IMG/VR virus record: IMGVR_UViG_3300042923_000607
Location: 52,240 to 116,239 of that record
Source: a virus
DNA: 64,000 nt
Strand: one strand, 5' to 3'
Of the stretch, positions 1-64,000 are shown piece by piece. A program made the translations under genes and the position numbers. The notes under the pieces are model-generated. The model had not been told where the DNA came from. It saw only the letters and a program-made list of their open reading frames with translations, and did not search any database. Positions within the stretch are counted from its first letter, which is position 1. The number at the start of each line of letters is the position of its first letter.

Positions 1-260
1 CAAAAGAGGATGTTAAGAAGTTCAGCGAAAACATTGAAAATTCTAAATTTGAAGAACTTAAACATTCTGTAGACGAAAGAGTTCTGGAATACGCTGAAAG
101 AAAAGAAGATACAAAGGCTGAAGAAATAAAGAATTCTTATCAGACATCGGCCTCAAATTTCGGAGCAGTTGATCCAGTAGTATTTGAAACAAACAAAAAC
201 AAACCTAACGACCTTGATTCAATCACCAAAAAATCAGGCGTTAAAATAAAAACTAATTAA
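1..260 (+). CDS. 3' end of acidic coiled-coil protein, probable scaffold/prohead protease (partial)
   Basis: Open frame from base 3 to TAA at 258-260, E/K rich, directly upstream of the capsid genes. Confidence 0.55.
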   Translation, partial: KEDVKKFSENIENSKFEELKHSVDERVLEYAERKEDTKAEEIKNSYQTSASNFGAVDPVVFETNKNKPNDLDSITKKSGVKIKTN

Positions 261-284
261 TTATTCTATAGGAGGAATTCAATT

Positions 285-833
285 ATGGCAAATAGACTTG
301 CACGTCCCGTTACAGCAGTACCCGAATATGCAGTATTAAATTTTAAAGTACCTACAGGTAAAACATACTATGCAGGTGATGTATTTGTATTGAATACATT
401 AGATACAGACCTAGTTAATAATTTTAGTACATTTGCACCGACTGAACCAGCTACCGCAAATCTCGGAAAACAAATGGCTATTGTAATTAATAGCGGATTC
501 GAGCAGTTGGAAGACGGAAGACGTCCCGACGGTCAGCCAGATTTTACACAGTATTCATTTGTTGCTGGTGACATTGTAACCGCAGTTCTCTTAGTTCAGG
601 GATTAAGATTTGAAATTTCTACAGATTGTTTTACTGGAACAGCAACAGTGGGATATTCTATTCATCCAGTAAATGCTGATACAAAGATGGCAACTGCTTC
701 TGCTACTCCCGCTGGTACATATAGTTCTCTTACTACTTTGGCTAAGAAATATTTCCGTATCGGTGGCTTATTTGCTGCTCAGTCAATCAACACAGTTGTG
801 GCTATGGTTAAAGAACCTACCCCTGCGGCTTAA
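285..833 (+). CDS. Head decoration / minor capsid protein
   Basis: Strong RBS (GGAGG); 182 aa, A/T/V rich; lies between scaffold and major capsid. Confidence 0.6.
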   Translation: MANRLARPVTAVPEYAVLNFKVPTGKTYYAGDVFVLNTLDTDLVNNFSTFAPTEPATANLGKQMAIVINSGFEQLEDGRRPDGQPDFTQYSFVAGDIVTAVLLVQGLRFEISTDCFTGTATVGYSIHPVNADTKMATASATPAGTYSSLTTLAKKYFRIGGLFAAQSINTVVAMVKEPTPAA

Positions 834-859
834 TTTAAAATAATAGGAGGAACTATAAT

Positions 860-1993
860 ATGAATAAAGACTTTACTGAAATTAAATACTCTCTCGCTTT
901 AGCTGACGATTCTGATGCTAAAGTAATAGTTAAAAATCTTGAGGAAGTAGTTCTTGCAGCTGCTACTAATGAATATGGGAAACGCAGTATGACAAAGAAT
1001 TTTTCAATGGATGGTGCTACATATACTGAAAAAGAAGATAAAGTAAGAAAAGCACTATTGGCATTTGCTGCTTCCAAATCTGGTATCACTAAACTAGAAG
1101 ACAAAAGAGATATCATAATGGCGTTTGATAATCCTCAGTTTGTTTCAGTGTTAAATAGTATTGTATCTGAAACATTAACCGGAGTTGTTATTAATGCAAA
1201 CGGAAGTCAGTTGCTTTCTATGTGCAATGTTTCAGATGTTGAGGTTGGTGATAGCAAGACTTTTACAATTGAACCAAAAGGACTGCCTATCGCACAGAGA
1301 GGTTCTTACATGAATAACGTTGCTTTTCTTGACGGATATTCAGCAAGCTCTCTTACTGTGGTTCCTAAATTATATACAGCCGGATCTTCCATCGATTACA
1401 TTAGAATCCTTGCGAATGGATTTGATTGGGGTAAGGAATTAGCAAGAGTTGCTATGGGTATGTTATATGCTCAGTATAAGTTAGTTGCTGGTTTATTATT
1501 TGACACAACTAACGTATCAAGCACTCCTTTATATCAGGCAACATTTGACTCATCTAAATACACATTGATGATTCAGTATTTACAGGCATTAAATAAAACA
1601 GGAGTTAAAGCGTATGGCACACTTCCTGCATTCCAGAAGCAGGGAACTACTGCCACCACTAACTATGGTTTTGTACTTCAGGATACTATGATCAAAGACG
1701 GATATCTTGGAAGCGCTTATGGTGTAGATAACGTTCTTATTGATCAGGCAACTGATTTATCTGCGCCATTTGTTGATGCTAATCTTTCTAGCTTATTATT
1801 AGTACCAAATAACAAGATTCTTTTAGTTTCTGACGCAGGAGACAAGCCTGTTAAATTAGTTAGAGAGAATTTCGTTAGAACATACAGCAAGCCAGCTCAG
1901 GATGGAGCGTTATACAGACAGGAATATTCATATACCATGTCTTTCGATGCAGCCATCATTACATCTGGTCACTATGCAATTCAGGCAGTTTAA
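860..1993 (+). CDS. Major capsid protein (HK97-type fold)
   Basis: 377 aa, strong RBS, followed by a hairpin; size and position typical of an MCP. Confidence 0.75.
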   Translation: MNKDFTEIKYSLALADDSDAKVIVKNLEEVVLAAATNEYGKRSMTKNFSMDGATYTEKEDKVRKALLAFAASKSGITKLEDKRDIIMAFDNPQFVSVLNSIVSETLTGVVINANGSQLLSMCNVSDVEVGDSKTFTIEPKGLPIAQRGSYMNNVAFLDGYSASSLTVVPKLYTAGSSIDYIRILANGFDWGKELARVAMGMLYAQYKLVAGLLFDTTNVSSTPLYQATFDSSKYTLMIQYLQALNKTGVKAYGTLPAFQKQGTTATTNYGFVLQDTMIKDGYLGSAYGVDNVLIDQATDLSAPFVDANLSSLLLVPNNKILLVSDAGDKPVKLVRENFVRTYSKPAQDGALYRQEYSYTMSFDAAIITSGHYAIQAV

Positions 1994-2074
1994 TATAAAA
2001 CATTGAGGGGTTGGGGAGTTTATCCTTCTCTTCCCCTTTCAATTTAAAATTATTGAATAAAAAGGAGTTATAAA

Positions 2075-2764
2075 ATGGCAAACGTAAAAAAAACAAAAAC
2101 AGAAGTAGATAACTTAGAAACAAGCAATGTCGCATCCATAGTTGTAGATACCTCGTCTTCAGACAATTCAAAAGATCAAGAGATAAGTGCTTTACAGAAG
2201 CAACTTCAAGAAATGCAGAAGGTTATCCTTGCAATGCAGTCTGCTCAATATCCAAATTCTCAGAAAGAAGACTCTTCTGAAGTTCTTTATGAAATTGGAA
2301 CTAGGTTTGTAAATGGTGTAACAATCTTCTCTCCTATGAAAGACGTAAAGATTGAGATGGATTTTGGTAAATTATACGAAATTGAGTTACACGAATTAAA
2401 TTCTCTTTTAAAAAATCCTCAAAACAGAGAGTGGTTGGAAAAGGATATTCTTTTCTTTACAAACTCAGAAGTCTATAAAAAGAAAAAGCTTAACAGGCAG
2501 TATTTTTTAGATGATGATACTCTGACGGAGTTAATCATGTCTAAAGATACAGATGTATTAAAGTCCATCTTTAATAAAATGACAGAAAATATGAATTATG
2601 ATCCTATGATTTATTGCTTGTTTTATAGGATTGTAGAACTCGCTTATTCTGGAAAACTAAATAGCATGAGCCATCCTACCAGGCAAATGATAGAAAAAAT
2701 GTTCAAGTTCAACTTGGATAATGCTGAGATGTTATTCCAGAGATACAAAGAGGTTAGTCGTTAA
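2075..2764 (+). CDS. Hypothetical virion-module protein
   Basis: ORF with RBS after the MCP. Confidence 0.6.
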   Translation: MANVKKTKTEVDNLETSNVASIVVDTSSSDNSKDQEISALQKQLQEMQKVILAMQSAQYPNSQKEDSSEVLYEIGTRFVNGVTIFSPMKDVKIEMDFGKLYEIELHELNSLLKNPQNREWLEKDILFFTNSEVYKKKKLNRQYFLDDDTLTELIMSKDTDVLKSIFNKMTENMNYDPMIYCLFYRIVELAYSGKLNSMSHPTRQMIEKMFKFNLDNAEMLFQRYKEVSR

Positions 2765-2783
2765 AAAGGGGAGGTGTTAAATT

Positions 2784-3491
2784 GTGGGAACTAAGTTCGC
2801 AGCTGTTTATGAGAAAATGGATATTATCAGAGACGATAATAGAATAAGAAATAAGAGGACTAATGATATTTATAGACTTTACTATGACTACTTGACTTTT
2901 GCTATTGCCCAGTTCTATAGAACATGTAAAAAAGTTAGTTCCAAAGATTTAACTCAGAATACACCTTTTCAGCAGATAGAGTATGGATTTATTAGTGATG
3001 GAGTAGACACTGAGTTCGTACTCACAAGTCCAAGTGTTCCTTTAGAAGACGGATGTTTTTACGTTGGGTTTTCTCCTGACGCTACTACTTCTTTCACTGA
3101 AATAACTTCTGATAAGTATTCTTACGACAGTGTAACAAATACTATCACTGTTACGGGAATTTCAATACCTGAAAACTATATTGTGTACATATCTAGTTAT
3201 TTGATAGGCGAATTCAATGATAACCTGGTTTATGATGAAATATCTATTTTGGCAAATGGAGCTATAATCCCATATCTGCAAGAGCAACAGAATAGAACAA
3301 GTTTAATGACTCAGTATGTATATGGTGCTTCCATGAAGATGTTTTCTCAAGCTGAACATATATCTTCGGTTCATAATGTTGTAAATTCTCAAGAGGATAA
3401 AGTTACAAATATGATAACAAAATATTCTTATTTAGCATCTCAGAACCAGCTAAAGGGGCTAGGAGGTGTAGGGTATGAACAAACAGTTTAA
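2784..3491 (+). CDS. Putative head-tail adaptor
   Basis: GTG start with RBS; position in the neck module. Confidence 0.5.
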   Translation: MGTKFAAVYEKMDIIRDDNRIRNKRTNDIYRLYYDYLTFAIAQFYRTCKKVSSKDLTQNTPFQQIEYGFISDGVDTEFVLTSPSVPLEDGCFYVGFSPDATTSFTEITSDKYSYDSVTNTITVTGISIPENYIVYISSYLIGEFNDNLVYDEISILANGAIIPYLQEQQNRTSLMTQYVYGASMKMFSQAEHISSVHNVVNSQEDKVTNMITKYSYLASQNQLKGLGGVGYEQTV

Positions 3492-4536
3492 TATAAATTG
3501 TAACATAAACGAATGGAGAAATGATGTTCTCGGTTATACAAATACTCGGTTGGATTTAACGAGGAATGTATTTGACAAAGTAAAAGAAGGATTTACCACT
3601 AACCTATATTACAAGCTAGTACATAAAAATCTTGATGAGAATTCAAATTATCATGTTTGGATTTTCGATGGAAACAATAAGGAAAAGAAAATTAAAAAAT
3701 TCCAGTCTTATCCTTATCCCGCTGTTCAGTTTAAATCCGGTGACTATATAAGTTACACTGACGATAGTGGAAACTATCAGATTTGGCTAATTATCGATTT
3801 AGATCAGACAAATGAATGGGAAGTTACTGGTGAAGTTCGTCAATGTGTTTATGAATTAAAATGGCAAAATGCATCTGGCGATATTATTCATCGTTGGTGC
3901 ACCATTGACACTTACAGTGTTGGAGACGGTCTACAGGTAACTGATGTTATTAGAGCATTAGATGGGACATTCAAAATAAAACTGCCATTTGATAATGAAA
4001 CTAAATTGCTCAAAGAAGACAAGCGGTTTCTTATTGATATTGAAGGATTGTCGGAACCACATGCTTATAAGACTACAATGAACAACATGATCACACAAAA
4101 CTTTGGAGCAAACGGAAATATTGTTGAGTTGACCGTGACAAAAGATCCTTTTATTGCAGGGATAGATAATGCGGAACTTATGATCGCTAATTATTTTACT
4201 CCCCCGAATGAGCCTAATCCTCCAACAAACGAGCATTACTCGGTTATTTCTTGTAGTAATCCCTTAAATCAAATAAGTATAGGTGGAGCGACTAGAACGC
4301 TCTCTCCTACTTTTTATGATAATCCAGATACGATAAATACTTCTATAATATCATCTTGGACTTACGTTTTACCTTCAGGATATGAAAATCAAATTGTTAT
4401 TACTCCTTCGGGTAATAATTTAAAAATTAAAGCATTAGACAATACTTCTTTAATCGGAAAAATAATTACTGCTACCGTTAGCGATGGAAACAATGATTAT
4501 GTGTCAAGTATTGTAATTACAATTATTGCAGGATAG
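3475..4536 (+). CDS. Putative head-closure/neck protein with C-terminal Ig-like domain
   Basis: G-D-Y-I..W-L-I and C..ELKWQ motifs resembling SPbeta-like neck proteins; beta-rich C-terminus. Confidence 0.55.
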   Translation: MNKQFNINCNINEWRNDVLGYTNTRLDLTRNVFDKVKEGFTTNLYYKLVHKNLDENSNYHVWIFDGNNKEKKIKKFQSYPYPAVQFKSGDYISYTDDSGNYQIWLIIDLDQTNEWEVTGEVRQCVYELKWQNASGDIIHRWCTIDTYSVGDGLQVTDVIRALDGTFKIKLPFDNETKLLKEDKRFLIDIEGLSEPHAYKTTMNNMITQNFGANGNIVELTVTKDPFIAGIDNAELMIANYFTPPNEPNPPTNEHYSVISCSNPLNQISIGGATRTLSPTFYDNPDTINTSIISSWTYVLPSGYENQIVITPSGNNLKIKALDNTSLIGKIITATVSDGNNDYVSSIVITIIAG

Positions 4537-4546
4537 AGGTGATTTA

Positions 4547-5134
4547 ATGGCATATAATGAAACTTTTACCTATTTAAGTGCTTTATATAAAAGTAGATTG
4601 CTTAATAGGTTTTCAACCAGTGATGATTTATTTTTCATTATTAGCCCCACTCCTGTACAAGGATTTGATAATGACCAAATATTGCTTGGTGGAGAATTTA
4701 TCATTAATGGGAATAAGACGGTGCTTCAACCATACTTATACGATTTTCAGTTTGTTCCCACGACTCTTACAGAGGCAAAGCTAATAGTATGCGTAGAAAT
4801 AGACCCTACTTCTGTAGAGAATTCAATGATGAGTAATTTTGTTTTTAATGTTTACATTTTTTCTCCAAGAACAAGTATTCCATTAAACGAATATACCATT
4901 CCGAAAAAATCAGAGGTGAACCAACACGGGTTGATAGGAAACAGAATAGATTGTACTTGCCAAATCATAGAACATTTAATGAAAGGTTCTGAATCATTTG
5001 GCTTAGGCAAGATTACAGTGGCTGCGAGAGATTTTACCGCTCCTTTTTCTCCTAATGATGCATATGCTGGGAAACGTATGAAATTTAAGGTTAATGGATT
5101 CTCGCCTTTGGAGGTGGTTACTTGTGGCAATTAA
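4547..5134 (+). CDS. Putative tail terminator/completion protein
   Basis: ATG at 4547 after GAGGTG RBS; position before the tail tube gene. Confidence 0.5.
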   Translation: MAYNETFTYLSALYKSRLLNRFSTSDDLFFIISPTPVQGFDNDQILLGGEFIINGNKTVLQPYLYDFQFVPTTLTEAKLIVCVEIDPTSVENSMMSNFVFNVYIFSPRTSIPLNEYTIPKKSEVNQHGLIGNRIDCTCQIIEHLMKGSESFGLGKITVAARDFTAPFSPNDAYAGKRMKFKVNGFSPLEVVTCGN

Positions 5135-5897
5135 TAAGGAACTGATAGAACAACTACTTATGTTTGGAGATCCTTATGTGTATGAAGAAAAAATTATTTT
5201 ATATCCCGTACTAATGAGTAATGTGGTTCCGTTTAATATTTACTCACAATCTATAACAGTAAGGAAAGACAGTACTTTTCCAGAAAAAAAGATTATCAAG
5301 ATGCCATATTTACAGTTTTTATACTATTGTTCAAACAATAAAGAACTAGCAGAAAAATATAACATCTTTGATTTGCCAAACTGGTATAGATATGCAATGA
5401 GGTTATTAAAACTTGTTTGTCAAACTGACAATGTTAGGTTTGATCTTAATACTGGTAATTTTTATATAGAAAACATAGAAGTAAATTATAAAATGTTTGA
5501 TGACATAAGAAGAATTATCATATTGCAAAATGAAATAAGCTTCGACATCGATGAGTTTTTGCATTATGAGGCGGAACAAGCTCTCATAGATTCTTCAAAC
5601 AAATTAAACCAAGACAAGATAACATTAGAAGATCAAATAGATAGCTTAATAATTCAGACTCATTACTCGGAGCAAGACATCAAAAATTTAACGATTAGAA
5701 GATTTAATAGACTTCTAAGAAGAATTAATATGAGAGATGATTTTATTATTGCCAAAGAGGCCGAAATGGGAGGAATGGTTAAGTTTAAGAATCCGATAAA
5801 GCATTGGATGATTAGTATAGAAAAACAAGACAAATATTCTGACGTTAAAACTGATAGTAAATCATTTAACGAACTAAAGGGCAAGATTGAATCTTAG
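5094..5897 (+). CDS. Putative tail assembly chaperone
   Basis: FDDIRRIIILQN and I..LTIRRF motifs; true start probably a downstream GTG. Confidence 0.5.
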   Translation: MDSRLWRWLLVAINKELIEQLLMFGDPYVYEEKIILYPVLMSNVVPFNIYSQSITVRKDSTFPEKKIIKMPYLQFLYYCSNNKELAEKYNIFDLPNWYRYAMRLLKLVCQTDNVRFDLNTGNFYIENIEVNYKMFDDIRRIIILQNEISFDIDEFLHYEAEQALIDSSNKLNQDKITLEDQIDSLIIQTHYSEQDIKNLTIRRFNRLLRRINMRDDFIIAKEAEMGGMVKFKNPIKHWMISIEKQDKYSDVKTDSKSFNELKGKIES

Positions 5898-5937
5898 CTC
5901 TTTTTTTATATGATAAATAAGAAAGAGAGGAAAAAAT

Positions 5938-6939
5938 ATGAAACAAAACGAATTCGTCGCAAGTGCTGCGAATCTTGCATTTTTTGTTAATGATCAGTTG
6001 GCATTCACTGGCACTGCAAACTTAAACTCTACTGTTACCGTGGCAATGCAGGAAACAAATGTAAATGCAGGACAGGGAAATATGCTTCTGTTCTCATACA
6101 AACATTCTAGAGAAATGACGGTAGCCGCCACAGCCGCTGATTGGAAGTTAGAATATCTGGCATCTCAAGCTGGAACAGCCGTATCTCAGGGATTAAAGGA
6201 TTTCTATAAGATTAACGAATGTATTACATTAACTGGCGGGGTAGGCACATTGTCTGAAGTTCCATTAGGCGGAAAAGTCGGAGTTGAACTTCCTTCTGGA
6301 AGTGTAGTTACTGTGGTTCCTACGTCTAGTACCATCAACTTATCTAGTTATGGGTTAACAACTGAATCTGTAAAAGTTACATATAGGTATTCTACCACTG
6401 CAAAATCGGTTGTTATTGATGCTAGTTCTACTCCGCTTACCGGAAAATTAATATTAAGTGCAGGAAAATATCAGAGCAATAGAGGAAAGACTGGAAATAT
6501 TGAAATAATCATTCCAGCATTTCAGTTGTCTGGTAATTTTGAAATTGCTTTAACTCCCGACTCCGTTGTTTCCACAAACCTTGAGGGTAGATCATTGGCT
6601 GTATATGGTGATACCTGTGAGAGTGGAGCTCCTGTATATGCTTATATCAACGAAGAAGATTCTACTGAAGCACTAGCTGTATCTGAAATTTCAGCCGCTC
6701 CTTCTTTCGTGACTGTAGGAGTTGGAGACACCCAAACCCTTACCGTTCTTGGTTTAAATGGAGAATTATACCGCCCAGTGGCGCTTAGTAATTCAGACTG
6801 TACTTTTACATCTGATACTCCTGGAAAGGCAACTGTGAATTCGAGCGGTGTTATAACTGGAGTTGCAACGGGAACTGCTCTTGTTACCGTAGAATATGAA
6901 GGATTAGAAGACGTAGTATCGGTAACTATAGAAGCATAA
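5938..6939 (+). CDS. Major tail tube protein with C-terminal Ig-like (Big_2) domain
   Basis: T/S/V rich; C-terminal FTSDTPGKATVNSSGVITGVATGTALVTV Ig motif; followed by a terminator. Confidence 0.8.
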   Translation: MKQNEFVASAANLAFFVNDQLAFTGTANLNSTVTVAMQETNVNAGQGNMLLFSYKHSREMTVAATAADWKLEYLASQAGTAVSQGLKDFYKINECITLTGGVGTLSEVPLGGKVGVELPSGSVVTVVPTSSTINLSSYGLTTESVKVTYRYSTTAKSVVIDASSTPLTGKLILSAGKYQSNRGKTGNIEIIIPAFQLSGNFEIALTPDSVVSTNLEGRSLAVYGDTCESGAPVYAYINEEDSTEALAVSEISAAPSFVTVGVGDTQTLTVLGLNGELYRPVALSNSDCTFTSDTPGKATVNSSGVITGVATGTALVTVEYEGLEDVVSVTIEA

Positions 6940-6948
6940 GGATATATT

Positions 6949-6972
6949 GTGGGAGGGGAAACTCTCCCACTT
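6949..6972 (+). terminator. Hairpin terminator after the tail tube gene
   Basis: GTGGGAG...CTCCCAC stem. Confidence 0.6.
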
Positions 6973-6988
6973 ATATTAAAGGAGTTTT

Positions 6989-7219
6989 ATGGAAAATATT
7001 GATATTAAAGAGTCAAAAGATGAAAGTTATAAGAAGGTAAAAAAGAAAATCAAACAGTGTAGAATAATTAAATTTGATCCCTTGAGAAAAAGAATCAAAA
7101 TTGATTTTGATGGATATGGCATTGATGTGTCTGATGTTGTGGAAATTAAAAGCGAATATGTTAGAATTGAATATTCAGGTGAAATCGGACGATCAAATTT
7201 TAAGTTTAGGATAATCTAG
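6989..7219 (+). CDS. Hypothetical protein
   Basis: RBS AAGGAG plus ORF. Confidence 0.65.
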   Translation: MENIDIKESKDESYKKVKKKIKQCRIIKFDPLRKRIKIDFDGYGIDVSDVVEIKSEYVRIEYSGEIGRSNFKFRII

Positions 7220-7226
7220 GAGTCGT

Positions 7227-7451
7227 ATGTGTAAAAATTCATATATAAAACTCAGTTCCACCACAAAAACAGAAATGATATATTGTCACTTATTTGATGA
7301 TGAAAATTCAGATATGCTAAGGATTTGCAGGTTTCAAAAGTATTGTGGACAAGTAAAAAAATATATATTTAATAACGAAAATAAGTGTAAAAGAAAAAAT
7401 ATATTAGAGGATGGGCATGAAAAGTGCAATGAAGATATTAATTTTTCATAG
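7227..7451 (+). CDS. Small Cys-rich hypothetical protein
   Basis: RBS AGGAG plus ORF. Confidence 0.6.
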   Translation: MCKNSYIKLSSTTKTEMIYCHLFDDENSDMLRICRFQKYCGQVKKYIFNNENKCKRKNILEDGHEKCNEDINFS

Positions 7452-7477
7452 GCATATGTCCGTTACAAAATGGATGT

Positions 7478-7729
7478 ATGCCTATTTTTTTACAAATTAT
7501 AAATGAAAGAAGGGTTTATGTGGAAAAGATAATAACAATAAGATACGACAGTAATGATGTCGTCTATACCGATAACCAAAAAATGGTAGCCTTCTATTTA
7601 GAGCAAGGAGAACAAGTTCTATATACACTATTGGGAAATGAAAAAAAGTTATTATTTGCATTTTCAAAAATAAAAACAGCAGAATCATTTAAGAAGTGGA
7701 CTGAAAATAAACCAAGAAAAAATAAATAG
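7478..7729 (+). CDS. Hypothetical protein
   Basis: ORF within the operon; start uncertain. Confidence 0.5.
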   Translation: MPIFLQIINERRVYVEKIITIRYDSNDVVYTDNQKMVAFYLEQGEQVLYTLLGNEKKLLFAFSKIKTAESFKKWTENKPRKNK

Positions 7730-7739
7730 AGGTGATTTA

Positions 7740-8075
7740 TTGTACAAAGAATTAAAATCGCACAACACATCTTCAGAAATGGGATATGTCTACATATTAC
7801 ACAACCCAGAAAGTAACTTAGTTAAGATTGGGAAAACAAAATTCCCTTATAAAAGATTCTCTAATCTTTCAAATCAAAATGGCAGTAAGTTCAAATATCA
7901 TATTACTGAATCTATGTTTATAGAAGGAATTATAGAAAAAATATTACATAATAAGTTTGCGATGAAAAGAAAATGTGGTGAATGGTTTAATATTAATTTT
8001 GATGATGCTCTTTCGGAGTTAGAAAATATATTAAACAGCGAAGATTTCAAGAGAAGAAATATCAATAAAATATAA
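7740..8075 (+). CDS. T5orf172/MUG113 GIY-YIG-like protein
   Basis: GYVYIL..LVKIGKT..R and EKILH..F...R..GEWF motifs. Confidence 0.85.
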   Translation: MYKELKSHNTSSEMGYVYILHNPESNLVKIGKTKFPYKRFSNLSNQNGSKFKYHITESMFIEGIIEKILHNKFAMKRKCGEWFNINFDDALSELENILNSEDFKRRNINKI

Positions 8076-8097
8076 GTTTGATTTAAGGAGGATTAAC

Positions 8098-8277
8098 TTG
8101 CCAAATTACTATTATGAATGCGAAGACCACGGAGAAATGATTTTGCGATTGAGTATGTCTGAAGTAAAGGATGAAATGGAGTGTCCACTATGCAAAAAGA
8201 AAGTTAAAAGAGTATACTCTCCTACTCCTAGCGTTTGGTGCTGCTCAGGCTCATACAATCAGACAAGAGGTAAATAA
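8098..8277 (+). CDS. FmdB-family zinc-ribbon protein (not in ORF track)
   Basis: RBS AAGGAGG, TTG start; MPNYYYECEDHGE...ECPLCKKKVKRVYS. Confidence 0.8.
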   Translation: MPNYYYECEDHGEMILRLSMSEVKDEMECPLCKKKVKRVYSPTPSVWCCSGSYNQTRGK

Positions 8278-8751
8278 ATGGCTAAGAAAAGAACAAGGTC
8301 AAAATTTCATGTAGATATTACATCTAAAGGTATAGAAAAACGTACATATGAGGGAGAAACTTATGACAGTTTAACGGAAATGAGATTCCTTCAAGAGTGG
8401 ATTCTGCCAAAAATGGAAAGCGGAGAAATAGAAAAATGGGAAAGACAAATACCCTTTATTCTGCAAGAGGGATTCACAAGAAAAAATGGCAGCAAGGTTT
8501 TGCCTATAAAATATATAAGCGACTTCATTGTTTATTGGACTGATGGTACCCGTACTATTTTTGATGTTAAAGGTCAGCCGGATAATTTAAGCAAAACAAA
8601 AAGAAAAATTTTCTGGAAGAAATATCCTGACGAAGAATATGTGTGGATGTGTAGAAATATAAAATTTGGAGATGAGAGTCACTGGTTGACATACGAAGAG
8701 TTGGAGCAGAAAAGGAAAATGGAAAAGAAAAACAAGACCTCAAATAAGTAG
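8278..8751 (+). CDS. DUF1064-like PD-(D/E)xK nuclease
   Basis: YDSLTE, ERQIPFILQ, IKYISDF, DVKG, KRKIF motifs. Confidence 0.8.
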   Translation: MAKKRTRSKFHVDITSKGIEKRTYEGETYDSLTEMRFLQEWILPKMESGEIEKWERQIPFILQEGFTRKNGSKVLPIKYISDFIVYWTDGTRTIFDVKGQPDNLSKTKRKIFWKKYPDEEYVWMCRNIKFGDESHWLTYEELEQKRKMEKKNKTSNK

Positions 8752-8783
8752 GTCTTTTATTTAATCTAAAATGGAGGATTAGA

Positions 8784-9353
8784 ATGAAAACATCAAACAA
8801 CATTGAATTAAAAGATAAAGTATCTTTAGATGACAAGATTAAAATTATTAATACGGTAGTTAATTCATGCTTTTTAAATGGAGAATATACTCCTTATTAT
8901 AAGGATTATACCTTAAAAATGTGTTTTGGATTATATGTTTTAAGTGGAATAGAATTTGAAGAAAACGAAGATATTGCAGAATTAATAGAGGAAAAAAATG
9001 AACTATCTGAACTATGGAGAATGTGGAAAGACGATAGTTTTAGCTGGGAACTAACTCAAGACATCGATGACATTGTAGACTACAAAAAGAAACAATTGTT
9101 GAATGAAAACAATGAGATTAATAAATATTTGATTGACTTATTAAGGGAACAAGTTGAAACAGTAAAATTACAGAAAAAGGTTCTTGAGCAGGCCGATAAA
9201 ATTAATGGTCAGTATTCAAAGGAAGACATCATGAGAATAACTGAGGCTTCTGAGAAATTATCAGATAAATTAAAAGATATTGACGTTCAGAAAGGCTTAG
9301 TTCAAAGCATAAAGAAACCAACCGACCACAAAAGAGCTCAGAGGGCAAAGTAA
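8784..9353 (+). CDS. Hypothetical protein
   Basis: RBS plus 189 aa ORF. Confidence 0.65.
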   Translation: MKTSNNIELKDKVSLDDKIKIINTVVNSCFLNGEYTPYYKDYTLKMCFGLYVLSGIEFEENEDIAELIEEKNELSELWRMWKDDSFSWELTQDIDDIVDYKKKQLLNENNEINKYLIDLLREQVETVKLQKKVLEQADKINGQYSKEDIMRITEASEKLSDKLKDIDVQKGLVQSIKKPTDHKRAQRAK

Positions 9354-9787
9354 TGACTACATATGGTAGAAACGCGAAAGACTTAGAAAAATACTTAAAG
9401 AATCTTGCGAAACAGGTTTGTGACTATGCTAGCAATGTTGTATATGAAGCGATTAATTACTATTTGAACCAATACTATTTAGAATTTGATCCCGTGTCAT
9501 ATCGTAGAACGGAACAATTATTAAGAAGTGCTTTTAAGACTAAATCTGTTTGGTCAGGAAGTGCATGGACTGCTGAAGTCGGTATTGATTATGAGTCTTT
9601 GGATTACAACGAAGCGACTGGTTACGATGTAATTTCCTATGCGAATCAAGGGTTGCATGGGGGTATAGACGTTGGTTCTGACACTCATGTATATGATGAT
9701 GCAATTAATAAAACAATCAGAAATGGACAATTGATTGAAGATATTATTAAATACATTCAAGATAAGGGTATAAGGGTAACAAGATAA
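9353..9787 (+). CDS. Putative tail completion protein (HK97 gp10-like)
   Basis: Y..P..Y.RT..L..S motif; translationally coupled to the upstream gene. Confidence 0.5.
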   Translation: MTTYGRNAKDLEKYLKNLAKQVCDYASNVVYEAINYYLNQYYLEFDPVSYRRTEQLLRSAFKTKSVWSGSAWTAEVGIDYESLDYNEATGYDVISYANQGLHGGIDVGSDTHVYDDAINKTIRNGQLIEDIIKYIQDKGIRVTR

Positions 9788-9797
9788 AAGCAGTATT

Positions 9798-10019
9798 TTA
9801 TATTGAATAATCCTCATTACTCTCCTCTTCTATTATCAACAACTCTTCAACTCCACAATTCAATATCTTGCATAATTTTTCTAGTATGTCAAATCTAATA
9901 CTTTGAGTTTTCCCGTTACATAAATTATGTAAGTTTTTATATGTGCAACCAGCCCCTTTCGCTACTATTGCCATATTAAGATTTTCTTCTTGAATTTTGT
10001 TTGCTATATTAATTATCAT
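9798..10019 (-). CDS. Cro/C1-type HTH transcriptional regulator
   Basis: I.F..LEKLCKILNC.VEELL motif; ATG at 10019 downstream of a TTGACA-17-TATATT promoter. Confidence 0.85.
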   Translation of the reverse strand: MIINIANKIQEENLNMAIVAKGAGCTYKNLHNLCNGKTQSIRFDILEKLCKILNCGVEELLIIEEESNEDYSI

Positions 10020-10127
10020 GTTTGAATTGCCCCCACAAAGAATATACCATAACTTACCATATTTGTCAATTTTTATGTAATATTTATTACCTAGCAAATA
10101 ACTCGGAATTGTATCATATAGAAAAAC

Positions 10128-10151
10128 AATTATGTCGATATCGACATAATT
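10128..10151. promoter_or_regulatory. Perfect 24-bp palindrome (candidate operator) between divergent promoters
   Basis: AATTATGTCGAT|ATCGACATAATT, adjacent to TTGACA-17-TATGAT. Confidence 0.6.
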
Positions 10152-10288
10152 ATATTGACAATTTATAGGGACTATAGTATGATATTCCTAAGGAAAAAAT
10201 AGGGGGGAGGATTGCACATAATGTACATGATTATTTTGTAAACAATACACTATAAAACAAGTTTAATTAAATCTTAATCTTTGCAATA

Positions 10289-10317
10289 TTGACATTTATT
10301 GGAACAAGACCTATAAT
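10289..10317 (+). promoter_or_regulatory. Consensus sigma-A promoter
   Basis: TTGACA-17 nt-TATAAT. Confidence 0.8.
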
Positions 10318-10363
10318 AAAAATTGTTAAAATTAAACAATTCACCCGATTGCGAGGAGGGGTT

Positions 10364-10693
10364 ATTACGGAAAATGAAAGAATTGGTTTTGACGAGCTAG
10401 AAGAAGATTTATTAATGTTAATTTTTTATCACGGCAAAGAAAAATTTAGGATCACTGAGGACTTGGTGAATACAGTTACATACACCGTAGAAGGCATTGG
10501 ATTTGAACAAGAAGATGATGAAGTCGTCGTAGGAAGCGATATGTATGATTATATGATATTAAAAAATACATTTTTGTCATGTTTCAATTTAATTCAAATT
10601 GTATGTATAACTCGTTATCGAGATGAAAATAGATTACCATGTTGCTATGAGTTACATGTGACAGAAGGGCATGTATCGATTGAAGTTCTATAA
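10364..10693 (+). CDS. Acidic hypothetical moron protein; start uncertain
   Basis: The track start at 10289 is the -35 box; the RBS GAGGAGG near 10353 precedes in-frame GTT-ATT-ACG. Confidence 0.55.
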   Translation: MTENERIGFDELEEDLLMLIFYHGKEKFRITEDLVNTVTYTVEGIGFEQEDDEVVVGSDMYDYMILKNTFLSCFNLIQIVCITRYRDENRLPCCYELHVTEGHVSIEVL

Positions 10694-10836
10694 AAAATAA
10701 ATAATAAAATTTAAAGAGCTATTTAGTGAAAACTATTTGGCTCTTTTTTAATGAAGAAAAATATCACACTCCTTTCAGGGGTGTTTTTTTATGTGAAAAA
10801 TAACCCGTGAGTTAGAAAGGATGGTGTTACTTATAG

Positions 10837-13800
10837 ATGGATGATTTTAAAACCCTGTTGAGCGTTGCCTATAGTATAAAGCAAGCTCAGACTGAAACAA
10901 ATAAAGTAATAAAAGAGGTACAAAAAAACGCTAAAATACAGCTTGACTTGGATATTACAGATAAGGAAGCCAAGAAAGTAATAAATGAAACAAGAAAAGA
11001 TTATCAGAATTGGTGGAAAACTGCTTTATCTCAGGAGTCTAATTTGCAAAAGCAAAAAGATAACTTTAATAAAAAAAATCTTTCGGCTATAGATTTAGAG
11101 ATAAAAAAAAGAAAAGAACAGTCCACACAGTTTAGCAATCAAATAAAATCACAGATGTTGGAAGCTCAAAAACTTGCTAAAGCTCAACAATCGGCAATCT
11201 CCCTAAGCCAAGACAGAGATACTCTTAAAAACAGAATAAACTCTTATGTTAAAAATAATCCAGCTTTAAAGGAAATGTCTTCTGATTTTATTAAACTAAG
11301 AGATTCGGTTGAAGGATTAGATAAAGTGGGATTATCTTCTGCTAATAAAGAATTTAGATTACTACAGTCTTCTGCTGAATCTTTAGGGAAAACCGGAGAT
11401 ACTTATTTCAGTAAATTAGGAAAGAATGTTCAACAGTTTGTTGGTTTCTTGGGTTCCGCTACGGTAGTAATGACAGGAGTTAATGCTATTCGTAATATGA
11501 TTACCGAGGTTTATAATTTAGACCAAGCCTTGGTTGATTTGCAAATGGCTACTGGATACACTCACGAACAAGCAAAAGAACTTCTCAGCACATATATTGA
11601 TTTAGGAAAACAAATGGGTGCTACTGCAACTGAGGTTGCTGCCGCTGCCGGTGACTATCTTAGACAAGGTATGACAATAGCTGAAACAAACAAGTTAATA
11701 AAGGACTCCCTAGTACTTGCAAAGTTGGGCAATATTGATACGGCACAAGCAACTACTTACTTAACTACGGCAATGAAGGGCTATAAAGTTTCAGTCGAAG
11801 ACGTTATTGGGATTGTAGACAAACTGTCAGCAGTAGATTTAGAATCAGCTACGGATGCTGGAGGACTGGCAGAAGGCATGAGCGAAGTGGCCAATAATGC
11901 TAGAATTGCCGGAGTTGAGATGGATAAACTGTTGGGTTATCTTGCGGTAATTGGAGAAACGACAGGTGAATCCATGTCATCTGTTGGAGTTGGACTAAAC
12001 GCAATCTTCTCTCGTATGGGAAATATTAAGCTTGCCAGGCTCAAAGACTATCAGAATAATGGCGAAGATTTATCAAATGTTGAAACCGTTTTGAGTGGCT
12101 TGGGAATTAAACTAAGAGACTCTGTTGATCAGTTTAGAAATTTTGGCGATGTATTAGATGAAGTTGCCACTAAATGGGGATCATTCAGCGATGTAAGTCA
12201 AAGAGCTTTAGCTAGTGCGTTTGCGGGCACTAATCATATGGAAGAATTCCTTGTGCTTATGGAAAATTATGGTACAGCTCTTAATTATAGTGAGGTTGCA
12301 GCTAATTCAGCCGGAACTGCAATGCAGAAGTTTGGAGCATATCAGGAAAGTTTAGAAGCAAAAACAAAAAGGCTTAGTGCATCATTTCAAGATCTAGCAA
12401 ATGATACCATAGATAGTGGAATAGTCAAAGGATTTTTAGATTTATCAAACTTCTTAATTAACGTTACCGATAATATAGGACTGCTAAACATTGCACTTGT
12501 ATCACTAGCAGGAGTTATGGGAGCTAAAACAACCGCTGGAATAAATCTGTTTGCACAAGGATTACAAGGATTAGCTTCAAGAATGGGAGCAACTACTGCT
12601 CTAGCCGGAACAATGATGTCGGCATTAAGTATTGCACTCCCAGTAGCTGCGGTTTTAGTTGCGGTTGCAGCATACAATCATTTTAACGTTACATTAGAAG
12701 AAACCAGAGCTAACCTGGCAAAACAAAAAGACGCTTATGATTCTGAGGTTTCAAATGTTCAATCACTAACAAACGAATTGGAGTCAACAAGAAAAAAATT
12801 AGAAGAATTAAACAGTGTTGGCGGAGCTGTAGTTACTAAGGATGGAGAAAAAGAAAAACTTCAAGCCCAAACCGAAGAATTGCAACGACAATTAGATATT
12901 GCAAAAGAAACTCAAAGAATAGCCGGGTTAAAAGCAGAAAACACAGCAACGGAAGCTCTTAGTAAAAAGATTGAAAGCAAATACATTACTGGCAAAGTTA
13001 GTAATGATTATGCCGGATATGACGTAACATTTGATAAGGTCACAAGAGATGTCGAGTTAGAAAGAGCAATTAATGAATATAATAAACTGGCCAAGTCTTA
13101 TGAAGCGGTAGAAAAAAAACAACAGGATTTAGCAAATGCTCAAAAGGGAAATAGTAAAGAATTTAAAAACAATCAAAAAACTTTAGATTTATTAAACAAG
13201 TCAATGTCAAATGCCAGATCCTACGCCAATGAACTAGCAACTGGAATGCAAGAAGATTCTAATAGTTTGATAGGCGCTACAGTGGCCGGAGACAATCTAA
13301 AGAATGTGGTAGATAGATCTCTTAATAGTTATAGTTCATGGACTTCTTCAATCAGTAGTGCAAATGATGCGCTTGGAGATACTAGTGACATATCTTCAGA
13401 GGTGGTTTCTGGAATAGATTCCACGACTGCAAGCGTAGAGGATGCAAATAAGGCTATAGATGCGTTCCAGACTTCTATGTCTTCAATAAAAAATGCTCTC
13501 TCAGATGTATCTTCTCTTTCAACGAATGACATCATTGATTTAATGCAAGAATTTAAAGAATTTGATTGGAATTCATACGGGGTCACTGGAGTTGAGGGAG
13601 TTGGAGATTTAACTGGAGCATTAAAAACTTTAGCCAAGCAACAATATGATTCGATAACTTCAACCAATGGAAGTAGTGTAGCGTTTAGTAATCTATATCA
13701 AGATGCAATTAAAGTTAAAGATGGAATACAGGGAATCTCCTCTTCTATCTCTTCCCTTGATAATTTGAATAGTTCATTGTCGTCGTTGGATTCTGCATAT

Positions 13801-16506
13801 GCTAGTTTAATTTCCAAACAATCTGTTTCACTTGATGATATAACTAAATTAAACGAAGTATTTGGAAATACTGCAGGGTTTAATGATTTTATAAACACGG
13901 TATCTTCAGCAAAATCTGTTACTGGAGACGTACAAAACGCTTTTAACGACCTTGTTACCACTTATTTATATTCAAGCGATATATTAAACACATTGACAGA
14001 CGACACAAAAAGTCTGGTAATCACGCAACTACAGCACATAGGAGTTTCAAATGCTGAAGAAGTTGTAACCTCAAAACTAGCCGAGCAGAAAAAAATATTG
14101 GCGGAAACAGGATTAGATGTTAAGGACGCAACGGTTGAAGAAATAATAGAATTAATTAATGAGGGAAACGTTTCAGATGATACAAGAAATTCCCTATCTG
14201 GGTTAGCCGCTCAAAAGTTAAATGTTAACAATGTAGCGCTCAGTACTTCTGGAGATATCGCAAATCTTATCAGCCTTATGTCTATAACAAACTCAACCAC
14301 AGAAGCCTTACAAGCATTACAGATGGCAAAAGAGGGTAAAGTCCCTATGTCTATTGCTAGGCCTGGGGATATGGAATCCATGATTAGTAGAGCCCAAGCC
14401 GAGGTTGAGAGTTATTATAAAGGACTAGGGAATTCGCAAAATATTAAGTATACGGGTGGTTCAAAAACATCCTCTGTAAAAGATAAGGCCAGTAGTAAAA
14501 AAACTGAGTTTTCTCAACAGATTGACCAAATAGCAAGATCTGTTGAATTAGCGGAAAAAGCACTGTCTAGATTAAACGAAGCTATTGACGATGATGCTCC
14601 CTACAAAAAACAAATTACGAATTTACAAGCATTGATTAAAGGGCAAAAAGAACTGTTATCTACTTACAACAAATCCGCTACCGCCTATGAATCTCAATAT
14701 AATAAATCAATTTCTGGACTATCATCAAAATATGTAAAGCAAATTCAATCCGGTGGAACATTCAAAGTTCAAGACTTTAAAGGAGAATCCGGAGAAAAAT
14801 TATATAATCAGATAATTACAGCTCAGAAATATTGGGACGAATATCAAAACTCTCTTGATAAATCAAACAAAACTACTAAAGAAATTGTAGAAAACACAGA
14901 AAAACTTGCTAAAATAAAAATAGACCTAAAGCTTGATAAATTTGAAAAGCAAAAAGAAAAACTTTCCGGATTAGATGATGACATACAGAATGCCTTAGAT
15001 TTAGTTGAATCTGGAAGTAATGAATCAGTATTGCTCTTACAGGCTGGATATAAAAATGCGTCTGATTCGGTTGCTAACTTAAAGAAGGAAATTACGGCTT
15101 TAAACAAAGCATATGCCGGAAACAAGTCAGATGAAACATATAAAACAAGACTTGCTGACTTAGAGGAACAATTAAACTCGGCAGCTTCATCAATGAAAAG
15201 CTACAAAGACCAAATAATTGACGCAATGAAGCAAGGCTATGAAGAACAAACCGATAATTTAAAAGACGCCTTAGATGAACAGCTAGATGCAATAGAAAAA
15301 GCGCATGATGCCATAATTGATAGTCTCAATGATCAGTTAGACGCTTATAAAGAAATAATTGACGCCAAGAAAGAATCACTGAGAACAACGGAAGATGAAT
15401 ACCAGTATCAGAAGAAAATCGCAGAACAGACTAATAATATTAACAAAATTAATTCCAGAATAGCTGAACTATCAAAGGCTGCAAGCTCCGGTGATCGAGC
15501 TGCGGCTGCCGAAATGAAAAAGTTGCAAGACGAATTAGCCGAAGCACAATCATACTTGGACGACACTCAGCATGACAGAAAAATAGAACTTGAAGAAGAG
15601 GCTCTTGATAAAGCTTACGATGATTATGAAAAGTTAATTAACGGTCAGATAGATTTAGAAAATAAGGCTTATGAAATGCAGAAAACCATGGCACAAAAAG
15701 CTTATGATTCTAAACTAGCTAATCTGACAAGTTTATATACGACCGAGATGGATTACATAAAACAGGCAGCAGAATTAACAACATCTGCTTTTTCAGAAGC
15801 TTTTGCGGGAATCAATCAACAGTTGGCTCAATATGGTTTATCGATATCTTCTGATTTGTCTGGAGCATTATTTAACACAAATTCATCATTAAACACTTCT
15901 CTTTCAAGCGTATCAAAAACTTCATCGTCATCATCTTACGATCCTGTATTGAAATTGCTTAAAAACGGAACTGGAACTACAGGAAATAGTAATCTTAATA
16001 AATATATAAGCTCTAACTATGGATCATATCTTACATTTTCAGAGATGTTGCAATTGGCAAAACTCATGGGAGTATCAGGAATAAGCTCGCTAAAAGATGT
16101 TGAGGAAAGTGGGACTAACAGAAATAAAATATTAGATGCATTAAAATCCTCTGGTTATAAGAATGGTGGAATTTTAGGAGAAGTTAACAGTACTATTAAA
16201 GGAATGGGAGAAGATGCTTTATTTGTAGGAAGTAAAGGAGAATCTGTTTTAACAGAACCAGAAACAAAAGCCTATAGGATGACAGGCGGATATCTGGCAG
16301 AAATGGTTAATCTGCTTAAGGCCCACAATCTAAATCCAGCCAACTACTCTAATAACACAAACAACTCTCCTAATATTCAAATCGAAAGTCTGCTTACAGT
16401 TCAGGGAAATGTTAACAAAGATGTGGTCAATGATTTAAATGCTTCTATGAATTCACTAGTTGAAAAAGTTTCGGACGATATAATGAAAAAGATGCGTAAG
16501 TTCTAA
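10837..16506 (+). CDS. Tape measure protein
   Basis: 1889 aa, helical/coiled-coil, with TP901-type TMP core and a hydrophobic segment. Confidence 0.92.
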   Translation: MDDFKTLLSVAYSIKQAQTETNKVIKEVQKNAKIQLDLDITDKEAKKVINETRKDYQNWWKTALSQESNLQKQKDNFNKKNLSAIDLEIKKRKEQSTQFSNQIKSQMLEAQKLAKAQQSAISLSQDRDTLKNRINSYVKNNPALKEMSSDFIKLRDSVEGLDKVGLSSANKEFRLLQSSAESLGKTGDTYFSKLGKNVQQFVGFLGSATVVMTGVNAIRNMITEVYNLDQALVDLQMATGYTHEQAKELLSTYIDLGKQMGATATEVAAAAGDYLRQGMTIAETNKLIKDSLVLAKLGNIDTAQATTYLTTAMKGYKVSVEDVIGIVDKLSAVDLESATDAGGLAEGMSEVANNARIAGVEMDKLLGYLAVIGETTGESMSSVGVGLNAIFSRMGNIKLARLKDYQNNGEDLSNVETVLSGLGIKLRDSVDQFRNFGDVLDEVATKWGSFSDVSQRALASAFAGTNHMEEFLVLMENYGTALNYSEVAANSAGTAMQKFGAYQESLEAKTKRLSASFQDLANDTIDSGIVKGFLDLSNFLINVTDNIGLLNIALVSLAGVMGAKTTAGINLFAQGLQGLASRMGATTALAGTMMSALSIALPVAAVLVAVAAYNHFNVTLEETRANLAKQKDAYDSEVSNVQSLTNELESTRKKLEELNSVGGAVVTKDGEKEKLQAQTEELQRQLDIAKETQRIAGLKAENTATEALSKKIESKYITGKVSNDYAGYDVTFDKVTRDVELERAINEYNKLAKSYEAVEKKQQDLANAQKGNSKEFKNNQKTLDLLNKSMSNARSYANELATGMQEDSNSLIGATVAGDNLKNVVDRSLNSYSSWTSSISSANDALGDTSDISSEVVSGIDSTTASVEDANKAIDAFQTSMSSIKNALSDVSSLSTNDIIDLMQEFKEFDWNSYGVTGVEGVGDLTGALKTLAKQQYDSITSTNGSSVAFSNLYQDAIKVKDGIQGISSSISSLDNLNSSLSSLDSAYASLISKQSVSLDDITKLNEVFGNTAGFNDFINTVSSAKSVTGDVQNAFNDLVTTYLYSSDILNTLTDDTKSLVITQLQHIGVSNAEEVVTSKLAEQKKILAETGLDVKDATVEEIIELINEGNVSDDTRNSLSGLAAQKLNVNNVALSTSGDIANLISLMSITNSTTEALQALQMAKEGKVPMSIARPGDMESMISRAQAEVESYYKGLGNSQNIKYTGGSKTSSVKDKASSKKTEFSQQIDQIARSVELAEKALSRLNEAIDDDAPYKKQITNLQALIKGQKELLSTYNKSATAYESQYNKSISGLSSKYVKQIQSGGTFKVQDFKGESGEKLYNQIITAQKYWDEYQNSLDKSNKTTKEIVENTEKLAKIKIDLKLDKFEKQKEKLSGLDDDIQNALDLVESGSNESVLLLQAGYKNASDSVANLKKEITALNKAYAGNKSDETYKTRLADLEEQLNSAASSMKSYKDQIIDAMKQGYEEQTDNLKDALDEQLDAIEKAHDAIIDSLNDQLDAYKEIIDAKKESLRTTEDEYQYQKKIAEQTNNINKINSRIAELSKAASSGDRAAAAEMKKLQDELAEAQSYLDDTQHDRKIELEEEALDKAYDDYEKLINGQIDLENKAYEMQKTMAQKAYDSKLANLTSLYTTEMDYIKQAAELTTSAFSEAFAGINQQLAQYGLSISSDLSGALFNTNSSLNTSLSSVSKTSSSSSYDPVLKLLKNGTGTTGNSNLNKYISSNYGSYLTFSEMLQLAKLMGVSGISSLKDVEESGTNRNKILDALKSSGYKNGGILGEVNSTIKGMGEDALFVGSKGESVLTEPETKAYRMTGGYLAEMVNLLKAHNLNPANYSNNTNNSPNIQIESLLTVQGNVNKDVVNDLNASMNSLVEKVSDDIMKKMRKF

Positions 16507-16572
16507 AACAGGCTACCTAGCAGTCAAATGTTGGGTAGCTTTTCTAATAAATATATGAAAGGAAGTGTTTAA

Positions 16573-17352
16573 ATGGCAACAATTAATGGGCTTAATTGTA
16601 TTTTTGCGAATCAGTCATCAGAAGAATTTGGAGTAAAGATGGGATTCATCGGAAGCAACAACCGAGATTCAAACGATGAACAATGGAATTTAGTACAAAC
16701 AAAAAATGTTGTTCAAGAAATTTTTAATTATCACGGTAAATACAGCAGCGAACCTTTACAGTTTAAGCTTACTTTTTTCAATGATGATGGAAGTTATATA
16801 GATGCTGACAAGCAAGAAGATTTGAAAAATTGGCTTATCCGAGATGATTTTTCTTGGTTAGTTGTAGACCAGGAAGACTTATGTGACAAAGAGTTTCGGT
16901 GTACAGGGTTAAGTGTTGGATTAGAAGATGTTGGACTGAGAAATGCTGGGTTAACGGTTCAAATGACGTGCGACTGTAATCATGCTTGGACAGGAATAAG
17001 AACTAAGCCCTACTCTTCTACCACTACCGCTTCCTATCAATTTATTAATCCAGCTAAATTTAATAAGTATATAGTGTATCCCCAGCTAACCATTACTCCC
17101 ACATCAAACGGAGACATCACGGTAAAGAATAACACAACAAATAGAACAATGTCGATTCTTAATTGTGTTACAACGGAGACTATCTATATTGATTGTAGAA
17201 ACGAAATAATTAAATCTTCTAATGGAAGAAATCTTTTGGACGATTTCAATAAATACTTTTTAGAATTAATACAAGGGAATAACTCTCTTACTCTTACAGG
17301 AGCATTCACAATGAAAATGGAATATCGTCTTCCTGTTCGTATAGGTGGATAA
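16573..17352 (+). CDS. Distal tail protein (Dit)
   Basis: Immediately after TMP; YPQLTI, ETIYID, FLELIQGNN.L motifs. Confidence 0.8.
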   Translation: MATINGLNCIFANQSSEEFGVKMGFIGSNNRDSNDEQWNLVQTKNVVQEIFNYHGKYSSEPLQFKLTFFNDDGSYIDADKQEDLKNWLIRDDFSWLVVDQEDLCDKEFRCTGLSVGLEDVGLRNAGLTVQMTCDCNHAWTGIRTKPYSSTTTASYQFINPAKFNKYIVYPQLTITPTSNGDITVKNNTTNRTMSILNCVTTETIYIDCRNEIIKSSNGRNLLDDFNKYFLELIQGNNSLTLTGAFTMKMEYRLPVRIGG

Positions 17353-17371
17353 TTTATAGAAAGGAGGAAAA

Positions 17372-20365
17372 ATGCAACAGTCCTATAATGCAAATAATAG
17401 ATGGCAGCAACCAAGGTTATTTTTGGCTAACCCTCAAAAAACATATGTAAAAAATGGGGTTATTCCTTATGTAAAAGACTTAAATTTGTCTCTAAAATTC
17501 AATAATATAAAGGAGATGACTTTTAAGTTATATGAATATGAAGATGGGGTTAAAAACGAATTTTATGACCTTATTGAGCCTAATAGGCTTATTGAGCTTC
17601 AATATATAGACTGGTTTCAAATTGATGAACCACCGGAAACTTATTTGGATAATGACAAGATACCCTACAAAACAGTCAAGTGTCTATCAATGGAAAATCA
17701 ATTAGTAAGAAAAAGAATTGATGCAATTGATGGAGTATATTCTTTGTATGACGTTGCAAATCCTTCTTATAGTATCTTGCATATTGTTCACGCCTTATGC
17801 GGATGGAACATTGGACACGTTGACGCTGACCTGCTATCTCTGTATCGTACTTTTCAAGTAGACACTGATTTTATATATAATTTTCTTACTACAACCATTA
17901 GTCAATCATTTGACTGTATTTTTGTCTTTGACAATTATTCAAAAACCATATCTGCATACAAACTAGATAGTATTGAGAATTTAACAAATATAATTATTAG
18001 CGAAAAGAATTTATTAAATCAAGCAACCGTTGAAACCTACTCTAATCAGATCGTGACTAAATTACTAGTTAAAGGAAATGATACTTGCGATATAAGGGCG
18101 GTTAACCCCAACGGAACAAATTATTTAATAAATGTAGATTATTATTTGACGAAAATATCTGAAGGCGGTTGGATGTCAGATGGATTAGTTGATAATTGGA
18201 ACGCTTACAAAACTGCTTATGCTAGTGCTCAATCTACATGGATTTCATTGATAAATTCTTTAAAGACTAAAAACGGGGATTTGACGGTTTTAAAAGCTGA
18301 GTTAACAGATTTAAAGTCTGCTCAAACTGCTCAGAGTGACGTATACTCTTCTATCTTACAAAACAATAATGGTGTTGTGCCACCAGTTGGTTCTCCTGAT
18401 TATACAATATATATAGCGGCATGGAATTCATATAATTCATATTTTACATTAATTGCAAATAAGCAAGTCCAAATTAATAGTAAAGAAGTCGAAATAGCGT
18501 CAATTCAAGCATCACTAGATTCATTATCAAGTTCGTTAGATGAAAGCAATTATCTTACAACCAATCAAATTGCAGAATTGGAAACCTTTCTAATTGAAGG
18601 CGATTCATATCAAGACGATACCTTTGTAATAACTGATACAATGACCGAAACCGAAGCTATACAGATGAAACTTGAGCTTATGGACAACGGTTCTAAGCAA
18701 TTGGCAATGTACTCACATCCGCAGTATACATACAAAATATCTGCAAAAAATCTTTTCTCAATAATAGATAATCCTGAAAATGTCTGTAAATTTGAAGATT
18801 GGCGTGAAGATTTAGATGTTGGGAATATGGTTACTATAAAACTGAGAGCCGATTACTGGGTAACCACCAGGATAATGGAGATTGACATTGACTATAACAA
18901 TTTAGAAGAAATTCAGATTGTACTTAGTGACAAAACCAGAGAAGATACTAGAACCACTCAAATGGCAGCGTTGTTTGCGACAGCCGGAAGAACAAGTGCT
19001 GCTTTAAATCTTTACAAGTATGGATATAGTCAAGCAAGTGGTCAAGTTTCTGACGTTAGGACGTTTTTAAATAGCAGTTTAAATGCGACTCTGAATTCGG
19101 TAGTAAACAACGATAATCAAGACTTATTAATAGACACATACGGTTTGCATATGCGTAAGTGGCTACCAGATCAAAATAAGTACTCGGATTATCAAAGTTG
19201 GTGGCTAAATAACGTTCTGTTGTTTACAGACGACGGATTTCAATCTGCTACTACTGCTATCGGATTACTTACTGCTCCAGATGGGTCAAATTATTGGGGG
19301 TTAAATACCGAGGTATTGGTCGGATCTCTTATTATGGGAGAAAAGATGATTCTTACTAATTCATCTGGCAATTACACTTGGGACAATAATGGTATGGTTG
19401 CTACTGCTACAGTAGGATCAAACACGTATTTGGTTGGGATTAATCCAAGTACTCCTAGCAACATAATTAGGATAGCCGTTAATGGTAGTAACAAGTTTTA
19501 TATTGATACTATTACAAATAACTTAGTTTTTAGTGGAAACCTACAGGCCGCAGGGGGAACATTCTCTGGTGCTTTAAACGCTGCAACTGGAACTTTTAGT
19601 GGTAGTTTGTCCGCTGCGTCTGGTACCTTTACAGGAAATTTAGTGGCGGCCGGTGGTACTTTTACAGGAACATTACAGGGTGTAAATGGTACCTTTTCGG
19701 GCACCATTAGTGCGAGCACCATAAATAGTTCATCTCTAACTGGAGTAGATATAAAGGCAGTTTCTTTTGAAGTGCAAGGAACATCCTCGGCTAAGACATT
19801 TATTACAGGATTAGATGTTGATACTACGTATGTAAACTGCACAAATGTGTCATGTGACACTATAAATAATTCCACTCCTGTTACCTTTAGTAACGTAGCC
19901 GGTTCACATACTCACAACTCAAGTAATATCATAGCAACAGTTGTTAGCTCTAGTTATATAAATTTTAATGGGGGAAATGCGGCTGGATATCAATGGGTTA
20001 TAAATAACTTTGAACCAAAGTCATCGTCAGATAGAAGGTTGAAAAAAAATATTAATGACTTATCCCTATTGCCCATAGAAATATATTTAGAATTGAATCC
20101 GGTGCAATTTGAATTTATCGACGATCCATATAATAACGGTATTGTTTTTGGATTTATTGCTCAAGATGTGATTGATGTATTTGCTAAATATGGATACAAT
20201 GCATTGGATTATAATCTTGTTCAAAATGTTCCAATAAGAATGGATTCTGTTGATGAAAGTAAATACATAGAAGATGGGTTTAAGTATATAATTAACTATA
20301 CAAATATGATTTCATGGAACAAGTTAATTATCAAGAAGATGTGGGATAAAATACAATATTTATAA
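17372..20365 (+). CDS. Tail tip/Tal-like spike with C-terminal S74 intramolecular chaperone domain
   Basis: Prophage-tail-like N-terminus; GTFSG repeats; SSDRRLKKNI...GFIAQDV. Confidence 0.85.
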   Translation: MQQSYNANNRWQQPRLFLANPQKTYVKNGVIPYVKDLNLSLKFNNIKEMTFKLYEYEDGVKNEFYDLIEPNRLIELQYIDWFQIDEPPETYLDNDKIPYKTVKCLSMENQLVRKRIDAIDGVYSLYDVANPSYSILHIVHALCGWNIGHVDADLLSLYRTFQVDTDFIYNFLTTTISQSFDCIFVFDNYSKTISAYKLDSIENLTNIIISEKNLLNQATVETYSNQIVTKLLVKGNDTCDIRAVNPNGTNYLINVDYYLTKISEGGWMSDGLVDNWNAYKTAYASAQSTWISLINSLKTKNGDLTVLKAELTDLKSAQTAQSDVYSSILQNNNGVVPPVGSPDYTIYIAAWNSYNSYFTLIANKQVQINSKEVEIASIQASLDSLSSSLDESNYLTTNQIAELETFLIEGDSYQDDTFVITDTMTETEAIQMKLELMDNGSKQLAMYSHPQYTYKISAKNLFSIIDNPENVCKFEDWREDLDVGNMVTIKLRADYWVTTRIMEIDIDYNNLEEIQIVLSDKTREDTRTTQMAALFATAGRTSAALNLYKYGYSQASGQVSDVRTFLNSSLNATLNSVVNNDNQDLLIDTYGLHMRKWLPDQNKYSDYQSWWLNNVLLFTDDGFQSATTAIGLLTAPDGSNYWGLNTEVLVGSLIMGEKMILTNSSGNYTWDNNGMVATATVGSNTYLVGINPSTPSNIIRIAVNGSNKFYIDTITNNLVFSGNLQAAGGTFSGALNAATGTFSGSLSAASGTFTGNLVAAGGTFTGTLQGVNGTFSGTISASTINSSSLTGVDIKAVSFEVQGTSSAKTFITGLDVDTTYVNCTNVSCDTINNSTPVTFSNVAGSHTHNSSNIIATVVSSSYINFNGGNAAGYQWVINNFEPKSSSDRRLKKNINDLSLLPIEIYLELNPVQFEFIDDPYNNGIVFGFIAQDVIDVFAKYGYNALDYNLVQNVPIRMDSVDESKYIEDGFKYIINYTNMISWNKLIIKKMWDKIQYL
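19525..19715 (+). repeat. Intragenic 10-residue (30 nt) degenerate repeats, GTF(S/T)GxLxAA
   Basis: About six units visible in the translation. Confidence 0.7.
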
Positions 20366-20472
20366 TTTACAATATAACATATAAAACATTTAACTTTCTA
20401 TTGCATATTATTTTATTATATTGTATAATATTAGTAGAGTATGATATAATAAAATTTGGAGGTGGAAATTAT

Positions 20473-21303
20473 ATGAAAAAAGGAATAATATTCTTAATGC
20501 TTTTATTTTTAGTTTCAACAAGTTTGGTGATTTACAACAAGGAAAATGTTAAGGCCAGTACCGATGAGGCTGTGTTTGACGGCAAAATATCTCCCACAAG
20601 ACCTTTTTATCAAGGAGAGAATATTTACTATAGTGATTTTAAAATGAGTGGTAAATTTACAGATACTAAAACAGGAAAAGAAATACCCAAGGATGAATGG
20701 AAAATTTTTGCTTATAAGCCTGCCAGTTCAAATAGCATAACTCTAAACATTGTGCATCTTCCATCATTTGAAACCAACAAGTATCAAGATATAAAATATA
20801 AAGTGAAAATAAAAACAGAAAAATTTTCACCTTATTTAATCAGCTCATATAAAGATAATACTATCTTTAAAAATCTCGAATGTGTAAAGCCACAATTTAA
20901 AAATTCATTAGGATTAAAAATTGATGGAGACGTGCTATATTCTTACAATGAAAAGAAAAAATCTCTGGATTATACGTTTATTCCAAGTAAAAGATATGTT
21001 GATACTGACGAGTTATTATATGAATATAATATATTCAGAGGGTCAATAATTGTTGAAAAACTTGAATCTCCTATTTTTGAAAATAGTTATATAGAACTTT
21101 CTGAAAAAGATGTGTTTTATTTAAGAATAAAGAATCCAATTCCTAATAGTTCTTATAATTGGTATTCAGATGATCCTACAAATGTAAGTGTTGAAGACGG
21201 AAAAATAAAAGCTGAATCTCTTGGATTTTCAAAGATATATTGCGAAGTTGCTCTGCCAGACGGAGAATCAATAACCTTAAAATGTTATGTCGTAGTTAAA
21301 TAG
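20473..21303 (+). CDS. Secreted/membrane-anchored moron protein with C-terminal Ig-like domain
   Basis: MKKGIIFLMLLFLV signal; W.SDDP..VSVEDGKIKA...G Ig motif; own promoter (TTGCAT-17-TATAAT at 20401) and terminator. Confidence 0.7.
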   Translation: MKKGIIFLMLLFLVSTSLVIYNKENVKASTDEAVFDGKISPTRPFYQGENIYYSDFKMSGKFTDTKTGKEIPKDEWKIFAYKPASSNSITLNIVHLPSFETNKYQDIKYKVKIKTEKFSPYLISSYKDNTIFKNLECVKPQFKNSLGLKIDGDVLYSYNEKKKSLDYTFIPSKRYVDTDELLYEYNIFRGSIIVEKLESPIFENSYIELSEKDVFYLRIKNPIPNSSYNWYSDDPTNVSVEDGKIKAESLGFSKIYCEVALPDGESITLKCYVVVK

Positions 21304-21482
21304 CCAAATGATAAAAGCACTTCTATAATGAGGTGCTTTTATTATACTTAAAATTAAATAGAGAGAAGGTTGTTTAATGGTAGAAAAAGATAGGAAACTA
21401 TTTACAAATAGCATATGCGTAGGATTAGTAAGTATCAATATTTTAAAAGAAAAATAGAATATATTGAAAGGTGGCGAATTAA

Positions 21483-21653
21483 TTGAGTATCGAAGAAGAA
21501 AAATCCTTACTAAATGAAATTGATACACTAAGGAAAGACAATGAACGTAAAGCAAGAGTTATACTAGGGCTTTACACACTTATTCTTAAAACTGAGGATA
21601 TAAATTTAATAGCAGAAGCCGGAGCTATGACGTTGGAAGCACAGGCAGGCTAA
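21483..21653 (+). CDS. Small hypothetical protein, 56 aa (not in ORF track)
   Basis: RBS AAGGTGG, TTG start, MSIEEEKSLLNEIDTLRKDNERK..., ends before a bidirectional hairpin. Confidence 0.5.
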   Translation: MSIEEEKSLLNEIDTLRKDNERKARVILGLYTLILKTEDINLIAEAGAMTLEAQAG

Positions 21654-21714
21654 CATTTAAAAAACTAGAAAATAAAATAAGGGGAGTGTTTTCCGCACTC
21701 CCTTTGACTCGAAA

Positions 21715-22368
21715 TTAATAATGGTATCTAATGGTGAATATTGGATCATTTTGATACATGAAGCTAACAATATTTCTACCAATATTATTAATTGGAGTGA
21801 TTAATTCTTCTATTTTTAATCCGTTAATATCAACACCTTCAGTGACGATTGGATCTACTTGAGAATTCAGAGGCATGATAATGGTCATTTGAACTTTACC
21901 ACCAACAGCAACCCCTAGGCCACTAAAAGGGAGTTGAACCTTGAAATCAAATATGTTAGTTGTATTAACCTGAGGAAATATTTTATAGTCATATGATAAT
22001 CTGTACATATTAGTAGTTCCGGTGATTGGCTCTAATGCTTGTTTTTTCATTAAAGACATCATCATTAATTTAGAAGTGTCTTCGAGAACGCCATCAAAAC
22101 TACCAGCTTTAGCTTGATCAATAACATCAGAGGTACCGGCTAATAATTCATCTTCTGACATTGGATACATTGACATATTTTTTGCATTAAAAATCATGTC
22201 AGCGATAGGATTGGATGTTACCCCATTTGGCACGTACCAAAATTTATCATGGGGGATTGGTTCGTCGGTTTGGATAATATTCTCCACGTGCACTAAATCG
22301 TATTGACCACCATTAGATTGAGAAACATTGTGAATCATTGCAGTCAAATCTTGTAATCTTACATTCAT
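21715..22368 (-). CDS. Hypothetical moron protein
   Basis: 217 aa, antisense to the late operon, own promoter (TTGACA-16-TATAAT, 22412-22439) and terminator. Confidence 0.75.
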   Translation of the reverse strand: MNVRLQDLTAMIHNVSQSNGGQYDLVHVENIIQTDEPIPHDKFWYVPNGVTSNPIADMIFNAKNMSMYPMSEDELLAGTSDVIDQAKAGSFDGVLEDTSKLMMMSLMKKQALEPITGTTNMYRLSYDYKIFPQVNTTNIFDFKVQLPFSGLGVAVGGKVQMTIIMPLNSQVDPIVTEGVDINGLKIEELITPINNIGRNIVSFMYQNDPIFTIRYHY

Positions 22369-22751
22369 GTTTTAAATTCCCTTCTGTGAAATGTTAATTA
22401 GTTACAGGAATATTATACCATATTCAACAGATATGTCAATATATAGCTATTGTAAAATTTGTAAAATACAATATATAGTGCTTTACTATGAATATAAGAA
22501 AATGATTCTGATAAAGATTTTTGCCCAGAGTGTGGCATTTATAAATAATTACTAGTCCCATATACCCACTGAAACAGGCTACATAAAATGATAAACTACA
22601 ATAGCATTGTAGGTATGCTGTGCTCTGTTTATAGGGGTGCAGCATTACTTATATAATCGTATTTTCAATTTTGCAAAATAATCAAACATTTATGTAACTC
22701 AAAAAGTACAATTTGCCCTTGATATCCAAAGGAAAATGAGTTACAAAGTTG

Positions 22752-22780
22752 TTGACTTTATATGTATTTAATGCTAACAT
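22752..22780 (+). promoter_or_regulatory. Promoter of the type III TA locus
   Basis: TTGACT-17-TAACAT with extended TG. Confidence 0.65.
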
Positions 22781-22804
22781 ATAGATGTAATAAATATTAA
22801 GATT

Positions 22805-22930
22805 ATTTTAGGAGCAATCCTATTATAATATATGAGACATGGTTCAGGAGTGTCTGGCTAAAAATAACCTGAAAATATTGCGGGGGCTTTCTCGATGTCA
22901 CCCGGCTAATAAAAAATCGAAAAATTAGTT
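22805..22930 (+). ncRNA. Putative type III antitoxin RNA (TenpI-like) with two pseudoknot units
   Basis: Lies between promoter and terminator upstream of the toxin; stems AGACA/TGTCT + TTCAGG/CCTGAA and CGGG/CCCG + TCGAT/ATCGA. Confidence 0.7.
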
Positions 22931-22932
22931 TT

Positions 22933-22959
22933 AAAGAGGAAGCTTTGGCTTCCTTTTTT
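22933..22959 (+). terminator. Intrinsic terminator between antitoxin RNA and toxin
   Basis: AGGAAGC-TTTG-GCTTCCT followed by a T run. Confidence 0.8.
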
Positions 22960-22972
22960 ACTGGGGAGAATA

Positions 22973-23491
22973 GTGATGAAATACTGTTATATTGAAAAAT
23001 CATTTTATGATGACCATCCATGTTTAAAGAAAATTCTAGATCAATTTGATGAAGAAAAACGTGGGTATCGCACACATTTATGCTTGAATATTCAATATAA
23101 GGGAAATAATATACTCATTCCTCTCAGAAAAAACATGGGTTTAGCTGATCGAAAATTTGGAAATATTGGTCATCAAGTATCAAGTGAAAGCAAACCATTG
23201 GCTGGACTAGACTATAGATATATTATGATAATAAACGATATGAGATATCTAAGATTTGATACTCCACGAATACCTAATAAACAAGCCAGTATAATAGATA
23301 AAGATTTCTTAGAAATTGAGAGAGAAGCTATTGCGTATATTGAAGCATATATAAGAGTTGCAATAAAAAATCGTGCTGAAAGAAATGCTAGATTTCGAGA
23401 ATCAAGTCTTATAAATTTTCATAAAGAACTATTTTTTGTAGAAAGTGTTGAAGACATTGCAGTAACAGATGAATCAGAAACTAATACATAA
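22973..23491 (+). CDS. Type III toxin-antitoxin endoribonuclease, TenpN-like
   Basis: IPLR.N, GLDY...IIND and C-terminal SL.NFH.EL motifs; promoter-RNA-terminator-toxin layout. Confidence 0.75.
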   Translation: MMKYCYIEKSFYDDHPCLKKILDQFDEEKRGYRTHLCLNIQYKGNNILIPLRKNMGLADRKFGNIGHQVSSESKPLAGLDYRYIMIINDMRYLRFDTPRIPNKQASIIDKDFLEIEREAIAYIEAYIRVAIKNRAERNARFRESSLINFHKELFFVESVEDIAVTDESETNT

Positions 23492-23616
23492 AACAAGATA
23501 AGGCACCTGTAAAGAATACAGATGCCTTTCTTATATAATTTCATTTTCCAAATACAACCAAACGTTCTATCTTCCATCTCTTACCAATTTGTCGTAAATA
23601 GGATATTATACCTAGG

Positions 23617-24258
23617 ATGAGAGGAAGAGGAATGAAGCAGGATATTATTGATGAAATTGACTCAACTTTAAAGTATATAAAGGGGGAACTTATTAGTTCA
23701 TTTAATGAAGAAGACGCTGATCTTTATATTAAATGGGCAAAAAAGAAAGTTTATGATACAATACAAAATGAAAAGGAATTTATAGTTAATCAAGAAATTA
23801 AATCTGTAAAGGCTAAAACTCCAATTGATTATAAACTTATAAAAACATTAAAGAAGAAAAAGAAAAAATACGAACATCAAAATTATAATCACGATCTAAA
23901 AATAGGTGACATTGTTCATGTGGACTATGGATTTGGATACTGTGGTGAATTATCAATAGGACATTATGGAATAATAATGTCAGAAATAAAAAACAATATG
24001 TATTTTATAGTTGCGCTATCTAGCGATCCTTTAAATAGTTTTCCATTTTATTTTGAAAATTTAAGTTTGCCAAATGCTGATTGTGATAAAAATAAAAAAT
24101 CGTATGTAAGGTTTGAACAATCTAGATTTCTACATTATAGAAGAATAGAAAATATTACTATTAATAATATGGTGATAGAAAAACACCTTGACGCTCCACA
24201 AATAGTAGAATTAAAAGAAAAATTCCTTGAATTTATGAAATTAACTGTTGACAAATAA
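23617..24258 (+). CDS. PemK/MazF-like endoribonuclease with N-terminal extension
   Basis: GDIVHVDYGFGYCGE...HYGII...VALSS and FEQSRF...RI motifs. Confidence 0.75.
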   Translation: MRGRGMKQDIIDEIDSTLKYIKGELISSFNEEDADLYIKWAKKKVYDTIQNEKEFIVNQEIKSVKAKTPIDYKLIKTLKKKKKKYEHQNYNHDLKIGDIVHVDYGFGYCGELSIGHYGIIMSEIKNNMYFIVALSSDPLNSFPFYFENLSLPNADCDKNKKSYVRFEQSRFLHYRRIENITINNMVIEKHLDAPQIVELKEKFLEFMKLTVDK

Positions 24259-24276
24259 ATATGAATAGCATATTAT
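24248..24276 (+). promoter_or_regulatory. Sigma-A promoter overlapping the stop of the PemK-like gene
   Basis: TTGACA-17-TATTAT. Confidence 0.75.
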
Positions 24277-24282
24277 AAAAGT

Positions 24283-24395
24283 GTACACATTATATAATGT
24301 CACTAAGATATTTGGCGAGAGCTGAAAATCTGAAATATATTTTTAAAAAGCAACCACTTAGAGACTGGCGAGAGCTGGTCTCTTTCGCGTTACAC
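24283..24395 (+). ncRNA. Putative small RNA with two GAGA-tetraloop hairpins
   Basis: TGGCGAGAGCTG repeated at 24313 and 24366, each capping a stem; no ORF. Confidence 0.6.
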
Positions 24396-24498
24396 TCAAG
24401 AAATTACAACAATTAAATATATAATCCAATCTGGCACTCTTCCACTCGGATGGTGCTTTTTTGATGCAAAAATATAAGAATGAAAGGATGATTTTATC

Positions 24499-24912
24499 GT
24501 GAAAATTACTCTTAAGAATTATCAATTAATAAACGGAATCACGGCAATAAAAGAACTCATTAATAATCCAGAAATGAGTACTAAAACTAAATGGAATTTT
24601 ATTAAAAACTTGAATAAATTTCAGGCTATTATAGATGATTTTTCAAAAATGGAAATAGATCTTGTTAAAAAATATGCGGTGAAGGACGAAAACGGCGATG
24701 TTGTAGCGTATGAGTTGGATGAAGATGGTTTTAAGAAGGGTGATGCAAAATTTGCCCCAGGAAACCGAAGTAAATTTATAACGGAAAGAAATGAATTACT
24801 TCAGTGCGAAAGCGATGTTGACGTACATCTCATAAAACTTGATGACTTGCCGAATATAGACAATGGAAACACTCTTCTACTCTGTTCGTTCTTAATTGAT
24901 GACAGCGAATAA
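24499..24912 (+). CDS. Tail-region protein (DUF1617-like)
   Basis: LVKKYA.KDENG motif; RBS AAGGA. Confidence 0.6.
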   Translation: MKITLKNYQLINGITAIKELINNPEMSTKTKWNFIKNLNKFQAIIDDFSKMEIDLVKKYAVKDENGDVVAYELDEDGFKKGDAKFAPGNRSKFITERNELLQCESDVDVHLIKLDDLPNIDNGNTLLLCSFLIDDSE

Positions 24913-24991
24913 ACAACATATAAAACAATACATACAGCCATGTTAGTGTAAAAGCTATCGTGGCTTTTACTATTATCAAAGGAGGTAAAGC

Positions 24992-26077
24992 ATGGCTGAT
25001 TTGATTACTATTCCAGAGGGGTCAATCGTTTATGACATATCACTAGATTTACATGACCTAATTACTGGACAAGTGGTTAGAGCAAAACAGTACGATACTA
25101 GAACAAGATATATACGAGCAACAATTTTTAACGATGGAGACTTATATCCTATTACTCCAGACAAATTAATATCTTTTTCAGCTACAAAGCCAGATGGGTA
25201 TGGAATTGATAACTCAGCCGGAATAGACGCTGATGGAAAAATAATTTACATGATTACAGATCAAACTACCGCAAAAGACGGAGTTTTTGATGCTGAATTT
25301 AGGATATATGATACAGAAACTATCTCTGGGATAACTTATTCTAGAAGAAAAACATCGTTTAGTTTTAAAATGTCAGTTGTAAAATCGGCACTAAATGATG
25401 CTACTGTAATTAGTTCTTACGAATTTAATCAATTGACAGAACTCATGGGAACAGTTGGAGATATTGTAACAGACGGAACTGCCTTAATTTTGGAAATGCA
25501 AGTCCTCATAGAAACGGGAAATACGTTGATAAATTCTATGACGGAATTAGAAACAACAGTTGAATCAAACGAAGAGATACGAATCGAAAATGAAGACGCC
25601 AGATATAAACAGTTCTACGTTACTCAGGCTCAATATAATACACTACCACAAGAAGACAAAGATAACCCAAAATATGTTTATGAAATTACGGATAATCCAG
25701 ATGCTACACTTATTGCTACTTTGACCGATCTTTTAAATCAAATTAATATTGCTTTAGCTGCGGTTGAAGAATCCACCGTTGACATTAACAATATAAACGA
25801 TTTAATAGTCACAACAATTCAGACGTGGTCTAGTTCTAAAATTGTATCTAGAATTAGAAATTTTAAATATACTGCATCTTCCACGGTATCAAGCATAACT
25901 CACGGGCTAGATTATAACTCAACAACTGACGATCTTCAAGTTTATTATAATGGGTTGTTGTTAGAGGAAGGGGTTAATTTTACCAATTCAACAGACTTTC
26001 ACACAATAAACCTTACTTCTTGGACTGTATCTAGTGGAGACAGGGTTTACTTTAAGTTATACAAATACGTTAAGTAA
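24992..26077 (+). CDS. BppU-family baseplate upper protein
   Basis: AKQYDTRTRYI, KPDG, G...AEF.I motifs. Confidence 0.75.
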   Translation: MADLITIPEGSIVYDISLDLHDLITGQVVRAKQYDTRTRYIRATIFNDGDLYPITPDKLISFSATKPDGYGIDNSAGIDADGKIIYMITDQTTAKDGVFDAEFRIYDTETISGITYSRRKTSFSFKMSVVKSALNDATVISSYEFNQLTELMGTVGDIVTDGTALILEMQVLIETGNTLINSMTELETTVESNEEIRIENEDARYKQFYVTQAQYNTLPQEDKDNPKYVYEITDNPDATLIATLTDLLNQINIALAAVEESTVDINNINDLIVTTIQTWSSSKIVSRIRNFKYTASSTVSSITHGLDYNSTTDDLQVYYNGLLLEEGVNFTNSTDFHTINLTSWTVSSGDRVYFKLYKYVK

Positions 26078-26088
26078 GGAGTGAAAAC

Positions 26089-28590
26089 ATGAGCGATTAC
26101 ATACCTAAAATAATGAAGGGAGGAGCCGAACTAACATCTCCTTCTCTTATAGCAAGTGTAATATTAACAAACAACACTATAAATCAACAAGAGGCAACTA
26201 GGCAGTCTCATGAAGCTGATAGGGAATTTGCTGAAACACAAAGAGATTCTGCTGAGTCTGCCAGAGTTGCCGATGAACTAACAAGAGAGTCAAATGAAGA
26301 AACTAGAGTTGCCGATGAAATTACTAGACAAGACTACTATAATGCATATAAAGTTTTAGTAAATTACAACTCTTCTACTGATTATATTATTGGGAATAAG
26401 GTTACGTATCAAGGTGGAACGTATCAATGCATAACAAATACAACAGGAAATCCCCCAACTTATAATACTGATAATACTTGGTGGAAATGTATTGCTGCAA
26501 AGGGAACCGATGGCGCTGGTGGTGACATGTTCAAATCCACTTATGATCCCAACAATAAGAACACAGATGCTTTTAATTCAGAAAATCAAGTATACGACAA
26601 CACGACCAGCGGATTGTCTGCGACGAATGCTCAAGCCGCAATAGATGAATTAAAACTAGAAACAGACTCCTTGGGCATCGCTGTTTCTAGTAAGGCCAGT
26701 CAGTCCGACTTAAATTCAACAAATTTTACAGTAAGTCAAAAGGCAAATCAATCTGACTTAAGCGCAATTTCTGATGATTTAAGTAGTTTGCAAGGACTAG
26801 TAGATTCTAATTACATAGTTTTAGATGGAAAGATAAATAGTCAAGCTAGTGGTTCACCAAAGGGGACATATGCAACTTTAACTGCTTTAACATCTGCATA
26901 TCCTGCGGGCAATAGTAATATTTATGTTGTTACAGCAGATGGCAATTGGTATTACTGGAACGGGACTGCGTGGACGGCAGGAGGAGTTTATCAGAGTACG
27001 GGAATAGCGAATAATTCAATTTCAGAAGAAAAGCTTTCTTTTGTTCCGGTAAACGGAATACCGAGTAAAAATAAATTCAATAAATCTACCGCTATCGTTG
27101 GATACTATGTTAGATATCAAGACGGAGTTTTAATCGCAAATGCAAGCTATACTGCAAGCGATTTTATTCCCGTATTACCAAGCACTGCATATAGAGTTTC
27201 AGGGTCTGGAGGAGAGCAAGGAGCTTTTTATGACATAAATAAGAATTACATTAGCGGATTAGTATTTATGGGGGACTTATCGACGACTCCATCTAATTGC
27301 TACTATGTTAGACTTACTGTAAGAAATGAAAATATAAACATCACGCAAATAGAAAAAGGAACTGTTGTAACACCATATGAACCATATGGAAATAAAATTA
27401 AAGCAAGTCAGGTTATTGGATTAACATCTATCAGTTATACAGACATCATCGTAGATTTAAATGGCGGGGGTGACTATACAAATATATCATCGGCGGTTGC
27501 AAGTATATCAGAAAATAGTTACTATAATAGATATAACATCATAATAAAACCGGGAACATACAACATATTTGCAAATTTAACCTCTACAGAGTTGGGTAAT
27601 TATGGGCTCGATATACCAGATTATGTTAATCTTATAGGAGAGGGAAATCCTATTTTAAATGGGGAAATACCTTCGGGTATAGCTACACTTGACAATACAA
27701 CGAGAATATCAACTCTGAATACATACAGAAACAATGAACTTAAAAATTTGACAATAACAGCAAAGAATATGAGATACGCTGTTCATGATGACAGCGGGAA
27801 TACCATAAAAAACTGGGAAAGAAGAGTTGAAAATTGTACATTTATACACTACGGGAACGACCCTGGAATGTGGCTTTACACCAATGCATGGGGAGAAGGG
27901 TGTTCAAGTGGTTCTAAAAGTTATTTCAAAAACTGTAGGTTTATAAGTAGCACAACTAACCCAGCGTATAGTACGCATAATAATGTTTCATTTTTAACTC
28001 CGTCTTTTCATGAATTTGATTGTTGTAATTTTATAAGTTTAGCAAATAATGGAGTTTCTGCCAGATTTGGCTCAATGGGAAGTGGTCAAATAGACAGGGT
28101 GATAATGAAGGGCTGCGGATTTGCCGGATATATTTCCATTATTGAAGAATTAGGTAATGGAGTAGGAATAGACTTTAAATTTGATGGATATTCCAATCAA
28201 AAAACCCCCTATGGATTTAGCTATACGAGTGTAAATAACTACTTGAAAAATCTAGCTTTTGAGGATGAAGTATATACAGTATTGAATCTTTCTGGGTCGA
28301 GCATATCACCCAAGGATATTGTTAAAATCACAGGAATAAATCAAGTTTCTGTTATGAATACATCAGACAGTGCAGTCAGATTCTATGGTATAGTATTAGA
28401 GTCTATTCCAAATGGATCATATGGCAAAGTAAGGGTTTGTGGATATATGAGATTAAGTGATACAAACCTACCAACAATTAATGTTGGGGATAAAGTAGGA
28501 ATTGTGAGTGGAGCTCTTGCAGTTGTAACGAGTGGAGACTACGTCGGAACATGCGAGGTAGATGGATACATTAGGCTAACAAACAAATAA
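26089..28590 (+). CDS. Tail fibre/receptor-binding protein with CBM-like and pectin-lyase-like beta-helix domains
   Basis: Coiled coil, Y..G.KVTY.G..Y.C, SGSPKGTY, GDY..I..A..I.IKPGTY. Confidence 0.75.
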   Translation: MSDYIPKIMKGGAELTSPSLIASVILTNNTINQQEATRQSHEADREFAETQRDSAESARVADELTRESNEETRVADEITRQDYYNAYKVLVNYNSSTDYIIGNKVTYQGGTYQCITNTTGNPPTYNTDNTWWKCIAAKGTDGAGGDMFKSTYDPNNKNTDAFNSENQVYDNTTSGLSATNAQAAIDELKLETDSLGIAVSSKASQSDLNSTNFTVSQKANQSDLSAISDDLSSLQGLVDSNYIVLDGKINSQASGSPKGTYATLTALTSAYPAGNSNIYVVTADGNWYYWNGTAWTAGGVYQSTGIANNSISEEKLSFVPVNGIPSKNKFNKSTAIVGYYVRYQDGVLIANASYTASDFIPVLPSTAYRVSGSGGEQGAFYDINKNYISGLVFMGDLSTTPSNCYYVRLTVRNENINITQIEKGTVVTPYEPYGNKIKASQVIGLTSISYTDIIVDLNGGGDYTNISSAVASISENSYYNRYNIIIKPGTYNIFANLTSTELGNYGLDIPDYVNLIGEGNPILNGEIPSGIATLDNTTRISTLNTYRNNELKNLTITAKNMRYAVHDDSGNTIKNWERRVENCTFIHYGNDPGMWLYTNAWGEGCSSGSKSYFKNCRFISSTTNPAYSTHNNVSFLTPSFHEFDCCNFISLANNGVSARFGSMGSGQIDRVIMKGCGFAGYISIIEELGNGVGIDFKFDGYSNQKTPYGFSYTSVNNYLKNLAFEDEVYTVLNLSGSSISPKDIVKITGINQVSVMNTSDSAVRFYGIVLESIPNGSYGKVRVCGYMRLSDTNLPTINVGDKVGIVSGALAVVTSGDYVGTCEVDGYIRLTNK

Positions 28591-28718
28591 AATCGGTGTT
28601 TTATCGTGTTTTTAAATCAAGCTATTGTGTTATAGAATTTTAGACATACTATATATTGTATGTATAATCTGAGAGAATCTTAGATGGTTCTCTCTTTTAT
28701 TTAGAAAGGGGGAAATAA

Positions 28719-30044
28719 ATGAGTAAACCTTATGTAGAACAAAAATTTGATAATGTTGAGTCGCAATTGGCACAGGTTGCGAATGATATCAATTCATTGA
28801 CATTTTTTCCAAGAATAGTACCAGAAACTAACGATTATCCAAGAATGATAAGAGCCATTGACAATACATCTACAGGGGGATTATTAAAAATCCCTAATGG
28901 AACATACGATTTAAATAGCAATGATGTTCGTCTAAATAAAAAAGTAACCATTCAAGGAGAAGGAATTAATAATACCATATTTATTAACGGGGGGTTTTCA
29001 TTAGAAACTTCTGACATACAAATATCGAATTTGTTTGTTAATTGTCCTAGTTTAGATAACGGATTTCAAATAAATCAAGCAGTTGCATCAAATATATTAA
29101 TAAGTAACTGTAAATCGACAGCGAGGGATCATTCATTTTTGATAGAAAGCTACAATGGAATAGTTCAAAATGTAACAATTGAAAATTGTGTATCAGAATC
29201 ATCAATACATGGTTTTATTTCTAAAGCGATAAACGTTAGATTTATAAATTGCAAGGCTATTAACCATACTGGATTTGCTTTTGGATTTATAAGTGATAAT
29301 ATACCATCCAGTGCTCAAATTGCCAATTGTATATCAAGTAAAATATTGAATTGTGAAGTTGATAGCTGTGGAACTGGATTTTTTAGTTATTGTCGAGATA
29401 AATGGAGTACTACGTGTGCCCCTCGTGTAAACAATAATAGTATTGATGGATTAGTTATAAATAATACTGGCAATCCTCTTGCGGTTGGTGAAGAAATAAT
29501 TCCTACTGGATATTTATCTATCTATAGAATAGATTTTATGACAATTAATAATGTAAGAGTTATAAATCCTTCTCAAAATGTTTGGGCTATATCTCTGAGA
29601 AATTGCTATAGATGCATTGTAGATAATTGTATATTACCTTACAAACTAGAGCAAAAGACAACAGCACAAGAATGTTTAATAGGAAACATAATTGTTGAGA
29701 ACTCACGACCACATACGAAGCCAATCACTTTAAGTTCGACTGGAACAAGTGGTGTATTGGATACATCGTTGAATAGCGTATTCGAAATTATGATTAGCGG
29801 GAACCCTACTGATACAGTAATACTTACTGGTTTGCCGAAAAATGGCTCTACAGTTACTATTATAGTAAGGGCAACGAGTTCAACTTCTTTTGCTGGATTT
29901 AACTCCAGTAATATAAAATTAGCAGGTAATACCATATTAACAAATTTTGTTTTTAATCACGGTCAAATTAGTCAATGGATGTGGGTTACTGGACTAAATA
30001 AGTTTGTTTGTATTAGCACTTCCACTGACATTGATTTAGTTTGA
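28719..30044 (+). CDS. Second tailspike / right-handed beta-helix depolymerase
   Basis: AID...GG.L.IP.GTY, I.G.G and repeated I.NC units. Confidence 0.7.
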   Translation: MSKPYVEQKFDNVESQLAQVANDINSLTFFPRIVPETNDYPRMIRAIDNTSTGGLLKIPNGTYDLNSNDVRLNKKVTIQGEGINNTIFINGGFSLETSDIQISNLFVNCPSLDNGFQINQAVASNILISNCKSTARDHSFLIESYNGIVQNVTIENCVSESSIHGFISKAINVRFINCKAINHTGFAFGFISDNIPSSAQIANCISSKILNCEVDSCGTGFFSYCRDKWSTTCAPRVNNNSIDGLVINNTGNPLAVGEEIIPTGYLSIYRIDFMTINNVRVINPSQNVWAISLRNCYRCIVDNCILPYKLEQKTTAQECLIGNIIVENSRPHTKPITLSSTGTSGVLDTSLNSVFEIMISGNPTDTVILTGLPKNGSTVTIIVRATSSTSFAGFNSSNIKLAGNTILTNFVFNHGQISQWMWVTGLNKFVCISTSTDIDLV

Positions 30045-30387
30045 TAAATCTTCAGAGACAAACATACCTGTATAATCTATGTATCATAAACAATCGGTAG
30101 AAAATGCGACACAAATAATATAAATGAAAGATATGTTTTATTATGTTATATATAAAAGAGCCTGATTAAAGGCTCTTATTTTTGTGTTAGAGACAGGATT
30201 GCACTCAGGGGATTGAGCCTGTCTCTATTTATTTTAATCTATAGTTAATTCTAAACGATGGGTCGTATGAAATTTTGGGAGATCAATAAACCCATCGTTA
30301 CCAACTAGTGGTGTATTTATTATACCACTTCTCTCCTAGTTCTTCAAGACTAAGAGTATAAATCGAAAGGGTGAGGTGCGATGTAGT

Positions 30388-30840
30388 ATGGAATGGTTGT
30401 ATGATAACGCGGGGCTTGTTATTGTTATAGGTCTAGGACTAATTAATATAGTAGGATGGATATTTAGTAATTTTAATAAGGTTTATAAAATTAAAAAGAA
30501 TAACGAAGAGTTTCATGAAACTGTTGATGAACATTCTAAAATAATAGAATCAATGTCATCAAAGATAGATAATGTTTCATCCGTCCTAACAGATTTTGTT
30601 TCGGAAAATAAAAAGAATAATCAAGTTATTTTTAGAGATAAAATTTATGATACATATAAACTTACTCTTCAAAAGGGATACATTCTTGAAAAGGATTCGA
30701 AAAATTATCATTATGCTCTCGAAAGGTATAAAGCTAATGATGGGAACAGTTATATTTGTGACGAAATAGAACCCAGAATGAAAACATTTCAAGTATTTAA
30801 TACAGACGAAGAAGCTGAAGAGTACTTTAAAAACAAGTAG
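30388..30840 (+). CDS. Membrane protein of the lysis cassette
   Basis: N-terminal TM, coiled coil, Y.A.DGN.Y motif. Confidence 0.6.
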   Translation: MEWLYDNAGLVIVIGLGLINIVGWIFSNFNKVYKIKKNNEEFHETVDEHSKIIESMSSKIDNVSSVLTDFVSENKKNNQVIFRDKIYDTYKLTLQKGYILEKDSKNYHYALERYKANDGNSYICDEIEPRMKTFQVFNTDEEAEEYFKNK

Positions 30841-30848
30841 GTAATGTT

Positions 30849-31106
30849 ATGAAAAAGAAAAAAGAGAAATCATATGCTAAGTCATTATTGCCATGGATTA
30901 TTATGGCTGTATTGGTTTATACCGTAGCTTCATTTGTACTACAATTTGTAACATCAGTTGAGATATCTCCTACTCTCACAACTGCCTATTTCGCATTTTG
31001 GACTGTAGAAATAATATCGCTGGCAGGTATAAAGACAATTAAGGTAAAAGGTAAAAAAGAAGAAATTAGAGAAGTTGAAGATGATTCTTCTGAAACAGAT
31101 AATTAA
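30849..31106 (+). CDS. Two-TM membrane protein, holin-like
   Basis: Two hydrophobic helices, charged termini. Confidence 0.6.
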   Translation: MKKKKEKSYAKSLLPWIIMAVLVYTVASFVLQFVTSVEISPTLTTAYFAFWTVEIISLAGIKTIKVKGKKEEIREVEDDSSETDN

Positions 31107-31154
31107 CTATTGATGAGCCATAATTCAGGCTCTTTTTTTATAGGAGGATTCACT

Positions 31155-31544
31155 ATGAATGAATTTTTACAAAACTTATTATATGCAGTCATAACTACTT
31201 CTCTTCCACTTATTGTTGGATATGGAGTTAGCTATCTCAAGGCGGTACGTGCAGAAAAATTACAGCAAATTGATAATAAATATGCAGAAAAAACGATTAC
31301 ACAAGTAACAGACATTATTATGGATGCTGTAGATACGGTGTCTCAGACTTATGTTGATAGTCTTAAAAAAGAGGGGACATTTAATCAAGATAAGCAAAAA
31401 GAAGCACTTAATATGGCAATAGAAAAGGCTAAGGAGCTTATTAATATTGAATCTGAAAATCTTATAGTTGAAAAATACAATGACCTTGATACATTTATTC
31501 GAAATACTATTGAAGCATATATTCGAAGCACAAAACCCATGTAA
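31155..31544 (+). CDS. Holin (LL-H-like)
   Basis: N-terminal TM, AV..V.QTYVD.LKK.G.F, IEA.I; ATG at 31155 after AGGAGG. Confidence 0.75.
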   Translation: MNEFLQNLLYAVITTSLPLIVGYGVSYLKAVRAEKLQQIDNKYAEKTITQVTDIIMDAVDTVSQTYVDSLKKEGTFNQDKQKEALNMAIEKAKELINIESENLIVEKYNDLDTFIRNTIEAYIRSTKPM

Positions 31545-31574
31545 CTTTTTTGAAAGTTTGAAAGGATTAAAAAT

Positions 31575-32333
31575 ATGAGTAAGAAATTATCAGGTAAAGA
31601 ATTAAGTGTTTTTGCATTGTCTAAACTTGGAGTGCCTTATGTTTACGGTGCTAAAGGATTATATGGTACATTTACTAAGAGTCAATTAGATGGACTAGCT
31701 AGAAGTTATCCTAACATGTTTACTTCATCTTACATAGCAAAAGCCAATAAGTTTATAGGAAAAGTGTGTACAGATTGTTCTGGCCTTATATCCTGGTTTA
31801 CTGGTAAAAATATTGGTTCAGCTCAGATGTATTCTACCGCAACAAAAAGAGGACTAATTAAAGATGTGACTAAAGCTCCCATCGGTGCAGTATTGTGGAA
31901 GACTGGACATGTTGGCGTAAAAGTTGATGGAACATATTGTGTCGAAGCAAAGGGGATAAACTTCGGAACAATTAAATCAAAAATAAGTGACACCAAATGG
32001 ACTCATTGGCTATTGTTTGAAGATATCTTGACTTATGAAGAAGTGAAAACCCCCGTTGTAACAACTGCAAAACCTAAAAATCCATACAAAGAACCTTTAG
32101 TTTCTATAAGAAAGAATATGACTGGTGAATCAGTTAAGTGGCTTCAGTGGGAGCTTGTAGAGGCTGGATATACAAAGGTAAAGGTAGGACTAGCCACTAA
32201 AACACTTACTATTGATGGAGAGTTTGGATCTATTACAGATACTTCTCTCAGGTTATTCCAACAGTCGTCTAAGCTTATAATAGATGGCATCTGTGGTAAA
32301 AAAACAATTGCTGCTTTGTTAGCAAATAAATAA
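31575..32333 (+). CDS. Endolysin: NlpC/P60 peptidase plus peptidoglycan-binding domain
   Basis: PYVYGA, DCSGL, GHVG; VKWLQ..L, IDG.FG..T, FQ...L..DGICG. Confidence 0.88.
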   Translation: MSKKLSGKELSVFALSKLGVPYVYGAKGLYGTFTKSQLDGLARSYPNMFTSSYIAKANKFIGKVCTDCSGLISWFTGKNIGSAQMYSTATKRGLIKDVTKAPIGAVLWKTGHVGVKVDGTYCVEAKGINFGTIKSKISDTKWTHWLLFEDILTYEEVKTPVVTTAKPKNPYKEPLVSIRKNMTGESVKWLQWELVEAGYTKVKVGLATKTLTIDGEFGSITDTSLRLFQQSSKLIIDGICGKKTIAALLANK

Positions 32334-32353
32334 ACATAAAAGAGAGATTTTAT

Positions 32354-32387
32354 AGGGATAGACTTAGTTGTCTATCCCATTTTTTTA
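32354..32387 (+). terminator. Terminator between the convergent endolysin and ligase genes
   Basis: GGGATAGAC...GTCTATCCC followed by a T run. Confidence 0.8.
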
Positions 32388-32448
32388 CTTTTATTAGTTT
32401 CCCATAGATGTTGATGGATTCTTTAAATTTATAGCCCCAAGTAAGTGG

Positions 32449-33387
32449 CTATTTTAAATTAGTTAATTGACACTCACTGGCAAGTTTATCATCTCTAAAT
32501 CCCTTAAATACGGCTTGTCTGTACGATGATTTATCTGTAGGCATATATTCTATAATGCATACATTTTCAGGTTCTATCCAAATTGCTTTTTCATTCCCCT
32601 TAATTTGATATCCGAACGGGGAGCATTCTATTTGCTTAAACCCTTGCTGGTACAACTTTTTAAGAGTAACTCCAAGTGTTACGTGTCCTTTATACTTCAA
32701 TTTATCCCCATCATACTGCCCTAAAATTAGGCTTGTCATATTTTTTTCTTTAAAAATATACCCACAAACAATACAGTCATCAGTAAACATTCTTTTACAC
32801 TTAATCCAGTCCTTGCTTCTCTTCCCTTGCCAATAACTACTTGTCTTTCTTTTAGCAACAATACCTTCTAACTTCTTCTCTTCTACTTGTTTATATAATT
32901 CTACTCCATAGGTTTCAATAAATCGAGATACAATAAGTCTTTCATTTTCAATTATTGCCTCTTCTAATAACTTTTTTCTTTCAATTAAAGGAGTATATAG
33001 CACATCGTGATCCTTGTAATAGAGTATGTCATAAGTGATTAGACTTACAGGCAATTGCTTCATGGCTATGTTAATTTTCATTTGATTAGTCATTACGGAT
33101 CGTCTCTGTACTTCATAAAAATCAGGATAACTACCCTTTAGAACGACCAGTTCACAGTCTAATATACATTTGCATTTCACTTGCTTATTTAATTCGGCTA
33201 ATTCAGGAAGTGTTGGTAGCATCATCTTATTTTTCTTGTTTCTTATATCTACTGAATTTTCATCAATATAAGTAATTACCCTGATGCCGTCCCATTTAAT
33301 TTCATACAGGAAATCTTCAGAATCAAATGCTTCTTTCATCTCGTATATCAACATGGGTTTAATATTCTTATTCTCAAACAAATCCAT
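32449..33387 (-). CDS. ATP-dependent DNA ligase (LigD ligase-domain type)
   Basis: EIKWDGIR, EGIVAKR..S.Y..G.RS.DW.K.K motifs. Confidence 0.92.
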   Translation of the reverse strand: MDLFENKNIKPMLIYEMKEAFDSEDFLYEIKWDGIRVITYIDENSVDIRNKKNKMMLPTLPELAELNKQVKCKCILDCELVVLKGSYPDFYEVQRRSVMTNQMKINIAMKQLPVSLITYDILYYKDHDVLYTPLIERKKLLEEAIIENERLIVSRFIETYGVELYKQVEEKKLEGIVAKRKTSSYWQGKRSKDWIKCKRMFTDDCIVCGYIFKEKNMTSLILGQYDGDKLKYKGHVTLGVTLKKLYQQGFKQIECSPFGYQIKGNEKAIWIEPENVCIIEYMPTDKSSYRQAVFKGFRDDKLASECQLTNLK

Positions 33388-33464
33388 ATGTTACCTCAAT
33401 CAAATATTTATCATTAATGTGTGTTATTAAGACTTATAATATACGGGTAATCAAATAAAACTGG

Positions 33465-34721
33465 TTAGTGAACATTACTGTCCCTTTTTAACTCTTCTTC
33501 ATTTATTTTATTCATTTTGTTTAGTACATCTTTAGCATTAATTCCCATCTTTTTTATATATCCAATATAAGTGTCCATAGTAAGTGAAACGCTAGCATGT
33601 CCCATTAGAACTGATATTGTTTTAATATCTACCCCATTCAATAGAAGCATTAATCCATACGCTTTTCTAATTGAATGTATTCCACATTTATTAACTTTAC
33701 AGTTAGCTCTAACTTGCATTGCATTTAAGGTTCTTGTTATGTTTCTCTCAGACTTTGGTTTACCATCTGTACCTAATAAAACTTTATCCGTAGGATTATG
33801 ATTTGGATTAGATTTTTCTAACTCTTTAAGTGCTATAAGTGCTCTTTCAGGAAGGGGGATTGTACGGTAACTATTTTTTGTTTTTGGAGTTTTAATTTCT
33901 TTAATAACATGAGCTACTCCATTCTCATTTTTTTCTACGGATGCAGCTGCTCTTCTTATAATAATTTCTTGTTTTTCATATGATATATCTTGCCACTCTA
34001 ATGCTAAAAGCTCACCTATTCTAATTCCAGTATAAGCAACTAATACTATAGCATAAGCATTATCACCATAAACTCGTGTGCCCTCTTTTCCAGTAAAACA
34101 GAATCCTGCAACATTTAATCGTCCAGCCTCTTTAAATAATAGGTCAACGTCTTCAGGTTCTGGAATCACATATTCTTTCTTTTTATTTGATACGTTTGAT
34201 TCGCTTGGCATTTTTACAATAGTCATAGGATTTCTTAATATATCTCTTTTAGTTAATGCATAATCAAAGCAAAGATTGTATAAAAAGTATGCTTTACTAA
34301 CAGTACTTCTAGCATATTTAGATGCCAGTATATTTATGTGCTTTTGAATTACATCGGAATCTAATGCTGCCATTTGCATATTTATTGGATCATAACCCTT
34401 AATTTGATTTTCATATGTTTTCTTGTTAGTTAAATAACTAGATTTTTCTACCTCATTTATCCTGACGTTATAGAGCCAGTCTTCAATATAAGTTTGAAGT
34501 GTTTGCTTTTTTATTTCTTTGCTTGTTAAATAGTGGTTACTAGATTCAAAGTTCTTAATTTTTTCTTTAACTTCTCGCTGAGTTAAACCATAGAAATCTT
34601 TATATCTACCATTATACTTTTTTCGAAAATGGAAATACTCGATATCTTTGATTGTTTTCTTTCCCCAAGATCCTTCGCCTTTTGGCCGTCTCTTTTTACT
34701 AGCAGAACTATCCATAAACAT
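33465..34721 (-). CDS. int: Tyrosine integrase
   Basis: TGIRIGE (R), PKT (K), HSIR, MGH, TY catalytic motifs; N-terminal RRPKGEGS arm-binding region. Confidence 0.93.
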   Translation of the reverse strand: MFMDSSASKKRRPKGEGSWGKKTIKDIEYFHFRKKYNGRYKDFYGLTQREVKEKIKNFESSNHYLTSKEIKKQTLQTYIEDWLYNVRINEVEKSSYLTNKKTYENQIKGYDPINMQMAALDSDVIQKHINILASKYARSTVSKAYFLYNLCFDYALTKRDILRNPMTIVKMPSESNVSNKKKEYVIPEPEDVDLLFKEAGRLNVAGFCFTGKEGTRVYGDNAYAIVLVAYTGIRIGELLALEWQDISYEKQEIIIRRAAASVEKNENGVAHVIKEIKTPKTKNSYRTIPLPERALIALKELEKSNPNHNPTDKVLLGTDGKPKSERNITRTLNAMQVRANCKVNKCGIHSIRKAYGLMLLLNGVDIKTISVLMGHASVSLTMDTYIGYIKKMGINAKDVLNKMNKINEEELKRDSNVH

Positions 34722-34812
34722 CTCCTTTAATATAATAAAATTGTTTACATTATTAAAGTAATTTGATATAATGTAAATATTGTATCATGATTAAAGGGCT
34801 AATGCAACAGCG

Positions 34813-35206
34813 TTACCACTTATTTATTGATCTAATGAATATTTTACCCTTTAAGTTACCCATTATAGAATTGGAAACCATGGTAAAAGGGATGCAAATA
34901 AGGTATTTAATGTGATATATAGTAAACTAAATAAATTATTCGAGCCAAATAAGACATAAAAAATCCAGTAAAATCAAGTATCTAAGGCTCTTATAATATA
35001 CAATGCATCTATAGCTCAGTGGATAGAGCAGAAGCTTCCGAAGCTTTTACTCTAATTAACTAGGATTAGTTGTTTTCAATATATTTAAGCGTTCTTAATG
35101 TAAAATTACCACTTGTTTACCACTTATAGAACAAATATAAAAAAATACCACTTACTATTAAGCCTTAAGTGGTATTTTTTTTAATTCTTTTATGTCGTTA
35201 CCCTTT
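34813..35206. other. attP-like region with integrase arm-type repeats TTACC(A/C)CTT
   Basis: Repeats at 34813, 34844, 34856, 35106, 35117, 35145 and 35198 flank a tRNA fragment between int and xis. Confidence 0.75.
35005..35047 (+). pseudogene. 5' half of tRNA-Arg(CCG), att core
   Basis: GCATCTA-TA-GCTC AGTGGATA GAGC-A-GAAGC TTCCGAA GCTTT; no T arm or 3' acceptor strand follows. Confidence 0.8.
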
Positions 35207-35223
35207 GTCTTTGTTAATTCTAT

Positions 35224-35451
35224 TTAAAGTATTATTTCTTTTCCCATGTTTGCCTCCAACCATTTAAGATATTTTTGCTCAGGGATTCTATAGCGATTTC
35301 CTATTTTTATCTTTGGGAAAGAACCAACCGCAAGTATTTTTGTCATTGTGTTTTTGCTCAACCCTAAATGTTTCTGAACCTCTTGAACGGTCAGCATTTT
35401 TTCATAATCTTCTATGTTTTTATTATTCATAATTCTTCTCCTCTCAAGCAT
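35224..35451 (-). CDS. xis: Excisionase (HTH_17)
   Basis: LTVQEV...LG......FPKIKIG.RYRIP; next to attP. Confidence 0.82.
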   Translation of the reverse strand: MLERRRIMNNKNIEDYEKMLTVQEVQKHLGLSKNTMTKILAVGSFPKIKIGNRYRIPEQKYLKWLEANMGKEIIL

Positions 35452-36018
35452 CTATTTATTCTGGTTCAAATGTTGTTCTACTTCATACCAATTGAAACAT
35501 CTTGTACCAATCCAATCCTCGTTCCAAGTATAAATGTCTCCAAAGCAAATATTTTCTTTTGCATTGCTGGTGTATAAATTTTTAGAAACATCATCAATTA
35601 ATATTCCATCTGATAAATCTAAACATCTTTTGTCTATGTTAGTATCTATGTCTACCCCTATTAGCTTAATAAACGGTAGATTCAATTTTAACCACATATT
35701 CTTAAGAAACAGATTTACATTTGTCCCCATGGATACGCAATAGATATCATAATTAGCCTTAAGTTTGTTTATTATTTCTAAAGCATTATCCATGTATTTC
35801 AAGTTGCTAAAAAATCTTTCATCAGAAAAATATTTATCAATTACATTATTATTTGCCAAGGGCAATTCGGAAAATCCCCATGTGGATATTTCAGTCCAGT
35901 GAACTGGTTTGTAGCTATCTGATTTTGCATAGTCAATATTATAAAGCTCAACCACTTTTTCTATCGTATTTACAATTGTACAGTCAAAATCCAAATAAAG
36001 TTTATTTATTTTAATCAT
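35452..36018 (-). CDS. 5'(3')-deoxyribonucleotidase (HAD)
   Basis: DFDCT, ILIDD..KNL, WN motifs. Confidence 0.85.
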   Translation of the reverse strand: MIKINKLYLDFDCTIVNTIEKVVELYNIDYAKSDSYKPVHWTEISTWGFSELPLANNNVIDKYFSDERFFSNLKYMDNALEIINKLKANYDIYCVSMGTNVNLFLKNMWLKLNLPFIKLIGVDIDTNIDKRCLDLSDGILIDDVSKNLYTSNAKENICFGDIYTWNEDWIGTRCFNWYEVEQHLNQNK

Positions 36019-36554
36019 CTCCCTTTATATTTTTCTATAATTTCAATAGCTGCTTCATTTGCTGTTTTATTTTCATTGTCAATTACAAATTTGTAGAGAT
36101 GGCCTACAAATGAAAAATCTAACATATCCGCTTTAAATCTTCTTTCAGCTTCTGTATTATTATCTCCACGATGCAATTGTCTCTTTTTTATTTCATCGTC
36201 TGAGACATTTAACAAAAAACTTGTGTGAGTTACATTTTTGTTTATAAGTTTATTTACACCACTAGGAGTTAGAATGATTACATCATTATCAGTAGAATTC
36301 TCGACGCTATCAAGACTTGATCCGTAATACCAAATACCATCAGCTGTTGTATAGTATTTAATTTCAATAAAGAATCCTTCGGTGTATTTTTTAAGAAAAT
36401 CTTTGACGTTGAGAAAATGATAATCAACACCGTCTATCTCACCTTTTCGTTTAGGGCGGGTTGTAAATGTTGTTATGCGAGAAAACCCCATCTCACACAA
36501 CTCTTTTACTATTTGATCTTTACCAGTTGCACTTTTACCTGAGATAACTAACAC
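36015..36554 (-). CDS. gmk: Guanylate kinase
   Basis: GKSATGKD, TTRPKRKGEIDGVDYHF, YG. Confidence 0.9.
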   Translation of the reverse strand: MLVISGKSATGKDQIVKELCEMGFSRITTFTTRPKRKGEIDGVDYHFLNVKDFLKKYTEGFFIEIKYYTTADGIWYYGSSLDSVENSTDNDVIILTPSGVNKLINKNVTHTSFLLNVSDDEIKKRQLHRGDNNTEAERRFKADMLDFSFVGHLYKFVIDNENKTANEAAIEIIEKYKGR

Positions 36555-37165
36555 TATTTATCACCTCTCTCTTCGTGAAACATCTTATTATAGGCGTCAT
36601 ATCGATTTTGCAGGTTTGATATGTATAGATTATTTTTGTCGCAATATTTAAGGAATTTGCTCCAATAACCACAGGGTGAAAACTCGCAGCACCCTCCTCT
36701 ATAAATACAATTTGGGACTAATACGTTTGACTCTAGTGGATGAGTATTATGTAATTCTGATTTAAAGTCTTCCGCTAATTCTCTAGCTTCTTTTGTTGCT
36801 TGATAACATAGTCTTTTTCTCCAAGCGTCTATTAGATTTTGCATGTTTGCATATCCGTCAAAATTAACTAATGCCTCTTGTGTCTTTTTGTCCCTGGGGG
36901 TATCATCTTTTAGTCTATCGTCTCTCTGTGAGCTAATGAATTTTTCAAAGCGATGTCTTGACCACTCAGTCGACAACCAATACTTAATACCTTTCCAACT
37001 CCAATCAAACTCTAATAATCTAATAGGAGAATGTTCTGATATAAGCAACTTCTTCTTGAATGTATCAGTCGCTTCATTGTCTGTAAATTCTTTATTATCT
37101 GTTGTTCTGCAATGATTCTTTACTCTTGTCCAGTCGTCTATAACTTTGTTAAATTTAGTTTTCAA
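36554..37165 (-). CDS. thyX: FAD-dependent thymidylate synthase
   Basis: EHSPI, RHR....SSQR, RLC..A..E.R motifs. Confidence 0.85.
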   Translation of the reverse strand: MKTKFNKVIDDWTRVKNHCRTTDNKEFTDNEATDTFKKKLLISEHSPIRLLEFDWSWKGIKYWLSTEWSRHRFEKFISSQRDDRLKDDTPRDKKTQEALVNFDGYANMQNLIDAWRKRLCYQATKEARELAEDFKSELHNTHPLESNVLVPNCIYRGGCCEFSPCGYWSKFLKYCDKNNLYISNLQNRYDAYNKMFHEERGDK

Positions 37166-37222
37166 TAAAATCTCCTTATATTGTTCTATATGTTATATTT
37201 AAAACACTAGCAAAGAATACTT

Positions 37223-38098
37223 TTATGTTGTTTTTACCCTGTTTACAGCTATATTAAACGTGTCTTTATCCTTTTCAATTCCTATGAATTTTCTATGTAA
37301 ATTCTTGCAAGCTAGTCCAGTTGTATTGCTACCTATACAGGAATCAAAAACTATATCTCCATCATTTGTATATGTCTTAATTATTTCTTCTAGTAATGCC
37401 AATGGTTTTTGAGTTGGAGTTAATGCGCACTTTTGAGTGTCCTTAGAAAACTTCCAAACGGATTTAGGAAATCTTTCTGTGCTGTCATATGTATGATTGT
37501 TAATTTCTCCATAGTTACTTGACTGCTTACTATTCTTCTTATGCTCAGCAGTACTAACTTTTCTTAAATGTCCATTTGTCTTTTGAGGATTATACGTTGG
37601 TTGATTCTTATAAAATACACACATATCTTCATGATTTCTCATTGGCATTCTATTAGCGTTCTGAAACCCAGTTGGTTGTGTTTTTTCCCAAATTAAATTA
37701 TATCGCCACATTTCTTTATTACTTCGCATCAAGTCTGCAGTAAACATTCCATTAGCAAATAATACAATTGCTCCATCATCTTTAATTATCCTATTGTATT
37801 CAGTCCAAATTCCAGACCTTTTATTAAAATGGAAATAATCTAATGCTTCTTTATAACTCAATTTACCATTCATATAACAGTAAAGAAGAAAATCATCTAG
37901 GTACATTGTTTTATATTTCTTTCCAATATTTACATCTATGTAGTCATTAAACGGAATTATTATATCCCATTTGTTTCTTGCGGTCTGTCCATATGGAAGA
38001 TCAGTACAAATTAAATCCACAGACTTATCTTTTATATGTTTCATTAATTCTAAACAATCACCTTTATACAAGGTTATATCTTTTAATATTTCCATCAA
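37223..38098 (-). CDS. N6/N4 DNA methyltransferase (beta class)
   Basis: DLPY catalytic motif near the N-terminus; PTQKP and D...GS.TT SAM-binding region at the C-terminus. Confidence 0.9.
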   Translation of the reverse strand: MMEILKDITLYKGDCLELMKHIKDKSVDLICTDLPYGQTARNKWDIIIPFNDYIDVNIGKKYKTMYLDDFLLYCYMNGKLSYKEALDYFHFNKRSGIWTEYNRIIKDDGAIVLFANGMFTADLMRSNKEMWRYNLIWEKTQPTGFQNANRMPMRNHEDMCVFYKNQPTYNPQKTNGHLRKVSTAEHKKNSKQSSNYGEINNHTYDSTERFPKSVWKFSKDTQKCALTPTQKPLALLEEIIKTYTNDGDIVFDSCIGSNTTGLACKNLHRKFIGIEKDKDTFNIAVNRVKTT

Positions 38099-38178
38099 TA
38101 CTCAGAGTAAAATGCATTTTATCGGTCGACCAAACCTCTTACTCCTTTCCTTTTTATTATCAAATACTCCTTTGTTTG

Positions 38179-38847
38179 TTAATCCATACCTTCGTACAAA
38201 CTTGCTTCTGTTAATCCTTCAGTGTTTTTTTGTTGTTGAATGGCTTGTATTATTTTCAATTTAGTTTCCTTACAAGGTAAGTAACCATACTTAATATATC
38301 TAATCATTCTCTCAAATGTTGAAACGGGGAATGGAATTTTATCATCTGTTACTAGTCTTTTTAAATGTAGATGCTCAAAGAAATTTGAATCACATAGGAT
38401 TTTATATTCTATATGAGATTTATTTTCTTTAGCCTCTGTGCCAACAATTTCTATGTCTTCTTTGTCTAAAACTTCTTCTTTAAAGTAAGCAAACTTTGCT
38501 ATTGTAAAATCAAAATTTTCAAGGATTTGTTTAGGTGTTCCATATATTGTATTTATAAGCTCCAATGCAATCCCTGTTTTAATGTTTTTATATGCTTTAA
38601 CTTTTTTGTTCTCATAATAAAAGCAATATGTACCACCTTTATTATCTTCGCCGCAAAGATTATCATAGTACTTTACGGCCTCTTCAAAGTCTTTTTGTGA
38701 TTCAAAGAAAATGTCTAAATCTTTTACTTTTTCATTGCTGAATATATTTTTAAAACATCCACCAGCAATGAACCCCTTATGTCCTGTCATGTATTCATCT
38801 AACCAATTTAATATGTAAAAGTTATCTCGCTCTTTTTTTACTAACAT
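38179..38847 (-). CDS. Nucleotidyltransferase (CCA/poly(A) polymerase head-like)
   Basis: IAGG...........KDLDIFF, FDFTI, R..RY..YGY. Confidence 0.65.
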   Translation of the reverse strand: MLVKKERDNFYILNWLDEYMTGHKGFIAGGCFKNIFSNEKVKDLDIFFESQKDFEEAVKYYDNLCGEDNKGGTYCFYYENKKVKAYKNIKTGIALELINTIYGTPKQILENFDFTIAKFAYFKEEVLDKEDIEIVGTEAKENKSHIEYKILCDSNFFEHLHLKRLVTDDKIPFPVSTFERMIRYIKYGYLPCKETKLKIIQAIQQQKNTEGLTEASLYEGMD

Positions 38848-38881
38848 TTGTCTCCTTTCTCTGCCAAATATCCGTTTTATG

Positions 38882-39964
38882 CTATTTAATGCTTTTATTT
38901 AAATTCATAAATAATCTATCTAATCCCTTTTCAAAAGCTCCAATTCCTGAAAATAAAGACAGCATTTTCACTTCATTCATAACCTCTGGCAAAACCTTAT
39001 GTAGTTCTTTAAATATGTAATATGGAATAGTAGTAACAATTGAATTACCGGCTTGTTTAGATATCTGTATGTCTGTTACTCCAGCCTTTTTAGCTTTATA
39101 ATAATCTTTATCATCAAATCCCATTAGTCTCATACGCTCTTTTGCAGTCATAAATCTAATTCTATCTTTTGATTCAATTACAACTAATCCTTGTTGAGAG
39201 GCAGTTAGGGTAGGGCAAATGCAACCCTTACCTTGAACCCTTCCTCTTCTTGTCTTACTCATAGGATATGATAGATCTGCAATCCCTCCTAGATCACAAT
39301 TAATGTATCCCTTTTTAGTAGCTTGTGAAATTGGTATGGTGTCATCAATTTCTTCTTTTAAATATCTCCCAATCTTTAATAAATTATTGTTTAATATAAC
39401 ATCAGCTGATATATAGTAAGATTCGTCAGCGTTATCTTCAAGAAAATCTTGTGCTATACAATACAGCTCCTGTTTGACGGGAAACTTAAATTCACCATTA
39501 TCTATATCTTTCCGAATGCTTACGATAAATACTCTTTCTCTCGATTGAGGTATATCATAATCTTTTGAACATAATATTTTATAGTAGGTGTTATATCCGG
39601 CAGCTTCTAAGTCGTTTAAAATAGTGTTAAATTCATTTATAAACTTCTTGGAAAGCAAGTTTCCCACATTTTCTATTATTGATATACAAGGTTTATTTGC
39701 TTTTAATATTCTCATTCCATCATAATATAGTCCGCTTCTTGTATTGTTCCCCATTAAATCTTTAAAGCCAATCATATTGCCAGCCTTAGAAATGTCTGTA
39801 CATGGGAATCCCCAAGTCATCAGATTAAAATTATCAATTTCCTTTTCATTAACCTTTTTTATGTCTCCCAAATTAAGACTTGTATTTGTGTTATGTATTG
39901 CACAATATGATTTGATTGCATGCTTATCTAGTTCGCAAAAGTTAACTAATTTATATTTTTTCAA
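38882..39964 (-). CDS. C5 cytosine DNA methyltransferase, circularly permuted
   Basis: GFPC, ENV, PQSRER, KQAGNS; motif I (SLFSGIGAFE) at the C-terminus. Confidence 0.9.
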   Translation of the reverse strand: MKKYKLVNFCELDKHAIKSYCAIHNTNTSLNLGDIKKVNEKEIDNFNLMTWGFPCTDISKAGNMIGFKDLMGNNTRSGLYYDGMRILKANKPCISIIENVGNLLSKKFINEFNTILNDLEAAGYNTYYKILCSKDYDIPQSRERVFIVSIRKDIDNGEFKFPVKQELYCIAQDFLEDNADESYYISADVILNNNLLKIGRYLKEEIDDTIPISQATKKGYINCDLGGIADLSYPMSKTRRGRVQGKGCICPTLTASQQGLVVIESKDRIRFMTAKERMRLMGFDDKDYYKAKKAGVTDIQISKQAGNSIVTTIPYYIFKELHKVLPEVMNEVKMLSLFSGIGAFEKGLDRLFMNLNKSIK

Positions 39965-40081
39965 TCCTGCTTTCTATTGGTTGCGCAACCATTTACCTAG
40001 GATTATTTCCCTTTCTTTTATGTATTGTTTAATATCTCTATTATCAATCTAAATAAAACGTTAGTTTGGTGTATATTTTAT

Positions 40082-40126
40082 GACTATATATTGTGTTTAT
40101 TAATGTTTACAACACTATATATTGTA
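40082..40126. promoter_or_regulatory. Tandem NrdR-box-like sites
   Basis: CTATATATTG at 40084 and 40115 (31 bp apart). Confidence 0.55.
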
Positions 40127-40390
40127 ATACTTATTTTCTTTTTCTTCCCTCCGGCTTTCCTCTCCTGACACGATGCAGCAACTCAATATAACCATAGTTA
40201 AAATACCCGACACAAATCCAATTGTTAAATTAATCATTTTCTTCATCCTTTTCATTAAAATCCTCATGTAGTTGTTTGTTATATCTTCTTCTTAATCTTT
40301 CTTCTTCTGCTATGTAATAATCTAAAATATCGTAGTTATCCGGGATTATGTCTTTCAAATATGTACCTCTCCTTTATGTGTTTATGTTTG

Positions 40391-41053
40391 TTATTTATAA
40401 AATGAGTGCCCGCTATTATCTGTGAACAAATATTTTAAGGCCAAGAACCACTTCTTATTTTTTGATGATTTCACATCGTTTGGGTTACAAAAAAACAATG
40501 CCTCGTTAACGACTCCATTAAGTAAAATTTCATCTACTGCTTTCCTGGTATCATCTGTTATAATGACTTCATAATATCGTTTGTCCGCTATTGGCGAAAA
40601 CTGCCTTTTTTGGAATACTACTTTCTCAATTGTATCTGGGAATTCATCGCTTTCTAATCTATTAATTATCACACTAACAACGTTTTTCTTTGATTCTATA
40701 TCTCCACCTGTTACTTCAGCTTCGGTAATTCTTTCAAGTATTTCAACCTCACTCTTGCTGAAATTATATTTATATGTATCCTTAGCACCAGAGAGAGGTT
40801 TTGATTTCTTTTTACTCTCTCCAGTGGTAGATGGGGTGGGTGTTACAGTAGGAGTTATATATTCAACACCAATCGTTGGTGTAGGTGTCGGATCGCTAAT
40901 ATCCGACTGCGTGTAATAAATCTCATACTTATATTCTCTGCCTTCCTCATGAACGGAAGACTTATTCTTTTGCTTCCACTCAAATGAGCTGACTAGTAAG
41001 GTCATGGCGATTACTACAATTAAGCCGCCACTTAGTAGACTCTCTTTTCTCAT
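40391..41053 (-). CDS. SleB/CwlJ-like cell wall hydrolase (Hydrolase_2) with N-terminal TM
   Basis: EAE, V..VIINR....FPDTI..VVFQ..QFSP, ALFF, H.FY. Confidence 0.88.
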   Translation of the reverse strand: MRKESLLSGGLIVVIAMTLLVSSFEWKQKNKSSVHEEGREYKYEIYYTQSDISDPTPTPTIGVEYITPTVTPTPSTTGESKKKSKPLSGAKDTYKYNFSKSEVEILERITEAEVTGGDIESKKNVVSVIINRLESDEFPDTIEKVVFQKRQFSPIADKRYYEVIITDDTRKAVDEILLNGVVNEALFFCNPNDVKSSKNKKWFLALKYLFTDNSGHSFYK

Positions 41054-41086
41054 TTTGTGTTCCTTTCATTATGTTTTATTTGTTAG

Positions 41087-41590
41087 TTATTCAATAATCT
41101 CTATTTTTATCTTTCTTCCATTGAATCGGTCAAGTATATCCGAGATATCAATATCGCCCAGGAGAACTTCTTTCCAACCGTATGCATCATAAGTCACGTT
41201 TACCGTCCCTACGTATTTTGTAATTTGAGCATCTAGGAATCTATTTCTCAATGTTGCATATATTATGTCTTCGCTTAAGTAATTCCCTAGTGGCAAAGCA
41301 TCATCCATCCCATCAGTAAAATCAATGATATTTCCATTTTTGAGCAATAGATATATATTAAATCTATAAAACCCAAATCCATCCACTGGTGAATATCCGT
41401 CTACTTGATCAAAAGTCCTATAATCAGATGCTGTTATTTCATCCTTAAACTCCGCTTTGAGTTTTTCTAATGCCCTATAAACATTCATCGTGTATTCTTC
41501 TCTTCTGTCTATGCAATTGCTTTCGTGTCTTTTATAACTCAGGTATCCTTCTATGTCTTCTCCGCAGCTTTCACAATTATACTTACTCAT
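41087..41590 (-). CDS. Hypothetical protein with N-terminal zinc finger
   Basis: C..C...H...C; ATG at 41590 after GGAGG. Confidence 0.65.
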   Translation of the reverse strand: MSKYNCESCGEDIEGYLSYKRHESNCIDRREEYTMNVYRALEKLKAEFKDEITASDYRTFDQVDGYSPVDGFGFYRFNIYLLLKNGNIIDFTDGMDDALPLGNYLSEDIIYATLRNRFLDAQITKYVGTVNVTYDAYGWKEVLLGDIDISDILDRFNGRKIKIEIIE

Positions 41591-41742
41591 ATTAACCTCC
41601 AGATAATATTTTAATGTTGTATATGTTATATAGTATGCTATATTCATTAACTTGTTACTAGAATTTACTCTGGGGTATATGTACGATTAGTTTTTCATTC
41701 TGTATAGTTCTAGCTCTAAGCAACTTTTCTCCTTTCAATTAC

Positions 41743-41771
41743 ATTATATGTTCTATATGTTATTTTGTCAA
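41743..41771 (-). promoter_or_regulatory. Consensus sigma-A promoter whose spacer is the repeated operator motif
   Basis: TTGACA-AAATAACATATAGAACA-TATAAT. Confidence 0.85.
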
Positions 41772-41808
41772 CAGATTTATTTAAGATAAAATCCTAATTC
41801 TGTATCGT

Positions 41809-42147
41809 TTATTTAACTTTTTTAGCAACCCTTTCATAGACGTATCTCTCTTCGGTTAAGTTTTCTTTAATATAAATCTCCGCTTCTTCTTTTTTTGAAA
41901 ATAATGCATCAACGAAATATATCTTATTATCAGGAGACGTTTCGACACAATGTTGGAATTTCATATTCTCAGTGTCAGTTAAAATTGTCCCCATATAATA
42001 CCCACACCAAGAATCATATCCTTTAAATAGAGTTGTTGCCGTTTCTACTTCATATGGGTGTACAAACCAGCATAACCTTCCTAAATCGTACGGTAAATAC
42101 ATAACATTATCATTAACTACATTTGTATAATAATCAAAATCGTACAT
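41809..42147 (-). CDS. Hypothetical protein
   Basis: RBS plus ORF. Confidence 0.65.
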   Translation of the reverse strand: MYDFDYYTNVVNDNVMYLPYDLGRLCWFVHPYEVETATTLFKGYDSWCGYYMGTILTDTENMKFQHCVETSPDNKIYFVDALFSKKEEAEIYIKENLTEERYVYERVAKKVK

Positions 42148-42161
42148 ATTGGTTCTCCTTT

Positions 42162-42368
42162 CTATTTTATCTTATATATTTTATTGATGTCCATTTTTTT
42201 ATCTTGTGATAAAATGTCGTATTCTGATTGAGTCATTAATATGGGCATCTTTCCATACTTCCTGACTTTATTTTCAAATAAATCGTCCATTAAAAAATCT
42301 ATTAATTCTTGCTTTTCTTCTTCGTCCAAAGTTTCACTTAAATAATATTTCAATTTACCAATTGACAC
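42162..42368 (-). CDS. Hypothetical protein
   Basis: RBS plus ORF. Confidence 0.6.
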   Translation of the reverse strand: MSIGKLKYYLSETLDEEEKQELIDFLMDDLFENKVRKYGKMPILMTQSEYDILSQDKKMDINKIYKIK

Positions 42369-42901
42369 TAGGCGTTACCTCTCTCTTTGTTGATTTTCAA
42401 TGAATTGATAAAATTATTCAGTCTTTCAGCCACTCCATCGTTTCCTCCCATGTCAAAAACTGGGATGTTATGTGCCTTTGCAATTCTAATGGCCTGACCC
42501 GTTCCTCCTGAACCACTTCCATTTTTAGTCCAACAAATAATAAATGAACTTGGAGTTTTTAAATCGTACCCTAGTACTTGATAACAGTTTCTGGCTTGCA
42601 ACTTTCTAGCTCCATCAGATAATTTACTCCAATATGGGTGGAATTCTTCTGCTATTTTAAGGGCTTCCCCTGATGTGTTATATAAAGTAGATGAGGAATT
42701 TTCAAAACCTTTCCATGGAAGAAATATTTCTTTCTGGCCTCTAACACTATCACATCCAATTTCAAAAGCACTATCGGCTCCTTTAGCACCACCTGATCTT
42801 AAGACAAATCCTTTTTTCGCAAATATCATAGCAGCGTGTTCAAATTTTAGTAGCATATCTTTAGGGGTTTCTCTTGATCCTATACCTGCGTAATAAATCA
42901 T
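42368..42901 (-). CDS. SLOG/DprA-like nucleotide-binding protein
   Basis: YAGIGSRETP, LRSGGAKGAD, ARN, GGTGQA. Confidence 0.8.
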   Translation of the reverse strand: MIYYAGIGSRETPKDMLLKFEHAAMIFAKKGFVLRSGGAKGADSAFEIGCDSVRGQKEIFLPWKGFENSSSTLYNTSGEALKIAEEFHPYWSKLSDGARKLQARNCYQVLGYDLKTPSSFIICWTKNGSGSGGTGQAIRIAKAHNIPVFDMGGNDGVAERLNNFINSLKINKERGNA

Positions 42902-42926
42902 AATACTTCCTTTCTGAATAGAAATC

Positions 42927-43229
42927 TTATTTTACGTTAATTATATCATCTACAAGTTTAAACAATTCAAGCAAAGCATTCTGAACGTTATTTGTGTTAA
43001 TAACCTCATCAGACAAGTTGTCATCATTTAATTCAAGCAGCCAAAGATATTCTTTTTGATAATATGTAGCATCTCCTATAGCATCAGTTAATTTTTTATA
43101 TCTTCTTAAGTAGTTGATTGCCGTTGCTATTGCCAATGTTTCTATATTTTCTGTATAGCTACATCCTTGAACGCTTTGAGTTCCACAGGTTTGCTTTGCC
43201 CATTCAAGCCTCTTTATTAAATCTTCCAT
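42927..43229 (-). CDS. Hypothetical protein
   Basis: ATG at 43229 after AAGGAG. Confidence 0.6.
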   Translation of the reverse strand: MEDLIKRLEWAKQTCGTQSVQGCSYTENIETLAIATAINYLRRYKKLTDAIGDATYYQKEYLWLLELNDDNLSDEVINTNNVQNALLELFKLVDDIINVK

Positions 43230-43257
43230 TATTTCTCCTTTTATAAATAATTTCTTT

Positions 43258-43590
43258 TTATTTATCTTTGATGGTATACAAATCTCCATCTTTTACCAAT
43301 ATTTCATATTTTTCATTGAACTCAATCAAGCTAACTTCATTACTTATTGTAACTTTGTATTCATATTTGCCAGTATTGAATCTTATAGGTTCTTCTATCA
43401 TCATCATTATTGATATAAAAGCTGTACAAGCTATAATGATACCTAATGCCCTAAGTATAACATGTTTGTGCTCTATGACTAAGTACAATCCGTAAAACAG
43501 TAAAATGCAAGCAACAATTACAATTATTATATTAATTTCAGTATTTGTTTCATATATTTGTATCTTACTTAATACGTCCAATCCATCCAA
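43258..43590 (-). CDS. Two-TM membrane protein
   Basis: Two hydrophobic segments; YKVTI...VS..EF.EKYEI. Confidence 0.7.
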   Translation of the reverse strand: MDGLDVLSKIQIYETNTEINIIIVIVACILLFYGLYLVIEHKHVILRALGIIIACTAFISIMMMIEEPIRFNTGKYEYKVTISNEVSLIEFNEKYEILVKDGDLYTIKDK

Positions 43591-43606
43591 TTAATTCACC
43601 TCCAAA

Positions 43607-43819
43607 TCAATGTTTGATAGCATAGTTTTTTATTTTTTCTTTAAACTCATCTCTTGTACATCCATAAAAAGATATTCTATTCAGTTGAAGTTTTTTGATT
43701 AAATACAGTTCCCTCTCACAAGACTCTAGCCAACATTCATCTTTGTTAGTTTTTTGTTCTTTGTCTTGAATCCTGGCGATTTCAGTTCTTAGCAAATATT
43801 CACATATCAATTCGTTCAA
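43607..43819 (-). CDS. Hypothetical protein
   Basis: RBS plus ORF. Confidence 0.6.
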   Translation of the reverse strand: MNELICEYLLRTEIARIQDKEQKTNKDECWLESCERELYLIKKLQLNRISFYGCTRDEFKEKIKNYAIKH

Positions 43820-43866
43820 AGATACAACTCCTTTCTTAAATCACGATAAAACGACTCTTTCATACA

Positions 43867-44103
43867 CTATTTTTCATTAGTATCAACTAAATCCATAGGT
43901 CTGAAATGCCTAATGAATCCAACAGTACTTGTTTTGTCTATCGTGTGTTCACACTTTACAATACTCTTCGTTTTATCAGGGCTGTTCCATTGCCCTTTTT
44001 TATATATTTCTAACACCTTAACCCATCCATAGTATTGAGTGAATTGTCCGCCTGTATTATTCAATCGATAATATTTCCCAACTTGAATATCTTGTAGTCT
44101 CAT
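43867..44103 (-). CDS. Hypothetical protein
   Basis: RBS plus ORF. Confidence 0.65.
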   Translation of the reverse strand: MRLQDIQVGKYYRLNNTGGQFTQYYGWVKVLEIYKKGQWNSPDKTKSIVKCEHTIDKTSTVGFIRHFRPMDLVDTNEK

Positions 44104-44135
44104 TTAGATTTCCTTTCTTAATTAGTGAAGCAAAT

Positions 44136-44540
44136 TTAGATTTGGTCTACTTTACCATTATTGAAAAACCATTTCCATGTAGCTTCATCTTCTCCTTCAA
44201 AACTTAGATAAGAATCAGATTCAACATATTGAGCTAAGGAATTAAAGAACACATCTTCGTCCCCATATTTCTCTCCCGTAAATTCTACATCGCATATGTC
44301 TCCGATTGAATTATATGTAGGCTTATATCTTATTTCTTCCAATGCTTCTTCGAGCGTCGTACTTTCTAGAACTGTTTGTGTGTCAACCCAACTAAAATGA
44401 GGATGCTCTTCCCCATTGATATAATCTTTACAGGTCATATTTTCAGGAATAAACACGCTTTTCAAGCTTTCCAAAGCTTTTGCAAAATTCTCTTTTTTAA
44501 TAGAAAAGCTACTATCTGTCATTTCAATGCAATATCCCAT
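44136..44540 (-). CDS. Hypothetical protein
   Basis: RBS plus acidic ORF. Confidence 0.7.
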   Translation of the reverse strand: MGYCIEMTDSSFSIKKENFAKALESLKSVFIPENMTCKDYINGEEHPHFSWVDTQTVLESTTLEEALEEIRYKPTYNSIGDICDVEFTGEKYGDEDVFFNSLAQYVESDSYLSFEGEDEATWKWFFNNGKVDQI

Positions 44541-44602
44541 ATTCTTATTTCTCCATTTCTTGATCTAAAATTTGACTCGTGAACAAAATACATCTTTGAT
44601 AA

Positions 44603-44881
44603 TTATTTAATACCATCATTGTATAAAAGAGGATCACCTTCTGAGTTGAGTAGGACTGTCAGTCCAGCACCGTTGCCTCTTTTTATAAACAGATACTGCA
44701 CATTGGTGTTCTTATCTACATATATCCAACCATCTAATGAACTGACTTTCATAAATCTACTATCTTCTGCTTTTGTAGTATATGTACCTTCTGATGATGG
44801 CAGTGTAATTCCCCTTCCACATCCTGATAATGTTATAATGAAGCATAAAATTAAGCTTAGAACTAACATCTTCTTTCTCAT
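44603..44881 (-). CDS. Small lipoprotein (DUF6440-like)
   Basis: LSGC lipobox; VDK.T.VQYL...G.GLTVLL...G.P. Confidence 0.7.
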   Translation of the reverse strand: MRKKMLVLSLILCFIITLSGCGRGITLPSSEGTYTTKAEDSRFMKVSSLDGWIYVDKNTNVQYLFIKRGNGAGLTVLLNSEGDPLLYNDGIK

Positions 44882-44927
44882 TTCTCTCTTATTCCTTTCT
44901 AAGTAAAATGTACCTTTTATGTGCATA

Positions 44928-45344
44928 TTATTTTTGAAATCTATTCTTCCACTCCATAGTACTATGTATTTCTTCATCGTCTTCATTCTTTTTATACTGA
45001 TCAATCTTTGTTCTATACTTCTCAATGTAAGGAATGATGTCTCCCGCATATCCAGAACCAAACTCAAATTTACAATCATAATAATCTTCATATTTTGATC
45101 CATCCCATTCTGTAGTTATGCTCTCTAAGAACGGACAATCTTTACACTCATATTCTTTTTCTTTACAAGCTATATGCTTAAGAGCATACCAATCTTCTAT
45201 TACATCTATCCTCTCTAATAAAGACAAGTTGTTCTTTCTTGATGCAGTATCAATATCGTTTTGAAGAATATTTAATTGCTCATTAATATGTTTCATAGCC
45301 ATCTTGGCCTTTGATAATGGTCTATCTTCCCATGTTTTACTCAT
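44928..45344 (-). CDS. Hypothetical protein
   Basis: RBS plus ORF with a Cys cluster. Confidence 0.65.
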   Translation of the reverse strand: MSKTWEDRPLSKAKMAMKHINEQLNILQNDIDTASRKNNLSLLERIDVIEDWYALKHIACKEKEYECKDCPFLESITTEWDGSKYEDYYDCKFEFGSGYAGDIIPYIEKYRTKIDQYKKNEDDEEIHSTMEWKNRFQK

Positions 45345-45454
45345 TTAAACTCCTTTCAAATTTCACAAACAAACCCTCATTTGGTTGACAATTCGTGTTA
45401 TATTTATTAGTTATCCGTGGGTATATACATAATTTATACATATGTTTTAAATAA

Positions 45455-45655
45455 TTATTCACGACTCCACTTGCCATCAAACGTATCGTCCACACACTCC
45501 TTATGTCCGCAATCAGGGCATTCTAAATGTGAACATGAAGTTCTTTTTCTTCCGGTCTTATATTGCCATTCCCCCGTTGTTTTATATTCTTCTTCTGTGA
45601 ACCAAATTGGATGTAGTTCACTTCCGCATCTCGGACACTCACCGTATTTACTCAT
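45455..45655 (-). CDS. Zinc-ribbon protein
   Basis: CPRCG...CPDCG. Confidence 0.7.
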   Translation of the reverse strand: MSKYGECPRCGSELHPIWFTEEEYKTTGEWQYKTGRKRTSCSHLECPDCGHKECVDDTFDGKWSRE

Positions 45656-45688
45656 AAAACTCCCTTCTGAATCAATCGTTGATTTTAT

Positions 45689-45976
45689 TTATAATTTACC
45701 ATATACTACAATCTCATAAAGATTAACATTATCTGATTCATTATTAATTACAGTAAACCAGCCTTGATCGTTTAATTCTTCTTGTCTTTCATAAACCTGT
45801 TCCAATTCCAAATTGTGAATCTTCCAAATTTCAATTAATTGAAACCCGTTATTTAGTTCATTTTTGTCTTTAACAGAATCAATTATCCATGACGCAGCTT
45901 TTCCTATTGATAGAATGGGAATCCATCCAATTAGGAAAAACAAGTATAAAAACATAATTAAACCGTCTTTCATCAA
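45689..45976 (-). CDS. Hypothetical membrane protein
   Basis: N-terminal TM, RBS. Confidence 0.6.
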   Translation of the reverse strand: MMKDGLIMFLYLFFLIGWIPILSIGKAASWIIDSVKDKNELNNGFQLIEIWKIHNLELEQVYERQEELNDQGWFTVINNESDNVNLYEIVVYGKL

Positions 45977-46092
45977 TTATCCTCCTCAATCCAAGTAACA
46001 CCAACGAGTTTGCTAAATTCTAACGCATTTTCTCTTTCAGCAATTATTTTATACTGTCCATATCCATAGAATATCAAATACATATTTTCCCC

Positions 46093-46320
46093 CTACATAG
46101 TTATTAGCTTATAGTCATTTACTGCAAAATCGGTTATTCTTTCAATATCTTCCATTTCCTTTAGTGTAAACCAATTATCAAACCAGATCGAATAATTTTC
46201 TTCATTAACATTCATATGTAAATAATACTTTTTAGGACAACCGTATTGAATCTGAATTCCCCAAATTGAACCGAAATGTTCATTGCCATTCTTTACAACC
46301 TTAAACGTATTATCTTTCAT
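46093..46320 (-). CDS. Hypothetical protein
   Basis: RBS plus ORF. Confidence 0.6.
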   Translation of the reverse strand: MKDNTFKVVKNGNEHFGSIWGIQIQYGCPKKYYLHMNVNEENYSIWFDNWFTLKEMEDIERITDFAVNDYKLITM

Positions 46321-46891
46321 GGGACTCCTTCCTGTTTAATATTTTAATTGCTTGTTTTACGTGTTTTCTTTTTAAGCCAGTGTCCTCATATGAGAGTCCT
46401 TGAATCATATCTCCCTCTGCCACCATACTTGTTTTAACCAATTCTTTGCCTACAAAAGATTGTAAGTCAAACGACTCATCATCAAGTATTACAAATCTAT
46501 CAACTTTAATATTAGTTTCTCTTAACCACTGATTTATTTCATCTTCTCTTTTGCCATGTTTGCTACTAGGAGTTATATCTATTACTTCTAGTTTGTATTT
46601 TGTAAGCAGGTCGTGGAGCCTTTTTTGATCATAATGCTTTTTCTCATATGGGGTATTCCAATATCCATGCCTCCAAGAACTTGACATTACTATTTTAGCC
46701 CCGGTCTTTCTTATTATTTTACTAAGTCGTCTTACATATTTTTCTTTCACTTCGAAGATTTTTAGAAAATTACGTACATATCGTGTGGGTATTTTTAATG
46801 CTTTTGATACATTAATAACAAAATACGTCCACTTGTTATATCCATTTAGAACGCCGTCCACGTCGAGGAAGCATATTTTAATAGTAATCAC
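46310..46891 (-). CDS. HAD-domain protein (Swiss-army-knife RNA-repair-like)
   Basis: FLDVDGVLN, IVMSSSWR, R.DEI..WL, FVILDD, GL. Confidence 0.8.
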   Translation of the reverse strand: MITIKICFLDVDGVLNGYNKWTYFVINVSKALKIPTRYVRNFLKIFEVKEKYVRRLSKIIRKTGAKIVMSSSWRHGYWNTPYEKKHYDQKRLHDLLTKYKLEVIDITPSSKHGKREDEINQWLRETNIKVDRFVILDDESFDLQSFVGKELVKTSMVAEGDMIQGLSYEDTGLKRKHVKQAIKILNRKESHER

Positions 46892-47044
46892 TCCTTTACT
46901 TTGCCAATTAATTTTTCAATTTCTTCATATGTTAACCAGTCCATCCTACTAACAGCTTCAACTCTCTTCGTTTCGCAGTGCTTCTCATAAGCAAGATAGA
47001 TAAACATTAATAACATTAGAATTATTATCATTTAAACTCCTTTC

Positions 47045-47242
47045 TCACTTTAATATTTTATACTTGTTACACAATTTTTTAGCGTCACAATCATTTCCCA
47101 TATAACCACAATTATCACAACTTGAAACTATAGGTGTCGCTCCACATTCAATTAACATTTTTTCAAATTCTTCATCACTAAGATTATTAAAAAAATCATC
47201 TATATATTTTAGTTCGTCCTCTAGATCCTTCCCATTTACCAT
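47045..47242 (-). CDS. Hypothetical protein
   Basis: RBS plus ORF. Confidence 0.55.
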   Translation of the reverse strand: MVNGKDLEDELKYIDDFFNNLSDEEFEKMLIECGATPIVSSCDNCGYMGNDCDAKKLCNKYKILK

Positions 47243-47266
47243 GTGTATTCCTTTCTCTATAAAACT

Positions 47267-47557
47267 CTAGTTCTTTGTAGATTTTAATTCCTCGATAATA
47301 AGAGAGTCTTTTAATATCTCATTTTCTAAATGTACTTTTAGCATCTCGACTACTTCAGATTTAGCGTCGTCTAACGTTTTAGCCTTCAACCATGAATAGT
47401 CATCTTCTTTATATGTTCTTGCGATAGATCCTTTATCTCCTTGTTTTAAGTATGCGACGTCATAACACCCATTGAACACAGATAAGACAAATTCATTTTC
47501 ATCATTTCTCCATTTAAAGCCTATCTCAACCACCTCCTTATTCAAACAAAAGTTCAA
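47267..47557 (-). CDS. Hypothetical protein (start probably near 47532)
   Basis: ORF; AAGGAGG near 47535. Confidence 0.55.
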   Translation of the reverse strand: MNFCLNKEVVEIGFKWRNDENEFVLSVFNGCYDVAYLKQGDKGSIARTYKEDDYSWLKAKTLDDAKSEVVEMLKVHLENEILKDSLIIEELKSTKN

Positions 47558-47559
47558 TT

Positions 47560-47757
47560 TTATATCTCAATATCAATTAACGGGCATTCAGCAGCACGCT
47601 CCGATGTTACTTTTGTGGTACCATTTAGATGTACACCTTTTCCACTGCCATAGCACAATCTGTCCGGATTCTCATACGGCCTCTTTTCGGAAGAATAGTA
47701 AACGCACTTATTACAGCACTTCGGGAAATCAGCCATGACACTTTTTGAAACTATCAT
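47560..47757 (-). CDS. Cys-rich hypothetical protein
   Basis: P.CC.KC...R...CPL. Confidence 0.6.
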   Translation of the reverse strand: MIVSKSVMADFPKCCNKCVYYSSEKRPYENPDRLCYGSGKGVHLNGTTKVTSERAAECPLIDIEI

Positions 47758-47782
47758 AATATTATCATCCTCTCTTCATCTA

Positions 47783-48058
47783 TTAATATTTTACCTGCGA
47801 AATAACTTCATCAAATTCATTAACGAATTTTTGTGCGATTAAATTAAAATAAGCTTTATTCTTTGTCTTTATTTTTATAACCCAGTTATTGTATTCGTCT
47901 GATGTTACTCCAATAAATTCAGTTCTAGTAACTTTATTTGCTTCGTCACACAATTTCATTATGTAGGATGTAAACAAATGTGTTCTAACCTGGTAAACGT
48001 CATTTGATCCACGTAGACCCTTCCCATTATGAAATTTCAATTTTCTTGTTCTGTACAT
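47783..48058 (-). CDS. Hypothetical protein
   Basis: RBS plus ORF. Confidence 0.6.
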   Translation of the reverse strand: MYRTRKLKFHNGKGLRGSNDVYQVRTHLFTSYIMKLCDEANKVTRTEFIGVTSDEYNNWVIKIKTKNKAYFNLIAQKFVNEFDEVISQVKY

Positions 48059-48118
48059 TTTACATCCTTTCTAAAAAACTCAATCAAACTTTTGTTTTAC
48101 GTTGTTCTATATGTTATA

Positions 48119-48409
48119 TTATTCTTTTATGTACTTCACGCTTATTTTGTCTATTCCAAATTCTTTACATACTAAGTATCTTACATACCCGTCTACTAGG
48201 CACTTTTTATTTCTTCTAATCTCAATCGTTACCGGGGTATCAATGTATCCTTTTTCTTTTACGAACTCCCTGCACTTATCCATTTTCCATTTCTTTGGAA
48301 TTGTTACCTCAAAATCTTTCGTTATATGTATTTCATTGATGTCTATTACTTCTTCTGTTCCATATGGCTGCTTATGTAAAAATTCATAAATACTCTCCCT
48401 AAGTTTCAT
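48119..48409 (-). CDS. ParB/sulfiredoxin-like small protein
   Basis: G....PV.I.....LVDGY.RY. Confidence 0.6.
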   Translation of the reverse strand: MKLRESIYEFLHKQPYGTEEVIDINEIHITKDFEVTIPKKWKMDKCREFVKEKGYIDTPVTIEIRRNKKCLVDGYVRYLVCKEFGIDKISVKYIKE

Positions 48410-48492
48410 TTAAATCTCCTTTCTTTGTGTTTTATATGTTATATACAAAAATGTGATACCAATTAACTCAAGCATCCCTCGCTGATAAGTTA

Positions 48493-48521
48493 ATGATATC
48501 ACACTCTAAATCATCTGTCAA
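48493..48521 (-). promoter_or_regulatory. Sigma-A promoter flanked by operator repeats
   Basis: TTGACA-17-TATCAT; operator copies at 48523 and 48428. Confidence 0.65.
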
Positions 48522-48546
48522 TTGTTTTATATGTTATTTAGTAAAA

Positions 48547-49071
48547 TTATTTTGTTGTACTTCCGAATCCACCGTTTCTTATATCTTCTACTGCATCGTC
48601 TTCTGTTATGCCGTATTCAACAAATATTCCTTGCATAAATCCTTCACCCTGATTGACAACAACTTCCTTTCCTTCGTTTCCATCGTTTGTCAGTTTAGCA
48701 AAGATATGCCCCTCATTGTCAGAGAAATAATAATCACTGTCAATTATACCTACTGTGTTGTCAAGTTGCAATCTGAATTTAAATCCCAATCCAGATCGTG
48801 GATAGCATTTAAGAACCCATCCATCATTCATTTTAACCCTTATTCCAGTGGGTATTTTTATTGATTCTTTAGGTAAAAGAAAGATAGAAATTGGTGCTTT
48901 AAAATCATACCCCGCCGAGTATTTTGTTCCTCGTGTGGGCAATTCTATGTTATCATAAACGAATTTTATTACTTCATCAGTATAAGCAGACAATGCCCCC
49001 GGAAGACTTTTCCAATCCTTTTTAAACTGTTCAAAACTAACTTTTTCAAATTTCGCCATTCTTATCATCAA
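48547..49071 (-). CDS. dut: Trimeric dUTPase
   Basis: SAGYD, PRSG, GIIDSDY, QGIF, RNGGFGST. Confidence 0.95.
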   Translation of the reverse strand: MMIRMAKFEKVSFEQFKKDWKSLPGALSAYTDEVIKFVYDNIELPTRGTKYSAGYDFKAPISIFLLPKESIKIPTGIRVKMNDGWVLKCYPRSGLGFKFRLQLDNTVGIIDSDYYFSDNEGHIFAKLTNDGNEGKEVVVNQGEGFMQGIFVEYGITEDDAVEDIRNGGFGSTTK

Positions 49072-49393
49072 TTATTTCCTCTTCCTCTGATTTAAATTTT
49101 CTAATAGTTCCAGATTTCTGAGCATCCTTAACCACTTTGCTTGCTTCATTTCTTTTAAGAAAAACTCTGTTCCCTAACAATGTGTTTGATATAAACTGTG
49201 CTGTTTTTGTAACAGTGTCAATCGCAACAAATGAGGTGTCATATATAGTCCTAACAACTAAGGTTTGAACATAACATATTCCAACTCTAGGAATTATTCT
49301 AGCATAAAATACCTCAGTCCCTTTCTTGATTGTTATATTGTTAATAGTTATTTCATCCAATGTTGCAATTGGTGAGATTATTTTATTCTTCAT
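49046..49393 (-). CDS. Hypothetical protein
   Basis: RBS plus ORF. Confidence 0.65.
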   Translation of the reverse strand: MKNKIISPIATLDEITINNITIKKGTEVFYARIIPRVGICYVQTLVVRTIYDTSFVAIDTVTKTAQFISNTLLGNRVFLKRNEASKVVKDAQKSGTIRKFKSEEEEIIDDKNGEI

Positions 49394-49402
49394 AAGACTC
49401 CT

Positions 49403-49618
49403 TTAATCGGTATACCGTAGAATCTCTTCTTCTGAAGGTTCAAACGGCAGCAACTCTTTCTGTATGTATTTTTGATCCCAGTCAGGACTTTGTCTGTTGC
49501 CCAAAATAGATGGACTAAATGCCACGGTAATTGAATCCATAATATACTCGGCTTCACAATCCTCTAATCTGGGGAACACGGCTTTTACTCTTCTTTCTAA
49601 TTCTTTTTTACAGGTCAT
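49403..49618 (-). CDS. Hypothetical protein
   Basis: RBS plus ORF. Confidence 0.6.
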   Translation of the reverse strand: MTCKKELERRVKAVFPRLEDCEAEYIMDSITVAFSPSILGNRQSPDWDQKYIQKELLPFEPSEEEILRYTD

Positions 49619-49672
49619 CTTTACTCCTTTCTAAACAAGTTGTTTGTTGTGTTTCATACTTATCTAAATAAT

Positions 49673-49930
49673 TTATTCATAATAGTCCTCGCCCCATGCA
49701 CTATATGCACTATTTAGCTGCTTGTTTAAAACTTCTATCCTCGATAGAAGTTCTTTCTTCTCTGTAATAAAAGAAGAATCAATCAAGTCTAATTGTTGGA
49801 TAATATCCCTTAATCTGCTAGCCAATATTTCATCTGACAACTTCTCAGTATGAAACTGGAGCTCCGCCATACAATCAAAAATTAACTGCATTGCAACCTT
49901 TAATGAATATCTTGGTTTGATTTCTTCCAT
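49673..49930 (-). CDS. Hypothetical protein
   Basis: RBS plus ORF. Confidence 0.6.
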   Translation of the reverse strand: MEEIKPRYSLKVAMQLIFDCMAELQFHTEKLSDEILASRLRDIIQQLDLIDSSFITEKKELLSRIEVLNKQLNSAYSAWGEDYYE

Positions 49931-49964
49931 TTTTATCCCTTCCTTTCACAATAGAAATATACTT

Positions 49965-50435
49965 TTATTTACCTTTTAGCTCTTTGATAAATTCTTTTAC
50001 TAATTCTTCTTCCATGATACTTATTCTACCTTGTTTTATATATTGTCTAACTACGTCTGCCTGACAATTGATGGTATTTCTACCCTTAAACATGTCATGA
50101 AAATCGTCAAACTGGTTAGCATATTCCACTAGCTCAGGATGCATATCTAAATACTTTACCCATAACAATTTATAGAATGGAGTTAAATATTTTTTGTCTA
50201 ATCTTATACCATTAATAACTAAGTAATCTGGTTGTTTACCTTTCGCTTTATCTATTGTGGTATCATTAAATCTCTTGCAGCTTTGATAGTGGGTTTCTAT
50301 GTTTGCGTTTTTGCCATACAAGGTTATCCAAGCAAAGAAAGCTGAAAACCTCTTATCTCCTTTTGATGAACACTCTAAAACATTTAGCAATAATATTCCT
50401 CCGTTTCTTTTATAACCAAATAGCTGTTTCATCAT
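49965..50435 (-). CDS. Hypothetical protein, possibly NADAR-like
   Basis: LECSSKG...FSAF.A, IE..YQ..K.F, CQA. Confidence 0.5.
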   Translation of the reverse strand: MMKQLFGYKRNGGILLLNVLECSSKGDKRFSAFFAWITLYGKNANIETHYQSCKRFNDTTIDKAKGKQPDYLVINGIRLDKKYLTPFYKLLWVKYLDMHPELVEYANQFDDFHDMFKGRNTINCQADVVRQYIKQGRISIMEEELVKEFIKELKGK

Positions 50436-51373
50436 GCTACTTCGTTTAATATTATCTTTCTAAATATGCTTTCAAATATTGGAACCGCGATACTATTTCC
50501 TGCTTGCTTGTACATTGGCATACAGTATCTACCTATCTTTTCATGAACTGATCTTGCTTTTGCATAATCCTCATCTGAATACCCTTGTAATCTCCAACAT
50601 TCCAATTCAGTTAAATATCTGTATCTTCCATCTCCACAATCAATTACCTGAGCTGGTGTTCTGTCTTGTCTCGTTGTAATTGTATAGGCAAAATCTTTAA
50701 TAACTGTAGCTCTTTTTATTCCGGAATGACCAATAACATTATAAACGCTAGGTTGAGTAACATCATAAACTTCTGAGACTTCATCATTGCTTTGTAGATA
50801 ATGTTTTATATCTTTCATGGTTGTTCTAACCAACTCATTAAAGTTGAATTTCTCTCCATTAATAACGGATACTGTGAAGACTCTTTCTCTTGCTTGTGGC
50901 AAACCAAAATCTCTAGCATCTAGAATTTCATAGTTATTTATATAACCCAGTTTCTCCATTTCTAATAGATACCTATCGAAGTTAACCTTCATATGTTTTG
51001 ATAAGACATTCTTAACATTTTCCCAAATAACATATTTAGGTTTCCAATCTCCCATGTTTTGTATAATATGTATTGTTTCCCACATCAAACTAGATCTTGT
51101 TTCACTTCCTTCATCAGCACCTTTCTGTTGACCAGCTATACTGAAGTCTTGGCAAGGACTACCGTGAATAAGAATATCGGGTCTAAGATTCCACCCCACA
51201 ACTGATTGAGTCTTATATTCTAGTTCATTTTTAAACATTGCATTGTAACTTCTTACTGCCTTATTATCTATTTCTACATAGTCAATTGCTTTGACAGGTA
51301 CTCCAATATTACGTAGGGCTATTCTGGGGCTACCTATTCCACCAAATAATTCTAGTATTTGTAATTGCTTCAA
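50432..51373 (-). CDS. C5 cytosine DNA methyltransferase
   Basis: ELFGGIG, GSPCQDFS, WENV, PQARER, KQAGNS in canonical order. Confidence 0.93.
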   Translation of the reverse strand: MKQLQILELFGGIGSPRIALRNIGVPVKAIDYVEIDNKAVRSYNAMFKNELEYKTQSVVGWNLRPDILIHGSPCQDFSIAGQQKGADEGSETRSSLMWETIHIIQNMGDWKPKYVIWENVKNVLSKHMKVNFDRYLLEMEKLGYINNYEILDARDFGLPQARERVFTVSVINGEKFNFNELVRTTMKDIKHYLQSNDEVSEVYDVTQPSVYNVIGHSGIKRATVIKDFAYTITTRQDRTPAQVIDCGDGRYRYLTELECWRLQGYSDEDYAKARSVHEKIGRYCMPMYKQAGNSIAVPIFESIFRKIILNEVA

Positions 51374-51496
51374 TAATCATCCTTATCGTCTGGCCAGACA
51401 TTTTACCTAGGATTATTTTACCTTTCTTTAATGTTGTAGCTATTACTTCTATTTGTTTAATATTTCTATTATAATTCAATCAAATCGTAGATTGAT

Positions 51497-52006
51497 TTAC
51501 ATTTCTAATAACACAATATTTTCGTTATTCTCTAGTGTCTTCTTGATATCAATAACTGATTGGTTCGTACTTCCCGCCCATCGATAGTTTATATCAGATA
51601 ATTCTTTAATGTACCTTCCATCTACAAGCACGTCACACAACTTTACCACATCATACTTTACAGGATAGAATTCTTTTAAATCATTAAAATAATATCCGGT
51701 GTATAACCAAATATCTTTTGTTCTATATCTTTGTTTTATTTCTAATATAAAATCTTTTACTTCTAAGCTATTGTTATCATGTAGAGGATCTCCGCCCGTA
51801 ATTGTTATGCCTTTGATATAATCCTTTTCTAATTCAGCAAAGATTTCTTCTTTGGCTTCCAAGTCAAACTTTATTCCGCTGTTACAATCCCATGTTTGCG
51901 GATTATGACACCCTTCACACTTGTGAGAGCAGGAAGACAACCACAATACTACCCTTAATCCATTTCCATTTAACATATCGTCCTTAGTAACATTGTGATA
52001 TCTCAT
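51497..52006 (-). CDS. nrdG: Anaerobic ribonucleotide reductase activase
   Basis: NG.GLR, CSHKCEGC, GGDP, GSTNQ. Confidence 0.95.
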   Translation of the reverse strand: MRYHNVTKDDMLNGNGLRVVLWLSSCSHKCEGCHNPQTWDCNSGIKFDLEAKEEIFAELEKDYIKGITITGGDPLHDNNSLEVKDFILEIKQRYRTKDIWLYTGYYFNDLKEFYPVKYDVVKLCDVLVDGRYIKELSDINYRWAGSTNQSVIDIKKTLENNENIVLLEM

Positions 52007-55000
52007 TACATGCTCTTCCTTTCTTTTATTTCCGACATCTTAGCATCATTCAATCTCGTGTCTCCTTTAACTCTTGAATATGAAAGATAGCCGTTCATTC
52101 TTTCGATCTTAGTAAGATTAGAGCTGTTACACTTAGGGCACTCAGTCATTTCTAACTCTTGATGCCCACAATCATTGCAATATGCCAAGGATAAATTAAC
52201 CCCTTCATAATTTCCTAGGGACATTGCTCTACGGACTAATGTTTTTATAGCATCAATATTATATGGTATAGGATATTTACAATACTGAATTCTTCCACCC
52301 TCACAATGGTTCCAAAATCTGTTCTCCAAGTCCTGTTTTTGAATAGGGGTAATGTCTTCTGTTACATGACAATGAAATGAATTAGATACATATGGACGAT
52401 CAGAAACTCCCTCGATAATTCCATATTTTTTACGAAACTGCTCTACTTGCAACCCACAATTATGTACTAATAATCCCTCTTTTCCACCCACAAAAAAATT
52501 ATGGTTATCATCAACTTCGATATCATAAACATCAACTAAATCTTCTAGATACTCAACGCTTTTCACTTTATGATTTAATTCAATTAAATCTTGGCATTCG
52601 TCACTATAATACCAATAAGAGTTACTATAATAGTGATTTCCTTGTGCTACAGCCCTTGTTCCCATACAAGCTTTTTTAATTAAATGACGTGTATAACCCA
52701 TTTTTTTCGCATCCTCTATACATTCAAAATGCTCTAAATGTGTAAAATCTCGGTCAAATCGTTCTATACTTCTTCCTATATGTTTATTTCTATTAATTAA
52801 TTTTGATTGACCCGTGTGAAGTTTGCCATAAAATGAATTTTTTTTACCGTTTTGGGATTCAGATGTGTATGAAAACTTTGATATATTGTCATTCATATGT
52901 AGCCTTCTATGGTCAGCATCTTTCATATAGATCAAATTGGTAATTTCATTATTTGATTTATTCTTGTCTTTATGGTGCACCACATATTTAATTGGTTTAC
53001 TTCCAAAGAAATATTCAGAATTTATATCTTGTATTAATTGTTTCTTTCCGTTATGGTAAATCGAGCATTCTGTCCTCTCATTTTCATTTATGTGAATATA
53101 ATTTGACTTAATTCTATCTCCTAAAGTCAATTCATGTGCTGGAACAAACTCAATATACTCAGCACCATTAAATTTTCCAGTAGTAATTTCTTTACTTGAT
53201 CTTCTAACAGCAAAGCTATGTTCTGGTGTGCAAGTAATTACTTGATCATTATCGAATGTGACTTTAACAACTACCGCATTCCTTTTAGTCATTTTAGATT
53301 CAATTACTTTTTTAAGCTCTATTTTATGCCTAGTTTCACTAAATGAATAAACTAAATCTCCCCTTTTTATATCTTTTATTTTTGTCATTCCATTATATGC
53401 TTGAATTTCAGTGTCTCCATGGAAACATAAATTTTCTGCTGGAGTACCATAAATGGCATATAACAAACCATCTTCTGATTTAAACTGTTTCACTTTTTCA
53501 TCTATATACTTAAGAGTTTCTAGTGCGAACTCACCGTCTTGAGCAATTGATTTCCCGTTATAAAGTTGCTGTAACTCGTTCAAAGCTGTAATACCAAATG
53601 ATGCAGTCATTGGTTTTAACAAAGGTTTAATCTTATCATGTAGATCTAAATTACCACCATAAAATCCACCTTCACAATAACCTAAAGGATTAGTGGAAGC
53701 TCTCATTTCACCTAAATATTCATAGGTTCTAATATGCAATTTTCTTATCAAGTTAAGGTAAAAATCTAAAACATCAAAAAAATCTTTGCTTTCCTGCCTT
53801 GCTTTTGCTAGTATCATTGGTAGATGTAGGCTAATAGCTCCAATGTTGAATCTTCCAACAAATATAGGTTCATCATTTTCATCCTTTGGATTGATTCCCC
53901 CTTCTTTATACCAAGGGGAAAGAAATGCTCTGCACATCTATATGTCACCATATAAACTGACTATATGTTCTCTCCGAGTTCCCTAGTCTCATCAACGAGC
54001 CGACTGCTCTGAATTGGTGCTTATCTCCAATCCTCTTGTGGTACACTCATCCCACCTTAGTCGATACACACTACCTCATATGAGGTTTGGCACGGTACTC
54101 ATCTTACATCATAGAATTTCTTCTCCTTAAGACCTATCCGTTAGCAGCTATCAAGCCACACCCTTTAGCAAGGTTCAATCGGTTTTACATGGGCTAATTT
54201 ACACTTACCCATAGGGCTTACTACTTTTCCATATTTGTGGTACATTTTAGATAAGGTTGTGTCCCCATCTAAACTTAACCAATCTGGATACATTGTTTTT
54301 GCAGAGGTTAATATTCCTTCCTCAAACAAATCCTCATTGATCCTACCATTTCCATGAAGATTCTCAGTATAAAGAAATACTAATTTGGGGAATAATACAG
54401 GGATTTTATTATTTTTCTTACCTTGCCCTTCTCTATGAACCTGAAGGAATGTTTTAGATGCCAACTTTTCAAACTTGTCAACACCAAGCCCAAAGGTAAT
54501 TGCAATAAACGGATAATCGCCTCGACTTGAAGATACCGAATTGAATTTATACTCCCATCCTTGATATCCTTGTTTCATTTCGTTTACAGTCTCTTTCCAT
54601 GCTTCTTCTTTTGCAAATTCTTCAAAAAATCCTAATCTAAGATATTTTTCTAATTGTGTATTATATGTTTTTTCAGCATATGGCTTTAATAATTTATCGA
54701 CTTCTGGAACTGTAAAACCACCATATTGTTGAGAAGCAGCACTCAGTACAATATCCCCAATTACGTCAAATGCAACATCCAGAGTTTTAGGTTCGTTATA
54801 CCACAAGTTCCCCATCTCAAAACCGTTTTCTAATACGTGTTTAACATCAAAAAGGCAGCAATTCATGGTATCTCTTCTTGCAGACATATCATGGATATAA
54901 ATGTACCCATCTCTGGCGGCTTGTAGTTCCTCTGTAGTTAGGAAGAACTTCTGGTAAAGCTCCTTATTCAACTGATTGAAGATAAGACTTCTTTTGGTTG

Positions 55001-55364
55001 AAACCAGTGCACTATCGGTATTACTATTTTCTTTATCTCCAATATACATTATTGATTGCGCTTTATTGTATACTTCGTCTAACATATGTACAAAATCCGT
55101 CTTGTAATTTCTATAATCTCGGTAACTCTTTGCGATAACAGGGTTAAAATCCTCTAGTGCAGCCTCTACAATATTATGCAGCTCCGATATATCTATTAAT
55201 TCATCATCTAATTCTTCTATTTGTGCCCAAACATTATTGCAAATTTGACTATATTCACTTGGCGAAAGCTCAATCATCATCCTTCTAGCCGATTTTTGCA
55301 CTGCATTGATAATCTTTTGTTCATTAAAGCCTTCTAATGTCTGATCTTTTTTAATTATTTGCAT
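52006..55364 (-). CDS. nrdD: Anaerobic ribonucleoside-triphosphate reductase; exons 55364-54207 and 53934-52006; contains an intein
   Basis: ATP cone, YIHD, SPMG|CR across the intron, YGTPAE, C..C/C..C, RMNGY glycyl-radical motif. Confidence 0.93.
52459..53427 (-). mobile_element. Intein (323 aa) with HNH homing endonuclease and NUMOD motifs
   Basis: ENL|CFHGDT ... CTPEH.F ... VHHKD.NK.NN...NL ... VYDIEV...HNFF...LVHN|CG. Confidence 0.92.
53935..54206 (-). mobile_element. Group I intron (272 nt, no ORF) in nrdD
   Basis: Exon ends in U with P1 AUGGGU/GCCCAU; P7 GACUA/UAGUC; terminal G; splicing restores SPMG-CRAFL. Confidence 0.9.
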
Positions 55365-55571
55365 TTACTGTCCTCTCTTAACTAGTGTTATTTTGTATCC
55401 TTGAATTCCTTTTCTGTAAAATTCAATCTCCTCAGCAACATTCCAACCAAACTGAAACATCCATCTTCTAAAATAAGACAATTCAAAATCCGTCACAAAA
55501 TAAATTAATTCGTTGTCTTTAACAGACATCAATGTTCCGATTACATATTGATCCATACCTTCACACTCCAT
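55365..55571 (-). CDS. Hypothetical protein
   Basis: ORF abutting nrdD. Confidence 0.55.
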   Translation of the reverse strand: MECEGMDQYVIGTLMSVKDNELIYFVTDFELSYFRRWMFQFGWNVAEEIEFYRKGIQGYKITLVKRGQ

Positions 55572-55599
55572 TGTGTTGTATAAGTTGTATATTACTCTC

Positions 55600-55860
55600 T
55601 TATAACTCTTCTAAGTAATATTCAGTATTCATAGTTGTGATATGTAACTTCTTTCCACTTTCAGAAAATGATTCTATAGGAGAAGTCCTCATCATTCTTC
55701 CGGAGTCTCCACTCCATACAAAGCAGAAACTATTTCCTACTTGCATAAATTCTTTATATATTATTTCTCCTGTCATATCAGGACAAATTGACCGGATATC
55801 TTCTAATGCCGTTAATTTAACAACTCCACTTTTATCTGTAACATTAATTATCTTATACAT
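55600..55860 (-). CDS. Hypothetical protein
   Basis: RBS plus ORF. Confidence 0.65.
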   Translation of the reverse strand: MYKIINVTDKSGVVKLTALEDIRSICPDMTGEIIYKEFMQVGNSFCFVWSGDSGRMMRTSPIESFSESGKKLHITTMNTEYYLEEL

Positions 55861-56257
55861 TTAAACTTCCTTTCTCCAAACAGTTATATCATCTGCATAA
55901 CAGCAATGTTCTAACACGTCATTTTGAGACAAGTCACATCTATCATCATTTGTATCTGTGTTAAACATGCAATCTTTGTGATCGCAATATGTATCATTAA
56001 ATCCACTTTTCTTGTCAATAATTATCATATAATCAATGCCTTTCTTTATTTATTGATACTAAACTCAACTTTGCTTGTATTTTTCTATTAATCGTTTAGC
56101 TTTCAGGAGCCCAATCCATACTCCCTCATTTCTTCCACTATCAAATATGTCATCATCCTTTTCATCTTCATTGAAAACTATTTTACAATAATGATCAATT
56201 AGCTCCTGTAATTCATTACGCAAATCATTTACTTTCAATCACCTCCAATTAGTCAGG

Positions 56258-56653
56258 CTATCTTAAATCTTCATAATACAATATCTGGTATTCCTCTGGT
56301 ACATTTGATGCTGCTAGATTATAAGTCTTTATTTCATTAATTAATTCATGTTGGTTTCTATCTTTAGTACCAATACTAAATCTTTTATCATCAAATAATA
56401 TTAGTTGATCAAATCTTCTTCCTCGTAATCTCATTCCATATGTAATAGCCATAATCTTTGTCCCATCGTTTAAATATAATGAATGGTGCCATGGGTTTTT
56501 AATATATTGCTTTATCTGCTCTTTGTTGTTGTCTGCGAATTGCCGTAGTCCATAATTTGATAATTCACTGGTATATCCTAGTAATGCAATTTCCAATACT
56601 CTTGGTTCATCTTCATATCCAACAACATATGTTGCCATTCTAATCACCTCCAC
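56258..56653 (-). CDS. Hypothetical protein
   Basis: RBS plus ORF (start probably 56638). Confidence 0.6.
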   Translation of the reverse strand: MEVIRMATYVVGYEDEPRVLEIALLGYTSELSNYGLRQFADNNKEQIKQYIKNPWHHSLYLNDGTKIMAITYGMRLRGRRFDQLILFDDKRFSIGTKDRNQHELINEIKTYNLAASNVPEEYQILYYEDLR

Positions 56654-56666
56654 TTAGATAAAAGAG

Positions 56667-56948
56667 TTATTTCATAGTGTCGTAATCTAACACATATTGT
56701 AACCCTTTAATTATCTTTTGAATTTCGTCTTTAGTACAATTTAGCACATTGACATTACTAGGCAATAAAACTACCTTATTATCTCTAAATGTAGTTTGTA
56801 ATCCGTCATATAATATTTTTTGTTCATGTTGTGTTAATGTGTGAGGCTCATACTCACAAATTATGTAGTCATTGGATAATGGATTAATTAATGTAACTCC
56901 TCGTTCATTTTTTAACTTTGTCTTACTCAATATCTCTTTAAATCCCAT
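56667..56948 (-). CDS. Hypothetical protein
   Basis: RBS plus ORF. Confidence 0.6.
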   Translation of the reverse strand: MGFKEILSKTKLKNERGVTLINPLSNDYIICEYEPHTLTQHEQKILYDGLQTTFRDNKVVLLPSNVNVLNCTKDEIQKIIKGLQYVLDYDTMK

Positions 56949-56988
56949 TTAAACTCCTTTCAAATGAAAACCTGAATTGGTATTGTTA

Positions 56989-57238
56989 TTATTCATTATA
57001 GCTGTAGTATGGTAAGTAGCACCACTCAACAACCTTATAATAACTTCCTTCACAATCAAAATATTTGTATCCGTTATCATCTATGTATCTACCAACCATA
57101 GGAATGCGATATGCGATAAATCGTCTATCTTTTTTAAAGCAAGGCTCGTATTTGTTGCAATAACATAATACGTCTGTTTTAAATGTGGCTTTTCTTTTTC
57201 TGCATCTTTAAATCACTATCTTCTAAATTATAAACCAT
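56989..57238 (-). pseudogene. Frameshifted small gene
   Basis: RBS and ATG at 57238 with a stop after 19 codons; another frame continues FKTDVLCYC...VVEWCYLP to TAA at 56989. Confidence 0.45.
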
Positions 57239-57276
57239 ATTATCTCCTTTCTATAAATCCAAACCAAAGTGGAATT

Positions 57277-57489
57277 TTACTTAGAAAAATATTTTTCATA
57301 ATCTTCTTTTGTACTATCCATTTTATTAATTGCTAAATCATCATCCCATTCAAATTCTTCTGACGAATCAACATTAATAAATTCAGGATATAAATCATAC
57401 ATACGAAGTCCACAAACAACTAAATCTTCAATATCGCTATCTCCTTCAATATCTGTGACGAACATCGTAACCTTATGCACCTTTGCCAT
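57277..57489 (-). CDS. Hypothetical protein
   Basis: RBS plus ORF. Confidence 0.65.
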   Translation of the reverse strand: MAKVHKVTMFVTDIEGDSDIEDLVVCGLRMYDLYPEFINVDSSEEFEWDDDLAINKMDSTKEDYEKYFSK

Positions 57490-57545
57490 AGTTGAAACTC
57501 CTTTCTATTAATTCAATATAAATCTATAATTTGAAATATATTTTA

Positions 57546-57803
57546 TTAATACCTATGTCTAATTGCCATATATAAAAATTTCTTGTTATTTCGATTTATT
57601 GATATCATTGAATCATCAATAATCTCGTATGAGTATGTATTATCATCATCTTCTATAATTCCAGTAGTAAGTAATGTTTCTTTTAAAGTTGATTCGTTAT
57701 TAGTATCAATTGCAAATATCTTATCCTGACATGCTAAAACCATATGTCTTCCAATTGAATCAACTATAGTATCAATTCCACAAGGGTTTCCAACATAAAC
57801 CAT
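57546..57803 (-). CDS. Hypothetical protein
   Basis: RBS plus ORF. Confidence 0.6.
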   Translation of the reverse strand: MVYVGNPCGIDTIVDSIGRHMVLACQDKIFAIDTNNESTLKETLLTTGIIEDDDNTYSYEIIDDSMISINRNNKKFLYMAIRHRY

Positions 57804-57840
57804 TCTGCTCTCCTTTCTAAATCAATACCAATTGATATAT

Positions 57841-58320
57841 TTATCTTGTATATGCTTTACTTAAATCAAAATTCCATGTCTTAGGAATTAATTCAGGATT
57901 ATCAATGACATTTCCTAACTTAACAATTGAATCCCAAGGATCAAAAGATTTAACATAGTCATCACAGTATCCATACTGAACAACAAATTTTCCGTTTTTA
58001 TAAATGATTAATCCTATTTCATCTTTGATATTAAAGTATTTTAAAGATATTTTAACAATATCTAATTCATATAATGAATCTCCGTTATCATCATTCCTAT
58101 CAACAAATTGCCCTACAGTGTCTTTAATTACTTCTGTGTGATCTATATATCCTAATCCAGATGTATTAAAATCAACTATGTATGCCCTATGTGAATTTAT
58201 ATCTTTGTTGCCATAGCAACTGTCATAATAAAACCCACCATAAATCCAACTAGGTTTATGTGTTTCTGCATTGAATACAAATGGTTTAACTGGTTTTGCT
58301 CTAAAATATATTCTTCTCAT
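57841..58320 (-). CDS. YopX-family protein
   Basis: I.FRAK, W.YG, TVGQF...D.NG...YE.DIV, GN..DNPEL. Confidence 0.85.
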   Translation of the reverse strand: MRRIYFRAKPVKPFVFNAETHKPSWIYGGFYYDSCYGNKDINSHRAYIVDFNTSGLGYIDHTEVIKDTVGQFVDRNDDNGDSLYELDIVKISLKYFNIKDEIGLIIYKNGKFVVQYGYCDDYVKSFDPWDSIVKLGNVIDNPELIPKTWNFDLSKAYTR

Positions 58321-58344
58321 TATATATTCCTTTCATTGTTATAT

Positions 58345-58584
58345 TTATTTGCTACTACGTTCCACTAAATTCATCATGAAATCATATAATGTATTTCTTT
58401 TGTCGTTAGCAGTTAGCTTAAACATTTCGTTTGGTTCACCATGTTCTCCAGCATCTATATAGCTATCTTCAAAGTCAGAAGTATTCAATCGTTCAAATAT
58501 GAATTCAATAACATCTTCTTCCTCTTCAAAACTTCCTTGAAATGCGTGCCACCAGTCATTATTTAGTTTTGCTATATGTACCAC
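58345..58584 (-). CDS. Hypothetical protein
   Basis: RBS plus ORF. Confidence 0.6.
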   Translation of the reverse strand: MVHIAKLNNDWWHAFQGSFEEEEDVIEFIFERLNTSDFEDSYIDAGEHGEPNEMFKLTANDKRNTLYDFMMNLVERSSK

Positions 58585-58820
58585 TTCCTTTCATTTCCTA
58601 CCAAATTGATATTTGTTTTATATAATTACGACAACATTCCTATCAGAGTGAAGTAAATAAGATATAAAAATTTCATCAATATCTTTATAGTCATTTTTTG
58701 TAATAACTACATCAACATCACCCACTATATTTTTTATGTTTTCTAATTCATTAATCACATCAGATATCCTTTTCACTTATTCACCCCCTTTTGAATATAA
58801 AATCCAGATTTGACTGTCTT

Positions 58821-59129
58821 TTAGTGTTGATATTTTTCTTTTGGGAATATCTCTTTCAAATCTAAATAATCCCCAACAGCAACACACATGTCGATACAAA
58901 TACAATCTTCTTGCATTCTTGCATCAAAACCACCCTCATCGAAAACGCCATAACCGAATATATTTTTCAATTCTTTTACAAAGTCATCAATCCAAATGTA
59001 TGAAACCCATACACAAAACTCTTTGTCAGTTATCCAACCCATTTCTTGAACATAACTGAAATCATTTTCATCTAGTTCTGTTAATAGCTTATATAATTTT
59101 AATTCATCGCTCATATATGTCCCTTTCAC
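58821..59129 (-). CDS. Hypothetical protein
   Basis: ORF with RBS. Confidence 0.6.
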   Translation of the reverse strand: MKGTYMSDELKLYKLLTELDENDFSYVQEMGWITDKEFCVWVSYIWIDDFVKELKNIFGYGVFDEGGFDARMQEDCICIDMCVAVGDYLDLKEIFPKEKYQH

Positions 59130-59400
59130 TCATTAATCCTTCTGATTTAACAATTCTATCAGCCATTTCTCCGTTTGATTTTTCTAATCTATTAATAATA
59201 TCTACTTGTAAATCATGAGCAAACTTAATTGTTTTATATTTATGGTTTAAGTCAAGTACTTCACAAAGTGAGCCAGCTGCACGATACATTCTCAATTCTT
59301 TTAAATAATTAAAAATACGAAGATGATCTAGAATACTCATGGTAATTTCTTTTTCTGAATTGAATTTTTCTATATAACAGTCTAATTCCTGATTATCCAT
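59104..59400 (-). CDS. Hypothetical protein
   Basis: RBS plus ORF. Confidence 0.6.
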   Translation of the reverse strand: MDNQELDCYIEKFNSEKEITMSILDHLRIFNYLKELRMYRAAGSLCEVLDLNHKYKTIKFAHDLQVDIINRLEKSNGEMADRIVKSEGLMSERDIYER

Positions 59401-59432
59401 ACTCTCTCCTTTTCTAAAGTCTCAATCAAACT

Positions 59433-59666
59433 TTACATTGCTTCTTTATTCAACCAACTTATTTCAGCCTCAACTGCTATTTTATATACCTCATCCCCGT
59501 GTTCATCTGAACTGAATCTGCCAACATCATTTACATATGTATAACCACAACTGTAACTAACACATTTAGTTCGCTGTTTGGCAATCTCTTCTAGTGAAAA
59601 CAACTTTTCATAATTAGTCATTATACATTTCGCTTTCTTCCTGGGCTTTTGATTTTTCCAACGCAA
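59433..59666 (-). CDS. Hypothetical protein (start probably at MTNYEK)
   Basis: MTNYE...WL..E pattern. Confidence 0.5.
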   Translation of the reverse strand: MRWKNQKPRKKAKCIMTNYEKLFSLEEIAKQRTKCVSYSCGYTYVNDVGRFSSDEHGDEVYKIAVEAEISWLNKEAM

Positions 59667-59737
59667 TTATTAATGATTCTGCTTCGGCTCCTGACAACTC
59701 TATTACTGGTTCACACAGTCTACAATCGACACATTTT

Positions 59738-59929
59738 TCATCCTTTAAATATTTGCACTTTTTCATTATTCCTCTCCATACATACAAATTTCACACATAT
59801 AAAACATTTCCCGCAATTATTATCCCAATATTGATTAAATTCTTCTTCAGTAATTTCACCGGATTCTCTGTCATAATACATTTCAGCATCTTTAAATCCG
59901 CAAGTTTTAGACATATCTTTTTTGTCCAA
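59738..59929 (-). CDS. Hypothetical protein
   Basis: RBS plus ORF. Confidence 0.5.
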   Translation of the reverse strand: MDKKDMSKTCGFKDAEMYYDRESGEITEEEFNQYWDNNCGKCFICVKFVCMERNNEKVQIFKG

Positions 59930-59975
59930 ATCAAGTACCTCTTTTCTATGTTTTATTTATTTTGTATTTATATAC

Positions 59976-60206
59976 TTATTTGAATTTTTTCTTAAATAAA
60001 TCTCCTAAAACTCTAAACCAATAATAAATAATTAGTACAGTCGTTGCTATTCCAAATATTGCAACTGTAAACGCTATAGGCGTATATACAAATATCTTAA
60101 ATTTATAAATAGCTATTAGTAACATCGTCGGTAGTACACATGCAATAATTTCTCCGATCCACCATGCTAATCTTCTTCCTTTTAAATTTTCTAAATGTAA
60201 TTTCAT
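59976..60206 (-). CDS. Two-TM membrane protein
   Basis: RBS; hydrophobic segments. Confidence 0.6.
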   Translation of the reverse strand: MKLHLENLKGRRLAWWIGEIIACVLPTMLLIAIYKFKIFVYTPIAFTVAIFGIATTVLIIYYWFRVLGDLFKKKFK

Positions 60207-60242
60207 TTATTACTCCTTTCAGGTTGACATAGAACCAAATAT

Positions 60243-60428
60243 TTAGTATAGAAATTGTAAAGTTATAAAACCAACAATTCCTATTGTTTGTAATAGCATT
60301 CTTTCGGTTGAATGTTTATCTGTAACCCCTCTTGTAACTCCGTCTATTTTATGAAGTAAAAAGTATACTGCTAAAAACAGAAAAATAATCTTAAAAACTA
60401 AAATTACCATACGATTTATTCCTTTCAA
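60243..60428 (-). CDS. Small membrane protein
   Basis: Two hydrophobic segments. Confidence 0.55.
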   Translation of the reverse strand: MKGINRMVILVFKIIFLFLAVYFLLHKIDGVTRGVTDKHSTERMLLQTIGIVGFITLQFLY

Positions 60429-60524
60429 AAATTTTATGAAATATAGTTTTACAATGACTTTTCCTAATACTGTACATCAGCTTTCAAATAAAAAGTTTCC
60501 AGCTCCACACAGGGCAACAGCTTA

Positions 60525-60707
60525 TTATTCATCTTCTTCAGCTGTAAGTGTTTCCATCATAAATTCCATTTGTTTATTTAATTCGCGGCTTAGTTCGGCA
60601 TATTTGTACGCTACTTCAGTTACGGTAGTGCAGTCAGCTAAACACTCTTGAATTGCATTTCTAGTCTCATTTACTAACGTTAATTCCATCTCCAATCTCC
60701 TTTCCAC
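60525..60707 (-). CDS. Hypothetical protein
   Basis: RBS plus ORF. Confidence 0.55.
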   Translation of the reverse strand: MERRLEMELTLVNETRNAIQECLADCTTVTEVAYKYAELSRELNKQMEFMMETLTAEEDE

Positions 60708-60724
60708 TTAAAAGATTGATTTTA

Positions 60725-60934
60725 TTATCTTGCCGATTGTAATACTATCTTATTATTACATTGCGGACATTTTAAATATTTTTGAGCATAAGAATCTCGT
60801 TGTGTTACATATTTTTCTTCTTCCTTAATATCTTCAAGCATATAACTTAATAACGCACCGCAATTATTACATTCAACTCTATTTTTTGTCCCTTGTTTAA
60901 TAATCTCTATCATAAATACGCCTCTTCTTTCCAT
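60725..60934 (-). CDS. Zinc-ribbon protein
   Basis: CNNCG...CPQC. Confidence 0.7.
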   Translation of the reverse strand: MERRGVFMIEIIKQGTKNRVECNNCGALLSYMLEDIKEEEKYVTQRDSYAQKYLKCPQCNNKIVLQSAR

Positions 60935-60970
60935 GTAAAATCACAATTCTATTCGCAATTTATTGTACTA

Positions 60971-61186
60971 TTAATCTGGTATGTAATCCATAATTGCCCG
61001 TATGTCTTCTTCATTATAATTTAATTTTTCCATAGCACTTATTAAAAGTGTAATTCTTTCCCTAAATGATGGATCTGAACCATCGGGAAATAAAGTATTT
61101 TCAAAACTATACAAACTTTCGTGATCTGCTATTTCAATACATCTTAATATCACATATCGTTCTTGATCGGTTAATTCTACTTTCAT
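60971..61186 (-). CDS. Hypothetical protein
   Basis: RBS plus ORF. Confidence 0.6.
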   Translation of the reverse strand: MKVELTDQERYVILRCIEIADHESLYSFENTLFPDGSDPSFRERITLLISAMEKLNYNEEDIRAIMDYIPD

Positions 61187-61197
61187 TTCATTAACTC

Positions 61198-61431
61198 CTA
61201 TTTTATTGGTTTGTCGCTTATTTCTATAGATACTACATCTGAAACTTTAAAAGACATATTACTGTTTTTACTATCATTCCCGTAAATAGTATTAAAATTA
61301 CCTTGATTTAAAGGTTTTCCTACTAACATAAGTTTGTTAAACTCTTCGTCTGGACGACTACATTCATTTTCAGTATATCCATATTGAACTGCTCCACTGT
61401 TAAAAATTATTCTTACATACCATTTATACAT
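61198..61431 (-). CDS. Hypothetical protein
   Basis: RBS plus ORF. Confidence 0.6.
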   Translation of the reverse strand: MYKWYVRIIFNSGAVQYGYTENECSRPDEEFNKLMLVGKPLNQGNFNTIYGNDSKNSNMSFKVSDVVSIEISDKPIK

Positions 61432-61475
61432 ATATTTTTTCTCCTTTCAAATTCAACATCAAAGACCGATTTTGT

Positions 61476-61661
61476 TTACTCTTCGTTATCATCATAGTCA
61501 TAATCCTCATCACATAAATGTGAACTACAATAGAATTTTTTCATTGTAAACATATTTAAATGCTTACAAAAATGGAAATCTGGGTTAGGGGCTATATAAT
61601 CCTTATTCCAATTTTCACAAGTGTCACAACTCGCTCCAGTACATTGTAATGCCATAATCAT
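61476..61661 (-). CDS. Cys-rich hypothetical protein
   Basis: RBS plus ORF. Confidence 0.6.
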   Translation of the reverse strand: MIMALQCTGASCDTCENWNKDYIAPNPDFHFCKHLNMFTMKKFYCSSHLCDEDYDYDDNEE

Positions 61662-61690
61662 TCTCCTTTAAAAACACGTTACATTCACAT

Positions 61691-61972
61691 TTAATTTTTA
61701 TCCATAATCTGTTCTAACTCATTTTTAAATTTACTTAACATTTCAAGTTTTACGATAACTTCATTTGTTTCATATTCTAATGCCAATTTTTCCGTTTCAG
61801 AAATTTCAGCATTAACATCAGTAAGCAATTGATTAATTTTAGGTTCAATATTTGGTTTTTGTGCCATATCCAATACTGATAATATTAACGTTTTAATAGT
61901 CATATCTTTTAAAGAATCTACCTCTAAATTTTCCACAAAACTAATACAATCTTCTACTCTTATAACTCCCAT
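61691..61972 (-). CDS. Hypothetical protein
   Basis: RBS plus ORF. Confidence 0.6.
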   Translation of the reverse strand: MGVIRVEDCISFVENLEVDSLKDMTIKTLILSVLDMAQKPNIEPKINQLLTDVNAEISETEKLALEYETNEVIVKLEMLSKFKNELEQIMDKN

Positions 61973-62015
61973 AATTTTATTCTCCTTTTAATTTTTATTA
62001 AATCAAATACGTTTT

Positions 62016-62285
62016 CTATAGTGATACTTTTGGTAATTTTGCAAACAATTCTACTCTATCTGTTACATCTTCTGTTCCATACCCATGAGGATTTGCTACA
62101 TAAAATTTAGAGTTATTATACCAAGCTTTCTCAAATCCATAACTAGAAACCCAATCGGAATAATCCAAATCACCATCTTCACACTCTTTCCAATTCTTAG
62201 GTTTTAGCACAACTAGATACCATCCGAAGTTAATTATTGGATTACTATATTTGAATTCTTCCCATTCTATTAATGTTGTTTTCAT
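62016..62285 (-). CDS. Hypothetical protein (DUF551-like)
   Basis: I.W......P...GWYLV...V..FA.LP. Confidence 0.55.
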   Translation of the reverse strand: MKTTLIEWEEFKYSNPIINFGWYLVVLKPKNWKECEDGDLDYSDWVSSYGFEKAWYNNSKFYVANPHGYGTEDVTDRVELFAKLPKVSL

Positions 62286-62297
62286 ACTACACTCTCC

Positions 62298-62633
62298 TTA
62301 TCGTAATTTTAAATTCCAACTTTCTGAAAACCCATAACAATGTTTAGACTCGTAATTATTATTAGCTATATAAAATTCTTTCATAGTTTCTGAATTATCG
62401 CCATCTTTAGTCCATACAACTTTATCGCCACTCATCACCATATCAACTTCGTTTTCTTTTAGTTCTTTCAACTTACAAACCGTTAAGTCATGATTAGCAA
62501 AACTCCGATTAGAACATCCGTGATGTGCAATTACAGTTCTATCTTCTAGTACTAAATCATAACGCCCAGCACCATCAAATAAAGAGCTGTTATTACATAA
62601 TACATAAGCAATTTTCATAAATTCTCCTTTCAA
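62298..62633 (-). CDS. Hypothetical protein
   Basis: RBS plus ORF (start probably 62618). Confidence 0.6.
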   Translation of the reverse strand: MKGEFMKIAYVLCNNSSLFDGAGRYDLVLEDRTVIAHHGCSNRSFANHDLTVCKLKELKENEVDMVMSGDKVVWTKDGDNSETMKEFYIANNNYESKHCYGFSESWNLKLR

Positions 62634-62666
62634 AAAATCACTCCAAATATTCTATTTATTCTCCTA

Positions 62667-63200
62667 TTACTCTTCGTTTCTATCTAAAACCACAACACTT
62701 AAATCTGTTTTATTTGTAATGTCAATCATCTGTTTATAACACTCATTCATCGCTACGCTAAATTCATCTTGAGTGATTTCAGTCCATTTCTTAAAACTAG
62801 ATATTGAACAAAATATTCCTTCATTACAGAAAGTAAATGGTTCGCATTCGATTGTTGCATCTGGATATGTATCATATGCCTTCATTAATTTTCTGTTAAA
62901 CTTATAGAATAAAGGGAGACTAAATTCAAAGCATTCTACATGATATTCATTTTCACTGACTTCACTAATGATTTTAATATATTTTGTAAATTTTTCATCA
63001 TTCCATCCATCATTGGATAATCTAGTACTTTCAGTTTTATAACATTTACCTACATATTCTTTATGTGATGCAATCGTATCTAGCTTTTTCTGTGTGTCAG
63101 ATTCTTTAAGTTTTCTTTGAATTTCTCTCATTTGATTTTCTAAATCTTTTTCTTCTTCTCTTGTCATATTTATCTTCCTTTCCGAATGACTAGCAAACAT
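62667..63200 (-). CDS. Hypothetical protein
   Basis: RBS plus ORF (start probably 63167). Confidence 0.65.
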   Translation of the reverse strand: MFASHSERKINMTREEEKDLENQMREIQRKLKESDTQKKLDTIASHKEYVGKCYKTESTRLSNDGWNDEKFTKYIKIISEVSENEYHVECFEFSLPLFYKFNRKLMKAYDTYPDATIECEPFTFCNEGIFCSISSFKKWTEITQDEFSVAMNECYKQMIDITNKTDLSVVVLDRNEE

Positions 63201-63221
63201 TCATTTGATATTGATTTTTTA

Positions 63222-63623
63222 CTATTGAATATTCAACTGTTCTTTTAATTTAGCAATCTTTTGATTTATAAGATAAATCTGAGATTCCAAATATTCTGGT
63301 TCACGTTTTAAATTAGCTATATCAACTAACTTTTCACTAACAGACATTAAGGTACTGGTATTCCAATTTTTAACTAAGTCTGCTAAATCATATGTATCAC
63401 GATATCTACTACTAAATCTTATATGATCAAGCATATATGATGCAATCGGCATAGAAATTTGTTCTAATTCTAGTTTACATATTTTTAATCTTTCGTTGTA
63501 TTTATCTCTCTTGTTTTGTAATTCATGTATCTCACCAATTAAGGAACATTCGCTAGTATTTTTATCTGCGTTACAAAAGGGTTCTGGCTGATTAGTTACT
63601 TGCTTATTTTTCTTAAATATCAT
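63222..63623 (-). CDS. Hypothetical coiled-coil protein
   Basis: RBS plus ORF. Confidence 0.6.
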   Translation of the reverse strand: MIFKKNKQVTNQPEPFCNADKNTSECSLIGEIHELQNKRDKYNERLKICKLELEQISMPIASYMLDHIRFSSRYRDTYDLADLVKNWNTSTLMSVSEKLVDIANLKREPEYLESQIYLINQKIAKLKEQLNIQ

Positions 63624-63903
63624 ATTTTATCCCTTCCATAATCATTTTTCCTACAATCTTATCTGACATAATAAAACCATGTGACATCATAAAGTCTATA
63701 CTTTTCATATCTTCGGTGAAATCTTCTGGTTTAATTTTTATTTTTTCTCCATCTTCATTTATATAAAACATTCCACCTTTACCTTTTTCAACAGTATTTA
63801 CGTCTAATCCATATTGTTCAGCTATCTTAGTCATTTCTTCTATACTTAATATGACCGCCCTCTCCCTTCTAAATTCAAAATAAAAACAGTGATTTATTGG
63901 CAT
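63613..63903 (-). CDS. Hypothetical protein (start uncertain)
   Basis: ORF; RBS near 63860. Confidence 0.5.
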   Translation of the reverse strand: MPINHCFYFEFRRERAVILSIEEMTKIAEQYGLDVNTVEKGKGGMFYINEDGEKIKIKPEDFTEDMKSIDFMMSHGFIMSDKIVGKMIMEGIKYDI

Positions 63904-64000
63904 CTTGTAAATACATAAGAAAAATCACCATTTTTCAAATCTCTCTTATTCTTTACAACTACTGGGATTTCTTTGTCTCTAATTTTTAAGATACACTCCA

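Follow-up and report, generated by a model that had tools for sequence, protein, structure and literature searches.

Precedents for phage or plasmid control through dispersed binding sites are the KorB sites of plasmid RK2, as treated in PMC11790492, and stoperators, as treated in PMC9283540. For Bacillus phage SPbeta, the ChAP-seq account in PMC10516654 gives ten MrpR peaks, every one explained by the motif SPBRE. Two inverted arms around 6 bp, as the preliminary description of this DNA rightly stated, are also the geometry of tyrosine-recombinase core sites. Here we analyse a junction dyad, approximately ATAAAA-N6-TTTTAT, present in dozens of intergenic copies in a large SPbeta-like phage and its relatives. 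It is not SPBRE, which we rederived in our own analysis, and most SPbeta dyads have no MrpR peak among those reported in that account. Its arms span only 6 bp, whereas those of Xer/pdif sites are conserved over 11 bp, and it is unlike integron attC because it lacks a hairpin.

The window, a stretch of 64,000 nt, corresponds to positions 52240-116239 of a whole phage genome on one 116,239-bp contig (G000). It contains 24 exact matches to RYNAAA-N6-TTTNRY, compared with a mean of 6.65 (sd 2.57, maximum 16) in 100 dinucleotide shuffles, and in a scan of spacers from 0 to 15 nt all other spacings gave 2-10. Genome-wide, the 6-bp spacing yielded 51 exact dyads (8-19 at other spacings); with crude gene calls of our own, 39 of these were intergenic (1-6 at other spacings) and 12 were coding, the latter without excess over other spacings. 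Allowing one mismatch left little excess in intergenic DNA (52 vs 19-63). A weight-matrix scan of intergenic DNA found 54 sites scoring at least 9, compared with 6-12 at control spacings, which implies about 47 true dyads genome-wide; 44 scored at least 10 (1-6 at other spacings). The motif is real, spacing-specific and intergenic, and it is dispersed over the phage at about one copy per 2 kb.

All 25 strings that the preliminary description had listed were found at their coordinates, and the enrichment it expected over shuffled background holds, at the 6-bp spacing only; its restriction to 38.8-63.9 kb does not. Exact intergenic copies also lie elsewhere in the window (7094 to 32336; Table 1), 22 more unlisted copies lie in the first 35 kb (1-35 kb) of the phage genome, and the dyads at 50415 and 59594 had been missed within the interval itself. 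We graded the list as 13 exact, two more strong, nine borderline and three probably chance. The copies at 49951 and 62002 score at least 10; about half of those scoring 9-10 (41786, 42918, 60935, 63192, 63880) and about a third of those scoring 8-9 (44129, 45671, 51479, 60708) are expected to be real, and those at 45368, 56964 and 58600, scoring under 8, are close to background.

Table 1. Dyads and the integrase gene in the window (window coordinates; score, weight-matrix score; RBS, ribosome-binding site; X4 and X5, relative contigs)
Position	Strand	Feature	Score	Remarks
7094..7111	.	Exact dyad	12.9	Structural (+) arm
8065..8082	.	Exact dyad	13.2	Structural arm; RBS 2 nt downstream
9784..9801	.	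Perfect dyad	13.6	Structural arm; gene end, stop codon in left arm
24480..24497	.	Exact dyad	13.6	Structural arm
28587..28604	.	Perfect dyad	13.6	At stop codon of 833-aa fibre-like gene
30124..30141	.	Exact dyad	13.6	After 441-aa gene 28719-30044
32336..32353	.	Perfect dyad	13.6	Gap of converging + and - gene blocks
33465..34721	-	Tyrosine integrase gene, 418 aa		phrog_1, E 7e-50; context only, no tie to dyads
38863..38880	.	Exact dyad GCCAAA-tatccg-TTTTAT	10.8	After methyltransferase ORF 38882-39964(-); 3 nt before next RBS
40053..40070	.	Exact dyad	12.2	X5 similarity begins 7 nt outside edge (40046)
41786..41803	.	Degenerate dyad ATAAAA-tcctaa-TTCTGT	9.6	15 nt upstream of perfect TTGACA-17-TATAAT promoter; similarity of two relatives stops 1-3 nt from edge (41782/41784)
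42918..42935	.	Degenerate dyad ATAGAA-atctta-TTTTAC	9.3	
43846..43863	.	Exact dyad	13.6	3 nt past stop codon
44129..44146	.	Degenerate dyad AGCAAA-tttaga-TTTGGT	8.2	Stop codon within core; X4 similarity begins 44131
44583..44600	.	Exact dyad	12.2	2 nt past stop codon
44903..44920	.	Exact dyad	12.2	RBS 3 nt downstream
45671..45688	.	Degenerate dyad ATCAAT-cgttga-TTTTAT	8.9	
47546..47563	.	Exact dyad		Overlaps stop codon and next ORF start region (own gene calls)
48083..48100	.	Exact dyad	11.8	
49951..49968	.	Near-exact dyad ATAGAA-atatac-TTTTAT	10.7	RBS 3 nt downstream
50415..50432	.	Exact dyad	12.2	At stop codon of second methyltransferase gene
51479..51496	.	Degenerate dyad ATCAAA-tcgtag-ATTGAT	8.6	Borderline
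56658..56675	.	Exact dyad	13.6	
57263..57280	.	Exact dyad	10.8	Left arm contains stop codon
57827..57844	.	Degenerate dyad ATAAAT-ATATCA-ATTGGT (coding strand)		Stop codon in left arm; by eye, unaligned
58797..58814	.	Exact dyad	11.8	
60708..60725	.	Degenerate dyad	8.5	Borderline; RBS 3 nt downstream
60935..60952	.	Degenerate dyad	9.3	Borderline
61458..61475	.	Exact dyad	12.2	Immediately past stop codon
62002..62019	.	Near-exact dyad	10.3	
63192..63209	.	Degenerate dyad	9.2	Borderline
63880..63897	.	Degenerate dyad	9.3	Borderline

The placement described earlier, at or after the upstream stop codon and ahead of the next ribosome-binding site, was confirmed: of the 33 dyads for which an upstream ORF could be recognised, 30 start between -11 and +10 nt from the stop-codon end. 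The next ribosome-binding site lies 2-28 nt away, and some dyads have none. Spacers of 40-60 nt frequently hold a dyad (22/37), those under 25 nt almost never (1/64). Dyads also occupy gaps where neighbouring genes converge or diverge (window 32336; SPbeta 57147 and 128076), and those at 28587 and 30124 bracket the 441-aa gene. The dyads form part of the spacers that separate a stop codon from the ribosome-binding site or promoter that follows it.

The arm consensus is A-T-not T-A-A-A plus its mirror image. Among 112 sites from six genomes, oriented by the downstream ribosome-binding site, position 1 and the complement of position 18 both read A100/G12, position 2 reads T99/C13 (T93/C19 for its mirrored complement), and position 3 reads A67 G26 C16 T3 (mirrored A66 G23 C20 T3). 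On both strands the half-sites are statistically the same, and we therefore read the dyad as a double-stranded DNA target of a dimeric protein. Forced hairpins had energies of -2.0 to +5.7 kcal/mol, with no stable fold, and outer arm positions formed 69 Watson-Crick pairs out of 117, compared with 75.6 for shuffled arms; the commonest imperfect combination is an A-G mismatch. Fold energies around or above zero and arms without co-variation rule out a hairpin.

The core had been described as differing in each copy. This is correct within the genome, where no centre is duplicated in 54 sites, but the centre is kept at the same junction in relatives. Identity was 136/138 for centre bases, 273/276 for arm bases and 1720/1840 for flank bases, and a second comparison gave 1/156 centre and 12/312 arm mismatches, counts that are small and come from phylogenetically linked genomes. 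Two 18-mers of G000 recur unchanged at syntenic places in G003, a relative, with flanks identical at only 21-32 of 70 positions. Rather than tolerated heterology, as first proposed, these alignments indicate that the 6-bp centre is a conserved junction-specific label; the arms would be the common recognition part.

We then compared gene-content changes with the dyads. Of the 34 perfect sites shared in pairwise comparisons within the SPbeta family, 18 had a flank identity of at most 10/20 directly at a dyad edge; the same was true of 598/13,863 (4.3%) shared intergenic 18-mers and 1,661/153,687 (1.1%) of all shared 18-mers. In the window family, breakpoints at 40046, 41782/41784, 42922 and 44131 lie 1-7 nt from dyad edges. 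Similarity to X5 resumes at 42922, so the core of dyad 42918 was kept with the upstream gene, and dyad 45671 lies in a 37-nt island (45659-45695) kept by X5, both adjoining genes being below 85% identity. The centre ATATCA persists at a junction where two genes differ: it is shared by dyad 57827 and an exact dyad at the same junction of X4, which lacks window genes 57491-58335, and in the window no good dyad is left on either side of this difference. The expectation that breakpoints coincide with the motif was borne out in part: similarity often ends at the dyad edge in both families, but none of about 12 placed breakpoints fell in the 6-bp core, all mapping to outer dyad edges, ribosome-binding sites or start codons. 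Site-bearing junctions of the SPbeta family showed no excess of breakage over junctions without a site; 17 of 180 intergenic breakpoint clusters were within 5 bp of a dyad edge, and dyads make up about 8% of junctions. Such junctions are not recombination hot spots, and part of the exact-edge effect arises because packing is tight (0-10 nt between stop codon, dyad and ribosome-binding site).

The 6-bp spacing was enriched in SPbeta (33 dyads vs 7-19 at other spacings), in the relatives G003 (37 vs 7-29) and G004 (17 vs 1-9), in a Paenibacillus locus (13 vs 0-3), an Anaerocolumna MAG (8 vs 0-5) and a Clostridium MAG (6 vs 0-4), and in the prophage of a 7.9-Mb Paenibacillus genome (65 vs 5-22). 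Across that whole genome, ATRAAA-N6-TTTYAT occurred 74 times (control pattern, 8), and 43 of the 50 places listed fall in two prophage contigs. The dyad is phage-specific; the host chromosome and host genes are without it. No enrichment was found in G001, G002, G005, G006 or G007, and the MrpR-like protein and YopQ profile had no match in G001, G002, G005 or G006 (positive control G003, 1e-179). Around the yopQ gene of Anaerocolumna xylanovorans, dyads were not enriched within 20 kb (1 vs 0-4). The dyad is family-wide alongside the yopQ-mrpR gene pair and missing from relatives without it, a co-occurrence across nine to ten related, non-independent genomes.

The YopQ-like and MrpR-like proteins of this conserved pair are our prime candidates for the predicted dyad binding. 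The YopQ-like protein had an Atlas score of 0.96 to clusters with DndB in 18-40% of members, and 4 of 30 homologues matched Pfam DndB (best E 2.6e-5). In Foldseek searches with its structure model (pLDDT 85), ParB-N or Noc made up five of the seven best matches and KorB ranked eighth (probability up to 0.98, E 7e-3); VIA-align gave Z 7.7 for PadC, 6.4 for sulfiredoxin and 6.2 for KorB. As no Z reached 8 and Foldseek E values exceeded 1e-3, this is middling evidence for a predicted ParB/DndB-type NTPase fold. The MrpR-like protein has a tyrosine-recombinase fold and appears to be catalytically dead. Further tyrosine-recombinase-fold genes do exist outside the window, as had been surmised. G000 carries the window's 418-aa integrase, a 246-aa protein (R, H-x-x-R, H, Y motifs) and the MrpR-like protein, and SPbeta carries YopP and YomM. 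YopP had no matches in G000, G003 or G004, and judging from such comparisons no recombinase family is common to all site-bearing genomes.

How the dyads act can be read in several ways. We tentatively favour, at somewhat short of an even chance, sites for a predicted dimeric phage protein that act as labelled joints between gene modules. A pure control array, with operator- or parS-like sites for genome-wide prophage silencing or organisation and no recombination role, is possible but rather unlikely. YopQ could load as a ParB-type clamp and work alongside the repressor MrpR, just as KorB works with KorA, or the dyads could be stoperator-like roadblocks; the earlier alternative of a regulator or nucleoid-protein array is fully alive, and the YopQ-like protein with its modelled ParB-type fold now gives it a candidate. 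Dyad symmetry, dispersal, phage specificity, co-occurrence with the lysogeny pair and the ordinary breakage of site-bearing junctions all suit such an array. On this view the junction pattern would only reflect the loss by selection of recombinants in which a needed site within a very short spacer has been broken, and in tight spacers a breakpoint sparing both dyad and ribosome-binding site must fall at the dyad edge. It sits poorly with centres that are junction-specific yet conserved, with 18-bp islands whose flanks are unlike on both sides (TATTCC in phi3T; G000 17524 vs G003), with a dyad that phi3T carries reverse-complemented at the same locus, and with SPbeta 132746 vs Goe11, where flank identity collapses at the edge despite 16 nt between stop codon and dyad.

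We consider improbable a site-specific system resembling integrons or pdif modules, in which a tyrosine recombinase would cleave the dyad at the borders of its core to bring in, remove or exchange individual cassettes. The arm-and-centre geometry, the several tyrosine-recombinase-fold genes per genome, the edge-exact joints and islands, and the dyad travelling with the upstream gene in the window family, as attC does, would fit. However, none of the placed breakpoints falls within a core, an intramolecular substrate is lacking because no two dyads of one genome share a centre, information is limited to 6 bp per arm, and both a hairpin and a common recombinase family are missing. Gene content also changes where there is no dyad, as at 43227/43596 and in a deletion between two ribosome-binding sites via 9 nt of microhomology (47037/47249), and the laboratory hybrids Hyb1 and Hyb2 (phi3Ts x SPbeta) have crossovers in long identical stretches. 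The integron-like capture proposed initially is not supported, with nothing in favour of free-cassette capture or circles. Least credible by far is an RNA-level element that would act between the cistrons of a polycistronic mRNA on processing, stability or translation. The position downstream of a stop codon and ahead of the ribosome-binding site, in many cases with 3 nt left to GAAAGGAG, and the lack of a canonical terminator on the coding strand in the 20 kb searched would agree with it; the missing fold and covariation, the A-G mismatches, a strand identity beyond what an RNA signal would require, the dyads in convergent and divergent gaps and their disuse by host genes would not.

Neither simple model accounts for centre conservation: an operator model gives no reason for it, and a recombination model no way in which second-order selection could maintain it. 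In the labelled-joint reading, a phage-encoded dimeric protein would recognise both 6-bp arms on double-stranded DNA, and gene modules would be replaced on either side while the dyad itself stays in place; each dyad would act as a labelled joint because its centre is junction-specific and kept in relatives. Two roles may follow for these phages. Like KorB sites or stoperators, the bound dyad may be a loading site or roadblock through which the whole prophage is controlled, and it may be a preferred joining point for DNA of co-infecting relatives, since identical centres would pair only like with like.

The 18-bp dyad RYNAAA-N6-TTTNRY, which consists of two 6-bp arms around a 6-bp centre, occurred far above chance in the phage genome at the 6-base spacing alone, confirming that the recurrent motif of the preliminary description is real. 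The excess was entirely intergenic (39 copies versus 1–6 at other spacings in the whole genome, with intergenic and coding sequence divided by crude in-house ORF calls), and copies with one mismatch contributed little to it. Using a weight matrix, we estimated ∼47 real sites in the genome; an iterative matrix that included the flanks drifted and was not used. The array had been described for 38.8–63.9 kb of the window, but weight-matrix sites were present in all three gene blocks (26 of 78, 8 of 49 and 20 of 74 gene junctions). Spacers of 40–60 nt were occupied in 22 of 37 cases, short spacers almost never. As proposed, the sites were positioned at the upstream stop codon, with 30 of 33 located within −11 to +10 nt of it. 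The distance to the ribosome-binding site was variable, and for most sites only 2–14 nt, which therefore leaves no room for a promoter. A 441-aa gene in the tail region lies between two strong copies (28587 and 30124), one of few such pairs in the structural arm, and a shared motif (roughly ATTATAATAGARATATTAAACAA) is found just after a dyad upstream of both methyltransferase genes, which are unlike at the DNA level. A second repeat, similar to TTAGAATAAAAATAAAATTA, lies immediately after some dyads in SPbeta and, in phi3T, immediately before others.

The window forms the right 64 kb of a single virus contig of 116,239 bp (31.5% G+C). Minus-strand genes extend from ∼84 kb across the contig ends to ∼35 kb of the genome, with plus-strand genes, including the structural ones, in between. 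The gene content is that of a temperate phage of the siphovirus type, with a tape-measure protein, an integrase, two DNA methyltransferases and a split gene for NrdD (anaerobic ribonucleotide reductase). The latter comprises a 399-aa and a 643-aa ORF, the second with an HNH-endonuclease-like insert that suggests an intein or intron. Outside the window, the phage encodes an MrpR-like protein (Pfam MrpR_N_CB), a 246-aa Phage_integrase protein, a Rha protein, a MazF-like protein and a distant homolog of YonO, the SPbeta RNA polymerase (BLASTP E 4e-6 over 337 collinear residues). This YonO-like protein had no Pfam match and was 34% identical (E 6e-76) to a protein of a Paenibacillus prophage. Close relatives of the window were not found in the phage collection by megablast, and blastn returned only scraps; the IMG/VR search yielded distant kin only (G001–G007) and the metagenome scan short contigs only. 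None of the runs listed as containing the stretch was of RNA. Near-identical pieces of window 40001–50000 were present in metagenome runs from soil, rhizosphere, fertilizer and food fermentation (word shares 0.06–0.23), so relatives of this phage are widespread. A 95% identical YopQ-like protein (P0121) is encoded on a 45.8-kb contig. The YopQ homologs tentatively point to Lachnospiraceae/Clostridia or Paenibacillus-like hosts.

Locations of the features discussed in the text
Feature	Location	Strand	Remarks
MazF-like toxin, YopQ-like and MrpR-like gene trio	genome 20408-23140, outside window	-	conserved, common to G003 and G004
YopQ-like gene	genome 21397-22647		outside window
YonO-like gene, 871-aa protein	genome 38818-41433 (L024:2818-5433)	+	E 4e-6 to 3e-7 vs SPbeta YonO single-chain RNA polymerase
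60-bp repeat	window 48490-48552; genome 359-421, 19735-19793, 36514-36579 (inverted)		contains TTGACA-17-TATCAT promoter
ATTATAATAGARATATTAAACAA-like motif regions	window 39990-40045, 51400-51478		coding strand, downstream of dyads 40053 and 51479
441-aa tail-region gene	window 28719-30044
NrdD gene	window 52006-55364	-
TTAGAATAAAAATAAAATTA-like repeat	SPbeta 113681-113700, 132764-132783; phi3T locus L035 ~29530-29555, ~42663-42688
Paenibacillus prophage	G008 contig C203, ~105,000 to beyond 235,000		at least 130 kb, 33% G+C in 56% G+C chromosome

Dyads with identical arms were enriched in SPbeta (33 copies versus 7–19 at other spacings), with 15 perfect ATAAAA-N6-TTTTAT copies, and enrichment extended to the phages phi3T, Goe11, Goe14, SPR, SPbetaL1 and SPbetaL3 and to the IMG/VR records G003 and G004. 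The Paenibacillus prophage, located through its YopQ-like protein, contained 13 copies versus 0–3 in 20 kb and 65 versus 5–22 prophage-wide, together with YopP-, YopQ-, YopR-, YonN- and YonO-like genes. An Anaerocolumna MAG and a Clostridium MAG located in the same way were also enriched; the YopQ-bearing locus of Anaerocolumna xylanovorans showed no enrichment. Nearly all copies among the matches listed for the Paenibacillus genome fell into low-G+C prophage contigs, and the site is therefore not used by the host. Enrichment was absent from the five remaining IMG/VR relatives (G001, G002, G005, G006 and G007). Neither the MrpR-like protein nor the YopQ profile found a match in four of them (G001, G002, G006 and G007), in contrast to G003; a YonO-like gene is present in G001 and G002. 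The only non-structural genes common to our phage, G003, G004, SPbeta and the Paenibacillus prophage were those for YonO, MrpR and YopQ.

As RNA, the 18-mers did not form a stable hairpin (forced-hairpin energy −2.0 to +5.7 kcal/mol), and compensation between the arms was absent, with a complementarity of 69/117, below the shuffled expectation of 75.6. We then compared the half-sites of 112 sites from six genomes, each oriented by its downstream ribosome-binding site: at every position, the base counts of the left half equaled those of the complemented right half. Position 3 disfavored T, and the base adjoining the A-run on its inner side disfavored A; the rest of the centre was near uniform. 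Both arms were alike, and information content outside them was ∼0–0.5 bit. Since half-site counts are equal on both strands and neither hairpin nor compensation is seen, the dyad bears the hallmarks of a duplex-DNA site for a symmetric dimer, not those of an RNA signal or a folded attC. Among host regulator sites, those of ComK (A4-N5-T4), CodY and IHF and the UP element were rejected as the identity of the dyad, as their spacing or arrangement was unlike that of the dyad in the spacer scan.

Only distant kin and short contigs were found, and breakpoints in the window's own family, of which those listed are considered here, are hence based solely on contig-placement coordinates read beside the window sequence. 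Contigs from four soil or rhizosphere runs, placed on window 38801–58800, represent mosaic relatives of ∼90% identity. Four of the listed breakpoints were 1–7 nt from a site edge (40046, 41782/41784, 42922 and 44131), the site staying with the upstream gene in 4/4 of these, and three were at start codons (44541, 45659 and 57490). None was inside the 6-bp core, where the preliminary description had proposed to look for them. One gene was deleted between two ribosome-binding sites via 9 nt of microhomology (47037/47249) and another without involvement of a site (43227/43596). A 37-nt island (45659–45695) consisting of stop codon, site and ribosome-binding site was kept between diverged genes. 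One relative is without the two genes at 57491–58335, and its 34-nt joint contains an exact dyad with the centre ATATCA; the same centre is found in a degenerate dyad, read by eye, after the first of these genes in the window (57827–57844).

For the SPbeta family, we compared SPbeta 82–134 kb to 50-kb stretches of phi3T, Goe11, Goe14 and SPR. Of 34 perfect dyads shared pairwise, 18 had an unrelated flank (≤10/20 identity) that began right at the edge of the site, compared to 4.3% of shared intergenic 18-mers and 1.1% of all shared 18-mers; as a control, within-gene matches to the pattern kept both flanks. These cases represent 6 of 12 distinct perfect dyads (centres CTAATA, TGATAA, GATCAA, TATTCC, GAATAC and TCGGTC), and include an 18-bp island that differs in both flanks (TATTCC; SPbeta 116414, phi3T 107931) as well as a phi3T copy in reverse-complement orientation at the corresponding locus. 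Viewed from the breakpoints, 17 of 180 intergenic clusters were ≤5 bp from a site edge, which covers an expected ∼2% of intergenic positions; given that sites make up ∼8% of junctions, however, they are no hotter than other junctions. Their special feature is the position of the break inside the spacer, which is partly forced in tight spacers. Of two laboratory hybrids of phi3Ts and SPbeta, Hyb1 was phi3Ts-like across the whole region, and the crossovers of Hyb2 map to parent-identical stretches of 1.4 and 4.9 kb adjoining dyads, within which their position is unplaceable. The preprint on these hybrids mentions one 'non-homologous' junction 'following yosA' (10.1101/2020.05.06.055103), which is near the TATTCC dyad.

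Although described as variable, the centre does not vary freely: every test of conservation, on small numbers linked by descent, pointed the same way, namely that it is a conserved label of its junction. In site-spanning alignments, 136/138 centre and 273/276 arm positions were identical, versus 1720/1840 in the 40-nt flanks. When comparisons were anchored in one flank, mismatches affected 1/156 centre bases and 12/312 arm bases, the latter figure being raised by ascertainment, as a match to the pattern was demanded of just one sequence per pair; 3 of 13 differing comparisons, in which a flank indel shifted the register, were left out. Two 18-mers of our phage recurred exactly in G003 at syntenic places, where neighboring proteins were 50–65% identical and flanks near random. 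No centre was shared among 54 sites of the phage, but since well under one shared pair is expected by chance, this absence says little.

MrpR of SPbeta adopts the fold of a tyrosine recombinase, no longer functions as one and occupies SPBRE at ten promoter regions (PMC10516654). We recovered the SPBRE motif (AATATGTATA-like) in 9/10 MrpR-bound upstream regions and found it to differ from the dyad; the published peak list gave no support for MrpR as a dyad binder (PMC10516654). The only kind of internal repeat in our phage, a 60-bp promoter repeat at four places (80–95% alike), is probably the counterpart of the SPBRE/MrpR operator-promoters. Several concordant leads weakly suggest that the YopQ-like protein belongs to the ParB/DndB group. 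In the language-model clusters closest to it, 18–40% of members contained DndB, and Pfam DndB was matched by 4 of 30 YopQ homologs. With the predicted model (pLDDT 85), ParB-N, Noc and KorB made up most of the top Foldseek matches (E at least 7e-3), and top VIA-align matches to residues ∼125–275 were PadC, sulfiredoxin, KorB, pNOB8 ParB, BrxU and SspE (Z 5.6–7.7). A profile of YopQ homologs searched against PDB sequences returned nothing useful. DndB is described as a ParB-like, ATP-dependent repressor (PMC12704722). Two other proteins were rejected: YopP as a binder, with no match in our phage, G003 or G004, and a YonO-type polymerase as the site reader, because YonO uses a single late promoter (PMC5467207) and YonO-like genes are present in the unenriched G001 and G002.

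The dyad shares traits with several known systems. PeSL (promoter-early stem-loop) elements combine an early promoter with a terminator hairpin. Those of T4-type phages (PMC2839356, PMC4122927), considered alongside Botstein's 'linker' idea, resemble the dyad in being short conserved motifs that recur between genes, at the borders of small accessory genes, where insertions, deletions and replacements between close relatives end; unlike them, the dyad has neither promoter nor hairpin and is an 18-bp symmetric site with a conserved, junction-specific centre. Stoperators of Cluster A mycobacteriophages (PMC9283540, PMC6550527) are likewise scattered by the dozen over the genome of a temperate phage, most of them in narrow gaps between genes. 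They lack symmetry, follow the direction of transcription and are recognized by a repressor monomer (PMC9283540), whereas the dyad is symmetric. SPBRE, too, is a repeated intergenic element of the SPbeta family and acts in its lysogeny system, but is a different motif of ∼15 bp at some ten promoters (PMC10516654), and the dyad is a second, separate element.

Taken together, the sites are phage-specific, symmetric duplex sites of an SPbeta-type lineage with the yopQ-mrpR pair; they sit at gene ends, and sites and centres stay put while the neighboring genes change. We tentatively favor, at somewhat less than even confidence, the combined reading that a phage protein, with the YopQ-like and MrpR-like proteins as candidates, binds the dyads, and that the bound sites would serve both in prophage control and as preferred joints in exchange between relatives. 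A pure control array is a less likely but serious alternative. The dyad is palindromic with ∼47 copies on the replicon, in keeping with ParB/KorB-type sites; KorB sites of plasmid RK2 are likewise dispersed palindromes on a mobile element, on which a ParB-fold gene adjoins a repressor gene (PMC11790492, PMC12704722), as the putative ParB-fold YopQ-like gene does here. RK2, however, has a dozen identical 13-bp palindromes (PMC11790492), compared to ∼50 dyads with individual centres.

That the sites form a true cassette recombination system, as first proposed by analogy to integrons and pdif modules, appears improbable. As with attC, the dyad comes after the stop codon of a small gene that lacks a promoter, and among the window's relatives it moves together with the gene upstream of it. 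attC, however, acts in single-stranded, folded form, with long imperfect arms and paired R and L boxes, whereas the dyad cannot fold and thus lacks the hairpin trait, and neither IntI nor attI was seen when recombinase genes were scanned against Pfam and PHROGs. The pdif/dif modules of Acinetobacter plasmids also have many inverted-arm sites with a variable 6-bp centre flanking discrete modules that turn up in different contexts, with a mechanism likewise deduced largely from comparative data (PMC6449649, PMC13141974). The dyad, too, has a 6-bp centre, and its site-bounded modules recur in different contexts (SPbeta-family flank collapse and window breakpoints). Whereas pdif has two different 11-bp arms used by host XerC and XerD, the dyad has two like arms of 6 conserved bp, is absent from the host chromosome and does not implicate an Xer-type pair. 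An RNA signal is very improbable in view of the strand-symmetric half-sites and the lack of both a stable hairpin and arm compensation.

More speculatively, and rather unlikely on present evidence, SPbeta-like phages across Bacillota might possess a built-in module-exchange system. A phage protein would recognize the common arms, and the private 6-bp 'address' would restrict pairing or recombination to the identical junction in a co-infecting relative, such that accessory genes could swap freely while gene order is kept. The machinery might be the yopQ-mrpR pair (predicted ParB fold and recombinase fold) or another phage recombinase.

We found no description of the dyad in the MrpR paper, its preprint, the SPbeta review, the SPbeta-relatives preprint or library-wide; the genome paper by Lazarevic et al. 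(1999), outside this search, may bear on it. Some copies are annotated in the SPbeta GenBank record, merely as 'stem_loop'. How phage genomes remain ordered despite the turnover of accessory genes is an old question, discussed in terms of modular evolution and 'linker' sequences. Here, an 18-bp site marks junctions across a whole family that includes SPbeta, the model prophage of Bacillus subtilis, and the junction question is therefore directly testable by genetics. For YopQ, the product of a core lysogeny gene, the dyad may also offer a first hint at function. If the sites are operators only, they would constitute a second genome-wide layer of control beside MrpR/SPBRE.
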